In this document: one piece after another, positions 1 through 32,000 of the stretch
Layout of the letters: each line of letters begins with the position of its first letter
Numbering within the stretch: the stretch's first letter is position 1
DNA from: Candidatus Saccharimonadota bacterium
GTDB taxonomy: Bacteria; Bacillota_I; Bacilli_A; Mycoplasmatales; Hepatoplasmataceae
Length of the DNA: 32,000 nucleotides
Assembly: GCA_027925225.1 (NCBI GenBank)
Contig: AP027131.1
Coordinates: forward strand, 60,001-92,000
Direction: 5' to 3'
Program-made: the position numbers and the translations under genes
Notes under the pieces: generated by a model
What the model was told of the DNA's origin: nothing
The model's database searches: none
Seen by the model: the letters and a program-made list of their open reading frames with translations, nothing else

Positions 1-155
1 TTTCTAATATTGATTGAGCACATTTTATTAAAAAAGAAAGTAGACAAACTTGAGTTGCAGTGATTATTTGAATGGTTGCTTCTTTTATTGTTGCAACATT
101 ATTAACCTTTGGAATATTTATGATAGAAGGCGCAATAGATTCTGCTGTAGGATAA
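1..155 (+). CDS. 3' end of an upstream gene (hydrophobic C-terminus, product unknown), partial at window edge
   Basis: Frame 3 is open from the window edge to TAA at 153-155 when TGA is read as Trp. The tail ...VAVIIWMVASFIVATLLTFGIFMIEGAIDSAVG looks like a TM segment. No family recognised. Confidence 0.3.
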
Positions 156-161
156 AATAAA

Positions 162-2597
162 ATGAAAACACCAAAAGAAAAAGTTATAAAAAATAAAAAA
201 AATAAAACTATTAAATATTATTCAATTTTTAAAAAATCAGAAATAATAGCTCAAAATGTTTTATTAAAATCAGAAATTTTTCGTTCTTTAAAAGAAAAAG
301 ATTTTAAAAATAAAACATTAGAATTTAAAAAAAATATAGCAAAAGAAAAAGATTTATTAAATGATGATAATTTTATAATAGATGTTTTTGCGCTTGTTCA
401 TGCTGCTATTTTTAATGTTTACAAAATTTCGTTATTTAAAGTACAAATAATGGGAGCTTATATTCTACATATTGGGGATTTAGCTGAAATGAAAACTGGA
501 GAAGGAAAAACTCTTACAGCAATCCTTCCTGCATATTTAAATTCGCTTTTAGGTAAAGGGGTTCACATTATTACAGTAAATGAATACCTTTCTGAACGTG
601 ATGCTTTTAATACAGGTAAAGTATTTAAATATTTAGGACTTGAAACAGGTTCAATTAAATCAACACAAAATCCACTTCAAAAAAAAGAAGAATATCACAA
701 AGATGTTACTTATATTACCAATTCAGAAATTGGATTTGATTATCTTAGAGATAATATGGTAAGAAATATTGAAGATAAAGTTCAAAGAGGATTTTATTAT
801 GCAATCATTGATGAAGCGGATTCAATTTTAATTGATGAGGCAAGGACTCCTTTGATAATTTCTGGTGGATTTAAAGATGATGAAAGAGATTATTATGAAG
901 CAGATAAATTTGTAAAAGAATTAGATGATGATGATTATGTAATAGACAGAGAAATTAGACAAGCATATCTTACTGGAACGGGAGTTAAAAAAGCACAATA
1001 TTATTTTGACTTAGAAAATCTATATTCATATAAAAATTCAAAATTAGTTCATTTAATCTCAAATGCATTACAAGCAAATTATATTTTTAAATATGATGTT
1101 GATTATACGGTAAATGATGAAAAAATTATTCTTATAGATTCTTTTACTGGTAGGTTATTACATGGTAGACAATTTTCTGAAGGATTAAATCAAGCAATAG
1201 AAGCAAAAGAAAATGTGAAAATAAATCCAGAAACAAAAGTTTTTGCTTCTATTACTTATCAAAATCTTTTTAGAATGTATAAAAAATTATCAGGTATGTC
1301 AGGTACCGCTTCCTCAGAAGAAGAAGAATTTTTAGATATTTATAATATGCGTGTTCTTGATATTCCCACAAATAAACCAATTATAAGAAGAGATTTAGTA
1401 GATGTTATTTTTGCAACAAAGGAAGCAAAATATAATGCAGTAATTTTAAAAATAAAAGAAATTCACGAGACCGGACAACCAATTTTATTGGGTACAAGAG
1501 CTGTTTCTGAATCTGAGATTCTTTCAGAAAAATTAAAAGAATTAAATATTCCTCATGAAATTTTAAATGCTAAAAATCATGCAAGAGAAGCAGAAATTAT
1601 TACAAAAGCTGGTGAAAAAAATACAATTACAATTGCAACAAATATGGCGGGACGTGGAACTGATATAAAACTTGGAGATGATGTTATAAAACTTGGGGGA
1701 TTATTTGTTCTTGGTACTGAGAGAAATGAATCAAGAAGAATTGATAATCAATTAAGAGGTAGATCTGGACGTCAGGGTGATATTGGATATTCACAATTTT
1801 ACATTTCTTTGGATGATGAAATTATGCAAAGAGCAGGCCTTAAAAGAATTCAAAAATTTTTAAAATCTTTAGATGAAAATCCTATCACATCAAGAACAAT
1901 TCAAAAATCAATTACATTATCACAAAAAAAAATAGAAGGCTTAAATTACGATTATAGGAAAAACATTATTGAATATGATGATGTTTTAAATTCCCAAAGA
2001 ATAATTACATATAGACAAAGAGATAGTGTTTTAAAATCAAATGATTTAAAAGACTTATTTTTAAGAATGATTAAAGTTTTTGTAAAAATGCTTGCTTCTG
2101 ATGAAATTATGTATCAAAATGGTGAGTTTAATTCAGAAATTTATTTTCAATATTTTTTCAAAATATTAGAAATTAATTTTGAAAAAAAAGATGGAATTTT
2201 ATATGAAGAAGCAATACAGATTATAAATAAAAAATTAGATGAAAAATTTGAAGAAAAATTCAATCTTTGAATTGAGAAAAAATTTAATTGAGAAAAATAT
2301 CTAAAAAATGTTTTACTTATTTCAATTGATTTGAATTGACAAACACAGATAGATTTATTAAATAAATTAAAAAACGGAATTAGATATAGACAATATGCAC
2401 AAAAAAATCCGGTTCAAATATATGTTCAAGAAGCAGATCTATTGTTTCAAAAATATAGAAGAGAAGTATTAGAGCAATCCATTGTAATTACATTAAATTC
2501 AGTGCCTACAGCAACGCAAAATAGTTCAAGAAAAATTAAAAAAAGAATTTCAAAAAATATGGAAAATTTTGAAATAAAAGAGTTAACAGTTTCTTAA
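162..2597 (+). CDS. secA: Preprotein translocase ATPase SecA (811 aa with code 4)
   Basis: Motifs AEMKTGEGKTL, IIDEADSILIDEARTPLIISG and TNMAGRGTDIKLG. The ORF-track stop at 2268-2270 is TGA. Reading in-frame TGAs as Trp gives the conserved SecA C-terminal region (...LNWQTQIDLLNKLKNGIRYRQYAQKNPVQIYVQEADLLF...) and a TAA at 2595-2597. Confidence 0.95.
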
Positions 2598-2722
2598 TTT
2601 TATAATTTAATTTTTTAAAAAAATGTAAATATAAAGTTTAAGGAAATCTTTGGATATAATAATCTTATAGTCAAAATTAAATATGCTTTTATTTACAGAA
2701 AAATAAAGGTAATTTACATGTT

Positions 2723-4339
2723 ATGAATGTAGAAAGTAAAAAAACAATAATAGATAATCAAAAAAATGCACATAGATACGGTCTTTTATCAATGCTTGCT
2801 TTAATTATAGGAATTGTAATAGGTTCTGGAATTTATGTTGTTAATGACCAGCTTTATAAAGATTCAAATGGTTCTACAGGTATTTCAATGATTGCTTGAA
2901 TTGTTGTTTCTTTAATTGTTTTATTTATGCTTATTTCTTTTATAGAGGTTTCCTCAATAACATCTAAAAAACATGAAGCAGGAACAGTAAACAATTGAAG
3001 CAGACATCTTTGGGGTGAAAATATTTCTAAATATGTTGGTATTTTTTTCCCAATTATTTATTATCCTGTTTTACTTACTGGTTTTTCTCTAATTATGTCT
3101 ACTGAACTTATGAGTAATGTTAATAGTTTTGATTCTCTTGACTCCAAGAATGAAACTTGAATGTATTTTATTTATGTTTCTATAATTGCTTTTATAGTTT
3201 TAAATCTTATTTTTGGTTTAAATACATTTACTTCAAAACCAGGGAAAAACCTTCAAGAAATTGGTACTTTTATTAAATTAATTCCACTTTTTTTAATTGT
3301 AATAGTAGGATTTATTGCAATTGTTGGTTTAATGAATGCCCCTCCAGCAAATGATGTATTTGATACAACTCAAACTACTGGAGATGATAATGTTTTTAAA
3401 CTTATATTAATACTTTCTCCTACTGTTATGTTTTCTTATGATGGTTTTCTTTTTGCTGCATCTTTACAAAATGAGGCAAAGAAAAAATCAACATTTAAAA
3501 CAGCAGCAATTACAGGTGTGGTATTTATTATTTTAATTTACATTTTAATGTCATTTTTTACATTTGCTTATGGTGATCCTACTACTGGTGATTATTCGGT
3601 AAATGGAGCTTTTCATAATTTATTTCCTAATGTAGGAAATTGGTTCTTTACTTTAATTTCAGTAATTATTGTAATTTCAGTAATTACTGGAATTTCTGGT
3701 AATACAATAACGCAGGGACGTATGATTGCCGATGTTTCGGTCGAAAATCAAATTGCTGATAAAAATGGTAATTTAATTGCAAGAAATAAAGCTTTTGTAC
3801 CACAAAAATCAGTACAAATAGGTTGAATACTTTCAATAATTACTTTTGTTATTTTTACGTTTTTAGATGCTTTTTCAACAATGGCTTATTTAAAAGATTA
3901 TTCTCCAGATATAATTTATAGTCCAAATGCAGTAATGTCTAATGCACTTAATGATTTAGTTCTTATTGCTTTTGCTTTTTATGCTTTTATTATTGTTGGA
4001 GGATTATTTAACAGATGAACAGGAAGGGTTGAAGTTGATAAAAATAAATTGTTTATTCCTTCAGCAATAATTTCAAGTATTGCAATTGTTGTAATATTAA
4101 TTGTTTTTGCAATTGATATTTTTTCTCCGAACGATTTAAATAATCATGCATACAATTTATATAACTACATTCTACAAATAGTTATCTTTGTGACTGTTAT
4201 TGCTTTAATAATATCAGTTCCACTTTATTTACAAAAAGATGTTAAAAAACTTACAAAAGAGGAAAAGAAAAATAAAAGAAAACTTATTATAGCTTACAAT
4301 AGACAAAAAATAGATCCTAGATATAAAAATAAAAAATAA
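2723..4339 (+). CDS. Amino acid permease, APC superfamily (538 aa)
   Basis: ATG at 2723 gives MNVESKK...YGLLSMLALIIGIVIGSGIYV, the APC N-terminal signature. ORF-track pieces 3161-3826 and 4049-4339 are in the same frame, joined through TGA codons. The protein is multi-TM throughout and ends at TAA 4337-4339. Confidence 0.8.
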
Positions 4340-4377
4340 AAAATTTAATATAAAATATTTTATTTTTTTTAAATTAA

Positions 4378-5490
4378 TTAATGAAATCTTTTATTTTGAA
4401 TTCCTTTTGAAAATAATGCTAATAATAAAAACATTAATATATAAAAATATTGTAAAAGAAAATATATATTATAAAAATTATAAGAAACTTTAGTGTTTGG
4501 TTCGTTTGGATCTATAACATAAGACGTTGAATCTCAATGAAAAATATGTGGTAAAAACATTTCGTTAATTGTTAATGTGCTTGTATCAATTAATACATTA
4601 TTAATATAATATGTTGTTGTGTCTGAATTAAGATTTGTACTATTTAATGATGTTATAAGTATTGATTGTAAAGCAAAAAATGGATAAAATATTGCAAGAA
4701 TTAAATATGGAACATCTGCTTTGGCATATCTAAGACCAATGCTAATATTTAAAGTTGAATTAGAGAAATTATAATAAAACTGATTTGGAATTTCTTTTAA
4801 ATATAAAATATTATTATCACTGCTGTATGTATAAGTTATATTTGGTATACAAAAATTAATTTTTATAATTAAGAGATTCATTATTAAAAATACAAAAAAT
4901 ATAAAAAGCATTAAGATAAAAAAAGTTTTTATAGTTTTTGTTATATTTTCTATAAAAAAACATATTGACATTATAATAATCGAAATTAATAATATACTAT
5001 AATACAATCAAAAATAATTAATTTTATTTAAATCAAAATTAAAAAATAAATAATCATTTGGTGCATAATCTTTAAAATCATTAACCTTATTATCAACAAC
5101 TGCTCCAGCTATTACAATCCCATAAATAAAAAATGTTAAAAGAATTACATTTAAAATAATTGATGAATAATTTTTTAATTGATATTTATTTTCTCCTCTT
5201 ATTCTTTCATATATGTTAGATTTTTTCAAATTATAAATAAATAAACCATAATTAAATATAAAGAAAAGAATTATACTTGTAACTACAATTAATGAATACA
5301 TTTCAAAAAAATTAAATGTATTTACTGATATAAAAATTATTATAAATAAAAAAATAAAAAATAATAATTGTTTTCACGAACACATTCTTCTAAAATATAA
5401 AATAAAAAAAGCAGAAAAATTAGTTTTCTCATTTTCAATATTTTCATAATTATTTTTATTTAAAATTTTTTTTTGAGATTTTATTTCCAT
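4378..5490 (-). CDS. Multi-pass membrane protein, paralog A of a 3-copy family (function unknown), immediately downstream of the Csn2-position ATPase
   Basis: ATG at 5490 (MEIKSQKKILNKNNYENIENEK...). Track ORFs 5008-5301 and 4534-5007 are in frame, separated by TGA. The TGA at 4534-4536 also reads through to TAA at 4378-4380, adding a last hydrophobic helix (IYFLLQYFYILMFLLLALF). 370 aa with 7-8 hydrophobic segments. Confidence 0.75.
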
Positions 5491-5552
5491 ATTTTTTTAA
5501 AATTTTTTATTGTATATATTAATTTTAAAAAAATTTGTATATATTTTTATAA

Positions 5553-6653
5553 TTATATTTTTATCTCTTCATAATAATTTTTTAGTCAACTTGTAAATTT
5601 AATTTCATTAAATTTAATTTCATTAATAACTAAAAAAAGAATAAATTTAAATTTCTCATTTTCTGTGAGCATATCAATATTTCCATAAAATTCAAATGTT
5701 TTCAAATTAATGTTTCTAAGCAAATAAGGAAGAGTTATTTCCATAAAATCCTTTTCTATTTTTTTGAAGTCATTTTTTTCAATTAAATTATAAATTTCAT
5801 CAATTTTGATTTTAAAATCTCTTATATGATTTATATTAATTTTTCAAAAATTATTGTTTGACAATAAATAATAATTAATTAAAAAATCTTTATTTATAAA
5901 GAATTTTTTAATTTTTCTTTCTGAATTTGAAAGATAAAAAAATTCATTAACATTAATATTTAAATATTTTGTAAGGGCGGGATTTCTTAATGTAATAATT
6001 ATTAAATTATTTTTTGCAAGATTGTTTATTAATTCAGAAAGTTTTTTTATTTCTACTGGATCAAGATATGTTTCTGGACAATCAAAAATAAAAATTTTAT
6101 TTTTTGATTCTAATTCAATAATTAAATTTATATATATATTTAATTTTTCTGATTTAGATAATCATTTTTCTTCTATTTCTTCATTTTGTTTATCAAAAAT
6201 AGCAATTTTAAATAATAACTCAAGAATTTCAGAATCATTTTTAAAATTAAGTTTAGGATTTAAATGATAATTATTATTTTCAAATTTAATATATTTGTTC
6301 ATTGTTTCAAGAATTAAATTTAATATTTCGTTATTTTTTAAAATATTTGTTAAATCAATATTTTTTTCTTCTAATGTTTCCAAAATATGTTTAAAGATAA
6401 TTTTTCTTAAAATAGAGGTTTTTTTAAGTTCCAATTCTTTTTTTAAATCTCATTCTTCTGCAATATAAATTATTTCTCTTTTTTCATCATATTCTCGTTC
6501 TGAAAATACCTCTCTTTTTTTATTTTGTATTAATGAAATAAAATCATTTACAAAAGTTGTCTTCCCAGAATTATTTTCCCCATAAATAGCCATTATGTTA
6601 TTTTCGGTTTTAATTTTTAAATTATTATATTTATCATTTAAATAAATTTCCAT
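5553..6653 (-). CDS. ABC/SMC-type P-loop ATPase in the csn2 position (Csn2-like, motifs intact), 366 aa
   Basis: Hand-translated codon by codon from 6653 to 5553; only TGA interrupts the frame. Walker A is GENNSGKTT, the ABC-signature-like motif is LSKSEK, and Walker B is KIFIFDCPETYLDP, followed by NLIIITLRNP (His-loop position). It lies 83 nt downstream of cas2 on the same strand. Confidence 0.65.
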
Positions 6654-6736
6654 TATAAATTTATAATTCCTTTATTTAAAAAAATTATAAATGTAAAAAA
6701 CAGATTAAATCTTAATTATTGTTTTAAAATTATTTT

Positions 6737-7076
6737 TTAAATAATGATTAATGGTTCATCAGTTTGATAGTATTCTTTATTTTTTTTATTTCCCCTTATT
6801 ATTTCAATTTCCTCATATTGTTTATTTGTTATTACTAATAATCTAATATCTCCTTCAGGAGGCAAAATGTTATTAATTTTTTCTTTTGTTCTTTTTACTC
6901 AATCGTGATTATAACAATGTTTTAAATATACAGATTCTTGAATCATTATAAAACCAAGTTTTATTAATTCATTTCTAAATTTGTTCATATCAGATTGATT
7001 TTTTTTGCTTGTTGTTGGTAAGTCGTAAAATAAAAGTATTTTCATTTGTCTAAACTGAGTCTTTAATTTATCCATT
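6737..7076 (-). CDS. cas2: CRISPR-associated Cas2, apparently disrupted by a 1-nt frameshift after codon 8 of the MKILLFYD start
   Basis: ATG at 7046 (or 7076) gives MKILLFYD and then runs into TAG. The next frame reads LPTTSKKNQSDMNKFRNELIKLGFIMIQESVYLKHCYNHDWVKRTKEKINNILPPEGDIRLLVITNKQYEEIEIIRG...PLIII, ending at TAA 6737-6739. Joined, the two pieces match the type II Cas2 pattern (xxILLxFDxPT...FRKxLxxxGFxMxQxSVY). The start and stop frames differ by one nucleotide. Confidence 0.75.
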
Positions 7077-7096
7077 TTTTATTATTTTATCATTTA

Positions 7097-8200
7097 TTAA
7101 TTTATTTTCTTTTTATTAATTTTTCTTGAAATTAATGCTAATACTAAAAATAATAATATATAAAAATATGTTAATATGAAATATATATTATAAGCTGCAT
7201 AAGACATTTTAACATTGGGCTCTTCTAAAGTTCTTATATAAGATGTTGAATCTCAATGAAATAAATGAGGAATAAATAATTCATTTATTGTTGTTGTATC
7301 TGTATTTAAGACAACATTTCCAATATCGTATGTGTTACCCGGAAGAAGGGTGGTGTTATTAAAAGAGGTAATAAGAATTGATTGCAATGCAAAAAATGGA
7401 TAAAATATTGCTACAAATAAATACGGCACATCATAATTAGAAGCATTAAGACTCATACTTACATTTAAAGTATCACTGTTAATATCATAATAAATAAAGT
7501 TTTCAATTTCTCTGATATGTATTAAAGAGGTTGGATCATTTTCTACTGGATATGTTAGAATATTTGGCTTACAAAATTGTATTTTTATAAGTACAAGATC
7601 CATTATTAAATATATAAGAACAATTACAAACATTGTTATGAAAAAGTTTTTTACTGTTTTTGTAATATTTTCAACAAAAAAGCAAACTAACATAATAATT
7701 ATAGAAATTAATAACACACTATAATATAATCAAAAAAAATTAATTTCACTAAATTCAAAAGAATATACTAAAAAACCACCAGATTCATATTTAAAATCAT
7801 GAATCTGATTATCGACAACTGCACCTATTATTAATATTATGTAAATAAATAAGGTTAAAATAATTACATTTAAAATAATAGATGAATAATTTTTAAGTTG
7901 ATATTTTTTTTCTTCTCTTATCCTGGAATAAATATTTGATTTTTTTAAGTTATAAATAAATAATCCATAATTAAATGTAAAAAATAAAATAATACTTATT
8001 ACTGAAATAACAGAATACATTTCATAAAAATTTATTGTACTTATAGCAATAAAAATTATCATAAAAACAAAAAAATAAAATAGTAACTGTTTTCAGGAAC
8101 ACATTTTTTTAAAATAAAGCACAAAAAAAGCATAAAAGCTTAAATTTTTGTTTTCTTTTTTATTATTTATATTATTTTTAGTAAGATTCATACTTTGCAT
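7097..8200 (-). CDS. Multi-pass membrane protein, paralog B of the 3-copy family, located between cas1 and cas2
   Basis: ATG at 8200 (MQSMNLTKNNINNKKENKNLSFYAFF...). Track ORFs 7730-8062 and 7253-7717 are in frame. The TGA at 7253-7255 reads through to TAA at 7097-7099. 367 aa with the shared motifs FYPFFALQSILITS and PHLFHW. Confidence 0.75.
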
Positions 8201-8284
8201 TTAAGCAAGTTTAAATATTAAGAGTTTTGTTCGAGGTTTAAAATAAACTAATTATTTTTAAATTATATTTTATAAATCATTTTT

Positions 8285-9208
8285 TTAAAAATCTTCATTT
8301 TTATTGAAAGATATTTTTGGCAACATTAATTCTTTTTCATTATTTTTAAAGTATGAAATAATAGATTTTATAGTTATATCTATTGCATGTCTTACTTTTG
8401 TTATCTGATTATTTATTATTACATTTTGATCCAAAACAGAAACTAATTTAGCTCTCATTATTAAACTTATTGTTTCATCTTTTTCATTCAATAAAATTTC
8501 ATTATTTTCTACTATAATAAAATCTAATAGTGGTCTATAAGGTTCTATTAAGTCATAAGTAAGATTAAAATAATTATTTGCTGTTTTATGAAAAAAACCA
8601 AGAGAAGGATGAAGACCTGCTTTTACAATAGCACTTGAAATTTTACTTGCTAAAACTTTATATCCATAATTCATTGATTTGTTTATTGCATTATCTTGAA
8701 ATCTTATAAAACCCGAACCAAAAAGAGATATAAAATATAATCTAGCAGCCGATGATTCTCTATTTCTTTTATCTCCTTGAATTACATCATTATGATAGTT
8801 ATCCATTTTTTCTATGTTTATTTTTGAGGAGCCTAAATATTGCATTAATATTTTTTGGTTTTCTATTTTTTGTTTGATTATTTGTTGTTGAAATTTATCT
8901 TTTTCTCTTTGATTTAATTCTAATTGTAAATTAAAGTTTTGTAAAGGTTTGTGGTGACCATGAAGTGCTAATAGCAATCCTACTGGGTCATGAGATAAAT
9001 TATTTATCATAAGAGGAATATTTCTATTTGTAAGTTCAATTAGAGTTTGTATTGTTATATTTGTTTTGTAGTTATCAATAATAATAATCCCAATATCATC
9101 TAAATAAATTGGAATATTTTCTTCATTTTCCATTCCTCTTATAATTAGACTATTATTTTTTATTTTAATATTTTGATCAGTTTGTATAAAAACTGTTCTT
9201 CAATTCAT
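8285..9208 (-). CDS. cas1: CRISPR-associated integrase Cas1, type II (307 aa)
   Basis: The true start is ATG at 9208, giving MNWRTVFIQTDQNIKIKNNSLIIRG... (type II Cas1 N-terminus; the W is a TGA codon). It continues into track ORF 8285-9133, with NRESSAARLYF, GYKVLASKISSAIVKAGLHPSLGFFH and LTYDLIEPYRPLLD. Confidence 0.92.
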
Positions 9209-9327
9209 ATTTTAAAATTCCTTTTACAATTTATGAATTACATTTTTAATTTTTATCAAAATAATTATATAAAATAAGATATTATGTTTTTGATAATAAG
9301 TGATATATTCAATGAGAGGTGTTTTAA

Positions 9328-9639
9328 ATGAAAAAATTAATTATAGATGATGTAACTTTTAAAATTAAAAATGAAGAAGAAAAAGAAGATCTTATTAGAA
9401 TAATTAAAGAAATAAAAAGCAAATTAAAAGAATCTAATAATCTTCCTTCAAAAATATCTTTATTTAGAGATATTGATAAAGATAAAGATGTTTTTAAATT
9501 TTATATGGTATTTGATTCTGATGAAGATTTTGACAAATGAGATGCAAAAGTGACTCAAGAAGTAAAAGATCTTTTTATAAAAGGTTTACATAAATATTAT
9601 GTAAAATATAATTATTCAGAAAAAATTGATATTGATTAA
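9328..9639 (+). CDS. Small charged protein, family P copy 1 (103 aa, unknown function)
   Basis: SD-like GAGAGG precedes the ATG at 9328. The TGA at 9538-9540 reads as Trp (..DEDFDKWDAKV..). TAA at 9637-9639. Paralogous to 9677, 10032, 11755 and 12123. Confidence 0.7.
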
Positions 9640-9676
9640 TTTAAAAAAAATAATAAATTAAATAACAGGTGTTTAA

Positions 9677-9994
9677 ATGAAAAAAATAGTTATAGAAGAT
9701 ATGACTTTTAAAATTGAAAATAAAGAAGAAGAAAAAAATTTTATTGAAGGAATTCAAAAAATGAAAAAAATTTTAAAGGAATCATATGATATTCCTGCGA
9801 AATTTTCTTTATTTAAAAATGTTTATAAAAATAAAAATATTTTTAAACTTCATTTAGTATTCGAATCTGAAGAAGTTTATAGTGAATTTATTGCAAAAAT
9901 TTCTCAAGAAGATAGAGAAAAATTTAATGATTATTTGGGTAAATATGAAATAAAATATAGCCGTTTAGAAAAAAATGATATTAATAATTTTTAA
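9677..9994 (+). CDS. Small charged protein, family P copy 2 (105 aa)
   Basis: Intact ORF, MKKIVIEDMTFKIENKEEEKNF... It shares the family N-terminal and central motifs (PAKFSLFKN...IFKLHLVFESEE). Its C-terminus is the most divergent of the family. Confidence 0.7.
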   Translation: MKKIVIEDMTFKIENKEEEKNFIEGIQKMKKILKESYDIPAKFSLFKNVYKNKNIFKLHLVFESEEVYSEFIAKISQEDREKFNDYLGKYEIKYSRLEKNDINNF

Positions 9995-10031
9995 TAAAAA
10001 ATAGCAATATATTAAATGCAAAGGAGTTTAA

Positions 10032-10343
10032 ATGAAAAAATTAATCATAGAAGACATAACTTTTAAAATTGAAAATAAAGAAGAAGAAAAAAATTTTATT
10101 GATTGAATTAAAAAAATGAAAAAAGATTTAAAAGAATCAAATAATCTCCCTACAAAATTTTCTTTGTTTAGAGATATTGATAAAGATAAAGATATTTTTA
10201 AACTTTATTTAGTATTTGATTCTGATGAAGATTTTGACAAATGAGATGCAAAAGTACCTCAAAAAAATAAAGATGATTTTAGAAATGAGTTAGGTAAATA
10301 TTTTGTAAAATATAATTACTCAGAAAAAATTGATATTGATTAA
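10032..10343 (+). CDS. Small charged protein, family P copy 3 (103 aa)
   Basis: AAGGAG SD, then ATG at 10032. Two in-frame TGA codons (Trp). It ends ...KYNYSEKIDID with TAA at 10341-10343. Missed by the standard-code ORF track. Confidence 0.7.
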
Positions 10344-10356
10344 TATTTATAAAAAA

Positions 10357-10385
10357 AATACTGTTAAAACAGTATTTTTTATTTT
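10357..10385 (+). terminator. Rho-independent terminator after the P1-P3 cluster (shared with convergent membrane paralog C)
   Basis: AATACTG-TTAAAA-CAGTATT hairpin followed by a T-run, with an A-run upstream, so it could act in both directions. Confidence 0.55.
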
Positions 10386-11473
10386 ATGTTATTTTTATTA
10401 ATTTTTCTTGAAATTAATGCCAATACTAAAAATAGCAATATATAAAAATATGTTAATATAAAATATATGTTATAAGCTAAATAAGACATTTTAATATTAG
10501 ATTCATTGAAATCTGGGTTGTAAAGATTTAAATTTCAATGAAATAAATGAGGAAAAAATAATTCATTTATTACTGTATTATTGTTTAGCATAGTATTTCC
10601 AATATAATATGTTTTATCTGGAATTAGGCTAGTGTTATTAAGAGAAGTTATAAGAATTGATTGCAATGCAAAAAAAGGATAAAATATTGTACATATTAAA
10701 TATGGCACTTCTTCTTTTTGCGTATTAAGAGCAATACTTACATTTAAAGCATTATTTGAAGCATCATAATATAAATAATTATCAATTTCTTTAAAAGTCA
10801 CTTTATTTGTTTCACTATCTACTGCATCAACTATTATGCTTGGTCTACAAAATGAAATTTTTATAAATACAAGATCCATTATTAAATATATAAAAACAAT
10901 AGCAAACATTATTATGAAAAAATTTTTTACTGTTTTTGTAATATTTTCAACAAAAAAGCAAACTAACATAATAATTATTGAAATTAATAAAACACTATAA
11001 TATAATCAAAAAAAGTTAATTTCACTAAAAACAAAGGAAAATGTTAAATAATTACTAGTTTCTGGTTTAAAATCATTGATTGTATTATCAATAACAGCTC
11101 CTAAAATTATTATTAAATAAATAAATATTGTTAAAATGATTACATTTAAAATTATCGAAGAATAATTTTTAAGATGATATTTTTCTTCTCCTCTTATTTT
11201 AGAATAGATATTTGATTTTTTTAAATTGTAGATAAACAAACCATAATTAAATGTAAAAAACAAAATTATGCTTATTACAATAACTATTGAATACATTTCA
11301 TAAAAATTCAATGTGCTTATAGAAATATAAATTATTAAAAAAACAAAAAAATAAAATAACATTTGTTTTCAAGAACACATTTTTTTAAAATAAAGTGTAA
11401 AAAAACAAAAAAAGCTTAAATTTTTATTTTCTTTTTTATTATTTATATTATTTTTAATTTTTATATTATTCAT
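10379..11473 (-). CDS. Multi-pass membrane protein, paralog C of the 3-copy family
   Basis: ATG at 11473 (MNNIKIKNNINNKKENKNLSFFCFF...). Track ORFs 11006-11362 and 10535-10969 are in frame. The TGA at 10535-10537 reads through to TAA at 10379-10381. 364 aa. Confidence 0.75.
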
Positions 11474-11689
11474 ATTTTGTGTTTAATTATTAAATTTTTT
11501 TCTAATTTTAAATATAATGTTATTTTTTTACTGATTATATTTTATAAGTTTGTTTTTTAAATAAAGATTTTTTATTTTAATAATCTAATTAATTTTATAA
11601 TATTATTTTTAAATTTATAAAATCCTTTTCTAGAAATTAAAAGTTTTTTAAAAAAACATAAAAAACCTAAATGTGAATTTAAAAGTGAT

Positions 11690-11743
11690 ATATAAAAATA
11701 CATTTTAAAATATAATTATGTAGAAAAAATTGATATTGATTAA
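11690..11743 (+). pseudogene. 3' fragment of a sixth family-P gene
   Basis: Reads ...KYILKYNYVEKIDID-TAA (stop at 11741-11743), matching the conserved family C-terminus (KYNYSEKIDID). No upstream coding part remains. Confidence 0.5.
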
Positions 11744-11754
11744 TAGGAGGAAAA

Positions 11755-12063
11755 ATGCAAAAATTTTATAATTTTGAAATTACATTTAAAGTTAATAAAA
11801 TAGATCAAACAGATTTTTTAAAAAATTTAAAAACAATTAAAAATGAATTAACTAATAAAAATGTTTTGCCAATTTATATAACATTATTTAAAAATATTGA
11901 TAAAAATAAAGATTTTTTTACAATATATTTAGGTTTTATGAGTGATAAAGGTTTTGATGAATGAAAGAAAAATGTTCCTCAAGAGTTAAAAAATATATAC
12001 AATAATAATTTAAAAAAATATGTTATTAAAACAGACCACAAAGAACAACAAAGCATTGACTAA
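11755..12063 (+). CDS. Small charged protein, family P copy 4 (102 aa, most divergent N-terminus)
   Basis: AGGAGG SD, then ATG at 11755. One in-frame TGA (..GFDEWKKNVPQE..). TAA at 12061-12063. Confidence 0.65.
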
Positions 12064-12122
12064 TTAAATAAAATATAAAATATTAAATTTATTTATGAAA
12101 TATATTTTTTATGGAGTTTAAA

Positions 12123-12434
12123 ATGAAAAAATTAATTATAGATGATGTAACTTACAAAATTGAAAAAGAAGAAGATCAAAAAGCTTTTATTGAAAAAATG
12201 AAAGAAGTAAAAAGTAAATTAAAAAAAATTAACTTACTTCCTACTAAATTTTCTTTATATAGAGATATCGATAAAGATAAAGATACTTTTAAGCTTTATA
12301 TGGTATTTGATTCTGATGAAGATTTTGATAAATGAGATGAAAAATTTCCTCAAGAAATTAGAGATATCTTTATAAATTATTTTCGTAAATATCTTATAAA
12401 ATATAATTATTCAGAAGAAATTGATATTGATTAA
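12123..12434 (+). CDS. Small charged protein, family P copy 5 (103 aa)
   Basis: GGAG SD, then ATG at 12123 (MKKLIIDDVTYKIEKEED...). The track start at 12111 is less likely. The TGA at 12333-12335 reads as Trp. TAA at 12432-12434. Confidence 0.7.
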
Positions 12435-12454
12435 TTAATTATTTAATTATAAAA

Positions 12455-12478
12455 AATACTGCTAAAGCAGTATTTTTT
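12455..12478 (+). terminator. Rho-independent terminator after P4-P5
   Basis: AATACTGC-TAAA-GCAGTATT followed by a T-run. It is a near copy of the terminator at 10357-10385. Confidence 0.55.
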
Positions 12479-12520
12479 ATATAAAAATCAATTAGCTAAA
12501 ACCAATCAATTAACCAAAAC
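12479..12520 (-). repeat. Orphan CRISPR-repeat remnants (two tandem partial repeats, no spacer)
   Basis: TATAAAAATCAATTAGCTAAAAC followed by CAATCAATTAACCAAAAC. The second contains 16 nt (ATCAATTAACCAAAAC) identical to the 3' part of the plus-strand array repeat. Orientation is the same as the array. Confidence 0.6.
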
Positions 12521-12603
12521 ATATTTTAAGTATATTTAATAGGTTTATATAATTTTTCATTTTTTTTGTTTAAGTTTATATTTATTTTAGGGAGATAAAT
12601 ATT

Positions 12604-12747
12604 ATGGAAAAAGAAAACCATAAACATCAATTTAAATGCGAACACTGTGGACATGAATATAAAAGCAAATATGAAGAAAAAGAGTGCCCTGAGTGCGGAG
12701 CAATGAATCAATGCAAAATAAAAGATGAAGAAAATAAAGAGATTTAA
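12604..12747 (+). CDS. 47-aa zinc-ribbon mini-protein (CxxC...CxxC)
   Basis: GGGAG SD lies 8 nt upstream of the ATG at 12604. Sequence MEKENHKHQFKCEHCGHEYKSKYEEKECPECGAMNQCKIKDEENKEI, with TAA at 12745-12747 and a hairpin terminator following. Confidence 0.5.
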   Translation: MEKENHKHQFKCEHCGHEYKSKYEEKECPECGAMNQCKIKDEENKEI

Positions 12748-12765
12748 ATATCTCTTTATTTTTTA
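12736..12765 (+). terminator. Hairpin terminator between the zinc-ribbon gene and the convergent aldolase
   Basis: AAAGAGAT-TTAAAT-ATCTCTTT followed by ATTTTTT. Confidence 0.45.
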
Positions 12766-12771
12766 TAAAAA

Positions 12772-13629
12772 TTATTTTAATCAATTTTTATTATCGGCAC
12801 CAACTGCTTTTATTTTTTCTTTTGCAATTTCTTTTGCTTTATTTATCCCAACTTGAAAGATTTTTCTTAAATCAAATGCTTCAGGATTTTTATCCATATA
12901 TTCTAAAATTCCAGAGATAATAGCTTTTTTAAGTTCGCTATCAAAATTAGCTTTTCTAATTCCTGCACTTACAGCTTTGCTGATTTGCTCTAATGGAATT
13001 CCAGTTCCGCCATGCAGTACTAGAGGAACTTTTCCTTTGCTAGAAATTTCTTTTATTAAATCAAAATTAATTTTTGGTTCTTTGCAATAAAAACCATGAC
13101 TAGTTCCACAAGCAATTGCTAACATATCAATATTAGTATTATCAATAAATTTTATTGCATCTTCTACTTTTGTAAAATGATCATTATCTTCTTCTATATC
13201 ATCTTCTTTTCCGCCAATTATTCCAATTTCCGCTTCTAATGTTATATTTTCATTTTTAATAAGATTTCTAACTTTGTTTGTAATTTCAATATTTTCTTTA
13301 AATGACAATGTAGACCCATCAATCATTAATGATGTATAACCAAGCTCAAGTGATTTCTGATGATATTTAATATCGCGTCCATGATCTAAATGAACAGCAA
13401 CAGGAATTTTTGCTTTCTTTGCACAAGCAATAATAATTGCCGCTAACTCTTCGTGTCCAGCATAATTTATTCCTCCCTCGGTTGTTTGTAAAATAATTGG
13501 AGCATTTAATTCTTCTGCAGCAAGAATTGCAGCTTTTGCTCCTTCTAAATTTACGACTCCAAAAGCAGGAACTGCATATTTATTTTTTATTGCATCTTTT
13601 AATAAAATTTTTCCACCTACAAGGGGCAT
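12772..13629 (-). CDS. fba: Class II ketose-bisphosphate aldolase (fructose- or tagatose-1,6-bisphosphate aldolase family), 285 aa
   Basis: MPLVGGKILLKDAIKNKYAVPAFGVVNLE..., PVAVHLDHG and PLVLHGGTGIP. The track stop at 12781-12783 is TGA, so the protein runs 2 more codons past that Trp codon to TAA at 12772-12774. Substrate specificity cannot be decided from sequence alone. Confidence 0.85.
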
Positions 13630-13824
13630 AATTTCACCTCTTTAAAATACTATTTTTAACTTTAATATACTCCTTTTTTAAAGAAATTAGTTTTAATTAA
13701 TTTTAAAGTTTTATCATTAATTTGTAAAAAGAAATAAAAATATAATAAAAGGAGGATTGGTCATTTATTTTTTAATAACTAAAAACTTTATTTTACTTGG
13801 CGGTTTAAAAAAAGGAGGTTATTA

Positions 13825-14898
13825 ATGACGAAAGAGCTATTATTTTTTTCTTCTGGAAATACAAAAACAGAAGTTAAGAAAATTGACGATAAAAAAAAGA
13901 TTCCCAAAAATGAGCGTGATTCTTTTATTGATTTTAGTAGATTTTTTCATCCATCTAAATGATCATCTGAAGATTTTACATTGTATTCAATGATTGTTTT
14001 CATTATAATTCTACTTTTAATTTCTATAGTTAATATAGTCCTTTTTGGTTTGGGGTTTGATGCCAGTAATCAATCGGCTTTTGGGAAAACAATTAATGGA
14101 AAAGAAGGAATAGTATTGGAGGATGGTTTTTCAAAAACTAACGGTTTTTATATTGTTTCTTGAATTTTATTATTTTTATCATTAATTGCGTCTGTTTTTC
14201 AATTTATGTCCAATATCTTTTTAATTAAATTTTCAAAAAGATTTATTTGATGAAATCAAATTTCTATGTTTTCATTTTTACTTATAGATATTGTTTATGG
14301 AGCATGATGAATTGCAATTTCACAAATTATTGGACTTGTTCTTGGACAACAACGTTATTTTGCATGAGATAAACAAGATAAAAAAACAGATATTGATCCA
14401 TATAAATCACAACTTAATATTAAATGATTAGTAATTGTGGGGGGGGTTGCAGTTGTTTTTGTTCTTGCTTCTGTTTTACTAATTACACCAACAATATTTA
14501 CAGATAATAAAGAATTTTATACATATGTTGAAGGTACACCATCAGATATACCAAATGATGTAGATGTTATAGAAAGTACTATTCATCAATCTGGTAATTT
14601 TACAACATATGGTTATACTGTAGAGTCTGGACTACTTTATGATGTTGCTCCTTGATGAGATATGGTAGTAGGAATTTTTCAAGTTTCAGGATTAATTCTG
14701 CTTACACGTAAAACATATTGAGCATGAATTTCATTTGAAGTAGCTATGGCAGCACAAATGGTTGTTTACTTTGAAGCAGGAAATTTAATTCTTTCAATTC
14801 AAAGTATTCTATTATTTATTTCTAATTTATTACCACTTTACTACTGATTTACAATGAACAAAAAATCAGCAAGAAAAGCAAAACAAGGTATAGCTTAA
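13825..14898 (+). CDS. Multi-pass membrane protein, tentatively PnuC-like (riboside transporter family), 357 aa
   Basis: AAAGGAGG SD, then ATG at 13825. Track ORFs 13981 and 14437 are in frame, joined by many TGA codons. It is Trp-rich with a two-repeat TM organisation, and the C-terminal LTRKTYWAWISFEV...LLPLYYWF resembles PnuC. Family assignment is from memory only. Confidence 0.45.
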
Positions 14899-14910
14899 AG
14901 GAGGAATAAG

Positions 14911-15345
14911 ATGAAAGTTTATATTATTGCAAAAGATAATTTTAGAGAATATGCAAACAATTTAAATGATTACATTAAAAATATTCTTAAAAAAGATGTT
15001 TTGTTTTTTTTAAAAGAAGACAATTTATCTTATATAAAAGAGATTGTTAATATAAGTGAAAAAATAGTACTAAATAATAATAAAGATAGACTTATAACAA
15101 TTGATGAATCTGGCGGATTAGGATTTTGTGCTGCTGCAAAAGTTAAAAAAATGATTGTGGCACAATGCGCCGATCAACACTCTGCACATATGACAAGAGA
15201 ACACAATAATGCTTTAGGTATAAGTTTAGGGGCTGATATCACAAATATATTTATTGCAAAAGAAATATCAAAATTATTTCTTGAAACAGAATTTGCAGCC
15301 GGAAGACACATGATAAGAATTGACATGTTAAATAAATTGGGATAG
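14911..15345 (+). CDS. lacA: Galactose-6-phosphate isomerase subunit LacA (RpiB/LacA/LacB family)
   Basis: 144 aa. MTREHNNALGISLG and the C-terminal GRHMIRIDMLNKLG match the LacA signature (GRHQIRVDMLNK). Confidence 0.85.
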   Translation: MKVYIIAKDNFREYANNLNDYIKNILKKDVLFFLKEDNLSYIKEIVNISEKIVLNNNKDRLITIDESGGLGFCAAAKVKKMIVAQCADQHSAHMTREHNNALGISLGADITNIFIAKEISKLFLETEFAAGRHMIRIDMLNKLG

Positions 15346-15354
15346 GAGAGAAAA

Positions 15355-15849
15355 ATGAAGATTGTAATAGGTTGTGACCATATTGTTACTGATGTTAAAG
15401 ATAAATTAAAAGAATCTTTAATTTCAAAAGGTCATGAAGTTTATGATGTTGGTACATATGATTTTGTAAGAACTCATTATCCAATTTTTGGTCAAAAAAT
15501 TGCTGAAAATGTTGCAAGCAAAAAATATGATATTGGTGTTGCAATTTGTGGAACTGGTGTAGGAATATCAAATTCTAGTCAAAAAATAAAGGGTGCAAGA
15601 GTTGCGCTTGTAAGAGATTTATTAAGTGCAGAAATTGCCCGTTCACAATATGATGCAAATATTATTGCTTTTGGCGGAAGAATAACAGGTCTTGGAATTA
15701 TGGAAGAAGCAATTGATGTTTTTATAAATACTAAGTTTAATGGCGAAAAAGAAGTTGTAAACTTTTTAGATAATATTGTTAAAAAAAATAAAACAGTTTC
15801 ATTTAAAAAAGAATTGAAAGACTGAGAAAAAGGAAAATATCATGATTAA
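15355..15849 (+). CDS. lacB: Galactose-6-phosphate isomerase subunit LacB (RpiB family), 164 aa
   Basis: MKIVIGCDHIVTD...THYPIFG...AICGTGVGISN. The TGA at 15823-15825 reads as Trp and restores the typical LacB end, WEKGKYHD. TAA at 15847-15849. Confidence 0.88.
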
Positions 15850-16879
15850 CACAAAAAATAAAGATAACAAAGAACTTTTACTTGCGGTTGATATTGGTGG
15901 AACTTTTATCAAATTAGCTATTATTACACGAGAAGGATTAATGCTTGATCGTTGAAGAATTAAAACTAATACAAATGAAAAAGGAAAATATATTCCTGAA
16001 GAAATAACAAATCAATTTAAAAATAAATTAAATGAAGAAAAATATCAAAATAAAAAGGCAATTGCAATGGGAATCGGAATTCCTGGTTTTCCTGCACTTG
16101 ATGGAACTGTTAAGTTTTCCGGAAATATTGGATGAAAAAATTATGATGTAAAAAAAGATCTTAAGAAATGATGAAATGATTTACCAATAGCTGTACATAA
16201 TGATTGTGATATGGCTGCACTTGGAGAAAAGTTTGTTGGTAATTTTAAAAAAGTTGATAATTTTGTTTTTATAACATTGGGAACAGGAATGGGTGCTGGA
16301 ATTTTAATTAATGGAAAATTATATCAAGGTTCAGGGGGAACGGCCGGTGAAATTGGCCATATTCCAATTCAAGGTTTTAAAACAAGATTTCAATGTACTT
16401 GTGGATTACCTGAATGTGCTGAACCTACTTTTTCAGCAACCGGATTAATCAATATATATAATGAATTTAGAAGTAAAAATTCTAATATTAAAAGTATTCT
16501 TGATGATAAAGAAATAAATGGGAAAAATATTTGAGATGCAGTTAGAGAAAATGATAAATTAGCAATAATGGCTGCAAAAGAATTTGGAGAATATGGAGGA
16601 AGATTATTAGCCACTGTTGCAATGTCTTATAATCCAGAAGTAATTATTCTGGGCGGCGGGCTTGCTCATGATAATGAAACAATACTTGAATATGTTATTC
16701 CTGTTTATAAAAAATTTACACATGATTTTATAAGAGAAACAACAAGAGTTGAATTATGTAGTGTTGGAAATGATGCTGGACTCTATGGAGCATCATATTC
16801 AGCAATGATTTTATATGATCAAAATATGCTTAATTTTGTAAACCATTATTATGCTACAAAAAATGAATCTGTTTTATAA
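15842..16879 (+). CDS. ROK-family sugar kinase (glucokinase-like), 345 aa
   Basis: The ATG at 15842 overlaps the lacB end. LLLAVDIGGTFIKLA, GGTAGEIGHIP and the ROK zinc motif CTCGLPECAEP. Track ORFs 16211 and 16568 are in frame, joined by TGA. Confidence 0.85.
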
Positions 16880-16910
16880 ATTCATTTTTATGAGTTAATT
16901 AACATTAAAA

Positions 16911-16939
16911 AAACTTCTTTACTAAAAAGAAGTTTTTTT
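16911..16939 (+). terminator. Rho-independent terminator after the ROK kinase gene
   Basis: AAACTTCTT-TACTAAA-AAGAAGTTT followed by T7. Confidence 0.6.
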
Positions 16940-16944
16940 AATTT

Positions 16945-17040
16945 TATTTCATTTAATTATAAATATCAATTAACTAAAACACATTATTCACAAAGTGTTA
17001 TTTATAAATATCAATTAACTAAAACACATTATAAATATAC
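16945..17040 (-). repeat. Degenerate CRISPR repeats detached from the main array
   Basis: 16945-16980 (TATTTCATTTAATTATAAATATCAATTAACTAAAAC) matches about 29 of 36 repeat positions. 17003-17025 (TATAAATATCAATTAACTAAAAC) is a 23-nt partial repeat. The core TATAAATAT recurs at 17030-17038. Confidence 0.7.
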
Positions 17041-17313
17041 CATTTTCTTTTTTTTTTAAAAAGTATTTTTACATTATTCAATTTATTTTTATATAATTTT
17101 TTTATAAATTAAACATAATTAAATTTTTAAATATACAAATAAAAAATTTAGAAAGGTATTTAAGTGGATAAGGAAACAACAATTTTAATAATTTCATTTA
17201 TTTTATGTTTGTTAGAAAATAATATAAATTTTATTATACATATTGAAAAAAAGGAAAATTTTTCTTTACACAGAAATTTATTAATAATTTTATTTTTTTT
17301 TATTTTTATACAT

Positions 17314-20300
17314 TTTTTTTTATTACTATAAATATCAATTAATCAAAACCTCCTATAAATATTTCTCATACTATATTGTGTATTCATCTGCTTATAAATA
17401 TCAATTAACCAAAACATAAACAAAAATGCCACCACTCTTAATATAGTATTCATCTGCTTATAAATATCAATTAACCAAAACTTAAGATATACTATTTTTG
17501 GAACAACTAAAGTATTCATCTGCTTATAAATATCAATTAACCAAAACATTTCATTGACCTAGAAGAAGCACGCTTAAGTATTCATCTGCTTATAAATATC
17601 AATTAACCAAAATGATGAGTTTGTTGTTAATACATTAGTATTTGTATTCATCTGCTTATAAATATCAATTAACCAAAACCAAATGGGGCATACCATCCAA
17701 TTATGCTGGGTATTCATCTGCTTATAAATATCAATTAACCAAAACGTCCAGACAGTAGATTACAGAGACCTGAATGTATTCATCTGCTTATAAATATCAA
17801 TTAACCAAAACAGTTTATCATATGTGTTTATTTCGTAGAAAGTATTCATCTGCTTATAAATATCAATTAACCAAAACTATAAAAAATATCATAAATAGTA
17901 TAATATTGTATTCATCTGCTTATAAATATCAATTAACCAAAACACACTCATTTATTTTTATTTTTAATTCTTTGTATTCATCTGCTTATAAATATCAATT
18001 AACCAAAACCCCCCCCTTTTCTGCCTTTTGTGGAACGTATTCATCTGCTTATAAATATCAATTAACCAAAACATCTTCTTCAGATAATCTGATATTAAAG
18101 CCGTATTCATCTGCTTATAAATATCAATTAACCAAAACAAATACTTAAATTGGCTCATATTATTCAAAGTATTCATCTGCTTATAAATATCAATTAACCA
18201 AAACACCAAAAAACATCAGCAGAGAGCGCATATTGTATTCATCTGCTTATAAATATCAATTAACCAAAACAAGAAGATTTATTTAAAAATGTACAAAAAG
18301 GTATTCATCTGCTTATAAATATCAATTAACCAAAACGTGTTTAGGGTCTATATTAAAAGAAAAAATGTATTCATCTGCTTATAAATATCAATTAACCAAA
18401 ACGTGGATTATTTGAAGAATTATATTATGAAAGTATTCATCTGCTTATAAATATCAATTAACCAAAACCCCCTATGGTCTGCCTTATGTGGAACTAGGGT
18501 ATTCATCTGCTTATAAATATCAATTAACCAAAACGTTTAACTAGCAGTAGGGGGGTCTTTTATGGTATTCATCTGCTTATAAATATCAATTAACCAAAAC
18601 TAGGTGGATAAACTAATAGGGTGGATTGAAGTATTCATCTGCTTATAAATATCAATTAACCAAAACTTAACAAGAGATTTATACATTTCTTTAATTGTAT
18701 TCATCTGCTTATAAATATCAATTAACCAAAACGAGAAAACTATACTGATTTTTATATTTCTAGTATTCATCTGCTTATAAATATCAATTAACCAAAACTA
18801 TGTAGGGTTATTGCTTAAATAATAACTAGTATTCATCTGCTTATAAATATCAATTAACCAAAACATAATTCTTGCTCTGTCTCTGTAATTTCTCGTATTC
18901 ATCTGCTTATAAATATCAATTAACCAAAACGTTATCTCTTAGAAATGTTTACCCAATTTAGTATTCATCTGCTTATAAATATCAATTAACCAAAACAATT
19001 TTGAAGATGCTCCTAATTATTTAGATGTATTCATCTGCTTATAAATATCAATTAACCAAAACTATGTGGGATTATTGCTTAAATAATAACTAGTATTCAT
19101 CTGCTTATAAATATCAATTAACCAAAACGAATTCCACCAAGCATTAAATCAAATACACGTATTCATCTGCTTATAAATATCAATTAACCAAAACCTAAGG
19201 TGTCTGCCACTCACCTATTTATTTGTATTCATCTGCTTATAAATATCAATTAACCAAAACACTCTTAAATTAATATCACTTAAATCATTAGTATTCATCT
19301 GCTTATAAATATCAATTAACCAAAACACTCATATTAATCATTTACTTGTGGACAGAGTATTCATCTGCTTATAAATATCAATTAACCAAAACGATCAATG
19401 GGAACTGGAAAAGATTTACTTAGTATTCATCTGCTTATAAATATCAATTAACCAAAACAACTCTTTCATGTTTATGATAAATCAACCTGTATTCATCTGC
19501 TTATAAATATCAATTAACCAAAACACCATCAGGAAACCCAACAACAGGATCAGTGTATTCATCTGCTTATAAATATCAATTAACCAAAACTAATGCTAGC
19601 ATCATAAGAAGAAGAATATTGTATTCATCTGCTTATAAATATCAATTAACCAAAACGTTCTCAATACTTTAATTCTTAAATTTATAGTATTCATCTGCTT
19701 ATAAATATCAATTAACCAAAACTAATACCAGCATCATAAGAAGAAGAATATTGTATTCATCTGCTTATAAATATCAATTAACCAAAACGGTTGGTGGTCA
19801 CTATATGTAGTATCCAATGTATTCATCTGCTTATAAATATCAATTAACCAAAACTATTTTTTATTCAACAATATAAACATATTAGTATTCATCTGCTTAT
19901 AAATATCAATTAACCAAAACGAAAGAATTAATAAATTTAAGAGCATAAAAGTATTCATCTGCTTATAAATATCAATTAACCAAAACTTAGTTTAACCACC
20001 TATCAAGTAGTAGTTCGTATTCATCTGCTTATAAATATCAATTAACCAAAACGTAAGGGATTTGTTGAGCATGGTTTTGTTAGTATTCATCTGCTTATAA
20101 ATATCAATTAACCAAAACTCTATCTTAGATAAATCAAGTTCTTTTAAAGTATTCATCTGCTTATAAATATCAATTAACCAAAACGGGTCATTCTAAAAGA
20201 AAAAAATAAATGAAGTATTCATCTGCTTATAAATATCAATTAACCAAAACTTGCCTCTTTTATCTTTTATACCACTATGAGTATTCATCTGCTTATAAAT

Positions 20301-20316
20301 ATCAATTAACCAAAAC
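17314..20316 (-). CRISPR. CRISPR array: 45 full 36-nt repeats plus 1 degenerate terminal repeat, and 45 spacers (44 of 30 nt, 1 of 27 nt)
   Basis: The plus-strand repeat is GTATTCATCTGCTTATAAATATCAATTAACCAAAAC, and the minus-strand sense is GTTTTGGTTAATTGATATTTATAAGCAGATGAATAC. Repeat starts at 17380, 17446 ... 20281 were checked one by one. The period is 66 nt except 17974 to 18037 (63 nt). The degenerate repeat at 17314-17349 marks the trailer end. Transcription direction is inferred from the GTTTT start, the cas9 strand and the tracrRNA polarity. Confidence 0.97.
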
Positions 20317-20324
20317 ACCTTAAA

Positions 20325-20330
20325 ATTATA
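20325..20330 (-). promoter_or_regulatory. Candidate -10 box (TATAAT) in the 32-nt leader between the cas9 stop and the first repeat
   Basis: The minus strand reads AATGAGACTTTTTTTTATTATAATTTTAAGGT and then the repeat. The TATAAT lies about 8 nt before the first repeat. No convincing -35 element. Confidence 0.3.
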
Positions 20331-20348
20331 ATAAAAAAAAGTCTCATT

Positions 20349-23300
20349 TTATGAGATTTTTCCAAGTAAGTTTATATTTAAAATATTTATTTTTTTAATT
20401 ATATTTTTAGAATATTGTGGTCAATAATTAAAATTTTTATTAAATTTAATTGCATTTCCATAATATAAATTAGGATGTGAAATTAATAAAACCCTTGCAT
20501 TACTAGCAACTCCATTATATTTATAAATTTCAAATTCATTATTAATTTTAAAAATTACATTTCTATTAATTAATGTTTTAATTTTTCCTTCATTAACTTG
20601 ATGTTTAAATATTGCTTCTAATTTAAAATTTTCATTAAATCTAAAACCATAATATGATCTTATATCTCAAATATTATTTTTATTATCTTTTATAAAACCT
20701 TTTTTTAATTTTCCTTCTTCAAAAGAATCTTTATGATTAACTGGATTTTCACTTCCTAAGAAGTTTCCTCTTACTTTTTTGTTTATTTTATAAGAAACAA
20801 TTGGATAATCTCTTTCAGATTTATTATTTAATTTTGCCCAATCTTTTATATCAATTATTTTTTCAAATTTTGGTTCTAAAAAAGTTTTCTTTTTTATTTC
20901 TTTTTCCTCTTCGATTAATTTTATTGGAATTAAATTATTTACTATTTTAGGAAAATTTTTTATTAATGGTTTTATGCTTTTTGAAGCAAAATTATTTTTA
21001 TAAATACTAACTCTTATTAATTTATCAAGATTTGAAGCATAATTTATTAATGAATTTGAACTTATTGTAATTACATTTTCAAAAAAATCATTTTTATATT
21101 CTTTATTAAAGTTATTTTTTCTAAGCTGTTCAATAATTACTTTTTTCTGTTTTTCTAAGTTTTCATATATTTCATTTTTTGTTAATATATTGTTTTTTTT
21201 ATATTCATCAATTAATCAATTGTAATAATCAAAAATTCTAATAATTGATTGATAAAATTCAATATGTTGTTTTGAAATCATATTTATTAAAATCATTGCA
21301 TCAACCGCGTGATGGAATGGACTTATATCTCTTGGTTTACTTTCATGTCCTCAAAGACTTCCATCATATTCAAATGGTTTAAGTCAAAGCTTTCTAAATT
21401 TAGATGTTATTCCACCTTGAACAGTTAATATTTCTGGTTTTTTTTCTTTTGTTATTTTTGAAAATCTGTCAAACTCCAAATCAAAATATCCTTGAATGTA
21501 TTTTGTTATATAACGAGTATCATTGATATTTCTTGATTCAAAACCAGATTCAATTGATCTATTTATATTTTCTTTTAATAAATATTCTAGTTTAGTTGTA
21601 TTTTTATTTTTATAGAATTTAATTATTTCTTTTTTTCAATTTTCAATTTTTTTCTTTTCTATTCCGTTTTTTTCAAAGTAATCAAGAGGTGTTAAATTTT
21701 TTTTTAAATTATTATCTTTTTTTGTAGTAATAATTTTATTATTATTTGTATTGTCATTATATTGTGAATAGGGAATAATATGATCAACATCATAATTTAT
21801 TCTATTAACAAAAAAATCTTTTAAAAGAATTTTTTCTTTAAGATTAATATCATAAATATTTATTGCATAATCTTCTTTTATTGCATCTTTTGTAATTTGT
21901 TGTTGCTTAAAGAGAAAATAATTACTTATATTTGTTGGGCTTGGATTTATTCCATTTTTTATTAATATTTCTTCAGCTTTTTTTCTTCCTTCTTCGTTTT
22001 TATCTTGTCTTGCTTTAACATCTTTTCTAACTTTCTCTTCCGCATAAAGATCTTTTGCAACTTCAATTATTATTTTGTCAAATTTATTAAATTTTTCAAA
22101 TAATTTTCTTACAACTTTTCTTGTTTGATTTATTGACCTAAAAACAACAGCATTTTTTACCATGTCTGGATCATTTATTCTTTTTAAAAATTCATCTTTT
22201 GTTAATTTAAATTTTTTTATTTTTTCTTCATTATTTTTTTTATTTAATTCACTTTCATATTTCTGTCTTAAAATACCATTATTAATTTGTTTTGAAAGAG
22301 AATCTAAAATAAATTTTGAAGAAGTGTTTAATGTTTTGTGTCCTTTTGTTATTCATTTTTCATTTTTCCTTAATCAATCGTACCCATCATTTTTATCTTT
22401 AAAAAAATCATCTATTTTTATTAATGCATTTTTTAATTTTTCTGGAGTTTTTATTTCTGAAAGAGTTTTGCCAATTTTATTAATTTTATTTGTAGTTATT
22501 GTTGATAAATTTTCTAAATTAATTTTTTTAATATGCTCTTTTAAAAATAAATTATTATCTTTTATTGAATTAAATTTAACTAAAAATAATTGTGCGTTTT
22601 CAAAACTAATTCCATCCATTTTTGGAATTTCAAGATTATTTTCTTTTAATAAATCTGTTACAAAATTTCTTTTAAATTCAATTTTGTCAAAATAATTTAA
22701 AATTATTTTTTTTGTTAAATTTTTAATTAATTCTTCTGTTAAATTATTTTCTTTATTACTTTTTTCATTTTCTAAAATTTTTGAAAATAATTTAGAAGTT
22801 TCACTTGTTATAAAAGAGAGATCACCTTCTATTGAAAAATTAGAAATTCTTTTTTCATTTGGATAGAATTGGCAATTTCCTATCATAGCTGTAAAAGGTT
22901 CATAAAAAAAACTTTTTGAATCTTTTTTCATTTTATTTTTTCAATTTTCAAGAATTTCTTTATCTTTTGGACCTGGCCCATCTTCAAAAAAACGTTGTCT
23001 AAAAATTGTATTTTTTATTTTTGTTTTTAGATTATCAAATATAGGATTAAATTCTATTTGTTTTTCTATTAGTGCTATATATTCTCTTTCATAATCTTCT
23101 CTTTTAAACAATAATTGGTGTTCTTCATAAAATTTTATTTTTTCTTTTTCTAATTCAGTTTTTTCTTTTTTTCCAAGAATATCCTTATTTATTTTTTTAC
23201 TACGATACATAAATTTTTCAGGTTGATCAAAAGAAAAGTGTTTATCTTCTATAATAGCTTTTATTGGATAATTATATTTTTCAATTAATCCTTTAGCTCT

Positions 23301-23798
23301 TTCTAAAGAATTTCTATCATCCTTGTCTTGAGTAGAATTTGGAATAATAAAAGCATTATTATATCCCCTTCTTTTAGCAATGTGCACTAAAGCAATAAGT
23401 AATTGAAGATTTGTTAATTTCTCATTTAATCCTTTATAACGGAGTAATAGTGGATTAATATTTTTATTATTAGAATACTCACCTTTTTCTTTAGTTTTTT
23501 TAATGTGTTCTTCATATTCTTCTTTTGTTATTAAATTATTGCTGTAAAATATTTTTTTTAAATCTTCTATTCTTTGCTTTCTTCTATCTGTTAATCTTCT
23601 TTGAGATCTAAAACCTCTTCTTTTATAAGCATTTGTCTCAAGGGTTTTTGAATCTTCTGGTGCATCTCAAATTCTTACTCCAAAATCATCAATTTCAAGA
23701 TTTGGTTCATTATTTTCTTCATCATAAGAATATGTTCCTACTGCTCACCCTAAAGATGTAACCCCTATATCAAGTCCTAAAATTTTTTCTTTTTTCAT
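20349..23798 (-). CDS. cas9: Cas9 endonuclease, 1149 aa, catalytic motifs intact
   Basis: The ATG at 23798 gives MKKEKILGLDIGVTSLGWAVG (RuvC-I, Asp10). Also IIIEVAKD (RuvC-II), NYDVDHIIPYSQ (HNH, His codon at 21780-21782) and PFHHAVDAM (RuvC-III, 21300-21320). Track fragments 22941-23387, 22374-22931 and 21636-22163 and the C-terminal region are all in one frame, separated by TGA. TAA at 20349-20351. Confidence 0.95.
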
Positions 23799-23905
23799 TT
23801 TACTTTTAAACACTCCAATAAAATATATTTATCTCTAATTTTTATTTAAATTATAAACCTTAAAATATTTGCTCTTTTTATTTTTAGTTATTTTCTCAAA
23901 AAAAG

Positions 23906-23934
23906 TTGTCTTTTTTAAATTTACTTATTATAAT
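23906..23934 (+). promoter_or_regulatory. Sigma-70-type promoter for the tracrRNA (TTGTCT, 17 nt, TATAAT)
   Basis: TTGTCT at 23906-23911 and TATAAT at 23929-23934 with exactly 17-nt spacing. The predicted start near 23941 is 8 nt upstream of the first anti-repeat. Confidence 0.5.
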
Positions 23935-23940
23935 GAAATT

Positions 23941-24125
23941 GAACTATCTAGTTTATTTGTTTATAAATGTCAATTAACCAAAACAAAAATTCATCTGTTT
24001 ATAAATATCAATTAGCCAAGATAGTGATTTACTTGAGATTTGATTATAAATTTCAAGGGACATCTTAGGGTACCCAGGTAACCCTGTAATCCCCCTGGTT
24101 GAGCATCTTTTGATGCTCTTTTTAT
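23941..24125 (+). ncRNA. tracrRNA (primary transcript about 185 nt) with two tandem anti-repeats, stem-loops and an intrinsic terminator
   Basis: Anti-repeat A (23949-23984) and anti-repeat B (23987-24022) both align without gaps to the plus-strand repeat, so both are complementary to the crRNA repeat. A 9-bp stem follows at 24033-24056 (TTGAGATTT/AAATTTCAA), then GC-rich stems at 24067-24098 and the terminator GAGCATC-TTTT-GATGCTC plus T-run at 24101-24125. It is divergent from cas9, as in many type II loci. Confidence 0.8.
24101..24125 (+). terminator. Intrinsic terminator of the tracrRNA
   Basis: A perfect 7-bp stem GAGCATC/GATGCTC with loop TTTT, followed by TTTTTATTTT. Confidence 0.75.
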
Positions 24126-24126
24126 T

Positions 24127-24816
24127 TTATTTATTTTTTAACTTTTTGTTTAATAATAGACTTTTTTTCAAAAAAACTATAAATAAAATAATAGAGCTTA
24201 AACCAATAATTGCATTTCTTTCAAAAATTAGAAATGCTTCTTTTGACATTCCTGGAGAAATACATAACAAAGAAATCATAAAAATAAAACTCATAACAAT
24301 TAAAAAAGCAATTATTAAATAATAGACTTTTATTTGTTTAAATTTAAAAAAAGAAATTATCGATAAAGATGCAATGCTAAATAATATCGAAAAAACCCAA
24401 GCAAGAATTACTTCTTTAAATTGGCTATCATTGTTATACGATCCTTTAAAAGTTATAAGTATTGAAGAAAGTAAAATAAGATGAAAAATAATAAAAATTA
24501 ATGAAATTACAAATGCTTTAAGATTTCTTTTTTCTTTGAATAAATTAAGTTTTTCCAAAAATATATATGTGTATGTAAAAAACAAAGTAAATCATATATT
24601 TAAAAGTAATAAAACATACATTCATTTATCTCTTATTAGAATAAAATTATCTTCATTATTTTTATCAGCAAAAGTAGCAAGTGTTTTTATATTAAAATAA
24701 AATGTCATTAAAAGTAAAAATGATGAAACAAAAAGGATTAAATTTTTTATGCAAAATGTTTTTTTAAAATAAAAAAACATAATACTAAAATTTTCTTTTA
24801 ATTTCTTATTATTCAT
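24127..24816 (-). CDS. Hypothetical multi-pass membrane protein (229 aa)
   Basis: Track ORFs 24622-24816 and 24127-24585 are in frame, joined through two TGA codons. Hydrophobic throughout. No family recognised. Confidence 0.55.
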
Positions 24817-24940
24817 AACTTAATTTTAAATAAAGTTTATCTCAACTGAAATTATCTTTATTTTTATTTAAAAATGTTTTAATAATTTTTATATTTTAAT
24901 TATTCTCTTTTAAAAATAAAAAATAAACACCATAATAGTG

Positions 24941-24967
24941 TTGATTTTAGTATCTTCATGTTATAAT
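24941..24967 (+). promoter_or_regulatory. Candidate str-operon promoter (TTGATT ... TGtTATAAT)
   Basis: TTGATT at 24941-24946 and an extended -10 TGTTATAAT at 24959-24967. The -35/-10 spacing is 15 nt. It lies about 65 nt upstream of rpsL. Confidence 0.4.
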
Positions 24968-25030
24968 AAAAAATGTGATTAAAATTTAATCATTTTTGGA
25001 TTTTAATATATTTTAAAAGAAGGAAAAAAT

Positions 25031-25447
25031 ATGCCAACAATTAATCAATTAGTAACGCATGGGAGAGAAAAGAAAGTTAAAAAATCTAAAGCTCCTGCTT
25101 TACAAACAAGAAAAAATATTTTAAAAAATAAGGAAATAAAAAAATCTTCTCCTCAAATGAGAGGGGTTGCAGTTAAGGTTGCAACAATGACACCTAAAAA
25201 GCCTAATTCTGCTTTAAGAAAATATGCAAAGATAAGACTTTCAAATGGTCAAGAAGTCAATGCATATATTCCGGGTGAAAAACATAATTTACAAGAACAC
25301 TCAGTTGTTTTAATAAAGGGAGGAAGAATAAAAGACCTTCCGGGTATTAGATATAGAATTATTAGAGGTACTTTAGATACTACTGGTGTAGAAAGCAGAA
25401 GACAATCTCGTTCACTTTATGGAGCAAAAAGACCTAAAAAGAAATAA
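25031..25447 (+). CDS. rpsL: 30S ribosomal protein S12
   Basis: MPTINQLV...[10 protein letters not shown]...[17 protein letters not shown] upstream. Confidence 0.97.
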
Positions 25448-25458
25448 GGAGTTAGATA

Positions 25459-25935
25459 ATGTCAAGAAAAAAACAAATTTATGATAATAAAAAAAGAATT
25501 CAACCAGATCCAGTATATAAATCTGAAGTTATTACTAAATTAATAAATAATATAATGCTAGATGGAAAAAGAGGAATTGCTCAAAAAATTCTTTATAGTG
25601 CTTTTGAAATTGTTGAAAAAGAAACAAATGAAAAAGCTATAGATGTTTTCAATAAAGCATTAGATAATGTTATGCCAACACTTGAACTTAAAGTTCGTAG
25701 AGTTGGTGGATCAAATTATCAAATTCCAATAGAAGTAAGTGAAAAAAGAAGAAAAATTTTAGGTCTTCGTTGAATGGTTCAATATTCAAGAAAAAGAAAT
25801 GAAAAAACAATGGAGCTTAGACTTGCAAAAGAAATAATTGATGCTTCTAATAATGTTGGAAGTTCAGTTAAAAAGAAAGACGATACACATAAAATGGCTG
25901 AAGCAAATAGAGCGTTTGCACATTTTAGATGATAA
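25459..25935 (+). CDS. rpsG: 30S ribosomal protein S7 (158 aa)
   Basis: MSRKKQ...[28 protein letters not shown]. In-frame TGAs restore the S7 C-terminus, ...[13 protein letters not shown] at 25933-25935. Confidence 0.95.
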
Positions 25936-25961
25936 TTTTTATTTAAGGAAATGCATTAACT

Positions 25962-28040
25962 ATGAATTTAAGAAAAGAAGAAATTTCAAAATTTAGAAAT
26001 ATTGGAATTATGGCTCATATTGATGCCGGAAAAACAACAGCCACTGAGCGTATTCTCTTTCATACAGGAAGAGTTCATAAAATTGGAGAAACACATGATG
26101 GTGCTTCTCAAATGGATTGAATGGAACAAGAAAAAGAAAGAGGTATTACAATTACTTCTGCTGCAACTACAGCTTTTTGAAAAAGCCACAGAATAAATAT
26201 TATTGATACTCCTGGACACGTTGATTTTACAGTTGAAGTAGAAAGATCACTTCGTGTACTTGATGGAGCAGTTGCGGTTTTAGATGGACAAGCCGGAGTT
26301 GAACCACAAACTGAAACGGTTTGAAGACAAGCGACAACTTATAAGGTACCAAGAATTGTTTTTGTAAATAAAATGGATAAAGTTGGTGCTGATTTAAATT
26401 TTTCTTTTAATTCACTTAAAACAAGATTGGGTGCAAAGGTTGCTTTATTACATATTCCTATTGGTGAAGAGAATTCATTTAGAGGTTTTGTAGATATTAT
26501 TAAAAGAAAAGCTTTTGTTTTTGATCATGGTGCAAAAGAAGATTTTAAAGAAATTGATATTCCTGCTGAATTAAAAAATTTAGTTGAGGAAAGAAGAATG
26601 GAACTTTTTGATGTGATTTCTGAATATGATGAATCATTAATGGAAAAAGTTTTAGATGAAAAAGAAATTTCAGAAGATGAAGTAAATATTGCAATTAGAA
26701 AAGGTGTTTTATCAGCAGAATTTTTTCCAGTACTTTGTGGTTCTGCTTATAAAAATGTTGGAATAAAACATCTTTTAGATGCAGTTATTGCTTATCTTCC
26801 TTCTCCTATTGATATTCCTCCTATTGCTGGAGAAGATATGAATGGAAATAAAATAATAAGACGTGCAGATGATAATGAACCTTTTTCAGCACTTGCTTTT
26901 AAAATAATGACAGATCCATTTGTTGGGAAACTTACTTTTTTTAGAGTTTATTCTGGAATTTTAAAAACTGGTTCTTATGTTATGAATACTACAAAGGGAA
27001 AAAAAGAGAGAATTGGAAGAATTCTGCAAATGCATGCTAATCAAAGAAAAGAAGTAGAAGGTGTTGTTGCTGGTGAAATTGCTGCAGCAATTGGTTTAAA
27101 ATATACAACAACAGGAGATACAATTACAGCTGAAAATTCACAAGTTATTTTAGAAAAAATGGAATTTCCGGAACCAGTTATTTCTCTTGCAGTAGAACCA
27201 AAAACAAAAAATGATCAAGATAAATTAAGTCTTTCATTAAATAAACTTTCAGAAGAAGACCCTACTTTTAGAACAAGTATAAATCATGAAACTGGACAAA
27301 CAATTATTTCTGGTATGGGTGAACTTCATCTTGAAATAATTGTAGACAGATTAAAAAGAGAATTTAGAGTTGATGCTAATGTTGGGAAACCACAAGTTTC
27401 TTATCGTGAAACTCTTACAACTTTATCTAAAGTTGAAGCCAAATATATTCGTCAATCAGGTGGAAGAGGACAATATGGTCATGTTTGAATTCAATTTGAA
27501 CCAAACCATGACAAAGGTTTTGAATTTATAGATAAAATTGTTGGTGGAAAAATTCCAAAGGAATACATTGGCCCTATAAAAAATGGTTTATTAGAATCAA
27601 TGAAAAAAGGAATTTTAGCAAATTATCCAGTAATTGATGTAAAAGCAACACTTTATGATGGTTCATTTCACGAAGTTGATTCTTCAGAAATGGCTTTTAA
27701 AATTGCAGCATCAATGGCCATGAAAAAGGCAGCAGAAGCTTCTAAAGCAATTCTTCTTGAACCTATAATGGATGTTGTAGTTACTACACCTTCAGAATAT
27801 TTTGGAGATATTATGGGGGATATTTCTTCTAAAAGAGGAAATATTTTAGGACAAGAAGAAAGCAATAATGCACAAATTATAAAATCTAATATTCCTCTTT
27901 CTGAAATGTTTGGTTATTCAACAAAATTAAGATCAATGTCTCAAGGTAGAGCAGTATATTCAATGAAATTTTCTCATTATTCACCTGCTCCTAGAAGTGT
28001 TGCAGAGAAAATTATTGCAGATAGAAATGTTAGAAATTAA
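25962..28040 (+). CDS. fusA: Elongation factor G (692 aa)
   Basis: The ATG at 25962 gives ...[47 protein letters not shown] and [11 protein letters not shown]. Track ORFs 26373 and 27600 are in frame, joined by TGA. Confidence 0.97.
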
Positions 28041-28118
28041 TTAATAATTTTGAGATTTTTTTAATTAATATGATACTTTTAAAAGGTATATTTTACTTTT
28101 GATATATAGGAGATAAAT

Positions 28119-28631
28119 GTGAAATTAAAAAATAATCTTAATTTAACTGTTAATGATTTAGCTGTTTATCTTGTTGATAAAAAAATTATTAATAGTCCTT
28201 TGCTTCTTCAAAAAATTCTTTTTTTTGTTCGCTATGAGGAATTAAAGAAAGAAAAAAATGGCGAAAAACAAGAAACTGTTTTTAATATTAATGATAAATT
28301 TGAAGCATGAATAAATGGTCCAGTTCATAGAGATATTTATTTTGGATTTAGAAATTTTTTTAATTTTGATGATGAAAAAGATGTTTTTAAAATTGATGAA
28401 AATAAATCAAAAATTTTAAGTAAGAGATATGATTTCTTTATTGATAAATATTTAAATATATATAATAAAAACGGTATTTGAAAATTAGTTGAATTAACTC
28501 ATAAAAATATTGCATGAATAAAAGCAAGAAAAGGAATAGACAAAAATGAACCATCTACAAATAAGTTAGATGATAATTTAATTCCTGAAAATGAACCTGG
28601 TTTTGAAGAAATTTTAAATAATTTTAAATAA
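28119..28631 (+). CDS. DUF4065 / Panacea-domain protein (SocA/GepA-like antitoxin), 170 aa
   Basis: AGGAG SD lies 6 nt before the GTG at 28119. LLLQKILFFVRYE...FEAWINGPVHRDIY fits the DUF4065 pattern (KLQKLLYF...F.AW..GPV...Y). Three in-frame TGAs. TAA at 28629-28631. Confidence 0.65.
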
Positions 28632-28637
28632 ATTTTT

Positions 28638-29171
28638 ATGTTTGAATTAAATTGTTTGGCACTAGAATCTTTTAGATATAAAGTAGAAAAAATGTTTTTA
28701 ACAAATGAAAAATCTGATGACAAAGAAGAGAAAAAGTTACCAGAAATTTGGAATTATTTTAAAAATAATATTGTTTTAAAAGAATTTGTAATAGAAAGAA
28801 TTATTAATTATAGTGAGATTGATAAAATAGAAAAAATAATTAGTGAGTGTCATGAAAATCAATGAATTGATTTACAGCAATATTTCAATAATTCTGAAAA
28901 AAATTTTGGAAAAATTGATAGATATCATTATCTTAGGATAGATAAAAATATAAAAATAATTTTTTATTTTCAAGAAAAAAATCAAAAAATAATTTATTAT
29001 CCATTATTGTTAGATTTACATCATTCTATTTTAGGTAAAAGTTATAAAAAATATAAAAAACTTTTTAAATGAAATTTTAATTCTAAAAGAGAAAAAATGC
29101 AATTAGAGTTAAATAACTTTTATTTATCTAATAATTTTAAAGAAAATTATTTACCTTATAAAGAAAATTAG
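28638..29171 (+). CDS. Hypothetical protein, candidate toxin partner of the Panacea-domain gene (177 aa)
   Basis: The ATG is 6 nt after the upstream stop. In-frame TGAs extend track ORF 28638-28865 to TAG at 29169-29171. The C-terminal half, GKIDRYHYLRIDKNIKIIFYFQEKNQKIIYYPLLLDLHH, loosely resembles the RelE/ParE-fold pattern. Confidence 0.45.
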
Positions 29172-29294
29172 TATATTTTCTATTGACTTAAAAAGGTAAA
29201 ATAACAAATATTTTTAGAGTATAATTGTATTGATAACTTTATTTGGTTATATTTTTGTATGTTATAAAATACTGTAAAAGGAGAAGTTAAAAAA

Positions 29295-30479
29295 ATGGCA
29301 AAAGAAAAATTTGATCGTTCAAAAGAGCATGTTAATATTGGGACAATTGGTCATGTTGATCATGGTAAAACAACATTAACTGCTGCAATTACAAAAGTTT
29401 TAGCTTCAAAAGGTTTAGCAAAAGAAATGTCTTATGATTCAATCGATGCTGCCCCAGAAGAAAAAGAACGTGGTATTACAATTAATACAGCACACGTTGA
29501 ATATGAAACTGAAAAAAGACATTACGCCCATATAGATGCACCAGGTCATGCTGATTATGTTAAAAATATGATTACAGGAGCTGCTCAAATGGATGGAGCA
29601 ATACTTGTTGTTTCAGCTACTGATGGGCCAATGCCACAAACAAGAGAACATATTCTACTTGCAAATCAAGTTGGAATTAAAAAACTAATTGTTTTTATTA
29701 ACAAAGTTGATATGGTTGATGATGAGGAAATGATTGAACTTGTTGAAATGGAAGTTAGAGATCTTCTTTCAAAATATGGATTTAATGGAGATGAAACACC
29801 TTTTATTAAAGGCTCAGCTTTAAAAGCTTTACAAGGTGATGAAAAATATATTAGTTCTATTTTAGAATTAATGAAAACAGCAGATGAATATTTCCCGGTT
29901 CCTGAAAGAGACAAAGATAAACCATTTTTACTACCAGTAGAAGATGTGTTTACAATTACAGGTCGTGGAACAGTTGCTACAGGTAGAGTTGAAAGAGGGC
30001 AAATTAAAGAAGGTGAAGAAATAGCTATTGTTGGTATGAAAGATACTAAAAAAGCTGTTGTTACTGGAATTGAAATGTTTAGAAAATTATTAGATCATGC
30101 TGAAGCTGGAGATAATGTTGGTCTTTTACTTAGAGGAGTTGGAAGAGAAGAAATCCAAAGAGGACAAGTAATTACTAAACCAGGAACAATGACTCCACAT
30201 AAAAAATTTAAAGCTGAAGTTTATGCTTTAAAAAAAGAAGAAGGCGGAAGACATACTCCTTTTTTCACAAATTATCGTCCACAAATTTATTTAAGAACAA
30301 CAGATGTAACAGGAACTGTTACTTTGGATAAAGGTATTGAAATGATAATGCCTGGAGATAATGCTTCAATTACAATTGATTTAATTTCACCTATTGCTAT
30401 TGAAAAAAATACAAAATTTTCAATAAGAGAAGGCGGAAGAACTGTTGGAGCAGGAACAATAACTGAAATTATAGAATAG
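29295..30479 (+). CDS. tuf: Elongation factor Tu
   Basis: [32 protein letters not shown]..., DAPGHADY and NKVD. 394 aa intact. Confidence 0.98.
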
Positions 30480-30505
30480 AAATAATTTATTATTTATATA
30501 AAAAA

Positions 30506-30533
30506 ATAGTTCTTTAAAAGAACTATTTTTTTA
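30506..30533 (+). terminator. Bidirectional intrinsic terminator after tuf
   Basis: ATAGTTCTT-TAA-AAGAACTAT flanked by an A-run and a T-run. The convergent gene ends at 30540. Confidence 0.65.
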
Positions 30534-30539
30534 TATAAA

Positions 30540-31184
30540 TTAAACTTCAATATCAGTATTAGATTGATAAATTTCAGAAATACCTATATCATATCTATTA
30601 TTATTTGTATCAAGAATTTTAAATTCTTGTTTTATAAAATTTTTTTGATCTCTTGTTATACGTAAATATACGCCATTTCATGAATATAAAAGAAAATTTT
30701 CATTTTCTACAAATTTAGCTGTATTTATTTTTGTAGTTTGAAATTGAGAATTACTTAAATATCATTTAACAAAAATAAAAGGATATTGATCAATATCTCC
30801 ATTAATTTGAACTCATTTACAAATATTTGACCCACTTGTAGTTTTTCCACAGCTTATATTTTTTAAAGGATATTCAACATGACCATTATTTTTTTCGGCA
30901 TTTTCACTTTTAAAACATTGAACAATAAATTCACTATCACCATTTAATTTAGTTATTGCTTTATGAAGCGCATTTACTTGAAATTCATCTTCATTTAATT
31001 TTATTTTAATATCTTTATTAAAATTTTTTTTAAAATCTATTTTTGCAAATTTAATTATATTTGAATTATCAGATTTATCTTTTAGACTAAATGTTACTAC
31101 TTCTGTATCTTTTGGAATTAAAATAAATTTTTTAAGAGTTATTTCATTTTGACTAAATTCTTGTATTACTACACTACTTTTCAT
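30540..31184 (-). CDS. Hypothetical protein (214 aa)
   Basis: Track ORF 30813-31184 continues through three in-frame TGA codons to TAA at 30540-30542. No TM segment or family recognised. Confidence 0.5.
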
Positions 31185-31352
31185 TTTCTTTAATTATTTC
31201 TTTCGTTAGTTTTTTATGTTCTAAGGGAAACTTAGTTTCCTCAAACTAATTTATATCTTATATTTTTTTAAAAATACTAAAAATATTTAAATTAAGTTCA
31301 TAGATTTTTATAAAAAATAATAATTTGTTTAAATATATAATTAGATTGTGGT

Positions 31353-31427
31353 GGCACAGTAGCCAAGTTGGTAAGGCAAGAGGCTGCAACCCTCTCATCG
31401 TCAGTTCGAATCTGTCCTGTGCCTCCA
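31353..31427 (+). tRNA. tRNA-Cys (GCA), CCA encoded
   Basis: Folded by hand. Acceptor stem GGCACAG/CTGTGCC, anticodon stem AGAGG/CCTCT with loop CTGCAAC, T-loop TTCGAAT, discriminator T plus CCA. 75 nt. Confidence 0.9.
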
Positions 31428-31668
31428 TTTTTTTTATTAATTTTTTTATTTTTTTAAAAATATATACATTTTTTAAAAATTGTATATAATCCAATTGTGA
31501 GATAAAAAAACATTGTCTCACACAAAACACAATTGAGTTATTTATTAGCTCGGCATGAAATGTTTAAAAATGATTCACCTCCTTCTTTTAAGCATTAGAT
31601 AAAATTTATTTTTTTATTACATACACACATAACACACCCAATTTAGAACTTTTATTAAGTTTTAAATG

Positions 31669-31705
31669 CTCCAACAAGATTTGTTGGAGCATTTTTATTT
31701 TTAAT
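31669..31705 (+). terminator. Strong intrinsic terminator (orphan; no upstream CDS)
   Basis: A 10-bp stem GCTCCAACAA/TTGTTGGAGC with loop GAT, followed by ATTTTTATTTTT. Confidence 0.65.
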
Positions 31706-31898
31706 AAAAAATCTTGAGATTCTCTTTATTTTTTTTACTATTATGCTTTTACTATAATTTTTCTGTGTTAGTTATTTTTACTAATCAATTACATTAAGAT
31801 AAATAGTTATTTTTAATACATTTTTTAAAAAAAGAAAAGGATTATTAACAAAATTAAATAATCTTAAATAAAAGGAGATTTTATAATAACAAAAAATT

Positions 31899-32000
31899 AT
31901 GGAACCAATTTACGTACATTCAGAATATGGTAAATTAAAAAAAGTTTTACTTCATAGGCCAGGAGCAGAAACTGAAAACTTAACTCCTTCAACATACGTT
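31899..32000 (+). CDS. arcA: Arginine deiminase, N-terminal part (runs off the window)
   Basis: [34 protein letters not shown] matches the ArcA N-terminal pattern ([20 protein letters not shown]). Confidence 0.75.

Follow-up and report, generated by a model that had tools for sequence, protein, structure and literature searches.

The three paralogous membrane-protein genes that lie in and beside the cas1-cas2-csn2 operon of Candidatus Hepatoplasma vulgare Av-JP, an isopod-gut mycoplasma, are read here, at odds of roughly two to one, as a lineage-specific family of ABC-2-permease-like proteins that was locally duplicated into the intergenic gaps of the cas genes. With the same degree of confidence we regard them as copies of an unrelated transporter-like gene that arose by recent local duplication, and not as part of the CRISPR adaptation machinery.

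Three paralogs among the cas genes

The window is the whole stretch of DNA that was analysed (32,000 nucleotides), and its open reading frames were read with code 4 (TGA = Trp). The features that matter for the argument are the following.

2723-4339, plus strand: amino-acid permease gene, convergent with paralog A (PF13520, E 1.3e-39)
4378-5490, minus strand: paralog A, 370 aa, predicted six-TM membrane protein (HPAVJP_0610, BDV02172.1)
5491-5561, minus strand: region preceding A, with the 62-nt spacer and the stop of csn2; homologous to the one preceding C
5553-6653, minus strand: csn2, 366 aa (HPAVJP_0620, BDV02173.1; PADLOC Csn2)
6737-7075, minus strand: cas2, 112 aa (BDV02174.1; PF09827 E 1.9e-16, TIGR01573 E 4e-20)
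7097-8200, minus strand: paralog B, 367 aa, filling the cas1-cas2 gap (HPAVJP_0640, BDV02175.1)
8201-8289, minus strand: region upstream of B, with TTTAAA-16-TATAAT at 8289-8262; homologous to the one preceding C
8285-9208, minus strand: cas1, 307 aa, type II (BDV02176.1; TIGR03639 E 2.6e-71)
9328-10343, plus strand: small-family genes s1-s3, three tandem acidic proteins of ~103 aa, between cas1 and C (TRF period 355 x 3)
10379-11473, minus strand: paralog C, 364 aa (HPAVJP_0690)
11474-11561, minus strand: region upstream of C, with TTTAAA-16-TATAAT at 11561-11534
11755-12434, plus strand: small-family genes s4 and s5, two further copies of the ~103-aa family
17380-20316, minus strand: CRISPR array, 45 repeats of 36 nt and 44 spacers, starting 32 nt after the cas9 stop
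20349-23798, minus strand: cas9, 1149 aa, with a homolog in the H. scabrum locus L007

The original prediction of three minus-strand paralogs of 364-370 aa was confirmed to the exact coordinates: all three are intact open reading frames, each with three TGA codons and no TGG. Pairwise identities are 62% (A-B), 61% (A-C) and 73% (B-C), and the two motifs that had been singled out, FYPFFALQSILITS and PH(I/L)FHW, are indeed invariant in the three proteins. The interleaving with cas1, cas2 and csn2 on a common strand was also found as described, and the neighbours match cas profiles. More specifically, A is located between csn2 and the convergent permease gene, and C adjoins no cas gene and has small-family genes on its flanks (no Pfam, PADLOC, PHROG or PDB match was found for this ~103-aa family). 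The proposed spacings of 84 nt between the cas1 stop and the start of B and of 62 nt between the csn2 stop and the start of A were exact, but the B stop and the cas2 ATG are separated by 21 nt and not by 20. Cas9 and cas1 are ~11 kb apart, with the array and unrelated metabolic genes between them.

The homology of the copies extends from ~85 nt before the ATG through ~20 nt beyond the stop. In a self-BLASTN of the window, 7092-8289 aligned to 10374-11561 (80.6% over 1208 nt) and 4374-5561 to 10379-11543 (73%); the region upstream of A is part of the duplicated unit as well. No target duplication or inverted repeats that would mark a duplication mechanism were found at the copy junctions. The suggestion that each copy carries its own -10 box held only in part. 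There is a TATAAT at 8267-8262, and it has a counterpart at the homologous site upstream of C, but the promoter-like matches in this DNA (77% A+T) number 120 against 101 +/- 8.7 in a shuffled background, so that the box by itself constitutes no evidence. The upstream regions may act as promoters, with read-through from B into cas2-csn2. Since copies occur in or beside the same cas operon and on the cas strand in two strains, and no terminator-like site was found between B and cas2, the genes may be co-transcribed with the cas genes and may have acquired some functional link to them.

Distribution and gene order in related lineages

A word-indexed search of 5.8 billion proteins returned only A, B, C and one further protein, P0004 (41% identical), and when 1.84 billion cluster representatives were scanned exhaustively with HMMER, 2 of them matched at E <= 1e-10 and 7 at E <= 1e-3. 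No family member turned up in genome, metagenome, viral and phage collections. The family appears confined to a few Hepatoplasma strains. P0004 is the single copy of the nearest outgroup and has A as its nearest paralog (43% identity). It is encoded between ComEC and an amino-acid permease; no cas genes were found within 8-10 kb, and the cas locus of the outgroup is on another contig. The permease next to this outgroup copy is a paralog of the permease in the window, and the latter is 59.5% identical to the permease of L006 and 36% to that of L001.

The cas1-cas2-csn2 locus from the sample of P0004 (L006) shares its gene order with the window (SecA, permease, csn2, cas2, cas1, ..., rpsL, rpsG, fusA, tuf) and encodes a Csn2 that is 66% identical. 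Its cas genes are contiguous, with gaps of 4 and 19 nt, and no family member was found there. The same holds for H. scabrum (L007) and a crinochetorum-like contig (L008), where cas1-cas2-csn2 are contiguous, and for a truncated contig (L009) with a cas1 fragment, cas2 and csn2. The order cas1-cas2-csn2 is kept in L006-L008 and cas2-csn2 in L009. Contiguous cas1-cas2 that lack the membrane gene are thereby present in four related lineages, in three of them through csn2.

The closest strain, ERR14127475 (~83% DNA identity to the window), has a different arrangement. Its cas1 and cas2 follow one another with a gap of 27 nt (L012), and a gene resembling B (67% aa identity) is located upstream of csn2 at a distance of 81 nt (L010); its flanks match the two halves of the cas2-csn2 spacer of the window. 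Membrane genes occur on both sides of csn2, likely in the order TMD, Csn2, TMD, in an arrangement joined from two short contigs that are both broken at an (AC)n tract; a C copy is lacking and the small family has one gene. Family copy number is therewith 0, 1, at least 2 or 3 depending on the lineage, and cas-linked copies occur only in the window strain and ERR14127475, at different spacers.

These comparisons bear directly on the reading that had been put forward first, of a CRISPR-associated membrane component that works with Cas1-Cas2-Csn2, for instance by anchoring spacer capture to the membrane or as an abortive or exclusion effector. The shared strand, the operon-like gaps, the absence of a recognizable terminator between B and cas2, the presence of copies within the adaptation operon of two strains and the maintenance of every copy intact under purifying selection are in line with such a role. 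On the other hand, the gene is missing from the contiguous operons of the four related loci, the only copy of the outgroup is not near cas genes, the place within the operon varies between close strains, C touches no cas gene and each copy has its own upstream region. Moreover, 0 families were matched in PADLOC or the PHROGs by A, B and C. Co-occurrence with cas genes in other Mollicutes had been named as the test that could refute the association, and its outcome speaks against the association: conserved co-occurrence with cas1, cas2 or csn2 across independent lineages was not found, as neither L006-L009 nor the outgroup shows the linkage. We consider a CRISPR component very improbable. The alternative kept in reserve, colonisation of the locus by an unrelated family of membrane proteins, is borne out by distribution and synteny.

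For this preferred reading of local duplication the following course can be proposed. The ancestor would be one copy, which in the nearest outgroup lies elsewhere; in the H. vulgare lineage this copy would have come to adjoin csn2. It would then have multiplied locally as a unit of ~1.2 kb (~85 nt upstream, the open reading frame and ~20 nt downstream), and units would have ended up in the short gaps of the cas1-cas2-csn2 operon. Most likely, segments of the type cas2-csn2-A or csn2-A were duplicated in tandem, after which the redundant cas copies would have been lost.

Selection, predicted structure and possible partners

A, B and C are under purifying selection. Among the copies dN/dS is 0.32-0.35 overall (dS 0.48-0.86), 0.19-0.26 in the TM and cytoplasmic parts and 0.45-0.70 in the outer loops, and it stays below 1 in every part of the protein. 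The outer loops are the variable parts, and the cytoplasmic loops and TM helices are the most conserved.

This pattern is relevant to the idea that the genes encode phase-variable or fast-diversifying surface-exposed membrane proteins, i.e. contingency genes for host or phage interaction that are not transporters and whose location near cas is incidental. Copy number and position vary among close lineages, and the outer loops evolve fastest (dN/dS up to 0.70 versus 0.19 elsewhere). Repeats of the (AC)n type switch genes on and off in Mollicutes, and both membrane genes of ERR14127475 have an (AC)n tract a few codons into the reading frame. In addition, tandem families of surface-type proteins that are specific to a species have already been noted in Hepatoplasmataceae (PMC10928387). 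However, dN/dS is nowhere above 1, the window copies have no (AC)n repeat of this kind, and the tracts in ERR14127475 are at contig ends and could be assembly-related. Furthermore, conservation that is highest in the cytoplasmic loops and TM helices would fit a conserved intracellular partner. Contingency genes are thus an unlikely, but not a far-fetched, explanation.

With respect to the preferred transporter-like reading, the AF2 model of the proteins (low-confidence, pLDDT 55.6) has six long TM helices, instead of the 7-8 hydrophobic segments that had been claimed. Both termini are predicted to be cytoplasmic; the protein ends and the TM2-TM3 loop are basic. The model contains an amphipathic N-terminal helix (H22-33), and TM2 is followed by a very conserved basic cytoplasmic loop (FNYGLFIYNLKKSNIY), at the position where the ATPase-coupling helix sits in ABC-2 transporters. 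The outer region between TM5 and TM6 is beta-rich in the model and has two short conserved helices (FYPFFALQSILITS; H260-266 and H270-280). The topology expected of ABC-2 permeases (six TM, cytoplasmic ends, interface helix, short helices between TM5 and TM6) is hence present in this low-confidence model. In the AlphaFold and Foldseek check that had been proposed, all six PDB matches, at E 2.7-8, were ABC-2-type membrane domains (KpsM, NosY, ABCA1), with TM-scores per target of 0.45-0.52 (KpsM, NosY) and 0.05 (ABCA1), and per query of 0.21-0.39.

The statement that no family could be recognised stands in so far as A, B and C had no hit in Pfam or NCBIfam, with no Pfam match to A, B, C or P0004 even at E <= 5, and a profile search of the PDB sequences gave no relevant match. 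It can be refined by way of more distant homologs. A profile made from A, B, C and P0004 alone scores P0010 and P0011 at 26-46 bits, and the genes of these two immediately precede that of a 751-aa double-NBD ABC ATPase, which is flanked by further paralogs. Another distant homolog, P0008, matches Pfam ABC2_membrane at E 1.3e-4 (22.0 bits) and an ATPase-neighbouring paralog does so at E 4.8e-4 (20.2 bits), both below the cut-off of 26.9. From several weak signals, none of them significant, the family appears to be a lineage-restricted and strongly diverged relative of proteins that are encoded beside ABC ATPases in other Mollicutes and that have the topology of ABC-2 permeases and weak ABC2_membrane signals. 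A, B and C resemble, and are probably distantly related to, ABC-2-type (type V) membrane subunits. An ABC ATPase partner in the same operon was found only for P0010 and P0011, and not for A, B, C or their closest relatives P0004 and P0005, which are orphans alike. No transporter NBD is encoded in the window, where Csn2 is the only ABC-like ATPase. A transporter-type function would involve an ATPase encoded outside the window.

The ATPase at 5553-6653, named Csn2 by Kawato 2024 (PMC10928387), is a true Csn2, judged by its position downstream of cas2 and its full-length match to PADLOC PDLC01597 (E 8.6e-34; residues 1-346 on profile positions 1-332 of 338). It belongs to a Csn2 subfamily with an ABC/SMC-like ATPase fold; it has Walker A and the LSxSE signature, and lacks the catalytic Glu after Walker B and the H-loop His. 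The AF2 model (pLDDT 75) has PtuA, SMC and ABC NBDs as best Foldseek matches; solved Csn2 structures are absent from the best 50. Could A, B and C then pair with Csn2 in a new transporter-like or membrane-anchored complex? The fold with its intact motifs, the membrane genes on either side of csn2 in ERR14127475 and close by in the window, and the lack of another ATPase partner in the window are consistent with it. Yet in four lineages orthologs of the same Csn2 subfamily occur without the membrane genes, the outgroup copy and csn2 are on different contigs, the catalytic Glu and the H-loop His are missing, and the protein matches, from end to end, a standard profile of type II-A Csn2. Such pairing is extremely improbable. 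We give a very slight chance to a recruitment, in the H. vulgare lineage, of an ABC-2-like protein to the ABC-fold Csn2 and Cas1-Cas2; if true, it would amount to a spacer-acquisition module tethered to the membrane, or to a membrane complex powered by Csn2, and would be the first case of an integral membrane protein partnering a type II adaptation operon.

Comparison with known systems

The ABC-2 permeases comprise the families PF01061 (ABC2_membrane) and PF12698 (ABC2_membrane_3), with solved structures for KpsM, NosY, Wzm/TarG and the ABCA/ABCG membrane domains. Like A, B and C as modelled, they are ~350 aa long and have six TM helices, cytoplasmic termini, an amphipathic helix at the N-terminus and short helices in the outer loop that joins TM5 and TM6. 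Unlike them, A, B and C have an outer region that is larger and beta-rich, lack an ATPase gene alongside and give no significant match in sequence or structure, and their family is found in few Hepatoplasma strains only.

We know of no membrane protein that is an established part of a type II adaptation module. The known CRISPR-associated membrane proteins, CorA, Cam1 and Csx23 of type III and Csx27 and Csx28 of type VI-B, are effector-side accessories that are conserved with their CRISPR subtype in many lineages. They resemble A, B and C in being encoded next to cas genes on the same strand, whereas the gene studied here is missing from the operon of relatives, shifts between spacers and matches no defence profile.

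The scattered Hepatoplasma cas locus with metabolic genes in between has been described before (PMC3942034). In the type II-A locus of Candidatus Hepatoplasma crinochetorum (Leclercq 2014, PMC3942034) cas9 and the array are apart from cas1-cas2(-csn2), as in the window, and after the re-annotation by Kawato 2024 (PMC10928387) Csn2 is, as here, present and very divergent. In those genomes cas1-cas2-csn2 are contiguous, and copies of the membrane gene inside the operon are seen only in the H. vulgare lineage; the intervening gene BDV02175.1 receives no comment in the consulted passages of the two papers.

From the tandem surface families of Mollicutes A, B and C differ by the lack of a lipoprotein signal and of a repetitive ectodomain, and by a well-conserved TM core. 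In other respects the tandem membrane and surface families of Mollicutes, including the paralog clusters around a double-NBD ABC ATPase in marine Mollicutes (L002-L004), are alike: they form local arrays with species-specific copy number, divergent outer loops and, as in one strain here, a 5' simple-sequence repeat.

Layout of the cas locus and its membrane-protein genes

The interleaving of three membrane-protein paralogs, here called A, B and C, with the adaptation genes of Candidatus Hepatoplasma vulgare Av-JP, a Mollicute of the isopod gut, is real. The coordinates, lengths, motifs and spacings that had been read from the sequence all hold, and pairwise identity between the proteins is 61-73%. 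In the window, which has 23% G+C and in which TGA encodes Trp, the order along the minus strand is as follows.

Features of the cas locus, in minus-strand order
23798-20349, minus strand: cas9
20316-17380, minus strand: CRISPR array with 45 repeats
about 8 kb: unrelated block with a ROK kinase, two RpiB-like genes, a membrane protein and a class II aldolase
11755-12434, plus strand: two small-protein genes
10379-11473, minus strand: membrane-protein gene C (364 aa)
9328-10343, plus strand: three more small-protein genes
next, minus strand: cas1
7097-8200, minus strand: membrane-protein gene B (367 aa)
next, minus strand: cas2
5553-6653, minus strand: csn2
4378-5490, minus strand: membrane-protein gene A (370 aa)
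beyond A: convergent amino-acid permease gene, then secA

The gap between the cas9 stop and the first CRISPR repeat is only 32 nt (20317-20348), and the adaptation module lies 8-11 kb from cas9 and the array, with metabolic genes between. H. scabrum is similarly split, in that glycerol, PTS and amylase genes separate cas9 from cas1. An earlier account of the genus already describes its cas locus as scattered (PMC3942034). The Cas list of Kawato et al. 2024 (PMC10928387) gives Cas1 as BDV02176, Cas2 as BDV02174 and Csn2 as BDV02173; BDV02175, the number skipped in that list, is paralog B. The ATPase at the Csn2 position is a genuine Csn2, matched over its full length by the PADLOC Csn2 profile (E 8.6e-34), which agrees with the listing of BDV02173.

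The small proteins on either side of C form an acidic family of about 103 aa (s1-s5, 40-73% identical, opposite strand), for which no match was found in Pfam, PADLOC, PHROGs, PDB sequences or phages. Between this family and the aldolase gene lies a small ORF of about 47 aa (~12604-12747, plus strand) with two CxxC pairs (CEHCGH...CPECGA), which is zinc-ribbon-like. Two more multi-pass membrane proteins are encoded at 24127-24816 (minus strand, 229 aa), just upstream of the tracrRNA/cas9 region, and at 13825-14898 (plus strand, 357 aa), the latter with a counterpart in the closest strain, ERR14127475 (contig L012, 4736-5809). No family match was found for either, and profile search revealed no kinship to A, B or C.

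A likely tracrRNA anti-repeat, TTCATCTGTTTATAAATATCAATTAGCCAAG, is located upstream of cas9 and divergent from it (23955-24100, plus strand), preceded by a second partial repeat copy. Degenerate repeat copies occur at 16953-17025 (plus strand), about 350 nt past the trailer end of the array, and the repeat-like 16-mers ATCAATTAGCTAAAAC and ATCAATTAACCAAAAC are found 5 kb off, beside s5 (12486-12520, plus strand). Both sets may be remnants of a former array site. The 16-mers were rejected as tracrRNA, considering that they have no stable fold (z = +1.86) and that the anti-repeat upstream of cas9 is better. Among the matches listed for the spacers against the window and the fetched loci, none was full-length.

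Distribution of the family and of the cas genes in relatives

The family has very few members. Among 5.8 billion proteins searched, only A, B, C and P0004 were found, the last being a 41% identical protein from the outgroup sample SRR24015491. When 1.84 billion cluster representatives were scanned exhaustively with HMMER, five more relatives came to light, all of them weak and full-length-like (E 3e-7 to 6e-4). A pattern scan of GTDB species genomes, JGI metagenomes and IMG/VR yielded no relatives. A phage origin of B and the small-protein family was dropped, as phage tblastn and PHROGs searches with both gave no match.

In the outgroup, the gene for P0004 has a ComEC gene on one side and a gene for an amino-acid permease on the other, and is not close to any cas gene. 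Synteny with the window extends from secA to tuf in the cas locus of the same sample (L006; identities: Csn2 66%, Cas2 77%, SecA 74%). There, cas1, cas2 and csn2 follow one another contiguously, spaced by 4 and 19 nt, and the family has no member. The three genes are likewise contiguous, and the family likewise absent, in H. scabrum and in a crinochetorum-like metagenome contig, and the same holds for the cas1 fragment, cas2 and csn2 on a truncated contig (L009). The unannotated 361-aa genes near csn2 in H. scabrum and the crinochetorum-like contig are not family members. A scan of GTDB genomes with the Csn2 alignment returned H. scabrum only.

The outgroup locus L006 has some features of its own: neither a cas9 homolog nor an array is present within 10 kb, three unannotated ORFs lie between rpsL and cas1 (5675-8578), and the stretch between csn2 and the permease gene contains an ORF of 96 aa (11213-11503) in which an HNH-like motif occurs (HILPKEMGGKSKIENAIIL).

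The closest strain, ERR14127475, shares about 83% DNA identity with the window. On its contig L012, cas1 adjoins cas2 (gap 27 nt) and a gene start resembling the family N-terminus follows about 59 nt past cas2. Contig L010 carries a B-like gene (67% amino-acid identity), of which the 3' two-thirds are present and which ends 81 nt upstream of csn2, and a second family-like start after csn2. The flanks match both halves of the window's cas2-csn2 spacer (6736-6706 and 6691-6654), and it is therefore this spacer, rather than the cas1-cas2 gap, that houses the copy in this strain. Copy C is missing from the strain, and of the five small-protein genes it has only one, which is s4-like (L012, 7954-8259).

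In ERR14127475, an (AC)n tract of 10-12 units or more (L012 ~10415-10442, L010 ~2030-2055) sets in 4-5 codons past the putative ATG at both membrane-gene starts (MKIEN(TH)n and MKLR(TH)n), and both contigs end at it. The tract, which A, B and C lack, may be a phase-variable simple-sequence repeat.

The original prediction had considered a CRISPR component, to be judged by co-occurrence with cas1, cas2 and csn2. Across the relatives the copy number is 0, 1 (elsewhere in the genome), at least 2, or 3, the position in the operon is not conserved, and the family is absent from the cas loci of four related lineages. By the standard that the prediction had set for itself, this outcome speaks against a CRISPR role. 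Given this variation in number and position, a role of A, B and C as CRISPR components is not supported, and the alternative that the prediction had kept in reserve, an unrelated membrane family that colonised the cas locus, is. The family is previously unannotated and fast-turning-over.

Duplication, divergence and transcription signals

Self-comparison showed that the homology of the copies runs from about 85 nt upstream of the ATG to about 20 nt beyond the stop (7092-8289 versus 10374-11561, 80.6%; 4355-5458 versus 7074-8180; 4374-5561 versus 10379-11543). Thus, each copy carried its own upstream region. A transposon-like cassette is unsupported, since junction alignments of the filled sites with the empty L006 sites revealed neither target-site duplications nor terminal inverted repeats. 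Tandem duplication followed by loss of redundant cas copies could yield both strain arrangements: a duplicated cas2-csn2-A segment would give the order of the window, and a duplicated csn2-A segment that of ERR14127475. We infer such a duplication-then-loss route for A, B and C.

The dS is 0.48 between B and C, 0.49 between the csn2 genes of the window and L010, 0.8-0.86 for A against B or C, and 0.74-0.86 for the cas genes of the window against those of L006. None of the three copies is disrupted, and purifying selection acts on all of them (dN/dS 0.32-0.35). It is weaker on the outer loops of the predicted topology (0.45-0.70) than on the transmembrane and cytoplasmic parts (0.19-0.26).

A -10 box had been assigned to every copy. 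Promoter-like hexamers in the window are in general close to the shuffled background; even so, TTTAAA-16-TATAAT upstream of B recurs at the homologous site upstream of C. Since B lacks a terminator, expression of cas2-csn2 may now draw in part on the region upstream of B, and read-through from B may matter for it. Only two terminator-like sites occur in 4000-13000, one of them inside the B coding sequence (7809-7778, minus strand; a 12-bp stem, then a T-run).

Likely fold class of the membrane proteins and Csn2 as candidate partner

Pfam, NCBIfam, PADLOC and PHROGs contain no curated family that matched A, B or C, and family alignments of 9 and 20 members, used as profiles against PDB sequences, gave chance matches only (LptC and rhodopsin). 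A low-confidence AlphaFold2 model from the 9-sequence alignment (pLDDT 55.6, pTM 0.52) is nonetheless clear in its layout and predicts an N-terminal amphipathic helix and six long transmembrane helices, with a beta-rich outer region between TM5 and TM6 in which two short helices bear the invariant FYPFFALQSILITS. Conservation is highest in FNYGLFIYNLKKSNIY, which forms the basic loop that follows TM2 on the cytoplasmic side. A Foldseek search of the PDB gave six matches only, to KpsM, NosY and ABCA1, all ABC-2-type membrane domains and none significant (E 2.7-8). Independent support for an ABC-2-like nature comes from distant homologs beside an ABC ATPase: the genes of the relatives P0010 and P0011 are directly upstream of that of a 751-aa ATPase with two ABC cassettes, around which several more paralogs are found. 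Sub-threshold matches to Pfam ABC2_membrane were obtained for the relative P0008 (E 1.3e-4) and for the paralog just downstream of the ATPase (E 4.8e-4), and a profile built from A, B, C and P0004 only scores these proteins at 26-46 bits. Overall, the evidence points to a highly divergent protein of ABC-2-permease-like type, short of formal membership. A, B and C may act as transporter subunits or as variable surface proteins.

Could Csn2 be the partner ATPase? The Hepatoplasma protein has a predicted ABC/SMC-type fold (AlphaFold2 pLDDT 75), which matches PtuA (Septu/retron), SMC heads and ABC NBDs better than it does the solved structures of Csn2. It has an intact, invariant Walker A (G-E/N-NNSGKT) and an LSxSE signature (LS-K/R-S/T-E), and lacks the H-loop His, while Walker B is followed by C or S in place of the catalytic Glu; judged from these residues, nucleotide is probably bound but not hydrolysed. 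In ERR14127475, the probable order TMD, Csn2, TMD would suit a partnership with the membrane proteins; however, four lineages keep the same Csn2 with no membrane gene alongside, and the outgroup has its membrane gene and csn2 on different contigs, so that such a partnership has a low probability. As the main reading of this ATPase, a transporter NBD was rejected because of the full-length Csn2 profile match and the conservation without membrane genes.

The locus is a clear example from nature of unrelated genes that entered the spacers of a cas1-cas2-csn2 operon by duplication and left the cas genes unbroken, and calls for caution when cas accessory genes are assigned through guilt by association in small, rearranging genomes. 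If the CRISPR link were true, type II adaptation modules would gain their first membrane component in A, B and C; the comparison with relatives speaks against it. ABC-2 transporters differ from the family in that no partner ATPase is encoded next to A, B, C, P0004 or the relative P0005. An unannotated membrane family is now assigned a likely fold class, and A, B and C are best described as a lineage-specific, ABC-2-permease-like family spreading by local duplication in an already scattered cas locus.

Follow-up and report, generated by a model that had tools for sequence, protein, structure and literature searches.

In the canonical type II-A CRISPR-Cas loci, such as those of Streptococcus pyogenes SF370 and S. 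thermophilus CRISPR3, the array follows csn2. The locus described here, in which cas9 and the array lie kilobases away from the adaptation genes, raises the question of whether a type II-A system divided in this way is complete and working, and of how its order came about. Read under genetic code 4, the window (the whole 32,000-nucleotide stretch analysed, from Candidatus Hepatoplasma vulgare, a mollicute of the isopod gut) contains a type II-A system that is intact and divided between two minus-strand blocks, the first comprising the tracrRNA, cas9 and a 45-spacer array, and the second cas1, cas2 and a long-form csn2. The observed order is tracrRNA, cas9, leader, array, approximately 8 kb of unrelated genes, cas1, a membrane-protein gene, cas2 and csn2, with 11.1 kb from the cas9 stop to the cas1 start and 8.1 kb from the array end to the cas1 start; the contiguous order cas9-cas1-cas2-csn2-leader-array was not encountered in the window. 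Gene order is typical of subtype II-A, yet stands outside its formal definition. The split layout in H. vulgare is real: the initial annotation had set cas9, the tracrRNA and the array apart from cas1, cas2 and a csn2-like gene, and every element was recovered at or near the position assigned to it, with the array after cas9, the adaptation genes kilobases away and all cas genes on the minus strand, a layout that, as had been argued, a simple inversion is unable to explain.

The cas9 gene (20349–23798, minus strand) encodes 1149 amino acids from an ATG at 23798, with an alternative GTG at 23813, and requires genetic code 4; a table 11 reading breaks it into pieces, and the elements of the locus appear only with code 4. 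Its product is an effector with RuvC and HNH nuclease domains, as in type II-A, matching TIGR01865 over residues 11–1140 (E = 1e-111) and the Pfam HNH_4, RuvC_III and bridge helix models above their gathering thresholds. The translation retains the RuvC-I aspartate, the HNH DVDH motif and the RuvC-III HHAVDA motif, and is 100% identical to Ca. Hepatoplasma vulgare protein P0001.

The array (17314–20316, minus strand) adjoins cas9 at its leader end and consists of 45 repeats of 36 nt (GTTTTGGTTAATTGATATTTATAAGCAGATGAATAC; 17380–20316) and a single degenerate terminal repeat (17314–17349) at the end far from cas9. The repeats had been described as uniform, and indeed 44 of the 45 are identical and the other carries a single mismatch. 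All 45 spacers are unique (44 measure 30 nt and the remaining one 27 nt), with a GC content of 28% vs. ~20% locally, and the array holds near-duplicate spacer pairs. Between cas9 and the first repeat lies a minimal leader (20317–20356, minus strand), formed by a terminator-like hairpin (20342–20356) that carries the cas9 stop codon in its loop, a T-run next to it, and a TATAAT box (20325–20330) 8 nt upstream of the first repeat. A T-run and TATAAT adjoin the first repeat in all relatives, with cas9, csn2 or an unrelated gene upstream, and by this comparison the ~30-nt leader seems portable between upstream contexts.

A predicted tracrRNA gene (23906–24128, plus strand) diverges from cas9. It comprises a promoter-like TTGTCT-17-TATAAT (23906–23934), two anti-repeats (23949–23984 and 23987–24022), a conserved nexus-like hairpin (GGGTACCCAGGTAACCC, 24068–24084) and an intrinsic terminator (24101–24118) followed by a T-run; a promoter scan, with 118 matches vs. 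103 expected, is uninformative in such AT-rich DNA. The predicted tracrRNA is complementary to the CRISPR repeat along the entire length of an anti-repeat, the second anti-repeat pairing with 34 nt of it, and a chimera of repeat and anti-repeat reaches a folding energy of –63 kcal/mol (z = –10). A search of Rfam gave no match for the tracrRNA. The same build was found in five relatives (L001, L032, H. scabrum, Tyloplasma and L006), in the last three of which the gene is positioned after csn2. Tandem double anti-repeats are present in all tracrRNA genes of the family.

The second block encodes Cas1 and Cas2 of the type II subtype and, as fourth gene, Csn2, the signature of subtype II-A. Cas1 (8285–9208, minus strand; 307 aa; TIGR03639, E = 3e-71) belongs to the type II subtype, and its E151, H207 and E222 are invariant in an alignment of four family Cas1 proteins. 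The gene has its own TATAAT box ~50 nt upstream, and such boxes stand upstream of every cas1 in the family comparison. Cas2 (6737–7075, minus strand) has 112 aa and matches TIGR01573 (E = 4e-20) and PADLOC Cas2_II (E = 2e-37). The gene at 5553–6653 (minus strand; 366 aa), first taken for an ATPase or csn2-like gene, proved to be csn2 in its long form: residues 1–346 align to positions 1–332 of 338 of the PADLOC Csn2 profile (E = 9e-34), that is, over its full length. It keeps a Walker A (GENNSGKT) and a Walker B-like motif (IFIFDCPETYLD), and the gene that directly follows cas2 in H. scabrum, L028 and L029 (the last two with canonical operons) shows 36–43% identity to it. No sequence-level match to solved Csn2 structures was found, and a published HHpred result supports the assignment (PMC10928387).

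The initial annotation missed that cas1 and cas2 are not neighbours. A membrane-protein paralog of 367 aa (7097–8200, minus strand) has been inserted precisely at the junction of the two genes, after the cas1 stop and before the cas2 start, where L001 has a gap of only 27 nt. With it comes a TATAAAATATAAT box; the terminator of its closest paralog is missing, and none from this inserted gene precedes cas2. The interruption could disturb the stoichiometry of Cas1 and Cas2. A third membrane-protein paralog (4378–5490, minus strand; 370 aa) lies directly downstream of csn2.

Canonical II-A systems share with H. vulgare Cas9, Cas1, Cas2 and Csn2, 36-nt repeats, 30-nt spacers, a divergent tracrRNA upstream of cas9 and a degenerate repeat at the trailer end. 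H. vulgare differs from them in the array that follows cas9, the ~30-nt leader, the adaptation genes 8–11 kb off, the unrelated gene that splits cas1 from cas2, the long Csn2 with Walker A and B motifs, and the tandem anti-repeats.

A conserved and already described order in relatives had been named at the outset as evidence against the first interpretation, and examination of synteny essentially bore this out: the split is conserved in relatives and has already been described (PMC3942034). The outgroup L031 shows the order cas9, leader-array, cas1-cas2-csn2 in its pure form, the last three genes coming immediately after the array; L001, L027 and L032 share this base order, as does Tyloplasma, where a single gene intervenes. 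The array directly follows cas9 in L027, L032, Tyloplasma and L031. The cas genes are contiguous in L028 and L029, and the L028 order is exactly that of canonical type II-A. These gene orders indicate that cas9, short leader, array and cas1-cas2-csn2 is the base architecture of the branch. The Hepatoplasmataceae-type split found in H. vulgare, in which metabolic genes hold cas9 and cas1-cas2 kilobases apart and the array stays on the cas9 side, is seen again in L001 (an independent contig), H. scabrum, H. crinochetorum and Tyloplasma, and is common to the whole symbiont family. Identities of Cas9 and Cas1 to those of H. vulgare are 74% and 78% in L001, 47% and 54% in H. scabrum, and 38% and 47% in Tyloplasma.

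The split was published for the sister species Ca. H. crinochetorum (Leclercq 2014, PMC3942034), and the cas genes of the H. vulgare genome were tabulated by Kawato 2024 (PMC10928387), so that the H. vulgare locus joins a known oddity. In H. crinochetorum strain Av, which belongs to the same bacterial family and likewise has a type II system, carbohydrate/glycerol genes separate cas9 from cas1-cas2 by several kb, and the array, with identical repeats and intact ORFs, accompanies cas9 and not the adaptation genes, as here (PMC3942034). It differs from H. vulgare in having the array upstream of cas9 and the tracrRNA after csn2 (shown for its own sister species H. scabrum), adjacent cas1 and cas2, and a cassette of glpO-glpK-glpF, PTS and amylase genes in place of ROK, LacAB and aldolase genes. 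The Mycoplasma II-A loci also belong to mollicutes with genetic code 4 and type II systems only, and have the same tracrRNA, cas9, cas1, cas2, csn2 and array, but are mostly contiguous (PMC6882279); the term used there by Ipoutcha et al. 2019 for the Hepatoplasma locus is ‘incomplete structure’.

We consider it probable, at roughly 70%, that H. vulgare has a complete type II-A system of separately transcribed modules cooperating in trans, in an ancestral order whose gap has grown stepwise. The interference and expression module would consist of the divergent tracrRNA, cas9 and the ~30-nt leader, whose T-run and TATAAT would drive the 45-spacer array, and the adaptation module of cas1, cas2 and csn2, 8–11 kb further on the same strand, would use its own promoter-like boxes. 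The cas1-cas2-csn2 products and Cas9 would presumably diffuse to the leader/first-repeat junction, in the manner of Cas1-Cas2 integrases. Orphan or distant arrays that depend in trans on cas operons at other sites in the genome are common in type I systems. There, too, the proteins of adaptation and interference work on an array away from their genes; what differs is that a single type II system here splits its effector from its adaptation genes, and that this has lasted across a whole family. With so small a leader, and with proteins that work in trans, the system would not have been disabled by the rearrangements.

The H. vulgare system is probably still functional, judging from its sequence. 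Each of the four cas genes is intact and matches profiles at family level, and no two genomes have a spacer in common, not even pairs with the same split layout. Between H. vulgare and L001, dN/dS is 0.32 for cas9, 0.23 for cas1 and 0.08 for cas2, with metabolic genes in the same range (simple Nei-Gojobori estimates in genomes of very biased composition). The recent activity proposed earlier is consistent with this purifying selection, with the spacer turnover and with the uniform repeats. An unlikely alternative, put forward for Ca. H. crinochetorum by Leclercq et al. 2014, who overlooked csn2 and called the system inactivated (PMC3942034), is that csn2 function or selection has been lost, the cas genes have scattered and the locus is heading to deletion. 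The non-canonical layout and the interrupted cas1-cas2 pair would fit such decay, as would the search for protospacers of all spacers in phage records and IMG/VR, which found none, the one spacer of L001 (real or a short-read assembly artefact), and H. crinochetorum strain Ps, which is reported to have lost CRISPR-Cas altogether (PMC4536667). However, csn2 is present at full length and all ORFs are intact, dN/dS stays well under 1 across a divergence (dS ~0.5) later than the split, and spacers have turned over completely between genomes with the common layout. The repeats are identical, with degeneration polarised towards the trailer end, the tracrRNA is conserved in five lineages, and the split Tyloplasma locus holds 251 spacers. 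H. crinochetorum strain Tokyo2021 has 25 spacers and strain Av 35 (PMC3942034). Kawato 2024 argues that the Hepatoplasma system is intact (PMC10928387), and our analysis agrees.

The growth of the gap is recorded in the interval between the array and cas1. The repeat debris noted initially on both sides of a sugar cassette was confirmed (16945–17025 and 12467–12520). Relic D1 (16945–17025, minus strand) holds the first 24 nt of the repeat twice, 45 nt apart and oriented like the array, and is also present in L001 with a different distance and spacing. Relic D2 (12452–12520, minus strand) contains two fused partial repeats (GTTTTGGTTAATTGAT-TG-GTTTTAGCTAATTGATTTTTATAT; repeat part 12467–12520) and adjoins a hairpin terminator (12452–12480). 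D2 is unusually conserved in L001, with 10 differences in 81 nt vs. 35–44% synonymous divergence nearby (P ~ 4e-6). The cassette (12772–16879) has the five genes originally claimed, identified by Pfam as a class II aldolase (12772–13629, minus strand) and, on the plus strand, a membrane protein (13825–14898), two LacAB/RpiB proteins (14911–15345 and 15355–15849) and a ROK kinase (15839–16879); it is collinear with, and 83% identical in nucleotides to, its counterpart in L001. Nearer cas1 lies a lineage-specific expansion on both strands (9328–12434) of five ‘P’ genes of ~103 aa (9328–9639, 9677–9994, 10032–10343, 11755–12063 and 12111–12434, plus strand) and one membrane paralog (10379–11473, minus strand), for which Pfam, NCBIfam and PADLOC gave no family. 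L001 has only one P homolog.

In our preferred reading of modules working in trans, the order cas9, array, cas1-cas2-csn2 would have been inherited from the family ancestor, and the gap from array trailer to cas1 would have widened in steps in the H. vulgare lineage. The carbohydrate cassette may have come first, inserting into or beside the former distal end of the array and leaving direct repeat relics on both sides; two small gene families would later have expanded, with one copy, which added no terminator, settling between cas1 and cas2. The earlier proposal of an 11-kb insertion between cas9 and cas1 survives in so far as a large part of the DNA in between is an insertion when compared with simpler relatives, the cassette being shared with L001 and the paralogs lineage-specific. 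It fails for the array-after-cas9 order, already present in L031, Tyloplasma, L001, L027 and L032, and for a single event, since the interval grew in several steps; it contains no recombinase.

That one mobile element of ~11 kb (a transposon, island or prophage remnant) entered a canonical locus between cas9 and cas1 is very improbable. The cassette is flanked by direct partial repeats, its GC content is 27–28% vs. 15–21% in the flanks, and the same slot behind the array holds different carbohydrate cassettes in other lineages, all of which would suit such an element. Yet the flanking repeats are CRISPR repeat fragments and not transposon ends, the higher GC fits that of other conserved housekeeping genes in the window, and no recombinase, transposase or phage gene was found in the array–cas1 interval. 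A single insertion cannot account for the array's position between cas9 and cas1, an order that L031 has with no insert at all and Tyloplasma almost so, and at least three steps are needed (the cassette common with L001, the H. vulgare-specific paralogs and the copy between cas1 and cas2).

Separate origins, with an interference-only cas9/tracrRNA/array unit joined by an adaptation module gained through horizontal transfer, are scarcely credible. The modules are physically apart and have moved relative to each other, and the tracrRNA follows csn2 in H. scabrum, Tyloplasma and L006; however, Cas9 and Cas1 rank the relatives alike (L001 > H. scabrum > Tyloplasma), each genome has one repeat family, the modules are found together in all family members examined, and the gene behind cas2 in canonical relatives is the orthologue of csn2. 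A mis-join across CRISPR repeats or paralogs, named as a possibility at the outset and favoured by the 3-kb array and the several paralog copies, can be dismissed, as the paralogs (73–81% identical in nucleotides) are too divergent to mislead an assembler, the source genome is closed from ONT and Illumina data (PMC10928387), one independent short-read contig of a related species, L001, unites cas9, a mini-array, the same cassette, cas1 and cas2, and three further complete genomes are also split.

A bolder reading, which we hold to be rather improbable, would treat the Hepatoplasmataceae II-A locus as three units (cas9 with its ~30-bp portable leader and array; cas1-cas2-csn2; and the tracrRNA gene with two anti-repeats) reshuffled through recombination at repeats and anti-repeats. 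The slot behind the array would then be a capture site for carbohydrate cassettes, with D1 and D2 as footprints of capture. At least one relic, D2, whose conservation far exceeds neutral expectation and which is joined to a terminator, might be a functional, repeat-derived small RNA pairing with the tracrRNA, by analogy with the Francisella scaRNA or a tracrRNA sponge, and the second anti-repeat might have its own role in pre-crRNA processing or regulation.

The practical value of these observations is modest but real. Pipelines that use table 11 or expect a contiguous operon would call this system incomplete or overlook it. The tandem anti-repeats and the conserved relic could, speculatively, hint at unexplored tracrRNA biology. 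The comparison also suggests that a very short leader of ~30 bp (a T-run, TATAAT and a few bases) may be enough for transcription and integration in this branch and, if so, would be useful for minimal engineered arrays. For the family itself, the 2014 view of a dead Hepatoplasma locus is corrected: a type II-A system can long stay under selection, turning its spacers over, with its adaptation genes kilobases from cas9 and the array, and an unrelated gene between cas1 and cas2 is tolerated as well.

The window, at 15–31% GC, reads correctly under genetic code 4 (TGA = Trp), in which cas9 and several other genes become single long ORFs; under table 11 they are fragmented. Its Cas9 is 100% identical to a 'Candidatus Hepatoplasma vulgare' protein, from a mollicute that inhabits the pill bug Armadillidium vulgare, in its digestive gland; the closed genome of this mollicute was reported by Kawato et al. 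2024 (PMC10928387). The initial annotation had described a type II locus split by about 11 kb between cas9 and cas1, and profile and repeat searches recovered every element on its list: cas9 (20349–23798; TIGR01865, E = 1e-111, with Pfam HNH, RuvC-III and bridge helix matches), cas1 (8285–9208; type II Cas1, E = 3e-71), cas2 (6737–7075; E = 4e-20), and an "ATPase" gene (5553–6653) whose 366-aa product aligns full-length with the PADLOC Csn2 profile (E = 9e-34). All lie on the minus strand, in the shared orientation first noticed, and 11.1 kb separate the cas1 start from the cas9 stop. One point needs correcting: a 367-aa membrane-protein gene (7097–8200) parts cas1 from cas2.

The "ATPase" product is 36–43% identical to the product of the gene directly 3' of cas2 in relatives, two of which have canonical operons, and HHpred gave the same Csn2 assignment in Kawato et al. 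(PMC10928387). Profile match, positional orthology and published HHpred result thus agree that the gene is csn2. A PDB sequence search with the window Csn2 matched no solved Csn2 structure and returned weak ABC/SMC ATPase matches. Pairing of this protein with the 365-aa membrane proteins as an ABC transporter was rejected: its match to ABC_tran is weak and that to Csn2 full-length, and relatives' loci that carry the csn2 ortholog lack the membrane family. Csn2 is usually described as an inactivated ATPase. The Walker A motif (G-x4-GKT) is, however, intact in Csn2 of Hepatoplasma and of the outgroups L028, L029 and L031, so ATP binding or hydrolysis may persist in Hepatoplasma Csn2. H. vulgare, L028 and L029 additionally have a Walker B-like motif, and both motifs are lost in Ca. 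Tyloplasma litorale (L005 11258–12307) and in a Rimicaris shrimp MAG (L006 11269–12324).

Directly after cas9, the minus-strand array (17380–20316) holds 45 repeats of 36 nt, 44 of them identical and one with a single mismatch. A degenerate repeat (17314–17349, minus) marks the end distal to cas9. The 45 spacers are all different, 44 of them 30 nt long, with a mean GC of 28% vs. about 20% locally, and no meaningful self-matches were found for any. Two pairs (sp9/sp11 and sp19/sp23) are 93% identical within H. vulgare, a pattern that fits what repeated sampling of variant invaders would produce. The cas9 stop codon, which forms part of the loop of a terminator-like hairpin, is 32 nt from the first repeat, with a TATAAT box 8 nt from the repeat. 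The same leader motif (a T-run, TATAAT, then 1–11 nt) adjoins the first repeat in all genomes compared, unchanged whether the upstream gene is cas9, csn2 or an unrelated gene. Every repeat on the minus strand of 17380–20316 also contains TTGATA, which together with the repeat end TAC and some spacer starts forms sigma-70-like –35/–10 pairs. These recall type II-C arrays, which have repeat-internal promoters; they are probably a chance effect in AT-rich DNA.

The tracrRNA gene lies upstream of cas9 on the opposite strand, with a promoter-like site (23906–23934), two anti-repeats (23949–23984 and 23987–24022) and a terminator (24101–24118). The sigma-70 promoter scan is non-discriminating at 15–20% GC, and the tracrRNA promoter and terminator are the only elements used from it. 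The second anti-repeat pairs with 34 nt of the repeat, their chimera having a predicted fold of –63 kcal/mol (z = –10), and the hairpin GGGTACCCAGGTAACCC is kept in four relatives with one compensatory change. An Rfam search of the region gave no match, which we regard as uninformative because the Rfam tracrRNA model is built on Streptococcus-type sequences. Neither the repeat nor the tracrRNA nexus motif gave matches when scanned against the JGI metagenomes.

Two tandem anti-repeats behind one promoter occur in every Hepatoplasmataceae tracrRNA gene compared (in relatives: L001 3444–3524, L032 ~350–420, L007 12468–12540, Tyloplasma L005 14755–14840 and the shrimp MAG L006 ~12440–12560). Both copies are predicted to be able to pair with the full repeat, and the CAAGAT/nexus/terminator part follows the second only. 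L028 and L031, both outgroups here, have a single anti-repeat each. No account of type II tracrRNAs with tandem anti-repeats turned up in the searchable literature.

A mis-join across repeated sequences could in principle mimic such a split. The window paralogs are 73–81% identical to each other in DNA and therefore too divergent to mislead an assembler. In L001, a short-read contig of a related species from an independent sample (Cas9 74% identical to H. vulgare), a single contig holds the tracrRNA, cas9, a two-repeat array, the same five-gene cassette, one P gene (a member of a ~103-aa family described below), cas1 and cas2. Ca. H. scabrum and Ca. H. crinochetorum, both with complete genomes, are also split, with 7.6–8.8 kb between cas9 and cas1-cas2(-csn2). 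The split layout is real and is not an assembly artefact.

Relatives were sought in the genome collection with a Cas1 alignment, which worked where a scan with Cas9 alone, whose query peptides were low-complexity and K/N-rich, gave no matches. In Tyloplasma, cas9 is followed after 34 nt by the array, one unrelated gene and then cas1-cas2-csn2. Its array, very large for the genome size, comprises 252 repeats and 251 spacers over 16.6 kb (L004 13413 to L005 7907), about 2.7% of the 616-kb chromosome, with a few spacers duplicated exactly and two repeats that are internally degenerate. Two other relatives, L027 and L032 (Cas9 55% and 45% identical to H. vulgare), have the tracrRNA upstream of cas9 and the array after it, directly so in L027. 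In the outgroup L031 (33%), cas9, a terminator, a leader, a 22-repeat array and cas1-cas2-csn2 follow one another with nothing else between. L028 (34%) is canonical (tracrRNA, cas9-cas1-cas2-csn2, leader, array), and L029 (33%) has its array upstream of contiguous cas9-cas1-cas2-csn2. The arrays of H. scabrum and H. crinochetorum likewise lie upstream of cas9. The shrimp MAG has cas1-cas2-csn2-tracrRNA and no cas9 within 10 kb upstream of cas1; immediately before cas1 (L006 9960–10000), a TATAAT box fused to a repeat-like fragment (TTTTGGTTGGTTGATAATT) resembles a fossil leader/first-repeat junction.

A Cas9 tree (neighbour joining, without support values) shows the array after cas9 on both sides of the Hepatoplasma/Tyloplasma clade as well as in L031; the upstream array position shared by H. 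scabrum and H. crinochetorum is nested within. The tracrRNA follows csn2 in Tyloplasma, H. scabrum and the shrimp MAG. Most parsimoniously, the order cas9, leader-array, cas1-cas2-csn2, with the tracrRNA after csn2, would already have been present in the ancestor of the family, and in the H. vulgare lineage the tracrRNA would have relocated to upstream of cas9.

The proposal that about 11 kb was inserted between cas9 and cas1 therefore holds in part: a cassette and paralogs were added, but the gap is layered and the cas9-array-cas1 order itself is inferred to be ancestral. The layers were read from comparison of the window with L001. The sugar cassette (12772–16879; by Pfam a class II aldolase, a membrane protein, two LacAB/RpiB proteins and a ROK kinase) is collinear and 83% identical in L001, and is therefore older than the divergence of the two. 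Partial CRISPR repeats in array orientation bracket it: D1 (16945–17025), and D2 (12479–12520, or 12452–12520 with its terminator hairpin), which consists of two fused partial repeats. In both, as in the degenerate trailer repeat of the array, the repeat is reduced to its first ~24 nt, and among the relatives compared the two relics are confined to the H. vulgare/L001 lineage. This arrangement fits the cassette having landed in or beside the old distal end of the array. Family searches of the genes in the interval found no recombinase or transposase.

An origin of D1 and D2 as fossil tracrRNA genes was rejected: neither is followed, in the tracrRNA direction, by remnants of a nexus or terminator, and their copy order is opposite to that of the live gene. 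D2 is ~88% identical to L001 13184–13260 over 81 nt, while nearby synonymous sites differ by 35–44% (P ~ 4e-6); it could be a repeat-derived small RNA with the capacity to pair with the tracrRNA, or a constrained terminator/promoter region. D1 carries no conservation claim, because the MAFFT alignment of its region with L001 left the relics out of register.

Different lineages carry different carbohydrate-utilisation cassettes in the slot between cas9/array and cas1. In H. scabrum and H. crinochetorum the interval genes are glpO, glpK, glpF, a PTS permease and an amylase-family gene (glpO-glpK-glpF + PTS + amylase at L002 13612–21265 and L003 13585–22405, loci of relatives), compared with the ROK/LacAB/aldolase genes at 12772–16879 in the window. 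These differences suggest that the slot is a recurrent hotspot of metabolic gene gain in reduced genomes.

A further layer consists of two gene families expanded specifically around the adaptation genes of H. vulgare: five P genes (9328–12434; proteins 32–73% identical) and three membrane genes of the 365-aa type (4378–5490, 7097–8200 and 10379–11473; proteins 61–73% identical). None matched a Pfam, NCBIfam or PADLOC family. Apart from the one P gene in L001, neither family occurs in L001 or in the loci of the other relatives, and both are therefore recent expansions. Cas1 and cas2 are adjacent in nearly all CRISPR systems; in H. vulgare, by contrast, the unrelated membrane gene at 7097–8200 sits exactly between the cas1 stop and the cas2 start, in the same orientation. 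It is closest to the copy at 10379–11473 (80.6% nucleotide identity) and bears a promoter-like TATAAAATATAAT box. It lacks the terminator hairpin of that paralog, so cas2-csn2 should still be transcribable.

Elsewhere in the window, the conserved str operon region has two small ORFs between fusA and tuf (28119–28631 and 28638–29171). A SocA/Panacea antitoxin domain (E = 3e-8) is recognised in the first, and the second matched no family; they may form a toxin-antitoxin pair.

Several independent lines point the same way, towards a system that has retained its function. Every ORF is intact, as are the conserved residues of Cas1. For the pair H. vulgare and L001, both split (dS = 0.47–0.67), dN/dS is 0.32 (cas9), 0.23 (cas1) and 0.08 (cas2), values that fall among those of neighbouring metabolic genes (0.15–0.43); we count this toward retained function. 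No spacers are shared between any two genomes compared, including H. vulgare/L001 and H. scabrum/H. crinochetorum (best ungapped identity ≤0.69), so the arrays have been rebuilt since the split layouts arose. The two near-identical spacer pairs of H. vulgare count on the same side. The H. crinochetorum strain analysed here has 25 spacers vs. 35 in the published strain (PMC3942034). Against retained function, no protospacers for the window spacers were found in phage records or IMG/VR (in a BLAST search of 50,697 phage records the whole array had matches at chance level only, and exact searches of IMG/VR with three high-GC spacer cores gave none), and one published H. crinochetorum strain is reported to have lost CRISPR-Cas (PMC4536667).

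In type II-A adaptation, Cas1-Cas2 integrases act in trans on the leader-repeat junction. A leader as compact as that of H. vulgare could travel with its array, and every cas1 in the family has a TATAAT box of its own upstream. The split would thus be tolerated thanks to a short portable leader, trans-acting Cas1-Cas2 and cas1's own promoter-like box.

The split layout as such is already in the literature for a sister species. Leclercq et al. 2014 (PMC3942034) described an unusual CRISPR organisation in Ca. H. crinochetorum, with cas1 and cas2 13 kb from the array and seven metabolic genes between them and cas9, and proposed recent inactivation because no csn2 was found; Ipoutcha et al. 2019 (PMC6882279) listed the locus as incomplete. 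Kawato 2024 (PMC10928387) found Csn2 in 4/4 Hepatoplasmataceae genomes and called the system likely intact, and accessions in its table of H. vulgare proteins show one gene between cas1 and cas2 and 12 between cas1 and cas9. Spacers, tracrRNA and synteny did not come up in word searches of its main text. The layout is thus shared with relatives and previously described, and the first reading of the window was correct as an observation and partly right as an interpretation. New here are the family-wide comparison, the inference that cas9-array-cas1 was the ancestral order, the account of how the gap was layered and the indirect support for retained function. The locus poses no challenge to present understanding of type II systems; the result corrects the earlier "dead locus" reading of Hepatoplasma CRISPR and yields a minimal-leader prediction.

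What the first reader, a model, noticed from the sequence alone, without database searches (positions are those of the whole stretch)
5553..6653. The Csn2-position protein keeps a complete ABC/SMC ATPase motif set
The gene following cas2 encodes 366 aa with Walker A (GENNSGKTT), a long helical insertion, a signature-like LSKSEK, Walker B (KIFIFDCPETYLDP) and NLIIITLRNP in the His-loop position (Arg where His is usual).

Csn2 proteins of type II-A are generally described as derived P-loop/ABC-like folds that have lost their nucleotide-binding motifs. As I recall S. pyogenes Csn2, its C-terminal KKLLIFVNSGAFLTKDEV...NLTVLFLEPRE segment aligns with the KIFIFDCPETYLDPVEI...NLIIITLRNP segment here. 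This protein could therefore be a catalytically competent, ancestral-like Csn2.

Alternatively it is an unrelated AAA_15/21-type defence ATPase (of the kind seen in Gabija, PARIS or Septu-like systems) that replaced csn2, possibly working with membrane paralog A downstream.
Basis: partly seen in the sequence, partly recalled or inferred. Interest (0 to 1): 0.7.

Follow-up and report, generated by a model that had tools for sequence, protein, structure and literature searches.

The report
Csn2 that kept its ATP-binding pocket
The gene after cas2 is this bacterium's Csn2, the CRISPR helper protein for capturing new spacers. Unlike the textbook Csn2 it still has an ATP-binding pocket, but it lacks the two residues that normally split ATP, so it probably binds ATP rather than burning it.

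Summary
The ORF is real: 5553-6653, minus strand, 366 aa, genetic code 4, from Candidatus Hepatoplasma vulgare. The motif set is not complete, though. The catalytic Glu after the Walker B Asp is Cys, and the H-loop His is Arg.

The protein is a Csn2:
- It fits a curated Csn2 profile end to end (PADLOC PDLC01597, E=8.6e-34).
- Its AlphaFold model (pLDDT 88) best matches the long Csn2 Stu0660 (3ZTH, E=3e-8).
- In all 12 loci examined, family members sit directly after cas2.
- The genome paper (PMC10928387) already lists it as Csn2, found by HHpred.

Within the roughly 27-member subfamily, Walker A and the Walker B Asp are both present in 21 members and both absent in 6. The loss happened at least twice independently, so the intact pocket is ancestral and under selection.

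The rival ideas are not supported: an unrelated defence ATPase that replaced csn2, or a partnership with the membrane paralog.

The most likely mechanism is ATP binding that latches an ABC-style head dimer of the Csn2 ring, with little hydrolysis. This step is inferred, not shown.

I found no published note of the P-loop retention. The key classification papers could not be read. Moderate interest.

The parts
5553..6653 (-). csn2: a 366-aa Csn2 of the P-loop-retaining subfamily (HPAVJP_0620; by gene order it corresponds to BDV02173.1)
   Evidence: ORF under code 4. PADLOC Csn2 PDLC01597 at E=8.6e-34, covering residues 1-346. AF2 pLDDT 88.4. Foldseek top hit 3ZTH, E=3e-8. Listed as Csn2 in PMC10928387.
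6558..6581 (-). Walker A / P-loop, GENNSGKT (residues 25-32)
   Evidence: Intact in 21 of 27 family members. Absent in 120 of 120 short Csn2s.
6450..6467 (-). Q-loop-position segment YIAEEW (residues 63-68), with Glu66 where ABC ATPases have Gln
   Evidence: Follows strand 61-64 in the model. Acidic in 19 of 21 P-loop-bearing members against 1 of 6 P-loop-lost members. The role is inferred.
6405..6449 (-). DLKKE..L.KTS.LR motif (residues 69-83), the most conserved stretch of the whole subfamily; kept even where the P-loop is lost
   Evidence: E73, K78 and S80 are at least 90% conserved across 27 sequences. Function unknown.
6162..6446 (-). Helical insertion (about residues 70-164), the equivalent of the Csn2 'leg' domain or the ABC helical subdomain
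   Evidence: AF2 secondary structure. The head and leg architecture of Csn2 is described in PMC6620040.
6144..6161 (-). Signature-like motif LSKSEK (residues 165-170), 26 residues before the Walker B Asp
   Evidence: Ser166 is present in 17 of 21 P-loop-bearing members against 1 of 6 P-loop-lost members.
6057..6098 (-). Walker B plus D-loop, KIFIFDCPETYLDP (residues 186-199). Asp191 is present. The catalytic Glu position (192) is Cys. Position D+3 is acidic.
   Evidence: Asp191 is present in 21 of 21 P-loop-bearing members and 0 of 6 P-loop-lost members. Glu at D+1 occurs only in P0020.
5979..6008 (-). H-loop region NLIIITLRNP (residues 216-225), with Arg223 in place of His
   Evidence: No family member (0 of 27) has His at this position.
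5556..5921 (-). Family-specific C-terminal helical domain (residues 245-366)
   Evidence: AF2 of the domain alone gives pLDDT 90.2. No significant PDB fold match: best E=2.7, and 3ZTH is not retrieved.
6737..7075 (-). cas2
   Evidence: TIGR01573 at E=4e-20; PF09827 at E=2e-16.
8285..9208 (-). cas1 (type II), separated from cas2 by an inserted membrane-protein gene (7097-8200)
   Evidence: TIGR03639 at E=2.6e-71. In the related loci L007 and L008, cas1-cas2-csn2 are contiguous.
17380..20316 (.). CRISPR array: 45 perfect 36-nt repeats with a 66-bp period
20349..23813 (-). cas9 (1154 aa)
   Evidence: ORF under code 4. I did not run a family search on it. The assignment rests on my reading of the translation, its size, its position next to the array, and the Cas9 entry for this genome in PMC10928387.
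23987..24022 (+). Repeat-like sequence upstream of cas9 and divergent from it; a putative tracrRNA anti-repeat
   Evidence: Matches the repeat at 30 of 36 positions. The tracrRNA assignment is inferred.

Best explanation
[quoted passage not shown] It belongs to a small Csn2 subfamily of about 27 clusters at 50% identity, mostly Mollicutes plus a few Firmicutes.

The subfamily keeps the ancestral ABC-type nucleotide-binding pocket: Walker A, the Walker B Asp, a signature-like LSxSE and a D-loop. It has lost the two residues that drive hydrolysis in ABC/SMC ATPases. The Glu after the Walker B Asp is Cys here, and the H-loop His is Arg.

Most likely mechanism, by analogy with canonical Csn2: it assembles through its head and helical-leg domains into a ring that threads onto double-stranded DNA ends and docks Cas1-Cas2 during prespacer capture. 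Unlike canonical Csn2, Mg-ATP would be sandwiched between the Walker A of one head and the signature Ser of the partner head. ATP would then work as a latch that closes or stabilises the ring, with slow or no turnover, like the degenerate sites of some ABC proteins or Glu-to-Gln and His-to-Ala mutants.

Shown: the gene, the motifs, family membership, genomic position, fold, conservation and the co-loss pattern.

Inferred: ATP binding, poor hydrolysis, ring formation, and the role in adaptation.
For: Csn2 identity:
- PADLOC Csn2 PDLC01597 at E=8.6e-34, nearly full length.
- 26 of 27 family members hit that model. The best fit is P0023, which has an intact GENNSGKT, at 1.7e-99.
- The AF2 model (pLDDT 88.4, pTM 0.82) has 3ZTH (Stu0660, long Csn2) as its top PDB match at E=3e-8 and TM 0.52/0.54. 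3V7F and 3QHQ are also hit.
- The gene lies directly after cas2 in 12 of 12 distinct loci.
- HHpred-based Csn2 assignment in PMC10928387.
- A 45-repeat array, cas9, cas1 and cas2 are present.

Functional pocket:
- Walker A and the Walker B Asp are both present in 21 members and both absent in 6.
- The signature Ser and the Q-loop-position acidic residue track the P-loop.
- The P-loop was lost at least twice independently inside P-loop-bearing lineages.
- The motifs are conserved down to 17-25% overall identity.

Poor hydrolysis:
- Glu at D+1 in 1 of 27 members; His at the H-loop in 0 of 27.
- From established knowledge of ABC ATPases, mutating either residue blocks hydrolysis but allows ATP-bound dimers. 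Examples are the ABCG1 E242Q and HlyB mutant structures among the hits.

Canonical Csn2 mechanism: PMC6620040.
Against: - There are no biochemical data.
- Profile-profile comparison with short Csn2 is not significant here (E=0.13-0.22).
- Pfam and NCBIfam Csn2 models do not hit.
- The C-terminal domain does not match that of Stu0660.
- A nearly universal acidic residue at D+3 (26 of 27) or Glu66 could substitute as the catalytic base, so real ATPase activity is not excluded.
- Oligomeric state could not be modelled.
- The covariation statistics rest on only two independent loss events.
Confidence: 0.6

Rival explanations
1. It is a Csn2 that is a true, turnover-competent ATPase. A non-canonical catalytic base would be used, such as the conserved acidic residue at D+3 (Glu194) or Glu66. 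Hydrolysis would power loading on or release from DNA ends, sliding, or hand-off of the prespacer to Cas1-Cas2.
For: Walker A, the Walker B Asp, the signature Ser and the D-loop are retained and covary. An acidic residue at D+3 is found in 26 of 27 members. One member, P0020, even has the canonical DE. The motif style DxPE...L.P / TTRNP resembles the DEPE...LHP / TTHSP that I recall for the AAA_15/OLD-type ATPases (from memory, not tested here).
Against: The canonical catalytic Glu is absent in 26 of 27 members and the H-loop His in 27 of 27. In well-studied ABC ATPases, each single substitution reduces hydrolysis by orders of magnitude (established knowledge). The acidic D+3 is also kept in the P-loop-lost members, so it is not tied to catalysis.
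Confidence: 0.2
2. It is not homologous to canonical Csn2 beyond the shared ABC fold. An AAA_15/OLD-like ABC ATPase would have been recruited independently to the position after cas2 in Mollicutes, and curators labelled it Csn2 because of that position.
For: No Pfam or NCBIfam Csn2 hit. hhalign against short Csn2 is not significant. The family profile does not reach any solved Csn2 by sequence. The C-terminal domain is unlike that of Stu0660. Secondary PADLOC hits go to mad3, mad8, AriA, Old, PtuA and GajA.
Against: The top structural match is Csn2 Stu0660, about 1000-fold better in E-value and with much higher TM than any ABC, GajA or PtuA structure. P0026 bridges to two other Csn2 models, PDLC02142 at 2e-12 and PDLC01379 at 1e-9. 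The non-significant hhalign still gives a collinear register over 121 columns. HHpred found the Csn2 relationship independently (PMC10928387). No nuclease partner typical of OLD, Gabija or Septu systems is present in any locus.
Confidence: 0.12
3. The motifs are an evolutionary relic with no present function. The protein would act exactly like nucleotide-free canonical Csn2.
For: Six family members have lost the pocket yet remain in cas1-cas2-csn2 loci, so the pocket is dispensable in some lineages.
Against: The motifs are strictly conserved across lineages that share only 17-43% identity. Walker A and the Walker B Asp are lost together rather than piecemeal. In a protein with only 3 Gly, two are kept in the P-loop.
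Confidence: 0.05
4. It forms a separate defence or transport module with the downstream membrane paralog A (4378-5490).
For: Same strand and adjacent position in this window. Weak ABC-transporter ATPase hits.
Against: The paralogs are absent next to csn2 in H. scabrum (L007) and in the 66%-identical relative (L008), where the same permease and SecA flank follows csn2. The paralogs are a 3-copy family (61-62% identity) scattered in the region, and one copy splits cas1 from cas2. No other family locus has such a neighbour.
Confidence: 0.02

Closest known systems
Long Csn2, Stu0660 of Streptococcus thermophilus (PDB 3ZTH)
   Same: Best structural match (Foldseek E=3e-8, TM 0.52/0.54). Similar length (347 against 366 aa). 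It is the gene after cas2 in a type II-A locus. It has a P-loop-like head plus a helical insertion.
   Different: About 15% identity. There is no sequence-level hit. The C-terminal domain of the Hepatoplasma protein does not retrieve 3ZTH. As I recall, Stu0660 lacks a Walker A; I could not check its sequence here.
Short Csn2 (S. pyogenes 3TOC/3V7F, S. agalactiae 3QHQ, S. thermophilus 6QXF; Pfam PF09711)
   Same: Same genomic role and position. Structural similarity at E=1e-4 to 4e-4. Collinear register from the signature region through Walker B and the H-loop: KKLLIFVNSGAFLTKDE aligns with KIFIFDCPETYLDPVE, and LFLEPRE with IITLRNP.
   Different: About 220 aa with no C-terminal domain. None of 120 sequences has a Walker A. 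The Walker B Asp is replaced (…FVNS…). The profile-profile E-value is not significant here. Their function as an ATP-independent tetrameric DNA-end-binding ring is established (PMC3695520, PMC6620040).
Curated Csn2 subfamily model PADLOC PDLC01597 (CAS-II-A, acquisition-associated)
   Same: The protein and 26 of 27 relatives match it nearly full length. The model's best-fitting member carries an intact GENNSGKT. This protein is therefore a regular member of an already-profiled Csn2 subfamily.
   Different: None at family level. No source names any member Csn2 (all are 'hypothetical'). I found no text that discusses the subfamily's intact P-loop.
Degenerate (non-hydrolytic) nucleotide-binding sites of ABC proteins, and ABC E-to-Q or H-to-A mutants
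   Same: Walker A and the Walker B Asp are intact while the catalytic Glu and the H-loop His are substituted. In those proteins this gives stable ATP binding and dimerisation with little hydrolysis (established knowledge; E242Q ABCG1 and HlyB mutant structures are among the hits).
   Different: Those are transporter or translation-factor domains. Here the domain sits in a CRISPR adaptation protein. ATP binding has not been tested.
AAA_15/AAA_21/OLD-type ABC ATPases of defence systems (GajA, PtuA, AriA, Old, MADS mad3/mad8)
   Same: Weak but repeated secondary hits. Similar motif style, comparing the DEPE..LHP and TTHSP that I recall for those families (from memory, not tested) with the DCPETYLDP and T[LT]RNP seen here. 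This suggests the kind of ATPase from which Csn2 descended.
   Different: Their scores are 25 or more orders of magnitude weaker than the Csn2 model. There is no Toprim or HNH nuclease partner. The family was never seen outside the position after cas2. The catalytic Glu and His are absent.

Membership tests
Csn2 (type II-A CRISPR adaptation protein) | Encoded directly downstream of cas2 in a cas9/cas1/cas2 locus | tested here: met
   In the window, cas2 is at 6737-7075 and this gene at 5553-6653, same strand, 83-bp gap. The arrangement holds in 12 of 12 distinct loci.
Csn2 (type II-A CRISPR adaptation protein) | Match to a curated Csn2 sequence model | tested here: met
   PADLOC PDLC01597 'Csn2' at E=8.6e-34, covering residues 1-346 against profile positions 1-332 of 338. 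Pfam PF09711/PF16813 and the NCBIfam Csn2 models give no hit at E up to 1.
Csn2 (type II-A CRISPR adaptation protein) | Csn2 fold: a P-loop-like alpha/beta head plus a helical leg domain | tested here: met
   AF2 pLDDT 88.4. Foldseek rank 1 is 3ZTH at E=3e-8; 3V7F scores 1.4e-4 and 3QHQ 4.3e-4.
Csn2 (type II-A CRISPR adaptation protein) | Significant profile-profile similarity to canonical short Csn2 | tested here: inconclusive
   hhalign gives E=0.22 against a 3-sequence profile and E=0.13 against a 24-sequence profile. The register is collinear but not significant, and the short-Csn2 profile was shallow (Neff 2.0). HHpred is reported positive in PMC10928387.
Csn2 (type II-A CRISPR adaptation protein) | Homotetrameric ring that binds and slides on dsDNA ends and docks Cas1-Cas2 | not testable with these tools
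   No multimer modelling or biochemistry is available. The property is taken from PMC3695520 and PMC6620040.
Csn2 as usually described ('inactivated P-loop ATPase') | Nucleotide-binding motifs lost | tested here: not met
   Walker A GENNSGKT and the Walker B Asp191 are present and conserved. None of 120 short Csn2s has a Walker A. The textbook wording is in PMC10734277.
Long Csn2 (Stu0660 type) | Shared additional C-terminal domain | tested here: not met
   The C-terminal domain alone (residues 245-366, pLDDT 90.2) gives no significant PDB match, and 3ZTH is absent from the list.
Catalytically competent ABC/SMC-type ATPase | Walker A GxxxxGK[ST] and the Walker B hhhhD | tested here: met
   Residues 25-32 and 187-191.
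Catalytically competent ABC/SMC-type ATPase | Catalytic Glu immediately after the Walker B Asp | tested here: not met
   It is Cys192 here. Glu occurs at this position in only 1 of 27 family members.
Catalytically competent ABC/SMC-type ATPase | H-loop His and Q-loop Gln | tested here: not met
   Arg223, with His in 0 of 27 members. Glu66 stands at the Q-loop position.
Catalytically competent ABC/SMC-type ATPase | Signature motif (LSGGQ-like) preceding Walker B | tested here: inconclusive
   LSKSEK lies at the expected spacing. The Ser is conserved in 17 of 21 P-loop-bearing members, but the motif departs from LSGGQ.
Catalytically competent ABC/SMC-type ATPase | Reaches the Pfam gathering score for SMC_N or ABC_tran | tested here: not met
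   SMC_N scores 22.4 bits (cut-off 40) and ABC_tran 20.5 bits (cut-off 25).
AAA_15/AAA_21/OLD-type defence ATPase (Gabija GajA, Septu PtuA, PARIS AriA) | Best match to those family models, a nuclease partner or domain, and occurrence outside CRISPR loci | tested here: not met
   AAA_21 scores E=0.17. For this protein the secondary PADLOC hits are mad3 (3e-9) and mad8 (7e-7), against 8.6e-34 for Csn2. AriA, Old, PtuA and GajA models are hit only by other family members, at 1e-6 to 1e-10. No Toprim or HNH partner is present in any of the 12 loci.

The most novel reading that the evidence does not exclude
This subfamily preserves the ancestral state of Csn2: an ATP-gated DNA-end clamp derived from an OLD/AAA_15-like ABC ATPase. 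ATP binding across an ABC-style head dimer would control ring closure on prespacer DNA and hand-off to Cas1-Cas2. The well-studied streptococcal Csn2s would then be later, constitutively closed, nucleotide-free derivatives. The repeated independent P-loop losses within the subfamily would record that transition in progress.
Probability: 0.35. Interest if true: 0.65.

Novelty: new variant of a known kind. Interest (0 to 1): 0.45.

Why it matters
Csn2 is required for spacer acquisition in type II-A systems, and reviews describe it as an inactivated ATPase. How its closed ring gets on and off DNA, and what it evolved from, remain open.

A natural Csn2 lineage with an intact, selected nucleotide pocket offers three things:
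- It supplies an evolutionary intermediate that links Csn2 to ABC-type ATPases.
- It provides natural paired comparisons. Close relatives with and without the pocket exist, for example Hepatoplasma against Tyloplasma within one bacterial family, and P0013 against P0016.
- It makes testable the idea that ring loading was once nucleotide-gated.

There is also a practical point. These proteins are annotated 'hypothetical' and are missed by the Pfam and NCBIfam Csn2 models. Because of that, mollicute type II-A loci have been misread as II-C or defective (PMC6882279, and PMC3942034 as cited in PMC10928387).

Tried and rejected
- Table-11 ORF calling fragments the gene. I redid it with code 4.
- phmmer and a family-profile hmmsearch against PDB sequences reached no Csn2, only weak ABC, SMC and PtuA P-loop hits. 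P0026 alone gave nothing.
- The word-indexed homologue search gave few relatives and no useful names.
The retrievable short Csn2s were all streptococcal at 56% identity or more, so the profile stayed shallow.
- The shared-derived-domain test failed. The C-terminal domain folded alone did not retrieve Stu0660 or anything significant. I therefore do not file the protein under the Stu0660-type long Csn2.
- The membrane-paralog partnership is rejected on comparative context. The paralogs and the small proteins have no Pfam, NCBIfam, PADLOC or PHROG hits.
- Literature: Chylinski et al. 2014 (NAR) and two Makarova/Koonin papers were not held. Makarova 2011 (Biology Direct) does not mention Csn2. Searches for Csn2 with Walker, P-loop, ABC or ATPase found no discussion of P-loop-intact Csn2 and were swamped by casein CSN2 papers. 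I cannot exclude that the unread classification papers already note the feature.
- I could not obtain the Stu0660 sequence, so I could not check its Walker A position directly.
Full report
**1. What is in the sequence**

The window is about 20% G+C and its ORFs are broken by TGA under table 11. With genetic code 4, 5553-6653 on the minus strand is a single 366-aa ORF with four in-frame TGA (Trp) codons. An exact database match identifies it as HPAVJP_0620, a 'hypothetical protein' of Candidatus Hepatoplasma vulgare.

On the same strand lie:
- cas9 (20349-23813)
- a CRISPR array of 45 perfect 36-nt repeats (17380-20316)
- type II cas1 (8285-9208; TIGR03639, E=2.6e-71)
- cas2 (6737-7075; TIGR01573, E=4e-20)
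- the target gene, 83 bp after cas2

A repeat-like sequence at 23987-24022, divergent from cas9, is a plausible tracrRNA anti-repeat.

The protein has only three glycines and two of them form the P-loop. The Walker A pattern arises in 25 of 200,000 shuffles.

**2. The motif set is real but not complete**

In the six closest relatives (33-85% identity), Walker A, the Walker B Asp191 and L165/S166/E169 of the signature-like motif are invariant. Three catalytic positions differ from ABC/SMC ATPases:
- The residue after the Walker B Asp, normally the catalytic Glu, is Cys.
- The H-loop position is Arg.
- The Q-loop position is Glu.

Across 27 full-length family members, Glu at D+1 occurs once (P0020) and His at the H-loop never. 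Pfam SMC_N and ABC_tran are hit only below their gathering scores, and the NCBIfam hits are weak ABC-transporter ATPase matches.

**3. It is a Csn2**

- The PADLOC Csn2 model PDLC01597 matches residues 1-346 at E=8.6e-34. The next hits, MADS mad3 and mad8, are 25 or more orders of magnitude weaker.
- An exhaustive profile search of 1.84 billion representatives found only about 27 full-length relatives before generic ABC ATPases appear.
- 26 of those 27 hit the same Csn2 model. The best fit, P0023 at 1.7e-99 over the full length, carries an intact GENNSGKT. The curated model therefore represents P-loop-bearing proteins.
- P0026 additionally hits two other Csn2 models.
- An AlphaFold2 model built on the family alignment is confident (pLDDT 88.4, pTM 0.82). 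Its best PDB match is Stu0660, the long Csn2 of S. thermophilus (3ZTH, E=3e-8, TM 0.52/0.54). ABCG, GajA and PtuA ATPases follow near 1e-5, and the short Csn2s 3V7F and 3QHQ at 1e-4.
- In 12 of 12 distinct loci from all branches of the family, the gene lies directly after cas2. In ten of them the order is cas1-cas2-X.
- The paper that published this genome already lists a Csn2 found by HHpred for each Hepatoplasmataceae genome (PMC10928387). Earlier work had concluded that csn2 was missing in Hepatoplasma (PMC6882279).

**4. Limits of the Csn2 assignment**

- Pfam and NCBIfam Csn2 models do not hit.
- The family profile does not reach solved Csn2 chains by sequence.
hhalign reproduces the proposed register, extending over 121 columns from the signature region through Walker B and the H-loop. 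E is only 0.13-0.22 against shallow streptococcal profiles.
- The C-terminal domain (residues 245-366), folded alone at pLDDT 90, has no significant PDB match and does not retrieve 3ZTH.

I therefore treat the family as a distinct Csn2 subfamily with its own C-terminal domain, not as a Stu0660-type Csn2.

**5. The pocket is ancestral and selected**

- Walker A and the Walker B Asp are both present in 21 members and both absent in 6.
- The signature Ser is present in 17 of 21 P-loop-bearing members against 1 of 6 P-loop-lost members. The Q-loop-position acidic residue is present in 19 of 21 against 1 of 6.
- A distance tree places the losses in two separate positions. One is a clade of five. 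It includes P0034, the Csn2 of Candidatus Tyloplasma litorale, which belongs to the same bacterial family. The other is P0016, next to the P-loop-bearing P0013.
- Because there are only two independent events, the Fisher p-values are inflated. The direction of change, from intact to lost, is nevertheless clear.
- None of 120 canonical short Csn2s has a Walker A.

**6. Rejected alternatives**

The three membrane paralogs are at 4378-5490, 7097-8200 and 10379-11473, and are 61-62% identical to one another. They are absent from the cas1-cas2-csn2 loci of H. scabrum (L007) and of a 66%-identical relative (L008). In L008, csn2 is followed by the same permease and SecA genes that flank this window. 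The paralogs are therefore lineage-specific insertions, one of which splits cas1 from cas2, and not partners of Csn2.

No family locus carries the nuclease partners typical of Gabija, Septu or OLD systems.

**7. Mechanism**

Canonical Csn2 is an ATP-independent tetramer of head and leg domains. It threads onto dsDNA, and its heads dock Cas1 dimers (PMC3695520; PMC6620040).

This protein keeps the residues that bind nucleotide, and a signature Ser that in ABC ATPases acts in trans across a head-to-head dimer. It lacks the hydrolytic Glu and His.

By analogy with degenerate ABC sites and with E-to-Q or H-to-A mutants (established knowledge), I infer that ATP acts as a latch for head dimerisation and ring closure, with slow or no turnover. 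True ATPase activity through an alternative base is the main rival.

**8. Novelty**

The Csn2 identity is published and the subfamily already has a curated profile. No source names these proteins. Reviews call Csn2 an 'inactivated P-loop ATPase' (PMC10734277). I found no text that notes a P-loop-intact Csn2 lineage, but I could not read the key classification papers.

I rate this a new variant of a known kind, of moderate interest.

Noticed in passing
window 4378-5490, 7097-8200, 10379-11473 (all minus strand): Three paralogous polytopic membrane proteins of about 365 aa, 61-62% identical, with no Pfam, NCBIfam, PADLOC or PHROG hit. One copy is inserted between cas1 and cas2. They are absent from the corresponding loci of H. 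scabrum (L007) and a closer relative (L008), so this looks like a recently expanded family in this genome.
   Followed up: partly
window 9328-9639, 9677-9994, 10032-10343, 11755-12063, 12111-12434 (all plus strand): Five paralogous small proteins of about 103 aa (MKKLIIDDVTFKI...), interleaved with membrane paralog C. The only family hit is a weak, sub-threshold ABM-like one (E=0.024). They may form a two-gene cassette with the membrane paralogs.
   Followed up: no
window 9200-17380: The adaptation genes (cas1, cas2, csn2) are separated from cas9 and the array by about 8 kb. That stretch holds the paralog cluster and ORFs at 12772-16879 that read like sugar-metabolism genes (not checked with any tool). 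The operon is split but all components look intact.
   Followed up: partly
window 16948-16980 and 23987-24022 (plus strand): Two repeat-like copies lie outside the array. One is a degenerate repeat about 400 bp beyond the array end. The other is a 30-of-36 match just upstream of cas9 and divergent from it, which is probably the tracrRNA anti-repeat. Rfam found only a tRNA in the window (31353-31424).
   Followed up: partly
L012 (P0026 locus) 1480-2535: One family member is encoded under the standard genetic code in a context with SpoIIM, MutS and exonuclease VII. The P-loop-bearing Csn2 subfamily is therefore not confined to Mollicutes. This member also bridges to two other PADLOC Csn2 models.
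   Followed up: partly
L005/L006 (P0007 locus) 1431-9098: Here cas2-csn2 has no adjacent cas1. It sits next to a PLD-helicase, a PIF1-like helicase and a GmrSD-family nuclease gene. This may be a defence island with a remnant or rearranged adaptation module.
   Followed up: no
L010 (P0020, Spiroplasma endosymbiont of Amphibalanus improvisus) 7001-8077: This is the only family member with a canonical Walker B 'DE' (LLIDEPEL). It is the best candidate for a hydrolysis-competent Csn2 and a useful comparison for experiments.
   Followed up: no
window 6405-6449 (residues 69-83 of Csn2): The motif DLKKE..L.KTS.LR is the most conserved stretch of the whole subfamily (E73, K78 and S80 at 90% or more). 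It is retained even in the P-loop-lost members, so it probably serves a nucleotide-independent function such as DNA or Cas1 contact. Unexplained.
   Followed up: no

Follow-up and report, generated by a model that had tools for sequence, protein, structure and literature searches.

What are the small, repeated genes that adjoin cas1 in the split type II-A locus of this Hepatoplasma genome, and do they belong to the CRISPR machinery? The window (the whole stretch of 32,000 nucleotides analysed here) matches Candidatus Hepatoplasma from the isopod gut, most probably H. vulgare Av-JP. The canonical II-A set, comprising cas9, tracrRNA, cas1, cas2, csn2 and a 45-repeat array, is complete without the small proteins. 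Two earlier papers (PMC3942034, PMC10928387) have described how cas9 is split from cas1-cas2-csn2 in Hepatoplasma; term searches of both found no mention of the small family or of the membrane protein paralogs interspersed with it. A sequence-only reading of the locus had recognised no family and had proposed anti-CRISPR-like regulators, adaptation cofactors, or immunity or partner proteins for the membrane paralogs.

Read with genetic code 4 (TGA = Trp), which is the code of the window, the plus strand encodes five intact paralogs (A to E) of 102-105 aa (Table 1). Because of this code, four of the five are truncated at TGA in the table-11 ORF list; an in-frame TGA encodes the nearly invariant Trp71 in four paralogs. 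All five have a Shine-Dalgarno sequence (AGGTG, AGGAG, AGGAGG or GGAG) 6-8 nt 5' of the ATG, so that the earlier count of five intact plus-strand copies, each with its own SD, stands under code 4 translation. Position 12111 was rejected as the start of E in favour of 12123. The paralogs share 31-72% amino acid and 60-85% nucleotide identity in pairwise comparisons and match the family HMM at E-values of 2e-33 to 7e-43; no further intact copy was found with this HMM in the whole window. They were described as charged, acidic proteins without a signal peptide or transmembrane (TM) segment. Charged they are, but not uniformly acidic, since the pI is 5.1-5.5 in A, C and E and reaches 9.3 in D, with net charges of -3 to +5; a signal peptide and a TM segment are indeed lacking in A-E (maximum hydropathy <0.6). 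Residues K30, W71 and E98 are invariant or nearly so in the family, A-E contain no Cys and zero or one His each, and no His, Cys or Asn is conserved across the family.

Table 1. Coordinates of the small genes and neighbouring features, numbered from the first letter of the window.
Feature	Position	Strand	Description
Membrane paralog after csn2	4378-5490		
Membrane paralog between cas1 and cas2	7097-8200		
Intergenic region cas1-A	9209-9327		119 nt; cas1 ATG at 9208, minus strand
Paralog A	9328-9639	+	103 aa; pI 5.5; SD AGGTG; family-HMM E 4.8e-41
Paralog B	9677-9994	+	105 aa; pI 7.8; Phe replaces Trp71; most divergent in A/B/C/E clade
Paralog C	10032-10343	+	103 aa; sequence used for the structure model
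Hairpin 1, predicted bidirectional terminator	10350-10382		Stem 10353-10364 / 10369-10380; common to A-B-C cluster and convergent MEM3
Membrane paralog MEM3	10379-11473	-	364 aa; about 7 hydrophobic segments; separates the two small-gene clusters
Relic of a sixth paralog's 3' end	11650-11745	+	In-frame tail 11690-11743; abuts SD of D
Paralog D	11755-12063	+	102 aa; basic, pI 9.3; positional ortholog P0017 (L009)
Paralog E	12123-12434	+	103 aa; GGAG 7 nt upstream of start
Hairpin 2, predicted terminator after E	12448-12481		dG -16.1 kcal/mol; z = -6.0
Two tandem degenerate CRISPR half-repeats	12485-12520	+	18 nt each; directly 3' of hairpin 2; same module after the small gene of L009

From their arrangement, A-B-C and D-E appear to be two operons with one bidirectional hairpin, present in two copies, at the end of each, in agreement with the two clusters and near-identical hairpins noted before. 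The two hairpins (10350-10382 and 12448-12480) are 91% identical over 33 nt, and the first has a folding energy of -10.6 kcal/mol (z = -3.4) on the plus strand and -10.1 kcal/mol on the minus strand. Both carry an A-tract 5' and a T-tract 3' of the stem and are therefore predicted to act in both directions; they were missed by a simple terminator scan because their stems have fewer than three G-C pairs. The 3' fragment reported upstream of D is confirmed as a relic of a sixth paralog, 77% identical to the final 96 nt of C and with an in-frame tail that ends in ..KYILKYNYVEKIDID and a stop codon. A more decayed trace lies at the same place in the syntenic locus of a second genome (L009), upstream of its small gene P0017. 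Copying of an A-B-C unit into an X-D-E unit by segmental duplication is not supported, given an identity of just 31% between B and D.

Upstream of the first cluster, the 119-nt distance to the cas1 ATG was given correctly, and the gap contains a 21-nt imperfect inverted repeat (9250-9270 / 9279-9299). The divergent control region that the two genes were thought to have in common could not be confirmed, as promoter-like matches, though present, in this AT-rich DNA are not enriched over shuffled sequence (52 vs 42 +/- 7). The hairpin and half-repeat module after E was considered as a conserved functional element and rejected: it is 81-88% identical to its counterpart in L009, and we claim no function for it because this is not above the genome-wide background between the two genomes (~83% in coding and 67-91% in intergenic DNA).

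To which family, then, do the small proteins belong? The AF2 model of C (pLDDT 84, pTM 0.71) is a single-domain, ferredoxin-like beta-alpha-beta-beta-alpha-beta structure (E3-12, H16-37, E41-47, E55-64, H68-90, E91-99), which bears out the small alpha/beta fold guessed from the sequence. A Foldseek search of the PDB with this model returned 14 chains at E <= 1e-3, with TM-scores of 0.57-0.67 over 97-113 columns. The top-ranked matches are almost all ABM/dimeric alpha+beta-barrel (DABB) proteins and, at E about 1e-4, TM-scores of 0.6-0.67 and a coverage of ~100 residues, include 3gz7, PA0709 (8ecx), 3bde, LsrG (2gff; also solved as 3qmq), SnoaB (3kg0) and YgiN (1r6y). In addition, seven of the 13 family members match Pfam ABM (PF03992) at E <= 1, and the listed matches are collinear. 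None of the 13 reaches the gathering cut-off of 23.1 bits, the best score being 22.5 bits (P0014) and those of A-E 12-15 bits. Six of the 13 also show collinear, sub-threshold matches to DUF4286 (PF14114) over ~80 of its 100 profile positions (best score 19.2 bits vs a cut-off of 25.8); DUF4286 and ABM both belong to the dimeric alpha/beta-barrel clan. A profile search of the PDB found the dimeric ferredoxin-like 2op5 at E 0.04. Therefore, contrary to the earlier view that no family could be recognised, the structural and near-threshold Pfam matches indicate that the small family is very likely a divergent, remote member of the ABM/DABB (ferredoxin-like) superfamily.

The family has diverged rapidly. 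Paralog D is only 37% identical to its positional ortholog P0017, whereas the neighbouring genes of the two genomes encode proteins that are 68-90% identical (Cas2 89%, aldolase 90%, ROK 84%, Cas1 78% and Cas9 68%). Helices have a pN/pS ratio of ~1.2, as against 0.68 for strands and loops, with values of 0.31-0.76 for the strands among A, C and E; these ratios derive from few sites and non-independent pairs and are inflated by the strong AT bias. The small family thus very likely diverges very fast, mainly on its surface helices, under relaxed constraint or diversifying selection. It could be argued that A-E are decaying duplicates without function, i.e., young pseudogene-like ORFs, as pN/pS is near 1 for several pairs, especially those with B, and one copy is already a relic. 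However, five of the six copies keep intact 102-105-codon frames, when a random 103-codon frame would stay open at this composition with a chance of ~3e-5, and all five retain their SD. Across 13 members from several genomes, both the beta-strands and the hydrophobic core show conservation, and the C model folds confidently. We consider decay a very improbable account of these genes.

The small family is very rare and undescribed. An exhaustive HMM search gave only 11 matches among 1.84 billion (1.84e9) representatives, nine of them outside this genome, and one of the nine (P0016) was rejected as spurious, being a repetitive, coiled-coil-like protein of 634 aa with six matched stretches. It took this search to bring in the outside members: a word-seeded search with C gave just the genome's own copies, and one with the 13-member profile gave only seven clusters. 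Scans with paralog patterns found no relatives in GTDB species representatives, IMG/VR viral contigs or JGI metagenome contigs; the 13-member alignment is too diverse for pattern scanning. The outside family clusters (about nine) apparently all come from Hepatoplasma-like mollicutes. In a neighbour-joining tree of these short sequences, A, B, C and E group in one clade and the triplet of ERR14048302 in another, so that two tandem expansions apparently took place independently, as far as such sequences can tell.

Homologs in other genomes occupy varied surroundings. In L002, the one clear housekeeping context, the gene lies between argS and lgt-trxB-whiA; in L004 it follows ptsH, and in L005/L006 it adjoins yebC. 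A separate tandem triplet in L003 adjoins MIP, hsdS and a borderline PemK-like gene (23.2 bits vs 23.1). No cas gene or CRISPR repeat was found near the homologs in L002, L003, L004, L005/6 or L007/8, and those in L002, L003, L004 and L005/L006 have no membrane paralog in reach either. L009 has the order cas2-cas1-x153-P0017-...-aldolase-...-cas9, which places its small gene on the cas1 side of a split CRISPR locus; x153, taken by eye for a PemK-like gene, was rejected as such for want of Pfam support. Ps-type Hepatoplasma keep the ROK-rpiB-rpiB-mem357-aldolase block, and neither a cas gene nor a family member occurs within 10 kb of it. The flanks in H. crinochetorum Ps (L010) instead encode ThsB-TIR, a KAP NTPase, Tsp45I, an N6/N4 methylase and an AAA_15 ATPase, and H. 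scabrum (L011) has HNH-like ORFs at the site (by eye). The small genes have a G+C content of 16.5-18.9%, like csn2 and the membrane paralogs, compared with 25-32% in housekeeping genes. Overall, we read the site as a hypervariable, defence-rich island flanking a conserved sugar-gene block in Hepatoplasma genomes, although the association with defence genes is drawn from a small number of contexts that are in part not independent of one another (two syntenic genomes with CRISPR, and two others with an orphan hsdS or hsdM).

Given their fold, the small proteins might be ordinary ABM-type, cofactor-independent small-molecule enzymes or stress proteins, acting as homodimers on, e.g., quinones, aldehydes or oxygen-derived compounds, with copy number raising the dosage. 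Many ABM-fold proteins are enzymes, and both the fold and the weak sequence matches lead to ABM, LsrG, SnoaB, YgiN and PA0709. The small proteins resemble these in being single domains of ~100 aa with the same topology that superpose over their full length, and the (near-)invariant polar and aromatic residues named above could serve an active site. Two of the contexts also fit, as one homolog adjoins trxB and another lies between ptsH and a putative superoxide-dismutase C-terminus fragment (by eye). By contrast, the identity to ABM/DABB proteins is only 7-19%, and a conserved catalytic-type His or Asn is absent. IsdG/IsdI heme-degrading ABM proteins have a conserved Asn-Trp-His catalytic triad, of which the small family has the nearly invariant Trp71 but not the His and Asn. 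Typical ABM genes are single-copy and occur in metabolic or secondary-metabolite contexts, unlike this taxonomically very narrow, rapidly diverging and tandemly amplified family. Its ortholog identity, far below that of its neighbours, would be unusual for a metabolic enzyme encoded in a genome of some 600 genes. Paralog helices diverge at about the neutral rate, Ps-type Hepatoplasma have no member at their syntenic loci, and nearly all other bacteria lack the family. An enzymatic role is accordingly unlikely in our judgement.

A second proposal pairs the small proteins with the three membrane paralogs, for which they would be cytoplasmic partners, antidotes or immunity proteins. It draws on the amplification of both families within the same 8-kb stretch, on the convergence of C and MEM3 upon one common terminator, and on the island-like G+C of both. 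However, the adjacency of the two families is not conserved. The sole outside relative of the membrane paralog (P0007 in L001, 40% identity) comes from the same sample as a small gene (P0010 in L002), but the two lie on different contigs among unrelated neighbours; L003, L005 and L009 have small genes with no membrane paralog nearby, and within the window only one membrane copy out of three adjoins a small gene. No family for the membrane paralogs was found in Pfam, NCBIfam or PADLOC, and their AF2 model was set aside as unreliable (pLDDT 43). This partnership, as originally suggested, therefore seems extremely improbable.

The adjacency to cas1 raises the further possibility that the small proteins are CRISPR-linked accessories, either self-encoded modulators of Cas9 or Cas1-Cas2-Csn2 (anti-CRISPR-like brakes) or cofactors of adaptation, with the 119-nt region controlling them together with cas1. 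In both cas-bearing genomes examined, the family lies on the cas1 side and is followed by the same hairpin and half-repeat module, the relic implies at least two copies before the lineages of this genome and L009 split, and two Hepatoplasma genomes without cas genes at the site also lack the family there. However, these two genomes, the only ones with cas adjacency, are syntenic and ~83% identical and therefore amount to roughly one observation, and x153 stands between cas1 and the small gene in L009. Cas co-localisation was not found across independent lineages, the five other contexts being free of cas genes and repeats, and the proposed tie to a CRISPR locus or a membrane paralog is largely undone by homologs elsewhere that have neither.

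Comparison with known CRISPR proteins leads in the same direction. Cas2 of the same locus (6737-7075) is similar in size and of the same ferredoxin-like fold class, but this genuine Cas2 is recognised at E 4e-20, whereas the small paralogs have no Cas2 match in Pfam, NCBIfam or PADLOC and no Cas2 structure is among the best 50 PDB matches. Likewise, PADLOC recognises Csn2 of the locus at 8.6e-34 and returns nothing for B or D and only a chance-level AbiGi match for A (E 0.003, 40 residues). The small proteins are similar to type II-A anti-CRISPR (Acr) proteins such as AcrIIA2 and AcrIIA4 in being small, cytoplasmic, fast-evolving and multi-copy, and their genes here adjoin cas genes. The AcrIIA proteins known so far are encoded by phages or MGEs, in many cases with an HTH aca gene beside them, and both AcrIIA2 and AcrIIA4 mimic DNA and are strongly acidic. 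The small family, however, has a near-neutral charge and neither a viral relative nor an HTH neighbour (its neighbours in the window are cas1, the membrane paralog, a Zn-ribbon ORF and the aldolase). No Acr structure is among the best 50 PDB matches of the C model, a viral structure library gave no specific match to it, and the 44 spacers match neither the window nor the fetched loci, hence no self-targeting was seen. The anti-CRISPR-like role suggested earlier thus finds no counterpart in structure, viral relatives or PADLOC, and we regard CRISPR-linked accessories in general as quite improbable. An even longer shot is that the family represents an unrecognised class of chromosomal, Cas-adjacent type II-A modulators in Hepatoplasma, e.g., ABM-fold binders of Cas1-Cas2-Csn2 or Cas9 that tune acquisition or restrain autoimmunity; such modulators would have been kept on the cas1 side beside the hairpin and half-repeat module since before the H. 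vulgare / L009 split, and in H. vulgare, alongside its large 45-repeat array, they would later have multiplied and diversified. Most likely, the small proteins are not part of the CRISPR machinery and have no conserved link to cas genes; their place beside cas1 reflects the break-up of the type II-A locus in this lineage, where other genes now alternate with its parts.

The reading that we prefer, with confidence about evenly balanced against doubt, is that these are lineage-restricted, tandemly duplicated small cytoplasmic proteins of the ABM superfamily, carried as fast-evolving cargo of a variable island and serving as a dimeric binding module rather than as a Cas component. By analogy with the ABM/DABB superfamily, they would form homo- or heterodimeric barrels. 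Such dimers may bind a partner protein or small ligand of quickly changing identity, in the setting of phage, mobile-element or host conflict, and gene duplication would supply dosage or a set of diverged specificities. We put this mechanism of a diversifying binder forward only tentatively.

If this is correct, the small family would add to the very common ABM/ferredoxin-like barrel superfamily a fast-evolving branch that has not been described before, that occurs only in Hepatoplasma-like mollicutes associated with isopods, and that was amplified in two lineages independently of each other; our understanding of CRISPR-Cas would be left unchanged. That a genome of ~600 genes has kept five copies while they diverge suggests selection on a rapidly changing target, for example an interaction with phages, mobile elements or the host, and the small family may thus be a candidate marker of such conflict in a symbiont that is otherwise streamlined.

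The window has a G+C content of ~20-23%, and its ORFs are broken under translation table 11 and become full-length once TGA is read as tryptophan; the gene map was therefore built under code 4. Among species representatives, those of Candidatus Hepatoplasma crinochetorum Ps and Ca. H. scabrum Ps-JP carry the aldolases nearest to that of the window (84% identity). The map has 12 genes between cas1 and cas9, in agreement with the spacing of the Cas1 (BDV02176) and Cas9 (BDV02189) accessions in Table 4 of PMC10928387, and the window most likely comes from Ca. H. vulgare. Two ORFs near the distal end received no family assignment, of which the 177-aa one is an insertion between fusA and tuf in an otherwise conserved str operon region.

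Features of the window (nucleotide positions; MEM1-MEM3, membrane paralogs; A-E, small paralogs; mem357, membrane gene of the sugar block)
Feature	Position	Strand	Remark
secA	162-2597	+	
Amino-acid permease-like membrane protein	2723-4339	+	By homology to the AA_permease neighbour in outside locus L001
MEM1	4378-5490	-	
csn2	5553-6653	-	Long form, 366 aa
cas2	6737-7075	-	
MEM2	7097-8200	-	
cas1	8285-9208	-	
A, B, C	9328-10343	+	
MEM3	10379-11473	-	
Relic, D, E (in that order)	11650-12434	+	Relic, 11650-11745
Hairpin and half-repeats	12448-12520		
Zn-ribbon ORF	12604-12747	+	47 aa, CxxC...CxxC
Aldolase	12772-13629	-	
mem357, rpiB (two copies), ROK	13825-16879	+	
Degenerate repeat copies	16945-17025; 17327-17349		
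CRISPR array	17380-20316		
cas9	20349-23798	-	
Candidate tracrRNA	23900-24125	+	
rpsL, rpsG, fusA, tuf	25031-30479	+	
177-aa ORF	28638-29171	+	No family
214-aa ORF	30540-31184	-	No family

All elements of the small-gene region listed in a sequence-only reading were recovered in place, namely five intact genes of 102-105 codons (A-E), each preceded by a Shine-Dalgarno sequence, the relic of a sixth, and two hairpin terminators with 91% identity across 33 nt and folding energies of -10.6 and -16.1 kcal/mol. An A-tract and a T-tract border each hairpin, so that both can act bidirectionally. The five-gene family is far beyond chance, as A-E match the family HMM with E-values of 1e-33 to 1e-43 and the chance of one 103-codon frame staying open is ~3e-5. 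The proteins had been described as charged and acidic, but mild acidity is confined to A, C, and E, with B neutral and D basic. The 119-nt gap between the cas1 ATG and A was confirmed. A promoter region common to cas1 and A is plausible, although promoter-like hexamers are equally common in shuffled sequence.

Three independent lines of evidence agree in placing the small family (A-E plus their homologs outside the window) in the dimeric alpha+beta-barrel (ABM/DABB) superfamily, which bears out the earlier suggestion of a small alpha/beta fold and narrows it to a known superfamily. Single-sequence scans of Pfam and NCBIfam gave a weak ABM match and nothing else. Pfam ABM was matched by seven of the 13 members and DUF4286 by six; the ABM matches listed were collinear, and the highest scored 22.5 bits, short of the curated ABM threshold of 23.1, which none of the 13 passed. 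The family profile also matched the dimeric ferredoxin-like protein 2op5 (E 0.04). AlphaFold2, run on the paralog alignment, confidently predicted a beta-alpha-beta-beta-alpha-beta topology (pLDDT 84, pTM 0.71), for which the top Foldseek matches in the PDB were almost all ABM/DABB proteins, superposed over the full length (TM 0.6-0.67, E ~1e-4, 7-19% identity), while a viral structure library yielded no specific match. By their superfamily fold, the small proteins would form dimeric barrels. M1, K30, and F62 are invariant in the 13 members, and L33, P40, W71, and E98 nearly so. A-E lack hydrophobic segments and Cys and contain at most one His each, and the family lacks the Asn-Trp-His triad of IsdG.

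When 1.84 billion representative proteins were searched exhaustively with the family HMM, only 11 matched, comprising two from the window itself (B and D), one spurious match, and eight genuine outside members (99-104 aa). The eight are on low-GC contigs (20-29%), and those that contain an in-frame TGA are readable through under code 4 alone. Their neighbourhoods differ widely: a single copy lies between argS and lgt-trxB-whiA (L002), three tandem copies lie near a borderline PemK-like gene, MIP, and an orphan hsdS (L003), one follows ptsH (L004), and another diverges from yebC and precedes an unannotated 141-aa gene and an orphan N6 methylase (L005/L006); the L007/L008 contigs are too short for context to be judged. 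Identity within the L003 triplet (7043-8014, on a mollicute contig) is 20-45%, and downstream of it come two low-complexity ORFs that are highly acidic or rich in lysine.

One outside locus, L009, is syntenic with the window (~83% DNA identity across shared genes), in the order cas2, cas1, a 153-aa gene, the small gene P0017, a 101-aa TM ORF, the Zn-ribbon ORF, aldolase, mem357, two rpiB, ROK, an array of 2-3 repeats, and cas9. D and P0017 are positional orthologs, and the upstream DNA common to both still carries the relic copy in L009 as a decayed trace, which implies that the site already had at least two tandem copies before the split of the two lineages. The Zn-ribbon ORF (L009 3336-3461; 51% identity) is conserved in both genomes, with the small-protein cluster on one side and the aldolase on the other.

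Ps-type Hepatoplasma genomes retain the sugar block, and within 10 kb of it neither cas genes nor the small family were found. Where the window has its cas1/small-gene flank, H. crinochetorum Ps has a different defence island around the aldolase (8909-19971). Its genes are ThsB-TIR-like or encode a KAP NTPase, a Tsp45I-type restriction enzyme, an N6/N4 methylase, and an AAA_15 ATPase. The same flank in H. scabrum (10869-18286) contains HNH-like ORFs, as read by eye, and we also observed there repeated 550-aa genes resembling the KAP NTPase gene. These differing contents mark the flank as a hotspot of variable defence islands. The G+C content of the small genes (16.5-18.9%) is like that of csn2 and the membrane paralogs and unlike that of housekeeping genes.

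The position next to cas1 could suggest a CRISPR accessory or brake, which we consider improbable. The earlier CRISPR interpretation is largely unsupported, since neither cas genes nor this CRISPR repeat were found in L002, L003, or L005 (nor was a cas gene seen on the short L004 and L007/L008 contigs) and the canonical II-A components form a full set without the family. Cas1 is of type II (TIGR03639, 2.6e-71), Cas2 has a profile match at E 4e-20, and the P-loop protein encoded by csn2 is recognized by PADLOC (8.6e-34), with just weak ABC/SMC-like matches in Pfam and NCBIfam. This call agrees with the overlooked Csn2 of Hepatoplasma reported in PMC10928387 and corrects the claim of csn2 absence in PMC3942034, which had already described the split cas9/cas1-cas2 layout for H. 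crinochetorum. A likely tracrRNA lies upstream of and divergent from cas9, with a promoter-like TTGTCT-17-TATAAT, a repeat-like copy (23962-23984), and an anti-repeat (~23985-24022; ATTCATCTGTTTATAAATATCAATTAGCCAAGATAG), followed by GC-rich hairpins and by a terminator made of GAGCATC-TTTT-GATGCTC and a T run; it had no match in Rfam. With this candidate and Csn2, the type II-A system looks complete. On the best-supported reading, the small family adjoins cas1 because the II-A locus of this lineage is interleaved with other genes.

In the array, 45 repeats (36 nt each) alternate with 44 unique spacers, which are 30 nt long apart from one of 27 nt; no spacer matched the window or the fetched loci, and the ORFs at 17160-18242 were rejected as artefacts of translating the repeats. 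In both the window and L009 (2505-2578), the last small gene is followed immediately by a hairpin and two tandem 18-nt degenerate CRISPR half-repeats with anti-repeat polarity on the plus strand. This module is 81-88% conserved between the two, no higher than the genome background, and may therefore be an old array remnant. Further degenerate copies lie past the intact array end, and with those at 12485-12520 they place repeat relics on either side of the Zn-ribbon-to-ROK block (12604-16879), which could reflect insertion of the block into the old end of the array or recombination with it.

MEM1-MEM3 share 61-73% identity, have ~7 hydrophobic segments, and were assigned no family in Pfam, NCBIfam, or PADLOC. 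MEM2, between cas1 and cas2, and MEM1, directly after csn2, are apparently inside the cas operon. Their sole outside relative among 5.8 billion proteins, P0007 (40% identity), adjoins an amino-acid permease as MEM1 does, and in L009 cas1 is separated from cas2 by 27 nt that contain no membrane gene; MEM2 and MEM3 are therefore lineage-specific local duplicates. The proposal that the small proteins are partners of the membrane paralogs is largely unsupported and very improbable, as P0007 is on a separate contig from the small gene of the same genome; a conserved functional pairing is not supported.

The small family diverges quickly. Between the window and L009, identity is 89% for Cas2, 90% for aldolase, 84% for ROK, 78% for both Cas1 and mem357, and 68% for Cas9, and just 37% for D and P0017. 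Nei-Gojobori dN/dS among the paralogs (0.46-1.4) and pN/pS by predicted secondary structure (~1.2 in helices, 0.68 in strands and loops, and 0.31-0.76 in strands among A, C, and E) derive from a small number of sites and are inflated by AT bias. Helices form the outer face of a DABB barrel. The substitution patterns show a weakly constrained surface and a conserved core, with positive selection unproven by the ratios. That A-E are decaying duplicates seems to us quite improbable. In a neighbour-joining tree, which is not robust given the very short sequences, A, B, C, and E cluster together, with D plus P0017 as their sister group, and a separate clade holds the three ERR14048302 copies; tandem expansion therefore appears to have occurred independently at least twice.

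Overall, on the best-supported reading, the small family forms a previously undescribed branch of the ABM/DABB superfamily with a very narrow distribution, which sits in a variable island and has been amplified locally; term searches of PMC3942034 and PMC10928387 found no mention of it or of the membrane paralogs. Its members might tentatively be viewed as a binding module under changing selection from phage, mobile-element, or host conflict. An ordinary ABM-type enzyme, which would share the fold, is rather unlikely, because fast surface-biased divergence, repeated amplification, and the island context fit a conserved enzyme less well than a binding module. What is new here is a family-level member of a known fold class.

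Follow-up and report, generated by a model that had tools for sequence, protein, structure and literature searches.

Tandem anti-repeats and a predicted fold-back helix in the putative tracrRNA gene of Candidatus Hepatoplasma vulgare and of distant type II CRISPR-Cas loci

The window analysed here, a stretch of 32,000 nucleotides, originates from Candidatus Hepatoplasma vulgare, has 23% G+C and uses genetic code 4. This mollicute is an isopod gut symbiont and is represented by a metagenome-assembled genome (MAG) from the pill bug Armadillidium vulgare (Kawato et al. 2024). The Cas9 protein encoded in the window shares an identity of 100% with the Ca. Hepatoplasma vulgare protein and contains the Pfam domains HNH_4, RuvC_III and Cas9 bridge helix. 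The adaptation genes cas1, cas2 and a candidate csn2 are located on the cas9 strand approximately 11 kb from cas9 and complete, together with cas9 and the CRISPR array, the components of a type II-A locus (Table 1). The array starts 32 nt past the cas9 stop codon, the gap holding a terminator hairpin and a TATAAT box. Its repeat, which reads GTATTCATCTGCTTATAAATATCAATTAACCAAAAC on the plus strand, occurs in 45 perfect or near-perfect copies. Since the minus-strand repeat begins with GTTTTGG and the degenerate terminal copies lie at the low-coordinate end of the array, the crRNAs are minus-strand RNAs. The genome paper reports the cas genes and makes no mention of a tracrRNA (Kawato et al. 2024).

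Table 1. Features of the CRISPR-Cas locus and of the putative tracrRNA gene (positions of the window).
Feature	Position	Strand	Remarks
Candidate Csn2	5553-6671	-	ATPase-like; assignment after Kawato et al. 2024
Cas2	6737-7078	-	
Cas1	8285-9211	-	
CRISPR array	17380-20316	-	45 repeats of 36 nt, spacers of ~30 nt
cas9	20349-23798	-	1149 aa, code 4; divergent from the tracrRNA gene
P1, putative promoter of the long tracrRNA	23906-23934	+	TTGTCT, 17-nt spacer, TATAAT (23929-23934); 10/12 consensus matches
P2, promoter-like	23939-23967	+	TTGAAC (23939-23944), 17 nt, TATAAA (23962-23967); read from the sequence
5' leader	23941-23949	+	GAACTATCT; ACUAUCU (23943-23949) pairs with AGAUAGU (24019-24025)
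Unit A, upstream full-length second anti-repeat	23949-23984	+	TAGTTTATTTGTTTATAAATGTCAATTAACCAAAAC; 34 contiguous pairs, 5 G.U
Linker between units	23985-23986	+	AA; 9 nt in L001, ~6 nt in L002 (alignment)
Unit B, canonical anti-repeat	23987-24022	+	AAATTCATCTGTTTATAAATATCAATTAGCCAAGAT, ends with CCAAGAU; 30 Watson-Crick + 4 G.U
First scaffold hairpin	24032-24057	+	CUUGAGAUUUGAUUAUAAAUUUCAAG; folds; position kept, sequence varies among relatives
Conserved scaffold core	24067-24098	+	predicted H-type pseudoknot
Pseudoknot stem 1	24067-24071 / 24081-24085	+	
Pseudoknot stem 2	24074-24078 / 24094-24098	+	CCAGG / CCUGG; covaries
Intrinsic terminator	24101-24125	+	GAGCATC-TTTT-GATGCTC (hairpin 24101-24118), then T run

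On the strand opposite to cas9, 150-225 nt upstream of this gene, two anti-repeats follow each other, here termed units A and B. According to the first-pass annotation of this DNA both align without gaps to the plus-strand repeat, and the alignment reproduced its coordinates and sequences exactly. Apart from positions 1 and 2, unit A differs from the repeat by A3G, C6T, C9T, C12T and A21G and unit B by C12T, A29G, A34G and C36T, as had been listed. All nine changes from position 3 onwards are A>G or C>T, so that each unit and the crRNA repeat still form a helix of 34 bp without interruption. The in-silico co-fold of each unit with the repeat, which had been proposed as a check, yielded G.U wobbles and no internal mismatch. 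The duplex of unit A and the crRNA repeat comprised 29 Watson-Crick pairs, five G.U pairs and two terminal mismatches (-41.2 kcal/mol) and that of unit B 30 Watson-Crick pairs, four G.U pairs and two terminal mismatches (-44.5 kcal/mol), compared to -51.1 kcal/mol for the perfect complement. Either unit thus pairs at 34 of its 36 positions in the manner of the anti-repeat of a type II tracrRNA.

The expected number of matches at 29 out of 36 positions is about 1e-5 per strand for 32 kb, and 100 shuffles contained none. Given the composition of the repeat, the probability that all nine changes preserve pairing by wobble lies between 1e-6 and 5e-4, according to the share of transitions that is assumed, and that for the five changes of unit A alone between 5e-4 and 1.5e-2. 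Chance does not explain the match to the repeat and the wobble-type changes. Furthermore, A>G accounts for four of the nine changes, a direction that would run counter to the AT mutation pressure expected at 23% G+C.

Contigs encoding relatives of the window Cas9 served as the set of orthologous loci, among them L001 (Cas9 identity of 74%), L002 (55%) and L005/L006 (45%). The earlier assignment of a scaffold and terminator to the 3' side of unit B only was borne out by the folding of the first hairpin and by the terminator scan (one terminator found, 0.1 expected). The counterpart of this hairpin in L002 (ATGTAA...TTACAT) occupies the equivalent position. Stem 2 of the predicted pseudoknot reads UCAGG/CCUGA in L002 and CGGG/CCCG in L005, and occurs in many further variants, e.g. 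AUGGUGG/CCACCGU and AUGACGG/CCGUCAU, in the distant clade described below. The 3' region is therefore that of a type II tracrRNA, a structured scaffold of predicted hairpins and covarying helices which ends in an intrinsic terminator. An Rfam scan of positions 23800-24250 returned no matching model, the only hit being a chance one to IMES-5 (E=3.4). Neither a BLAST search of the tracrRNA locus against plasmids nor an exact-pattern scan of JGI metagenomes with CAATTAGCCAAGATAGTGATT gave a match.

A consensus scan also returned the promoter TTGTCT-17-TATAAT at 23906-23934 (P1) from which the first-pass annotation had derived a transcription start about 8 nt before unit A. The TATAAT box of P1 is invariant in L001 and L002 and has a constant distance from the leader, which favours a start upstream of unit A. 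The -10 box and the leader helix are separated by 8 nt in the window, the mode in the distant clade being 9 nt. To this extent the proposed start is supported; however, it has a rival inside unit A, since a second promoter-like sequence (P2) predicts a start at approximately position 23974. P2 was not listed by the promoter scan because the latter demands a T as the last base of the -10 hexamer. Both P1 and P2 are consensus-like and are regarded as putative promoters. P2 could yield a short tracrRNA without unit A, and it may co-exist with P1.

In L001, unit A (36/36 positions), the TATAAT box and the leader TTGAACTATC are identical to those of the window, compared to 97 of 167 identical four-fold synonymous sites in cas9 (58%) and 40 of 69 identical positions in the DNA upstream of the -10 box. 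The probability of a perfect conservation over the 36 nt of unit A is about 3e-9, and between these two loci the unit is evidently subject to purifying selection. Unit B of L001 carries two extra changes, C9T and C23T, which still form G.U pairs with the repeat of L001 itself. In L002, unit A is identical at 30 of 36 positions, the 3' 25 nt being unchanged and six 5' positions being different. The changes at positions 2, 5 and 11 are common to unit B, and the L002 repeat, of which only a part is located on the contig, shows G>A at position 11 with a compensating A in both units. The G at position 21, which is specific to unit A, is kept in all three species (window, L001 and L002). Taking into account this A-specific G21 and the co-variation with the repeat, unit A appears to be maintained in its own right and not simply to be overwritten from unit B or the array. 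Gene conversion between the two units (concerted evolution) could mimic such a co-variation with the repeat. In the comparison of orthologous loci, another check proposed at the outset, unit A was thus found to be conserved and to change with the repeat instead of decaying, which supports the earlier view that both units belong to a plus-strand RNA and are under selection for pairing with the repeat.

L005 and L006 encode a shorter upstream copy, the complementarity of which is lost at its 3' end. Since the upstream copy lacks the lower-stem part in L005 as well as in the distant clade, one can speak of a full second anti-repeat in the H. vulgare group only. G.U-tolerant scans and a search for the scaffold motif in the fetched flanks of cas9 revealed no convincing tracrRNA in Ca. 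H. scabrum, Ca. H. crinochetorum, Ca. Tyloplasma and L008; hence, these could not be used as orthologues.

A scan with a Cas9 profile, considering one genome per species, resulted in 79 loci. The tandem layout recurs in a large clade of Clostridia, Negativicutes and related MAGs with the repeat family GTTTTAGTTCTCTGATGGATATTGATAAACTTATAC, whose Cas9 proteins are 26-30% identical to that of the window. About 49 of these distant loci (45 detected by alignment and four, L039, L058, L062 and L073, by eye) share the order of -10 box, short leader, upstream anti-repeat copy and true anti-repeat. The two anti-repeat-like units are located opposite to the cas9 strand, with a distance of 31-56 nt between their starts (median 45). 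On its 3' side the downstream unit continues into ...GTTCTAAGAT AAGGC..., corresponding to lower stem and nexus. The upstream unit spans the anti-repeat positions from ~1 to 24-31, without the part that belongs to the lower stem. It tracks the repeat variant of its own locus, e.g. CCTATAT versus TCAATAT, which likewise applies to the GAATGTCCGAG subfamily. The alignment of the upstream units with the complement of their own repeat in 45 loci gave 1034 identities and 56 deviations, 42 of which were wobble-type and 14 of other kinds. The wobble-type deviations comprised 34 A>G and eight C>T, whereas only one T>C and two G>A were among the others. This asymmetry is predicted by selection on a plus-sense pairing RNA, the 45 loci being phylogenetically non-independent. 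Due to the common scaffold, including the covarying predicted pseudoknot, the tracrRNAs of both clades are homologous. The layout is not universal, since L089 and L091 (Cas9 identity of 32-33%) each have just one anti-repeat of the ordinary kind, encoded on the same strand as cas9. In the distant clade the start codon of cas9 lies very close to the tracrRNA promoter.

The leader upstream of unit A is complementary to a segment that consists of the last four nucleotides of unit B and three nucleotides further (Table 1). This pairing is part of the minimum free energy (MFE) folds of the window, L001, L002 and L005 RNAs, and the palindromic centres of units A and B pair as well in the fold of the window RNA. 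An RNAalifold prediction on 45 long tracrRNAs was hampered by the variable linker, which spoiled the alignment, gave an uninformative consensus and was replaced by folds of the individual loci and explicit helix tests. A Watson-Crick helix of at least 5 bp between leader and unit B was detected in 46 of 48 loci, with a mean length of 6.2 bp as opposed to 4.0 bp in shuffles. The helix is preserved by compensatory variants such as CUUAGAA:UUCUAAG, CUUAGAUU:AAUCUAAG, CUCAGG:CCUGAG, CUCAGA:UCUGAG, ACUAUCU:AGAUAGU and UUGACU:AGUCAA. In the distant clade the leader GAACUUAGAAG..UGAUG pairs with both UUCUAAG of the lower stem and CAUCAG of the upper stem of unit B. The first-pass annotation did not include this helix, which alters the mechanism to be considered likely.

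The MFE folds of eight distant and four Hepatoplasma-type RNAs share the same topology. All eight representative distant RNAs form a stem resembling that of a single-guide RNA (sgRNA), with lower stem, bulge and short upper stem, and carry the upstream copy in a protruding extension. Judged from these models, the long tracrRNA can fold like a single-guide RNA without a guide. As the predicted start precedes the leader helix by 2-3 nt, it leaves no room for a guide. The fold-back is weak, with energies of -11 to -13 kcal/mol and z scores of -1.4 to -2.0.

With its unit B, hairpins and terminator, its position adjacent to cas9, its complementarity to the repeat and the G.U pairs with which its lower stem begins, the predicted RNA resembles the canonical type II tracrRNA, which is said to have been described by Deltcheva and colleagues in 2011. 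It differs from the latter in the second complete anti-repeat 2 nt upstream within the same predicted transcript and in the pairing of its leader to the end of unit B. Two anti-repeats have been reported for Lactobacillus gasseri, where they are found at separate positions in one locus and not in tandem (Chylinski et al. 2013, PMC3737331). In the literature searched, no tandem, second, duplicated or partial anti-repeats are described for type II systems, the only tracrRNAs with two anti-repeats being those of Cas12k (type V-K). In the Cas12k tracrRNAs, however, a single repeat is bound by two short segments at different parts, whereas two full-length tandem copies are present here, each of which could pair with an entire repeat.

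The long tracrRNA of Streptococcus pyogenes (tracr-L) is a natural single guide, the 11-13 nt guide of which targets the cas9 promoter (bioRxiv 10.1101/2020.05.21.102756), and the catalogue of such RNAs has been greatly enlarged using the same target criterion (bioRxiv 10.64898/2026.06.01.729453). The H. vulgare RNA would share with tracr-L a long isoform transcribed from an upstream promoter, a 5' extension on the lower stem of the anti-repeat, a large protruding insertion in the upper stem and possibly the arrangement of two promoters. Its lower-stem pairing ACUAUCU:AGAUAGU corresponds to that of tracr-L, although the sequence differs from the GTTTTA used by Workman et al. In tracr-L, however, the extension is sense and repeat-like and carries a guide of at least 11 nt that matches a PAM-adjacent site in the cas9 promoter, whereas the H. 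vulgare extension is an antisense copy of the anti-repeat and is predicted to start about 2-3 nt before the fold-back helix, without a guide. No k-mer of at least 9 nt is shared between positions 23935-24030 and 23761-23936 on either strand, where at least 11 nt are expected of tracr-L. Autorepression of the tracr-L type was thus rejected for H. vulgare. The RNA seems to be partly alike in its self-pairing long isoform and to possess a different extra element, and we do not file it as tracr-L.

The scaRNA of Francisella novicida and the scaRNAs that regulate Cas9 likewise derive from a repeat, lie outside the array and are involved in repeat:anti-repeat pairing. In contrast to unit A, which has the sense of the anti-repeat and would pair with crRNA repeats, scaRNAs have the sense of the repeat, bear a guide and pair with the tracrRNA. 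A scaRNA or regulatory mini-array was also rejected as a classification of the tandem units themselves, which are oriented as anti-repeats on the strand of promoter, scaffold and terminator and are separated by a gap of 2 nt. A mini-unit downstream of the array (17040-16900) was considered as a scaRNA, but no sequence near cas9 is a convincing target of its 21-nt "spacer", and elsewhere there are only AT-rich near-matches. Standalone repeat units and mini-arrays (Shmakov et al. 2023) represent repeat-like intergenic sequences in CRISPR-cas loci as well. Those of type II systems are mostly unconserved, whereas unit A is conserved, oriented as an anti-repeat and located inside a tracrRNA gene.

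A tracrRNA is usually regarded as one anti-repeat joined to a scaffold, a view on which both the design of sgRNAs and software for the detection of tracrRNAs are based. With a conserved second anti-repeat, the biogenesis of crRNAs in type II systems, or its regulation, would gain a new element, and the same would apply to a primary transcript that folds like an sgRNA without a guide in dozens of distantly related loci; both would stand beside the autoregulation by tracr-L and yet differ from it. For the annotation of such loci it should be considered that Cas9 is presumably loaded by another anti-repeat than the one nearest to the promoter. Compact Cas9 proteins (~1100-1150 aa) and cultured organisms are available as test systems, the latter including Gemmiger sp. 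An50 (L031), Anaerovibrio sp. JC8 (L078) and Eubacteriaceae bacterium ES2 (L085), which belong to the distant clade and share the layout. The conservation of the extra copy suggests that it is not junk and points to an undescribed step in the acquisition of guides by Cas9.

We regard it as moderately probable that unit A is transcribed and acts as a second docking site which pairs with the repeats of the pre-crRNA. The long form of the tracrRNA would be transcribed from P1 and extend from approximately 23941 to the terminator near 24125. Its 5' extension would comprise the leader as the partner of the 3' (lower-stem) end of unit B, and unit A, which is kept complementary to the repeat with tolerance of G.U pairs. 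In the free RNA the weak fold-back would result in the shape of a single guide without guide sequence, with unit A in the protruding extension. In the presence of pre-crRNA, the repeats would pair with unit B and also with unit A, so that one tracrRNA may hold two consecutive repeats, the upstream one on unit B and the next one on unit A, while the spacer is looped out. A co-fold of the 5' domain with a repeat-spacer-repeat RNA, in which both units were paired, reached -90.9 kcal/mol compared to -12.2 and -19.0 kcal/mol for the two RNAs alone. Long RNA duplexes are substrates of RNase III, and the duplexes of both units would be long enough to be cleaved in vivo. The Cas9-binding scaffold is joined to the duplex of unit B only, and the loaded guide would then derive from unit B only. 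Unit A would represent an auxiliary docking or processing site for pre-crRNA that is removed from the mature tracrRNA. Its contribution to crRNA maturation or Cas9 loading might consist in additional affinity in a very AU-rich system, in a landing pad on a long tracrRNA already bound by Cas9, in an extra processing site or in the titration of repeats.

More tentatively, and in our estimation rather unlikely in its entirety, a self-paired, guide-less natural sgRNA could be a common trait of a large clade of type II systems, from Hepatoplasma of the isopod gut to Clostridia and Negativicutes of the gut. The exposed second anti-repeat would then capture the pre-crRNA or sense its amount, trigger RNase III and hand over the crRNA to the true anti-repeat, which would render Cas9 loading a crRNA-responsive switch.

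It also seems unlikely that unit A and the leader act in cis only, as a structural or regulatory 5' domain analogous to tracr-L which masks unit B or occupies Cas9 without a guide. The complementarity to the repeat would in that case be a by-product of the paralogy with unit B and of the pairing with repeat-like pieces of the same RNA. The leader:unit B helix indeed covaries, and C30, A24 and A19 of unit B are the Watson-Crick partners of A3G, C9U and C12U of unit A in the fold of the window RNA. Furthermore, the leader and linker of the distant clade hold the sense-repeat-like motifs UUGAUG, UAAAC and AUUGA, which pair with unit A or B in the MFE folds, and tracr-L of S. pyogenes provides a precedent for a 5' extension folded onto the anti-repeat (bioRxiv 10.1101/2020.05.21.102756). 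However, the partners in cis span only a part of unit A, whereas conservation extends to the entire unit (36/36), which follows the array repeat along 25-36 nt. The bias towards wobble-type changes was moreover measured against the array repeat, the fold-back is weak compared to the pairing with the repeat (-12 versus -41 kcal/mol), and the RNA offers neither a guide nor a promoter target.

A function of unit A at the DNA level appears improbable. P2 would here drive a short canonical tracrRNA from approximately 23974, the "leader" would be its -35 box and unit A would be located outside the functional RNA. The hexamers and the spacing of P2 are as good as those of P1 (10/12), TTGAAC and TATAAA are kept by both L001 and L002, the corresponding site of L005 reads TTGACT, and nested promoters of a long and a short tracrRNA are found in S. 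pyogenes (bioRxiv 10.1101/2020.05.21.102756). However, a promoter requires neither an identity of 36/36 nor wobble-only deviations nor the co-variation with position 11 of the repeat. The distant clade, in addition, keeps the upstream copy without a comparable internal promoter and with a consensus -10 box upstream of the leader, and this leader covaries with unit B as RNA.

A functional RNA encoded on the minus strand, with the repeat-like units as a mini-array or scaRNA-like element upstream of cas9 that pairs with the tracrRNA, is very unlikely. It would agree with the occurrence of regulatory scaRNAs in the 5' UTR of cas9 or downstream of arrays (bioRxiv 10.64898/2026.06.01.729453) and with the short distance between cas9 start codon and tracrRNA promoter in the distant clade. 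On this strand, however, the nine changes become U>C and G>A and, according to the pairing rules, would create mismatches with the anti-repeat of the tracrRNA. The "spacer" would comprise just 2 nt, a match of at least 9 nt to the cas9 promoter region is lacking, and promoter, scaffold and terminator are all located on the plus strand.

Finally, the interpretation of unit A as a neutral remnant of an anti-repeat duplicated in tandem, which is consistent with the derived states shared by both units at positions 2 and 12 and with the view that most standalone repeat units in type II systems are non-functional (Shmakov et al., bioRxiv 10.1101/2023.03.03.530964), is extremely improbable and already largely refuted by the perfect conservation of the unit against a background identity of ~58%, by the persistence of the layout across Cas9 proteins that are 26-30% identical and by the asymmetry of the deviations (34 A>G versus one T>C). 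Truly decayed repeat copies look different: those beside the array (16945-16980 and 17314-17349), which served as internal control, contain transversions and internal mismatches, with five and seven mismatches and pairing energies of -32.8 and -25.7 kcal/mol, respectively.

The scaffold portion of the tracrRNA appears to fold into an H-type pseudoknot (24067-24098), in which the loop CCAGG of a GGGU/ACCC hairpin is predicted to pair with CCUGG located 16 nt downstream, forming the second stem. The same pseudoknot was predicted in the relatives whose Cas9 proteins share 74%, 55% and 45% identity with that of the window (L001, L002 and L005, respectively) and in about 40 distant loci of Clostridia, Negativicutes and related MAGs. 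Its second stem covaries widely among these loci (UCAGG/CCUGA, CGGG/CCCG, AUGGUGG/CCACCGU, AUGACGG/CCGUCAU, UUGCAG/CUGCAA). The tracrRNA survey papers that were consulted make no mention of a pseudoknot.

The CRISPR leader comprises merely ~32 nt (20317-20352). Since TATTATAAT directly follows the cas9 terminator hairpin and precedes the first repeat, the pre-crRNA is predicted to start almost at repeat 1. The same short arrangement of terminator hairpin and first repeat was detected in L001 and L002. L001 retains cas9, cas1, cas2 and a tracrRNA with both anti-repeat units, and its array is reduced to two repeats, one full and the other truncated, and a single spacer (L001:7156-7250); despite this shrunken array, unit A is perfectly conserved.

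Gapless, G.U-tolerant scans within 10 kb of cas9 identified no tracrRNA anti-repeat in Ca. H. scabrum, Ca. H. crinochetorum, Ca. Tyloplasma litorale or the further locus L008. The three named species carry large arrays (65, 26 and >150 repeats, respectively). Their tracrRNA is either encoded elsewhere or too diverged for such scans.

Two small repeat-like units were detected outside the array (see table). In the separate unit past the array end, a TATAAT-like box is followed by a 24-nt truncated repeat (GTTTTAGTTAATTGATATTTATAA) and, after 21 nt, by a 36-nt repeat-like copy and a terminator hairpin; the unit has a counterpart in L001 (L001:7374-7427). It resembles an orphan mini-array or a scaRNA-like gene, scaRNAs being repeat-derived regulatory small RNAs that pair with tracrRNA. 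No convincing target of its 21-nt "spacer" was found near the cas9 promoter. The second unit, which lacks a spacer, is preceded by a TAAAAT box, followed by a terminator hairpin and kept in L001 (L001:13184-13207). It could be left over from a former array position or encode a further small RNA.

Features of the split locus and the repeat-like units
Feature	Position	Strand	Remark
Paralogue of the 367-aa membrane protein	4378-5496		close paralogue
Csn2-like ATPase	5553-6671		
cas2	6737-7078		
367-aa multi-pass membrane protein	7097-8200		between cas1 and cas2
cas1	8285-9211		
Paralogue of the 367-aa membrane protein	10379-11482		close paralogue
Paralogue of the ~103-aa ORFs	11716-12063		
Paralogue of the ~103-aa ORFs	12087-12434		
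Two truncated repeat-like units in tandem	12450-12530	minus	GTTTTGGTTAATTGATT G GTTTTAGCTAATTGATTTTTATAT; no spacer
Separate small unit	16900-17040	minus	~290 nt beyond degenerate last array repeat

The type II-A locus is split (4378-11482). In Ca. H. scabrum and Ca. H. crinochetorum, unlike in the window, the array is located upstream of cas9; cas1-cas2 lie ~8 kb away.

Furthermore, a 355-bp unit occurs in three tandem copies (9303-10356; 76% matches), each encoding a complete ORF of ~103 aa, for which no Pfam match was found. Together with two further paralogues, these ORFs form an expanding small-protein family that lies between cas1 and the remainder of the locus.
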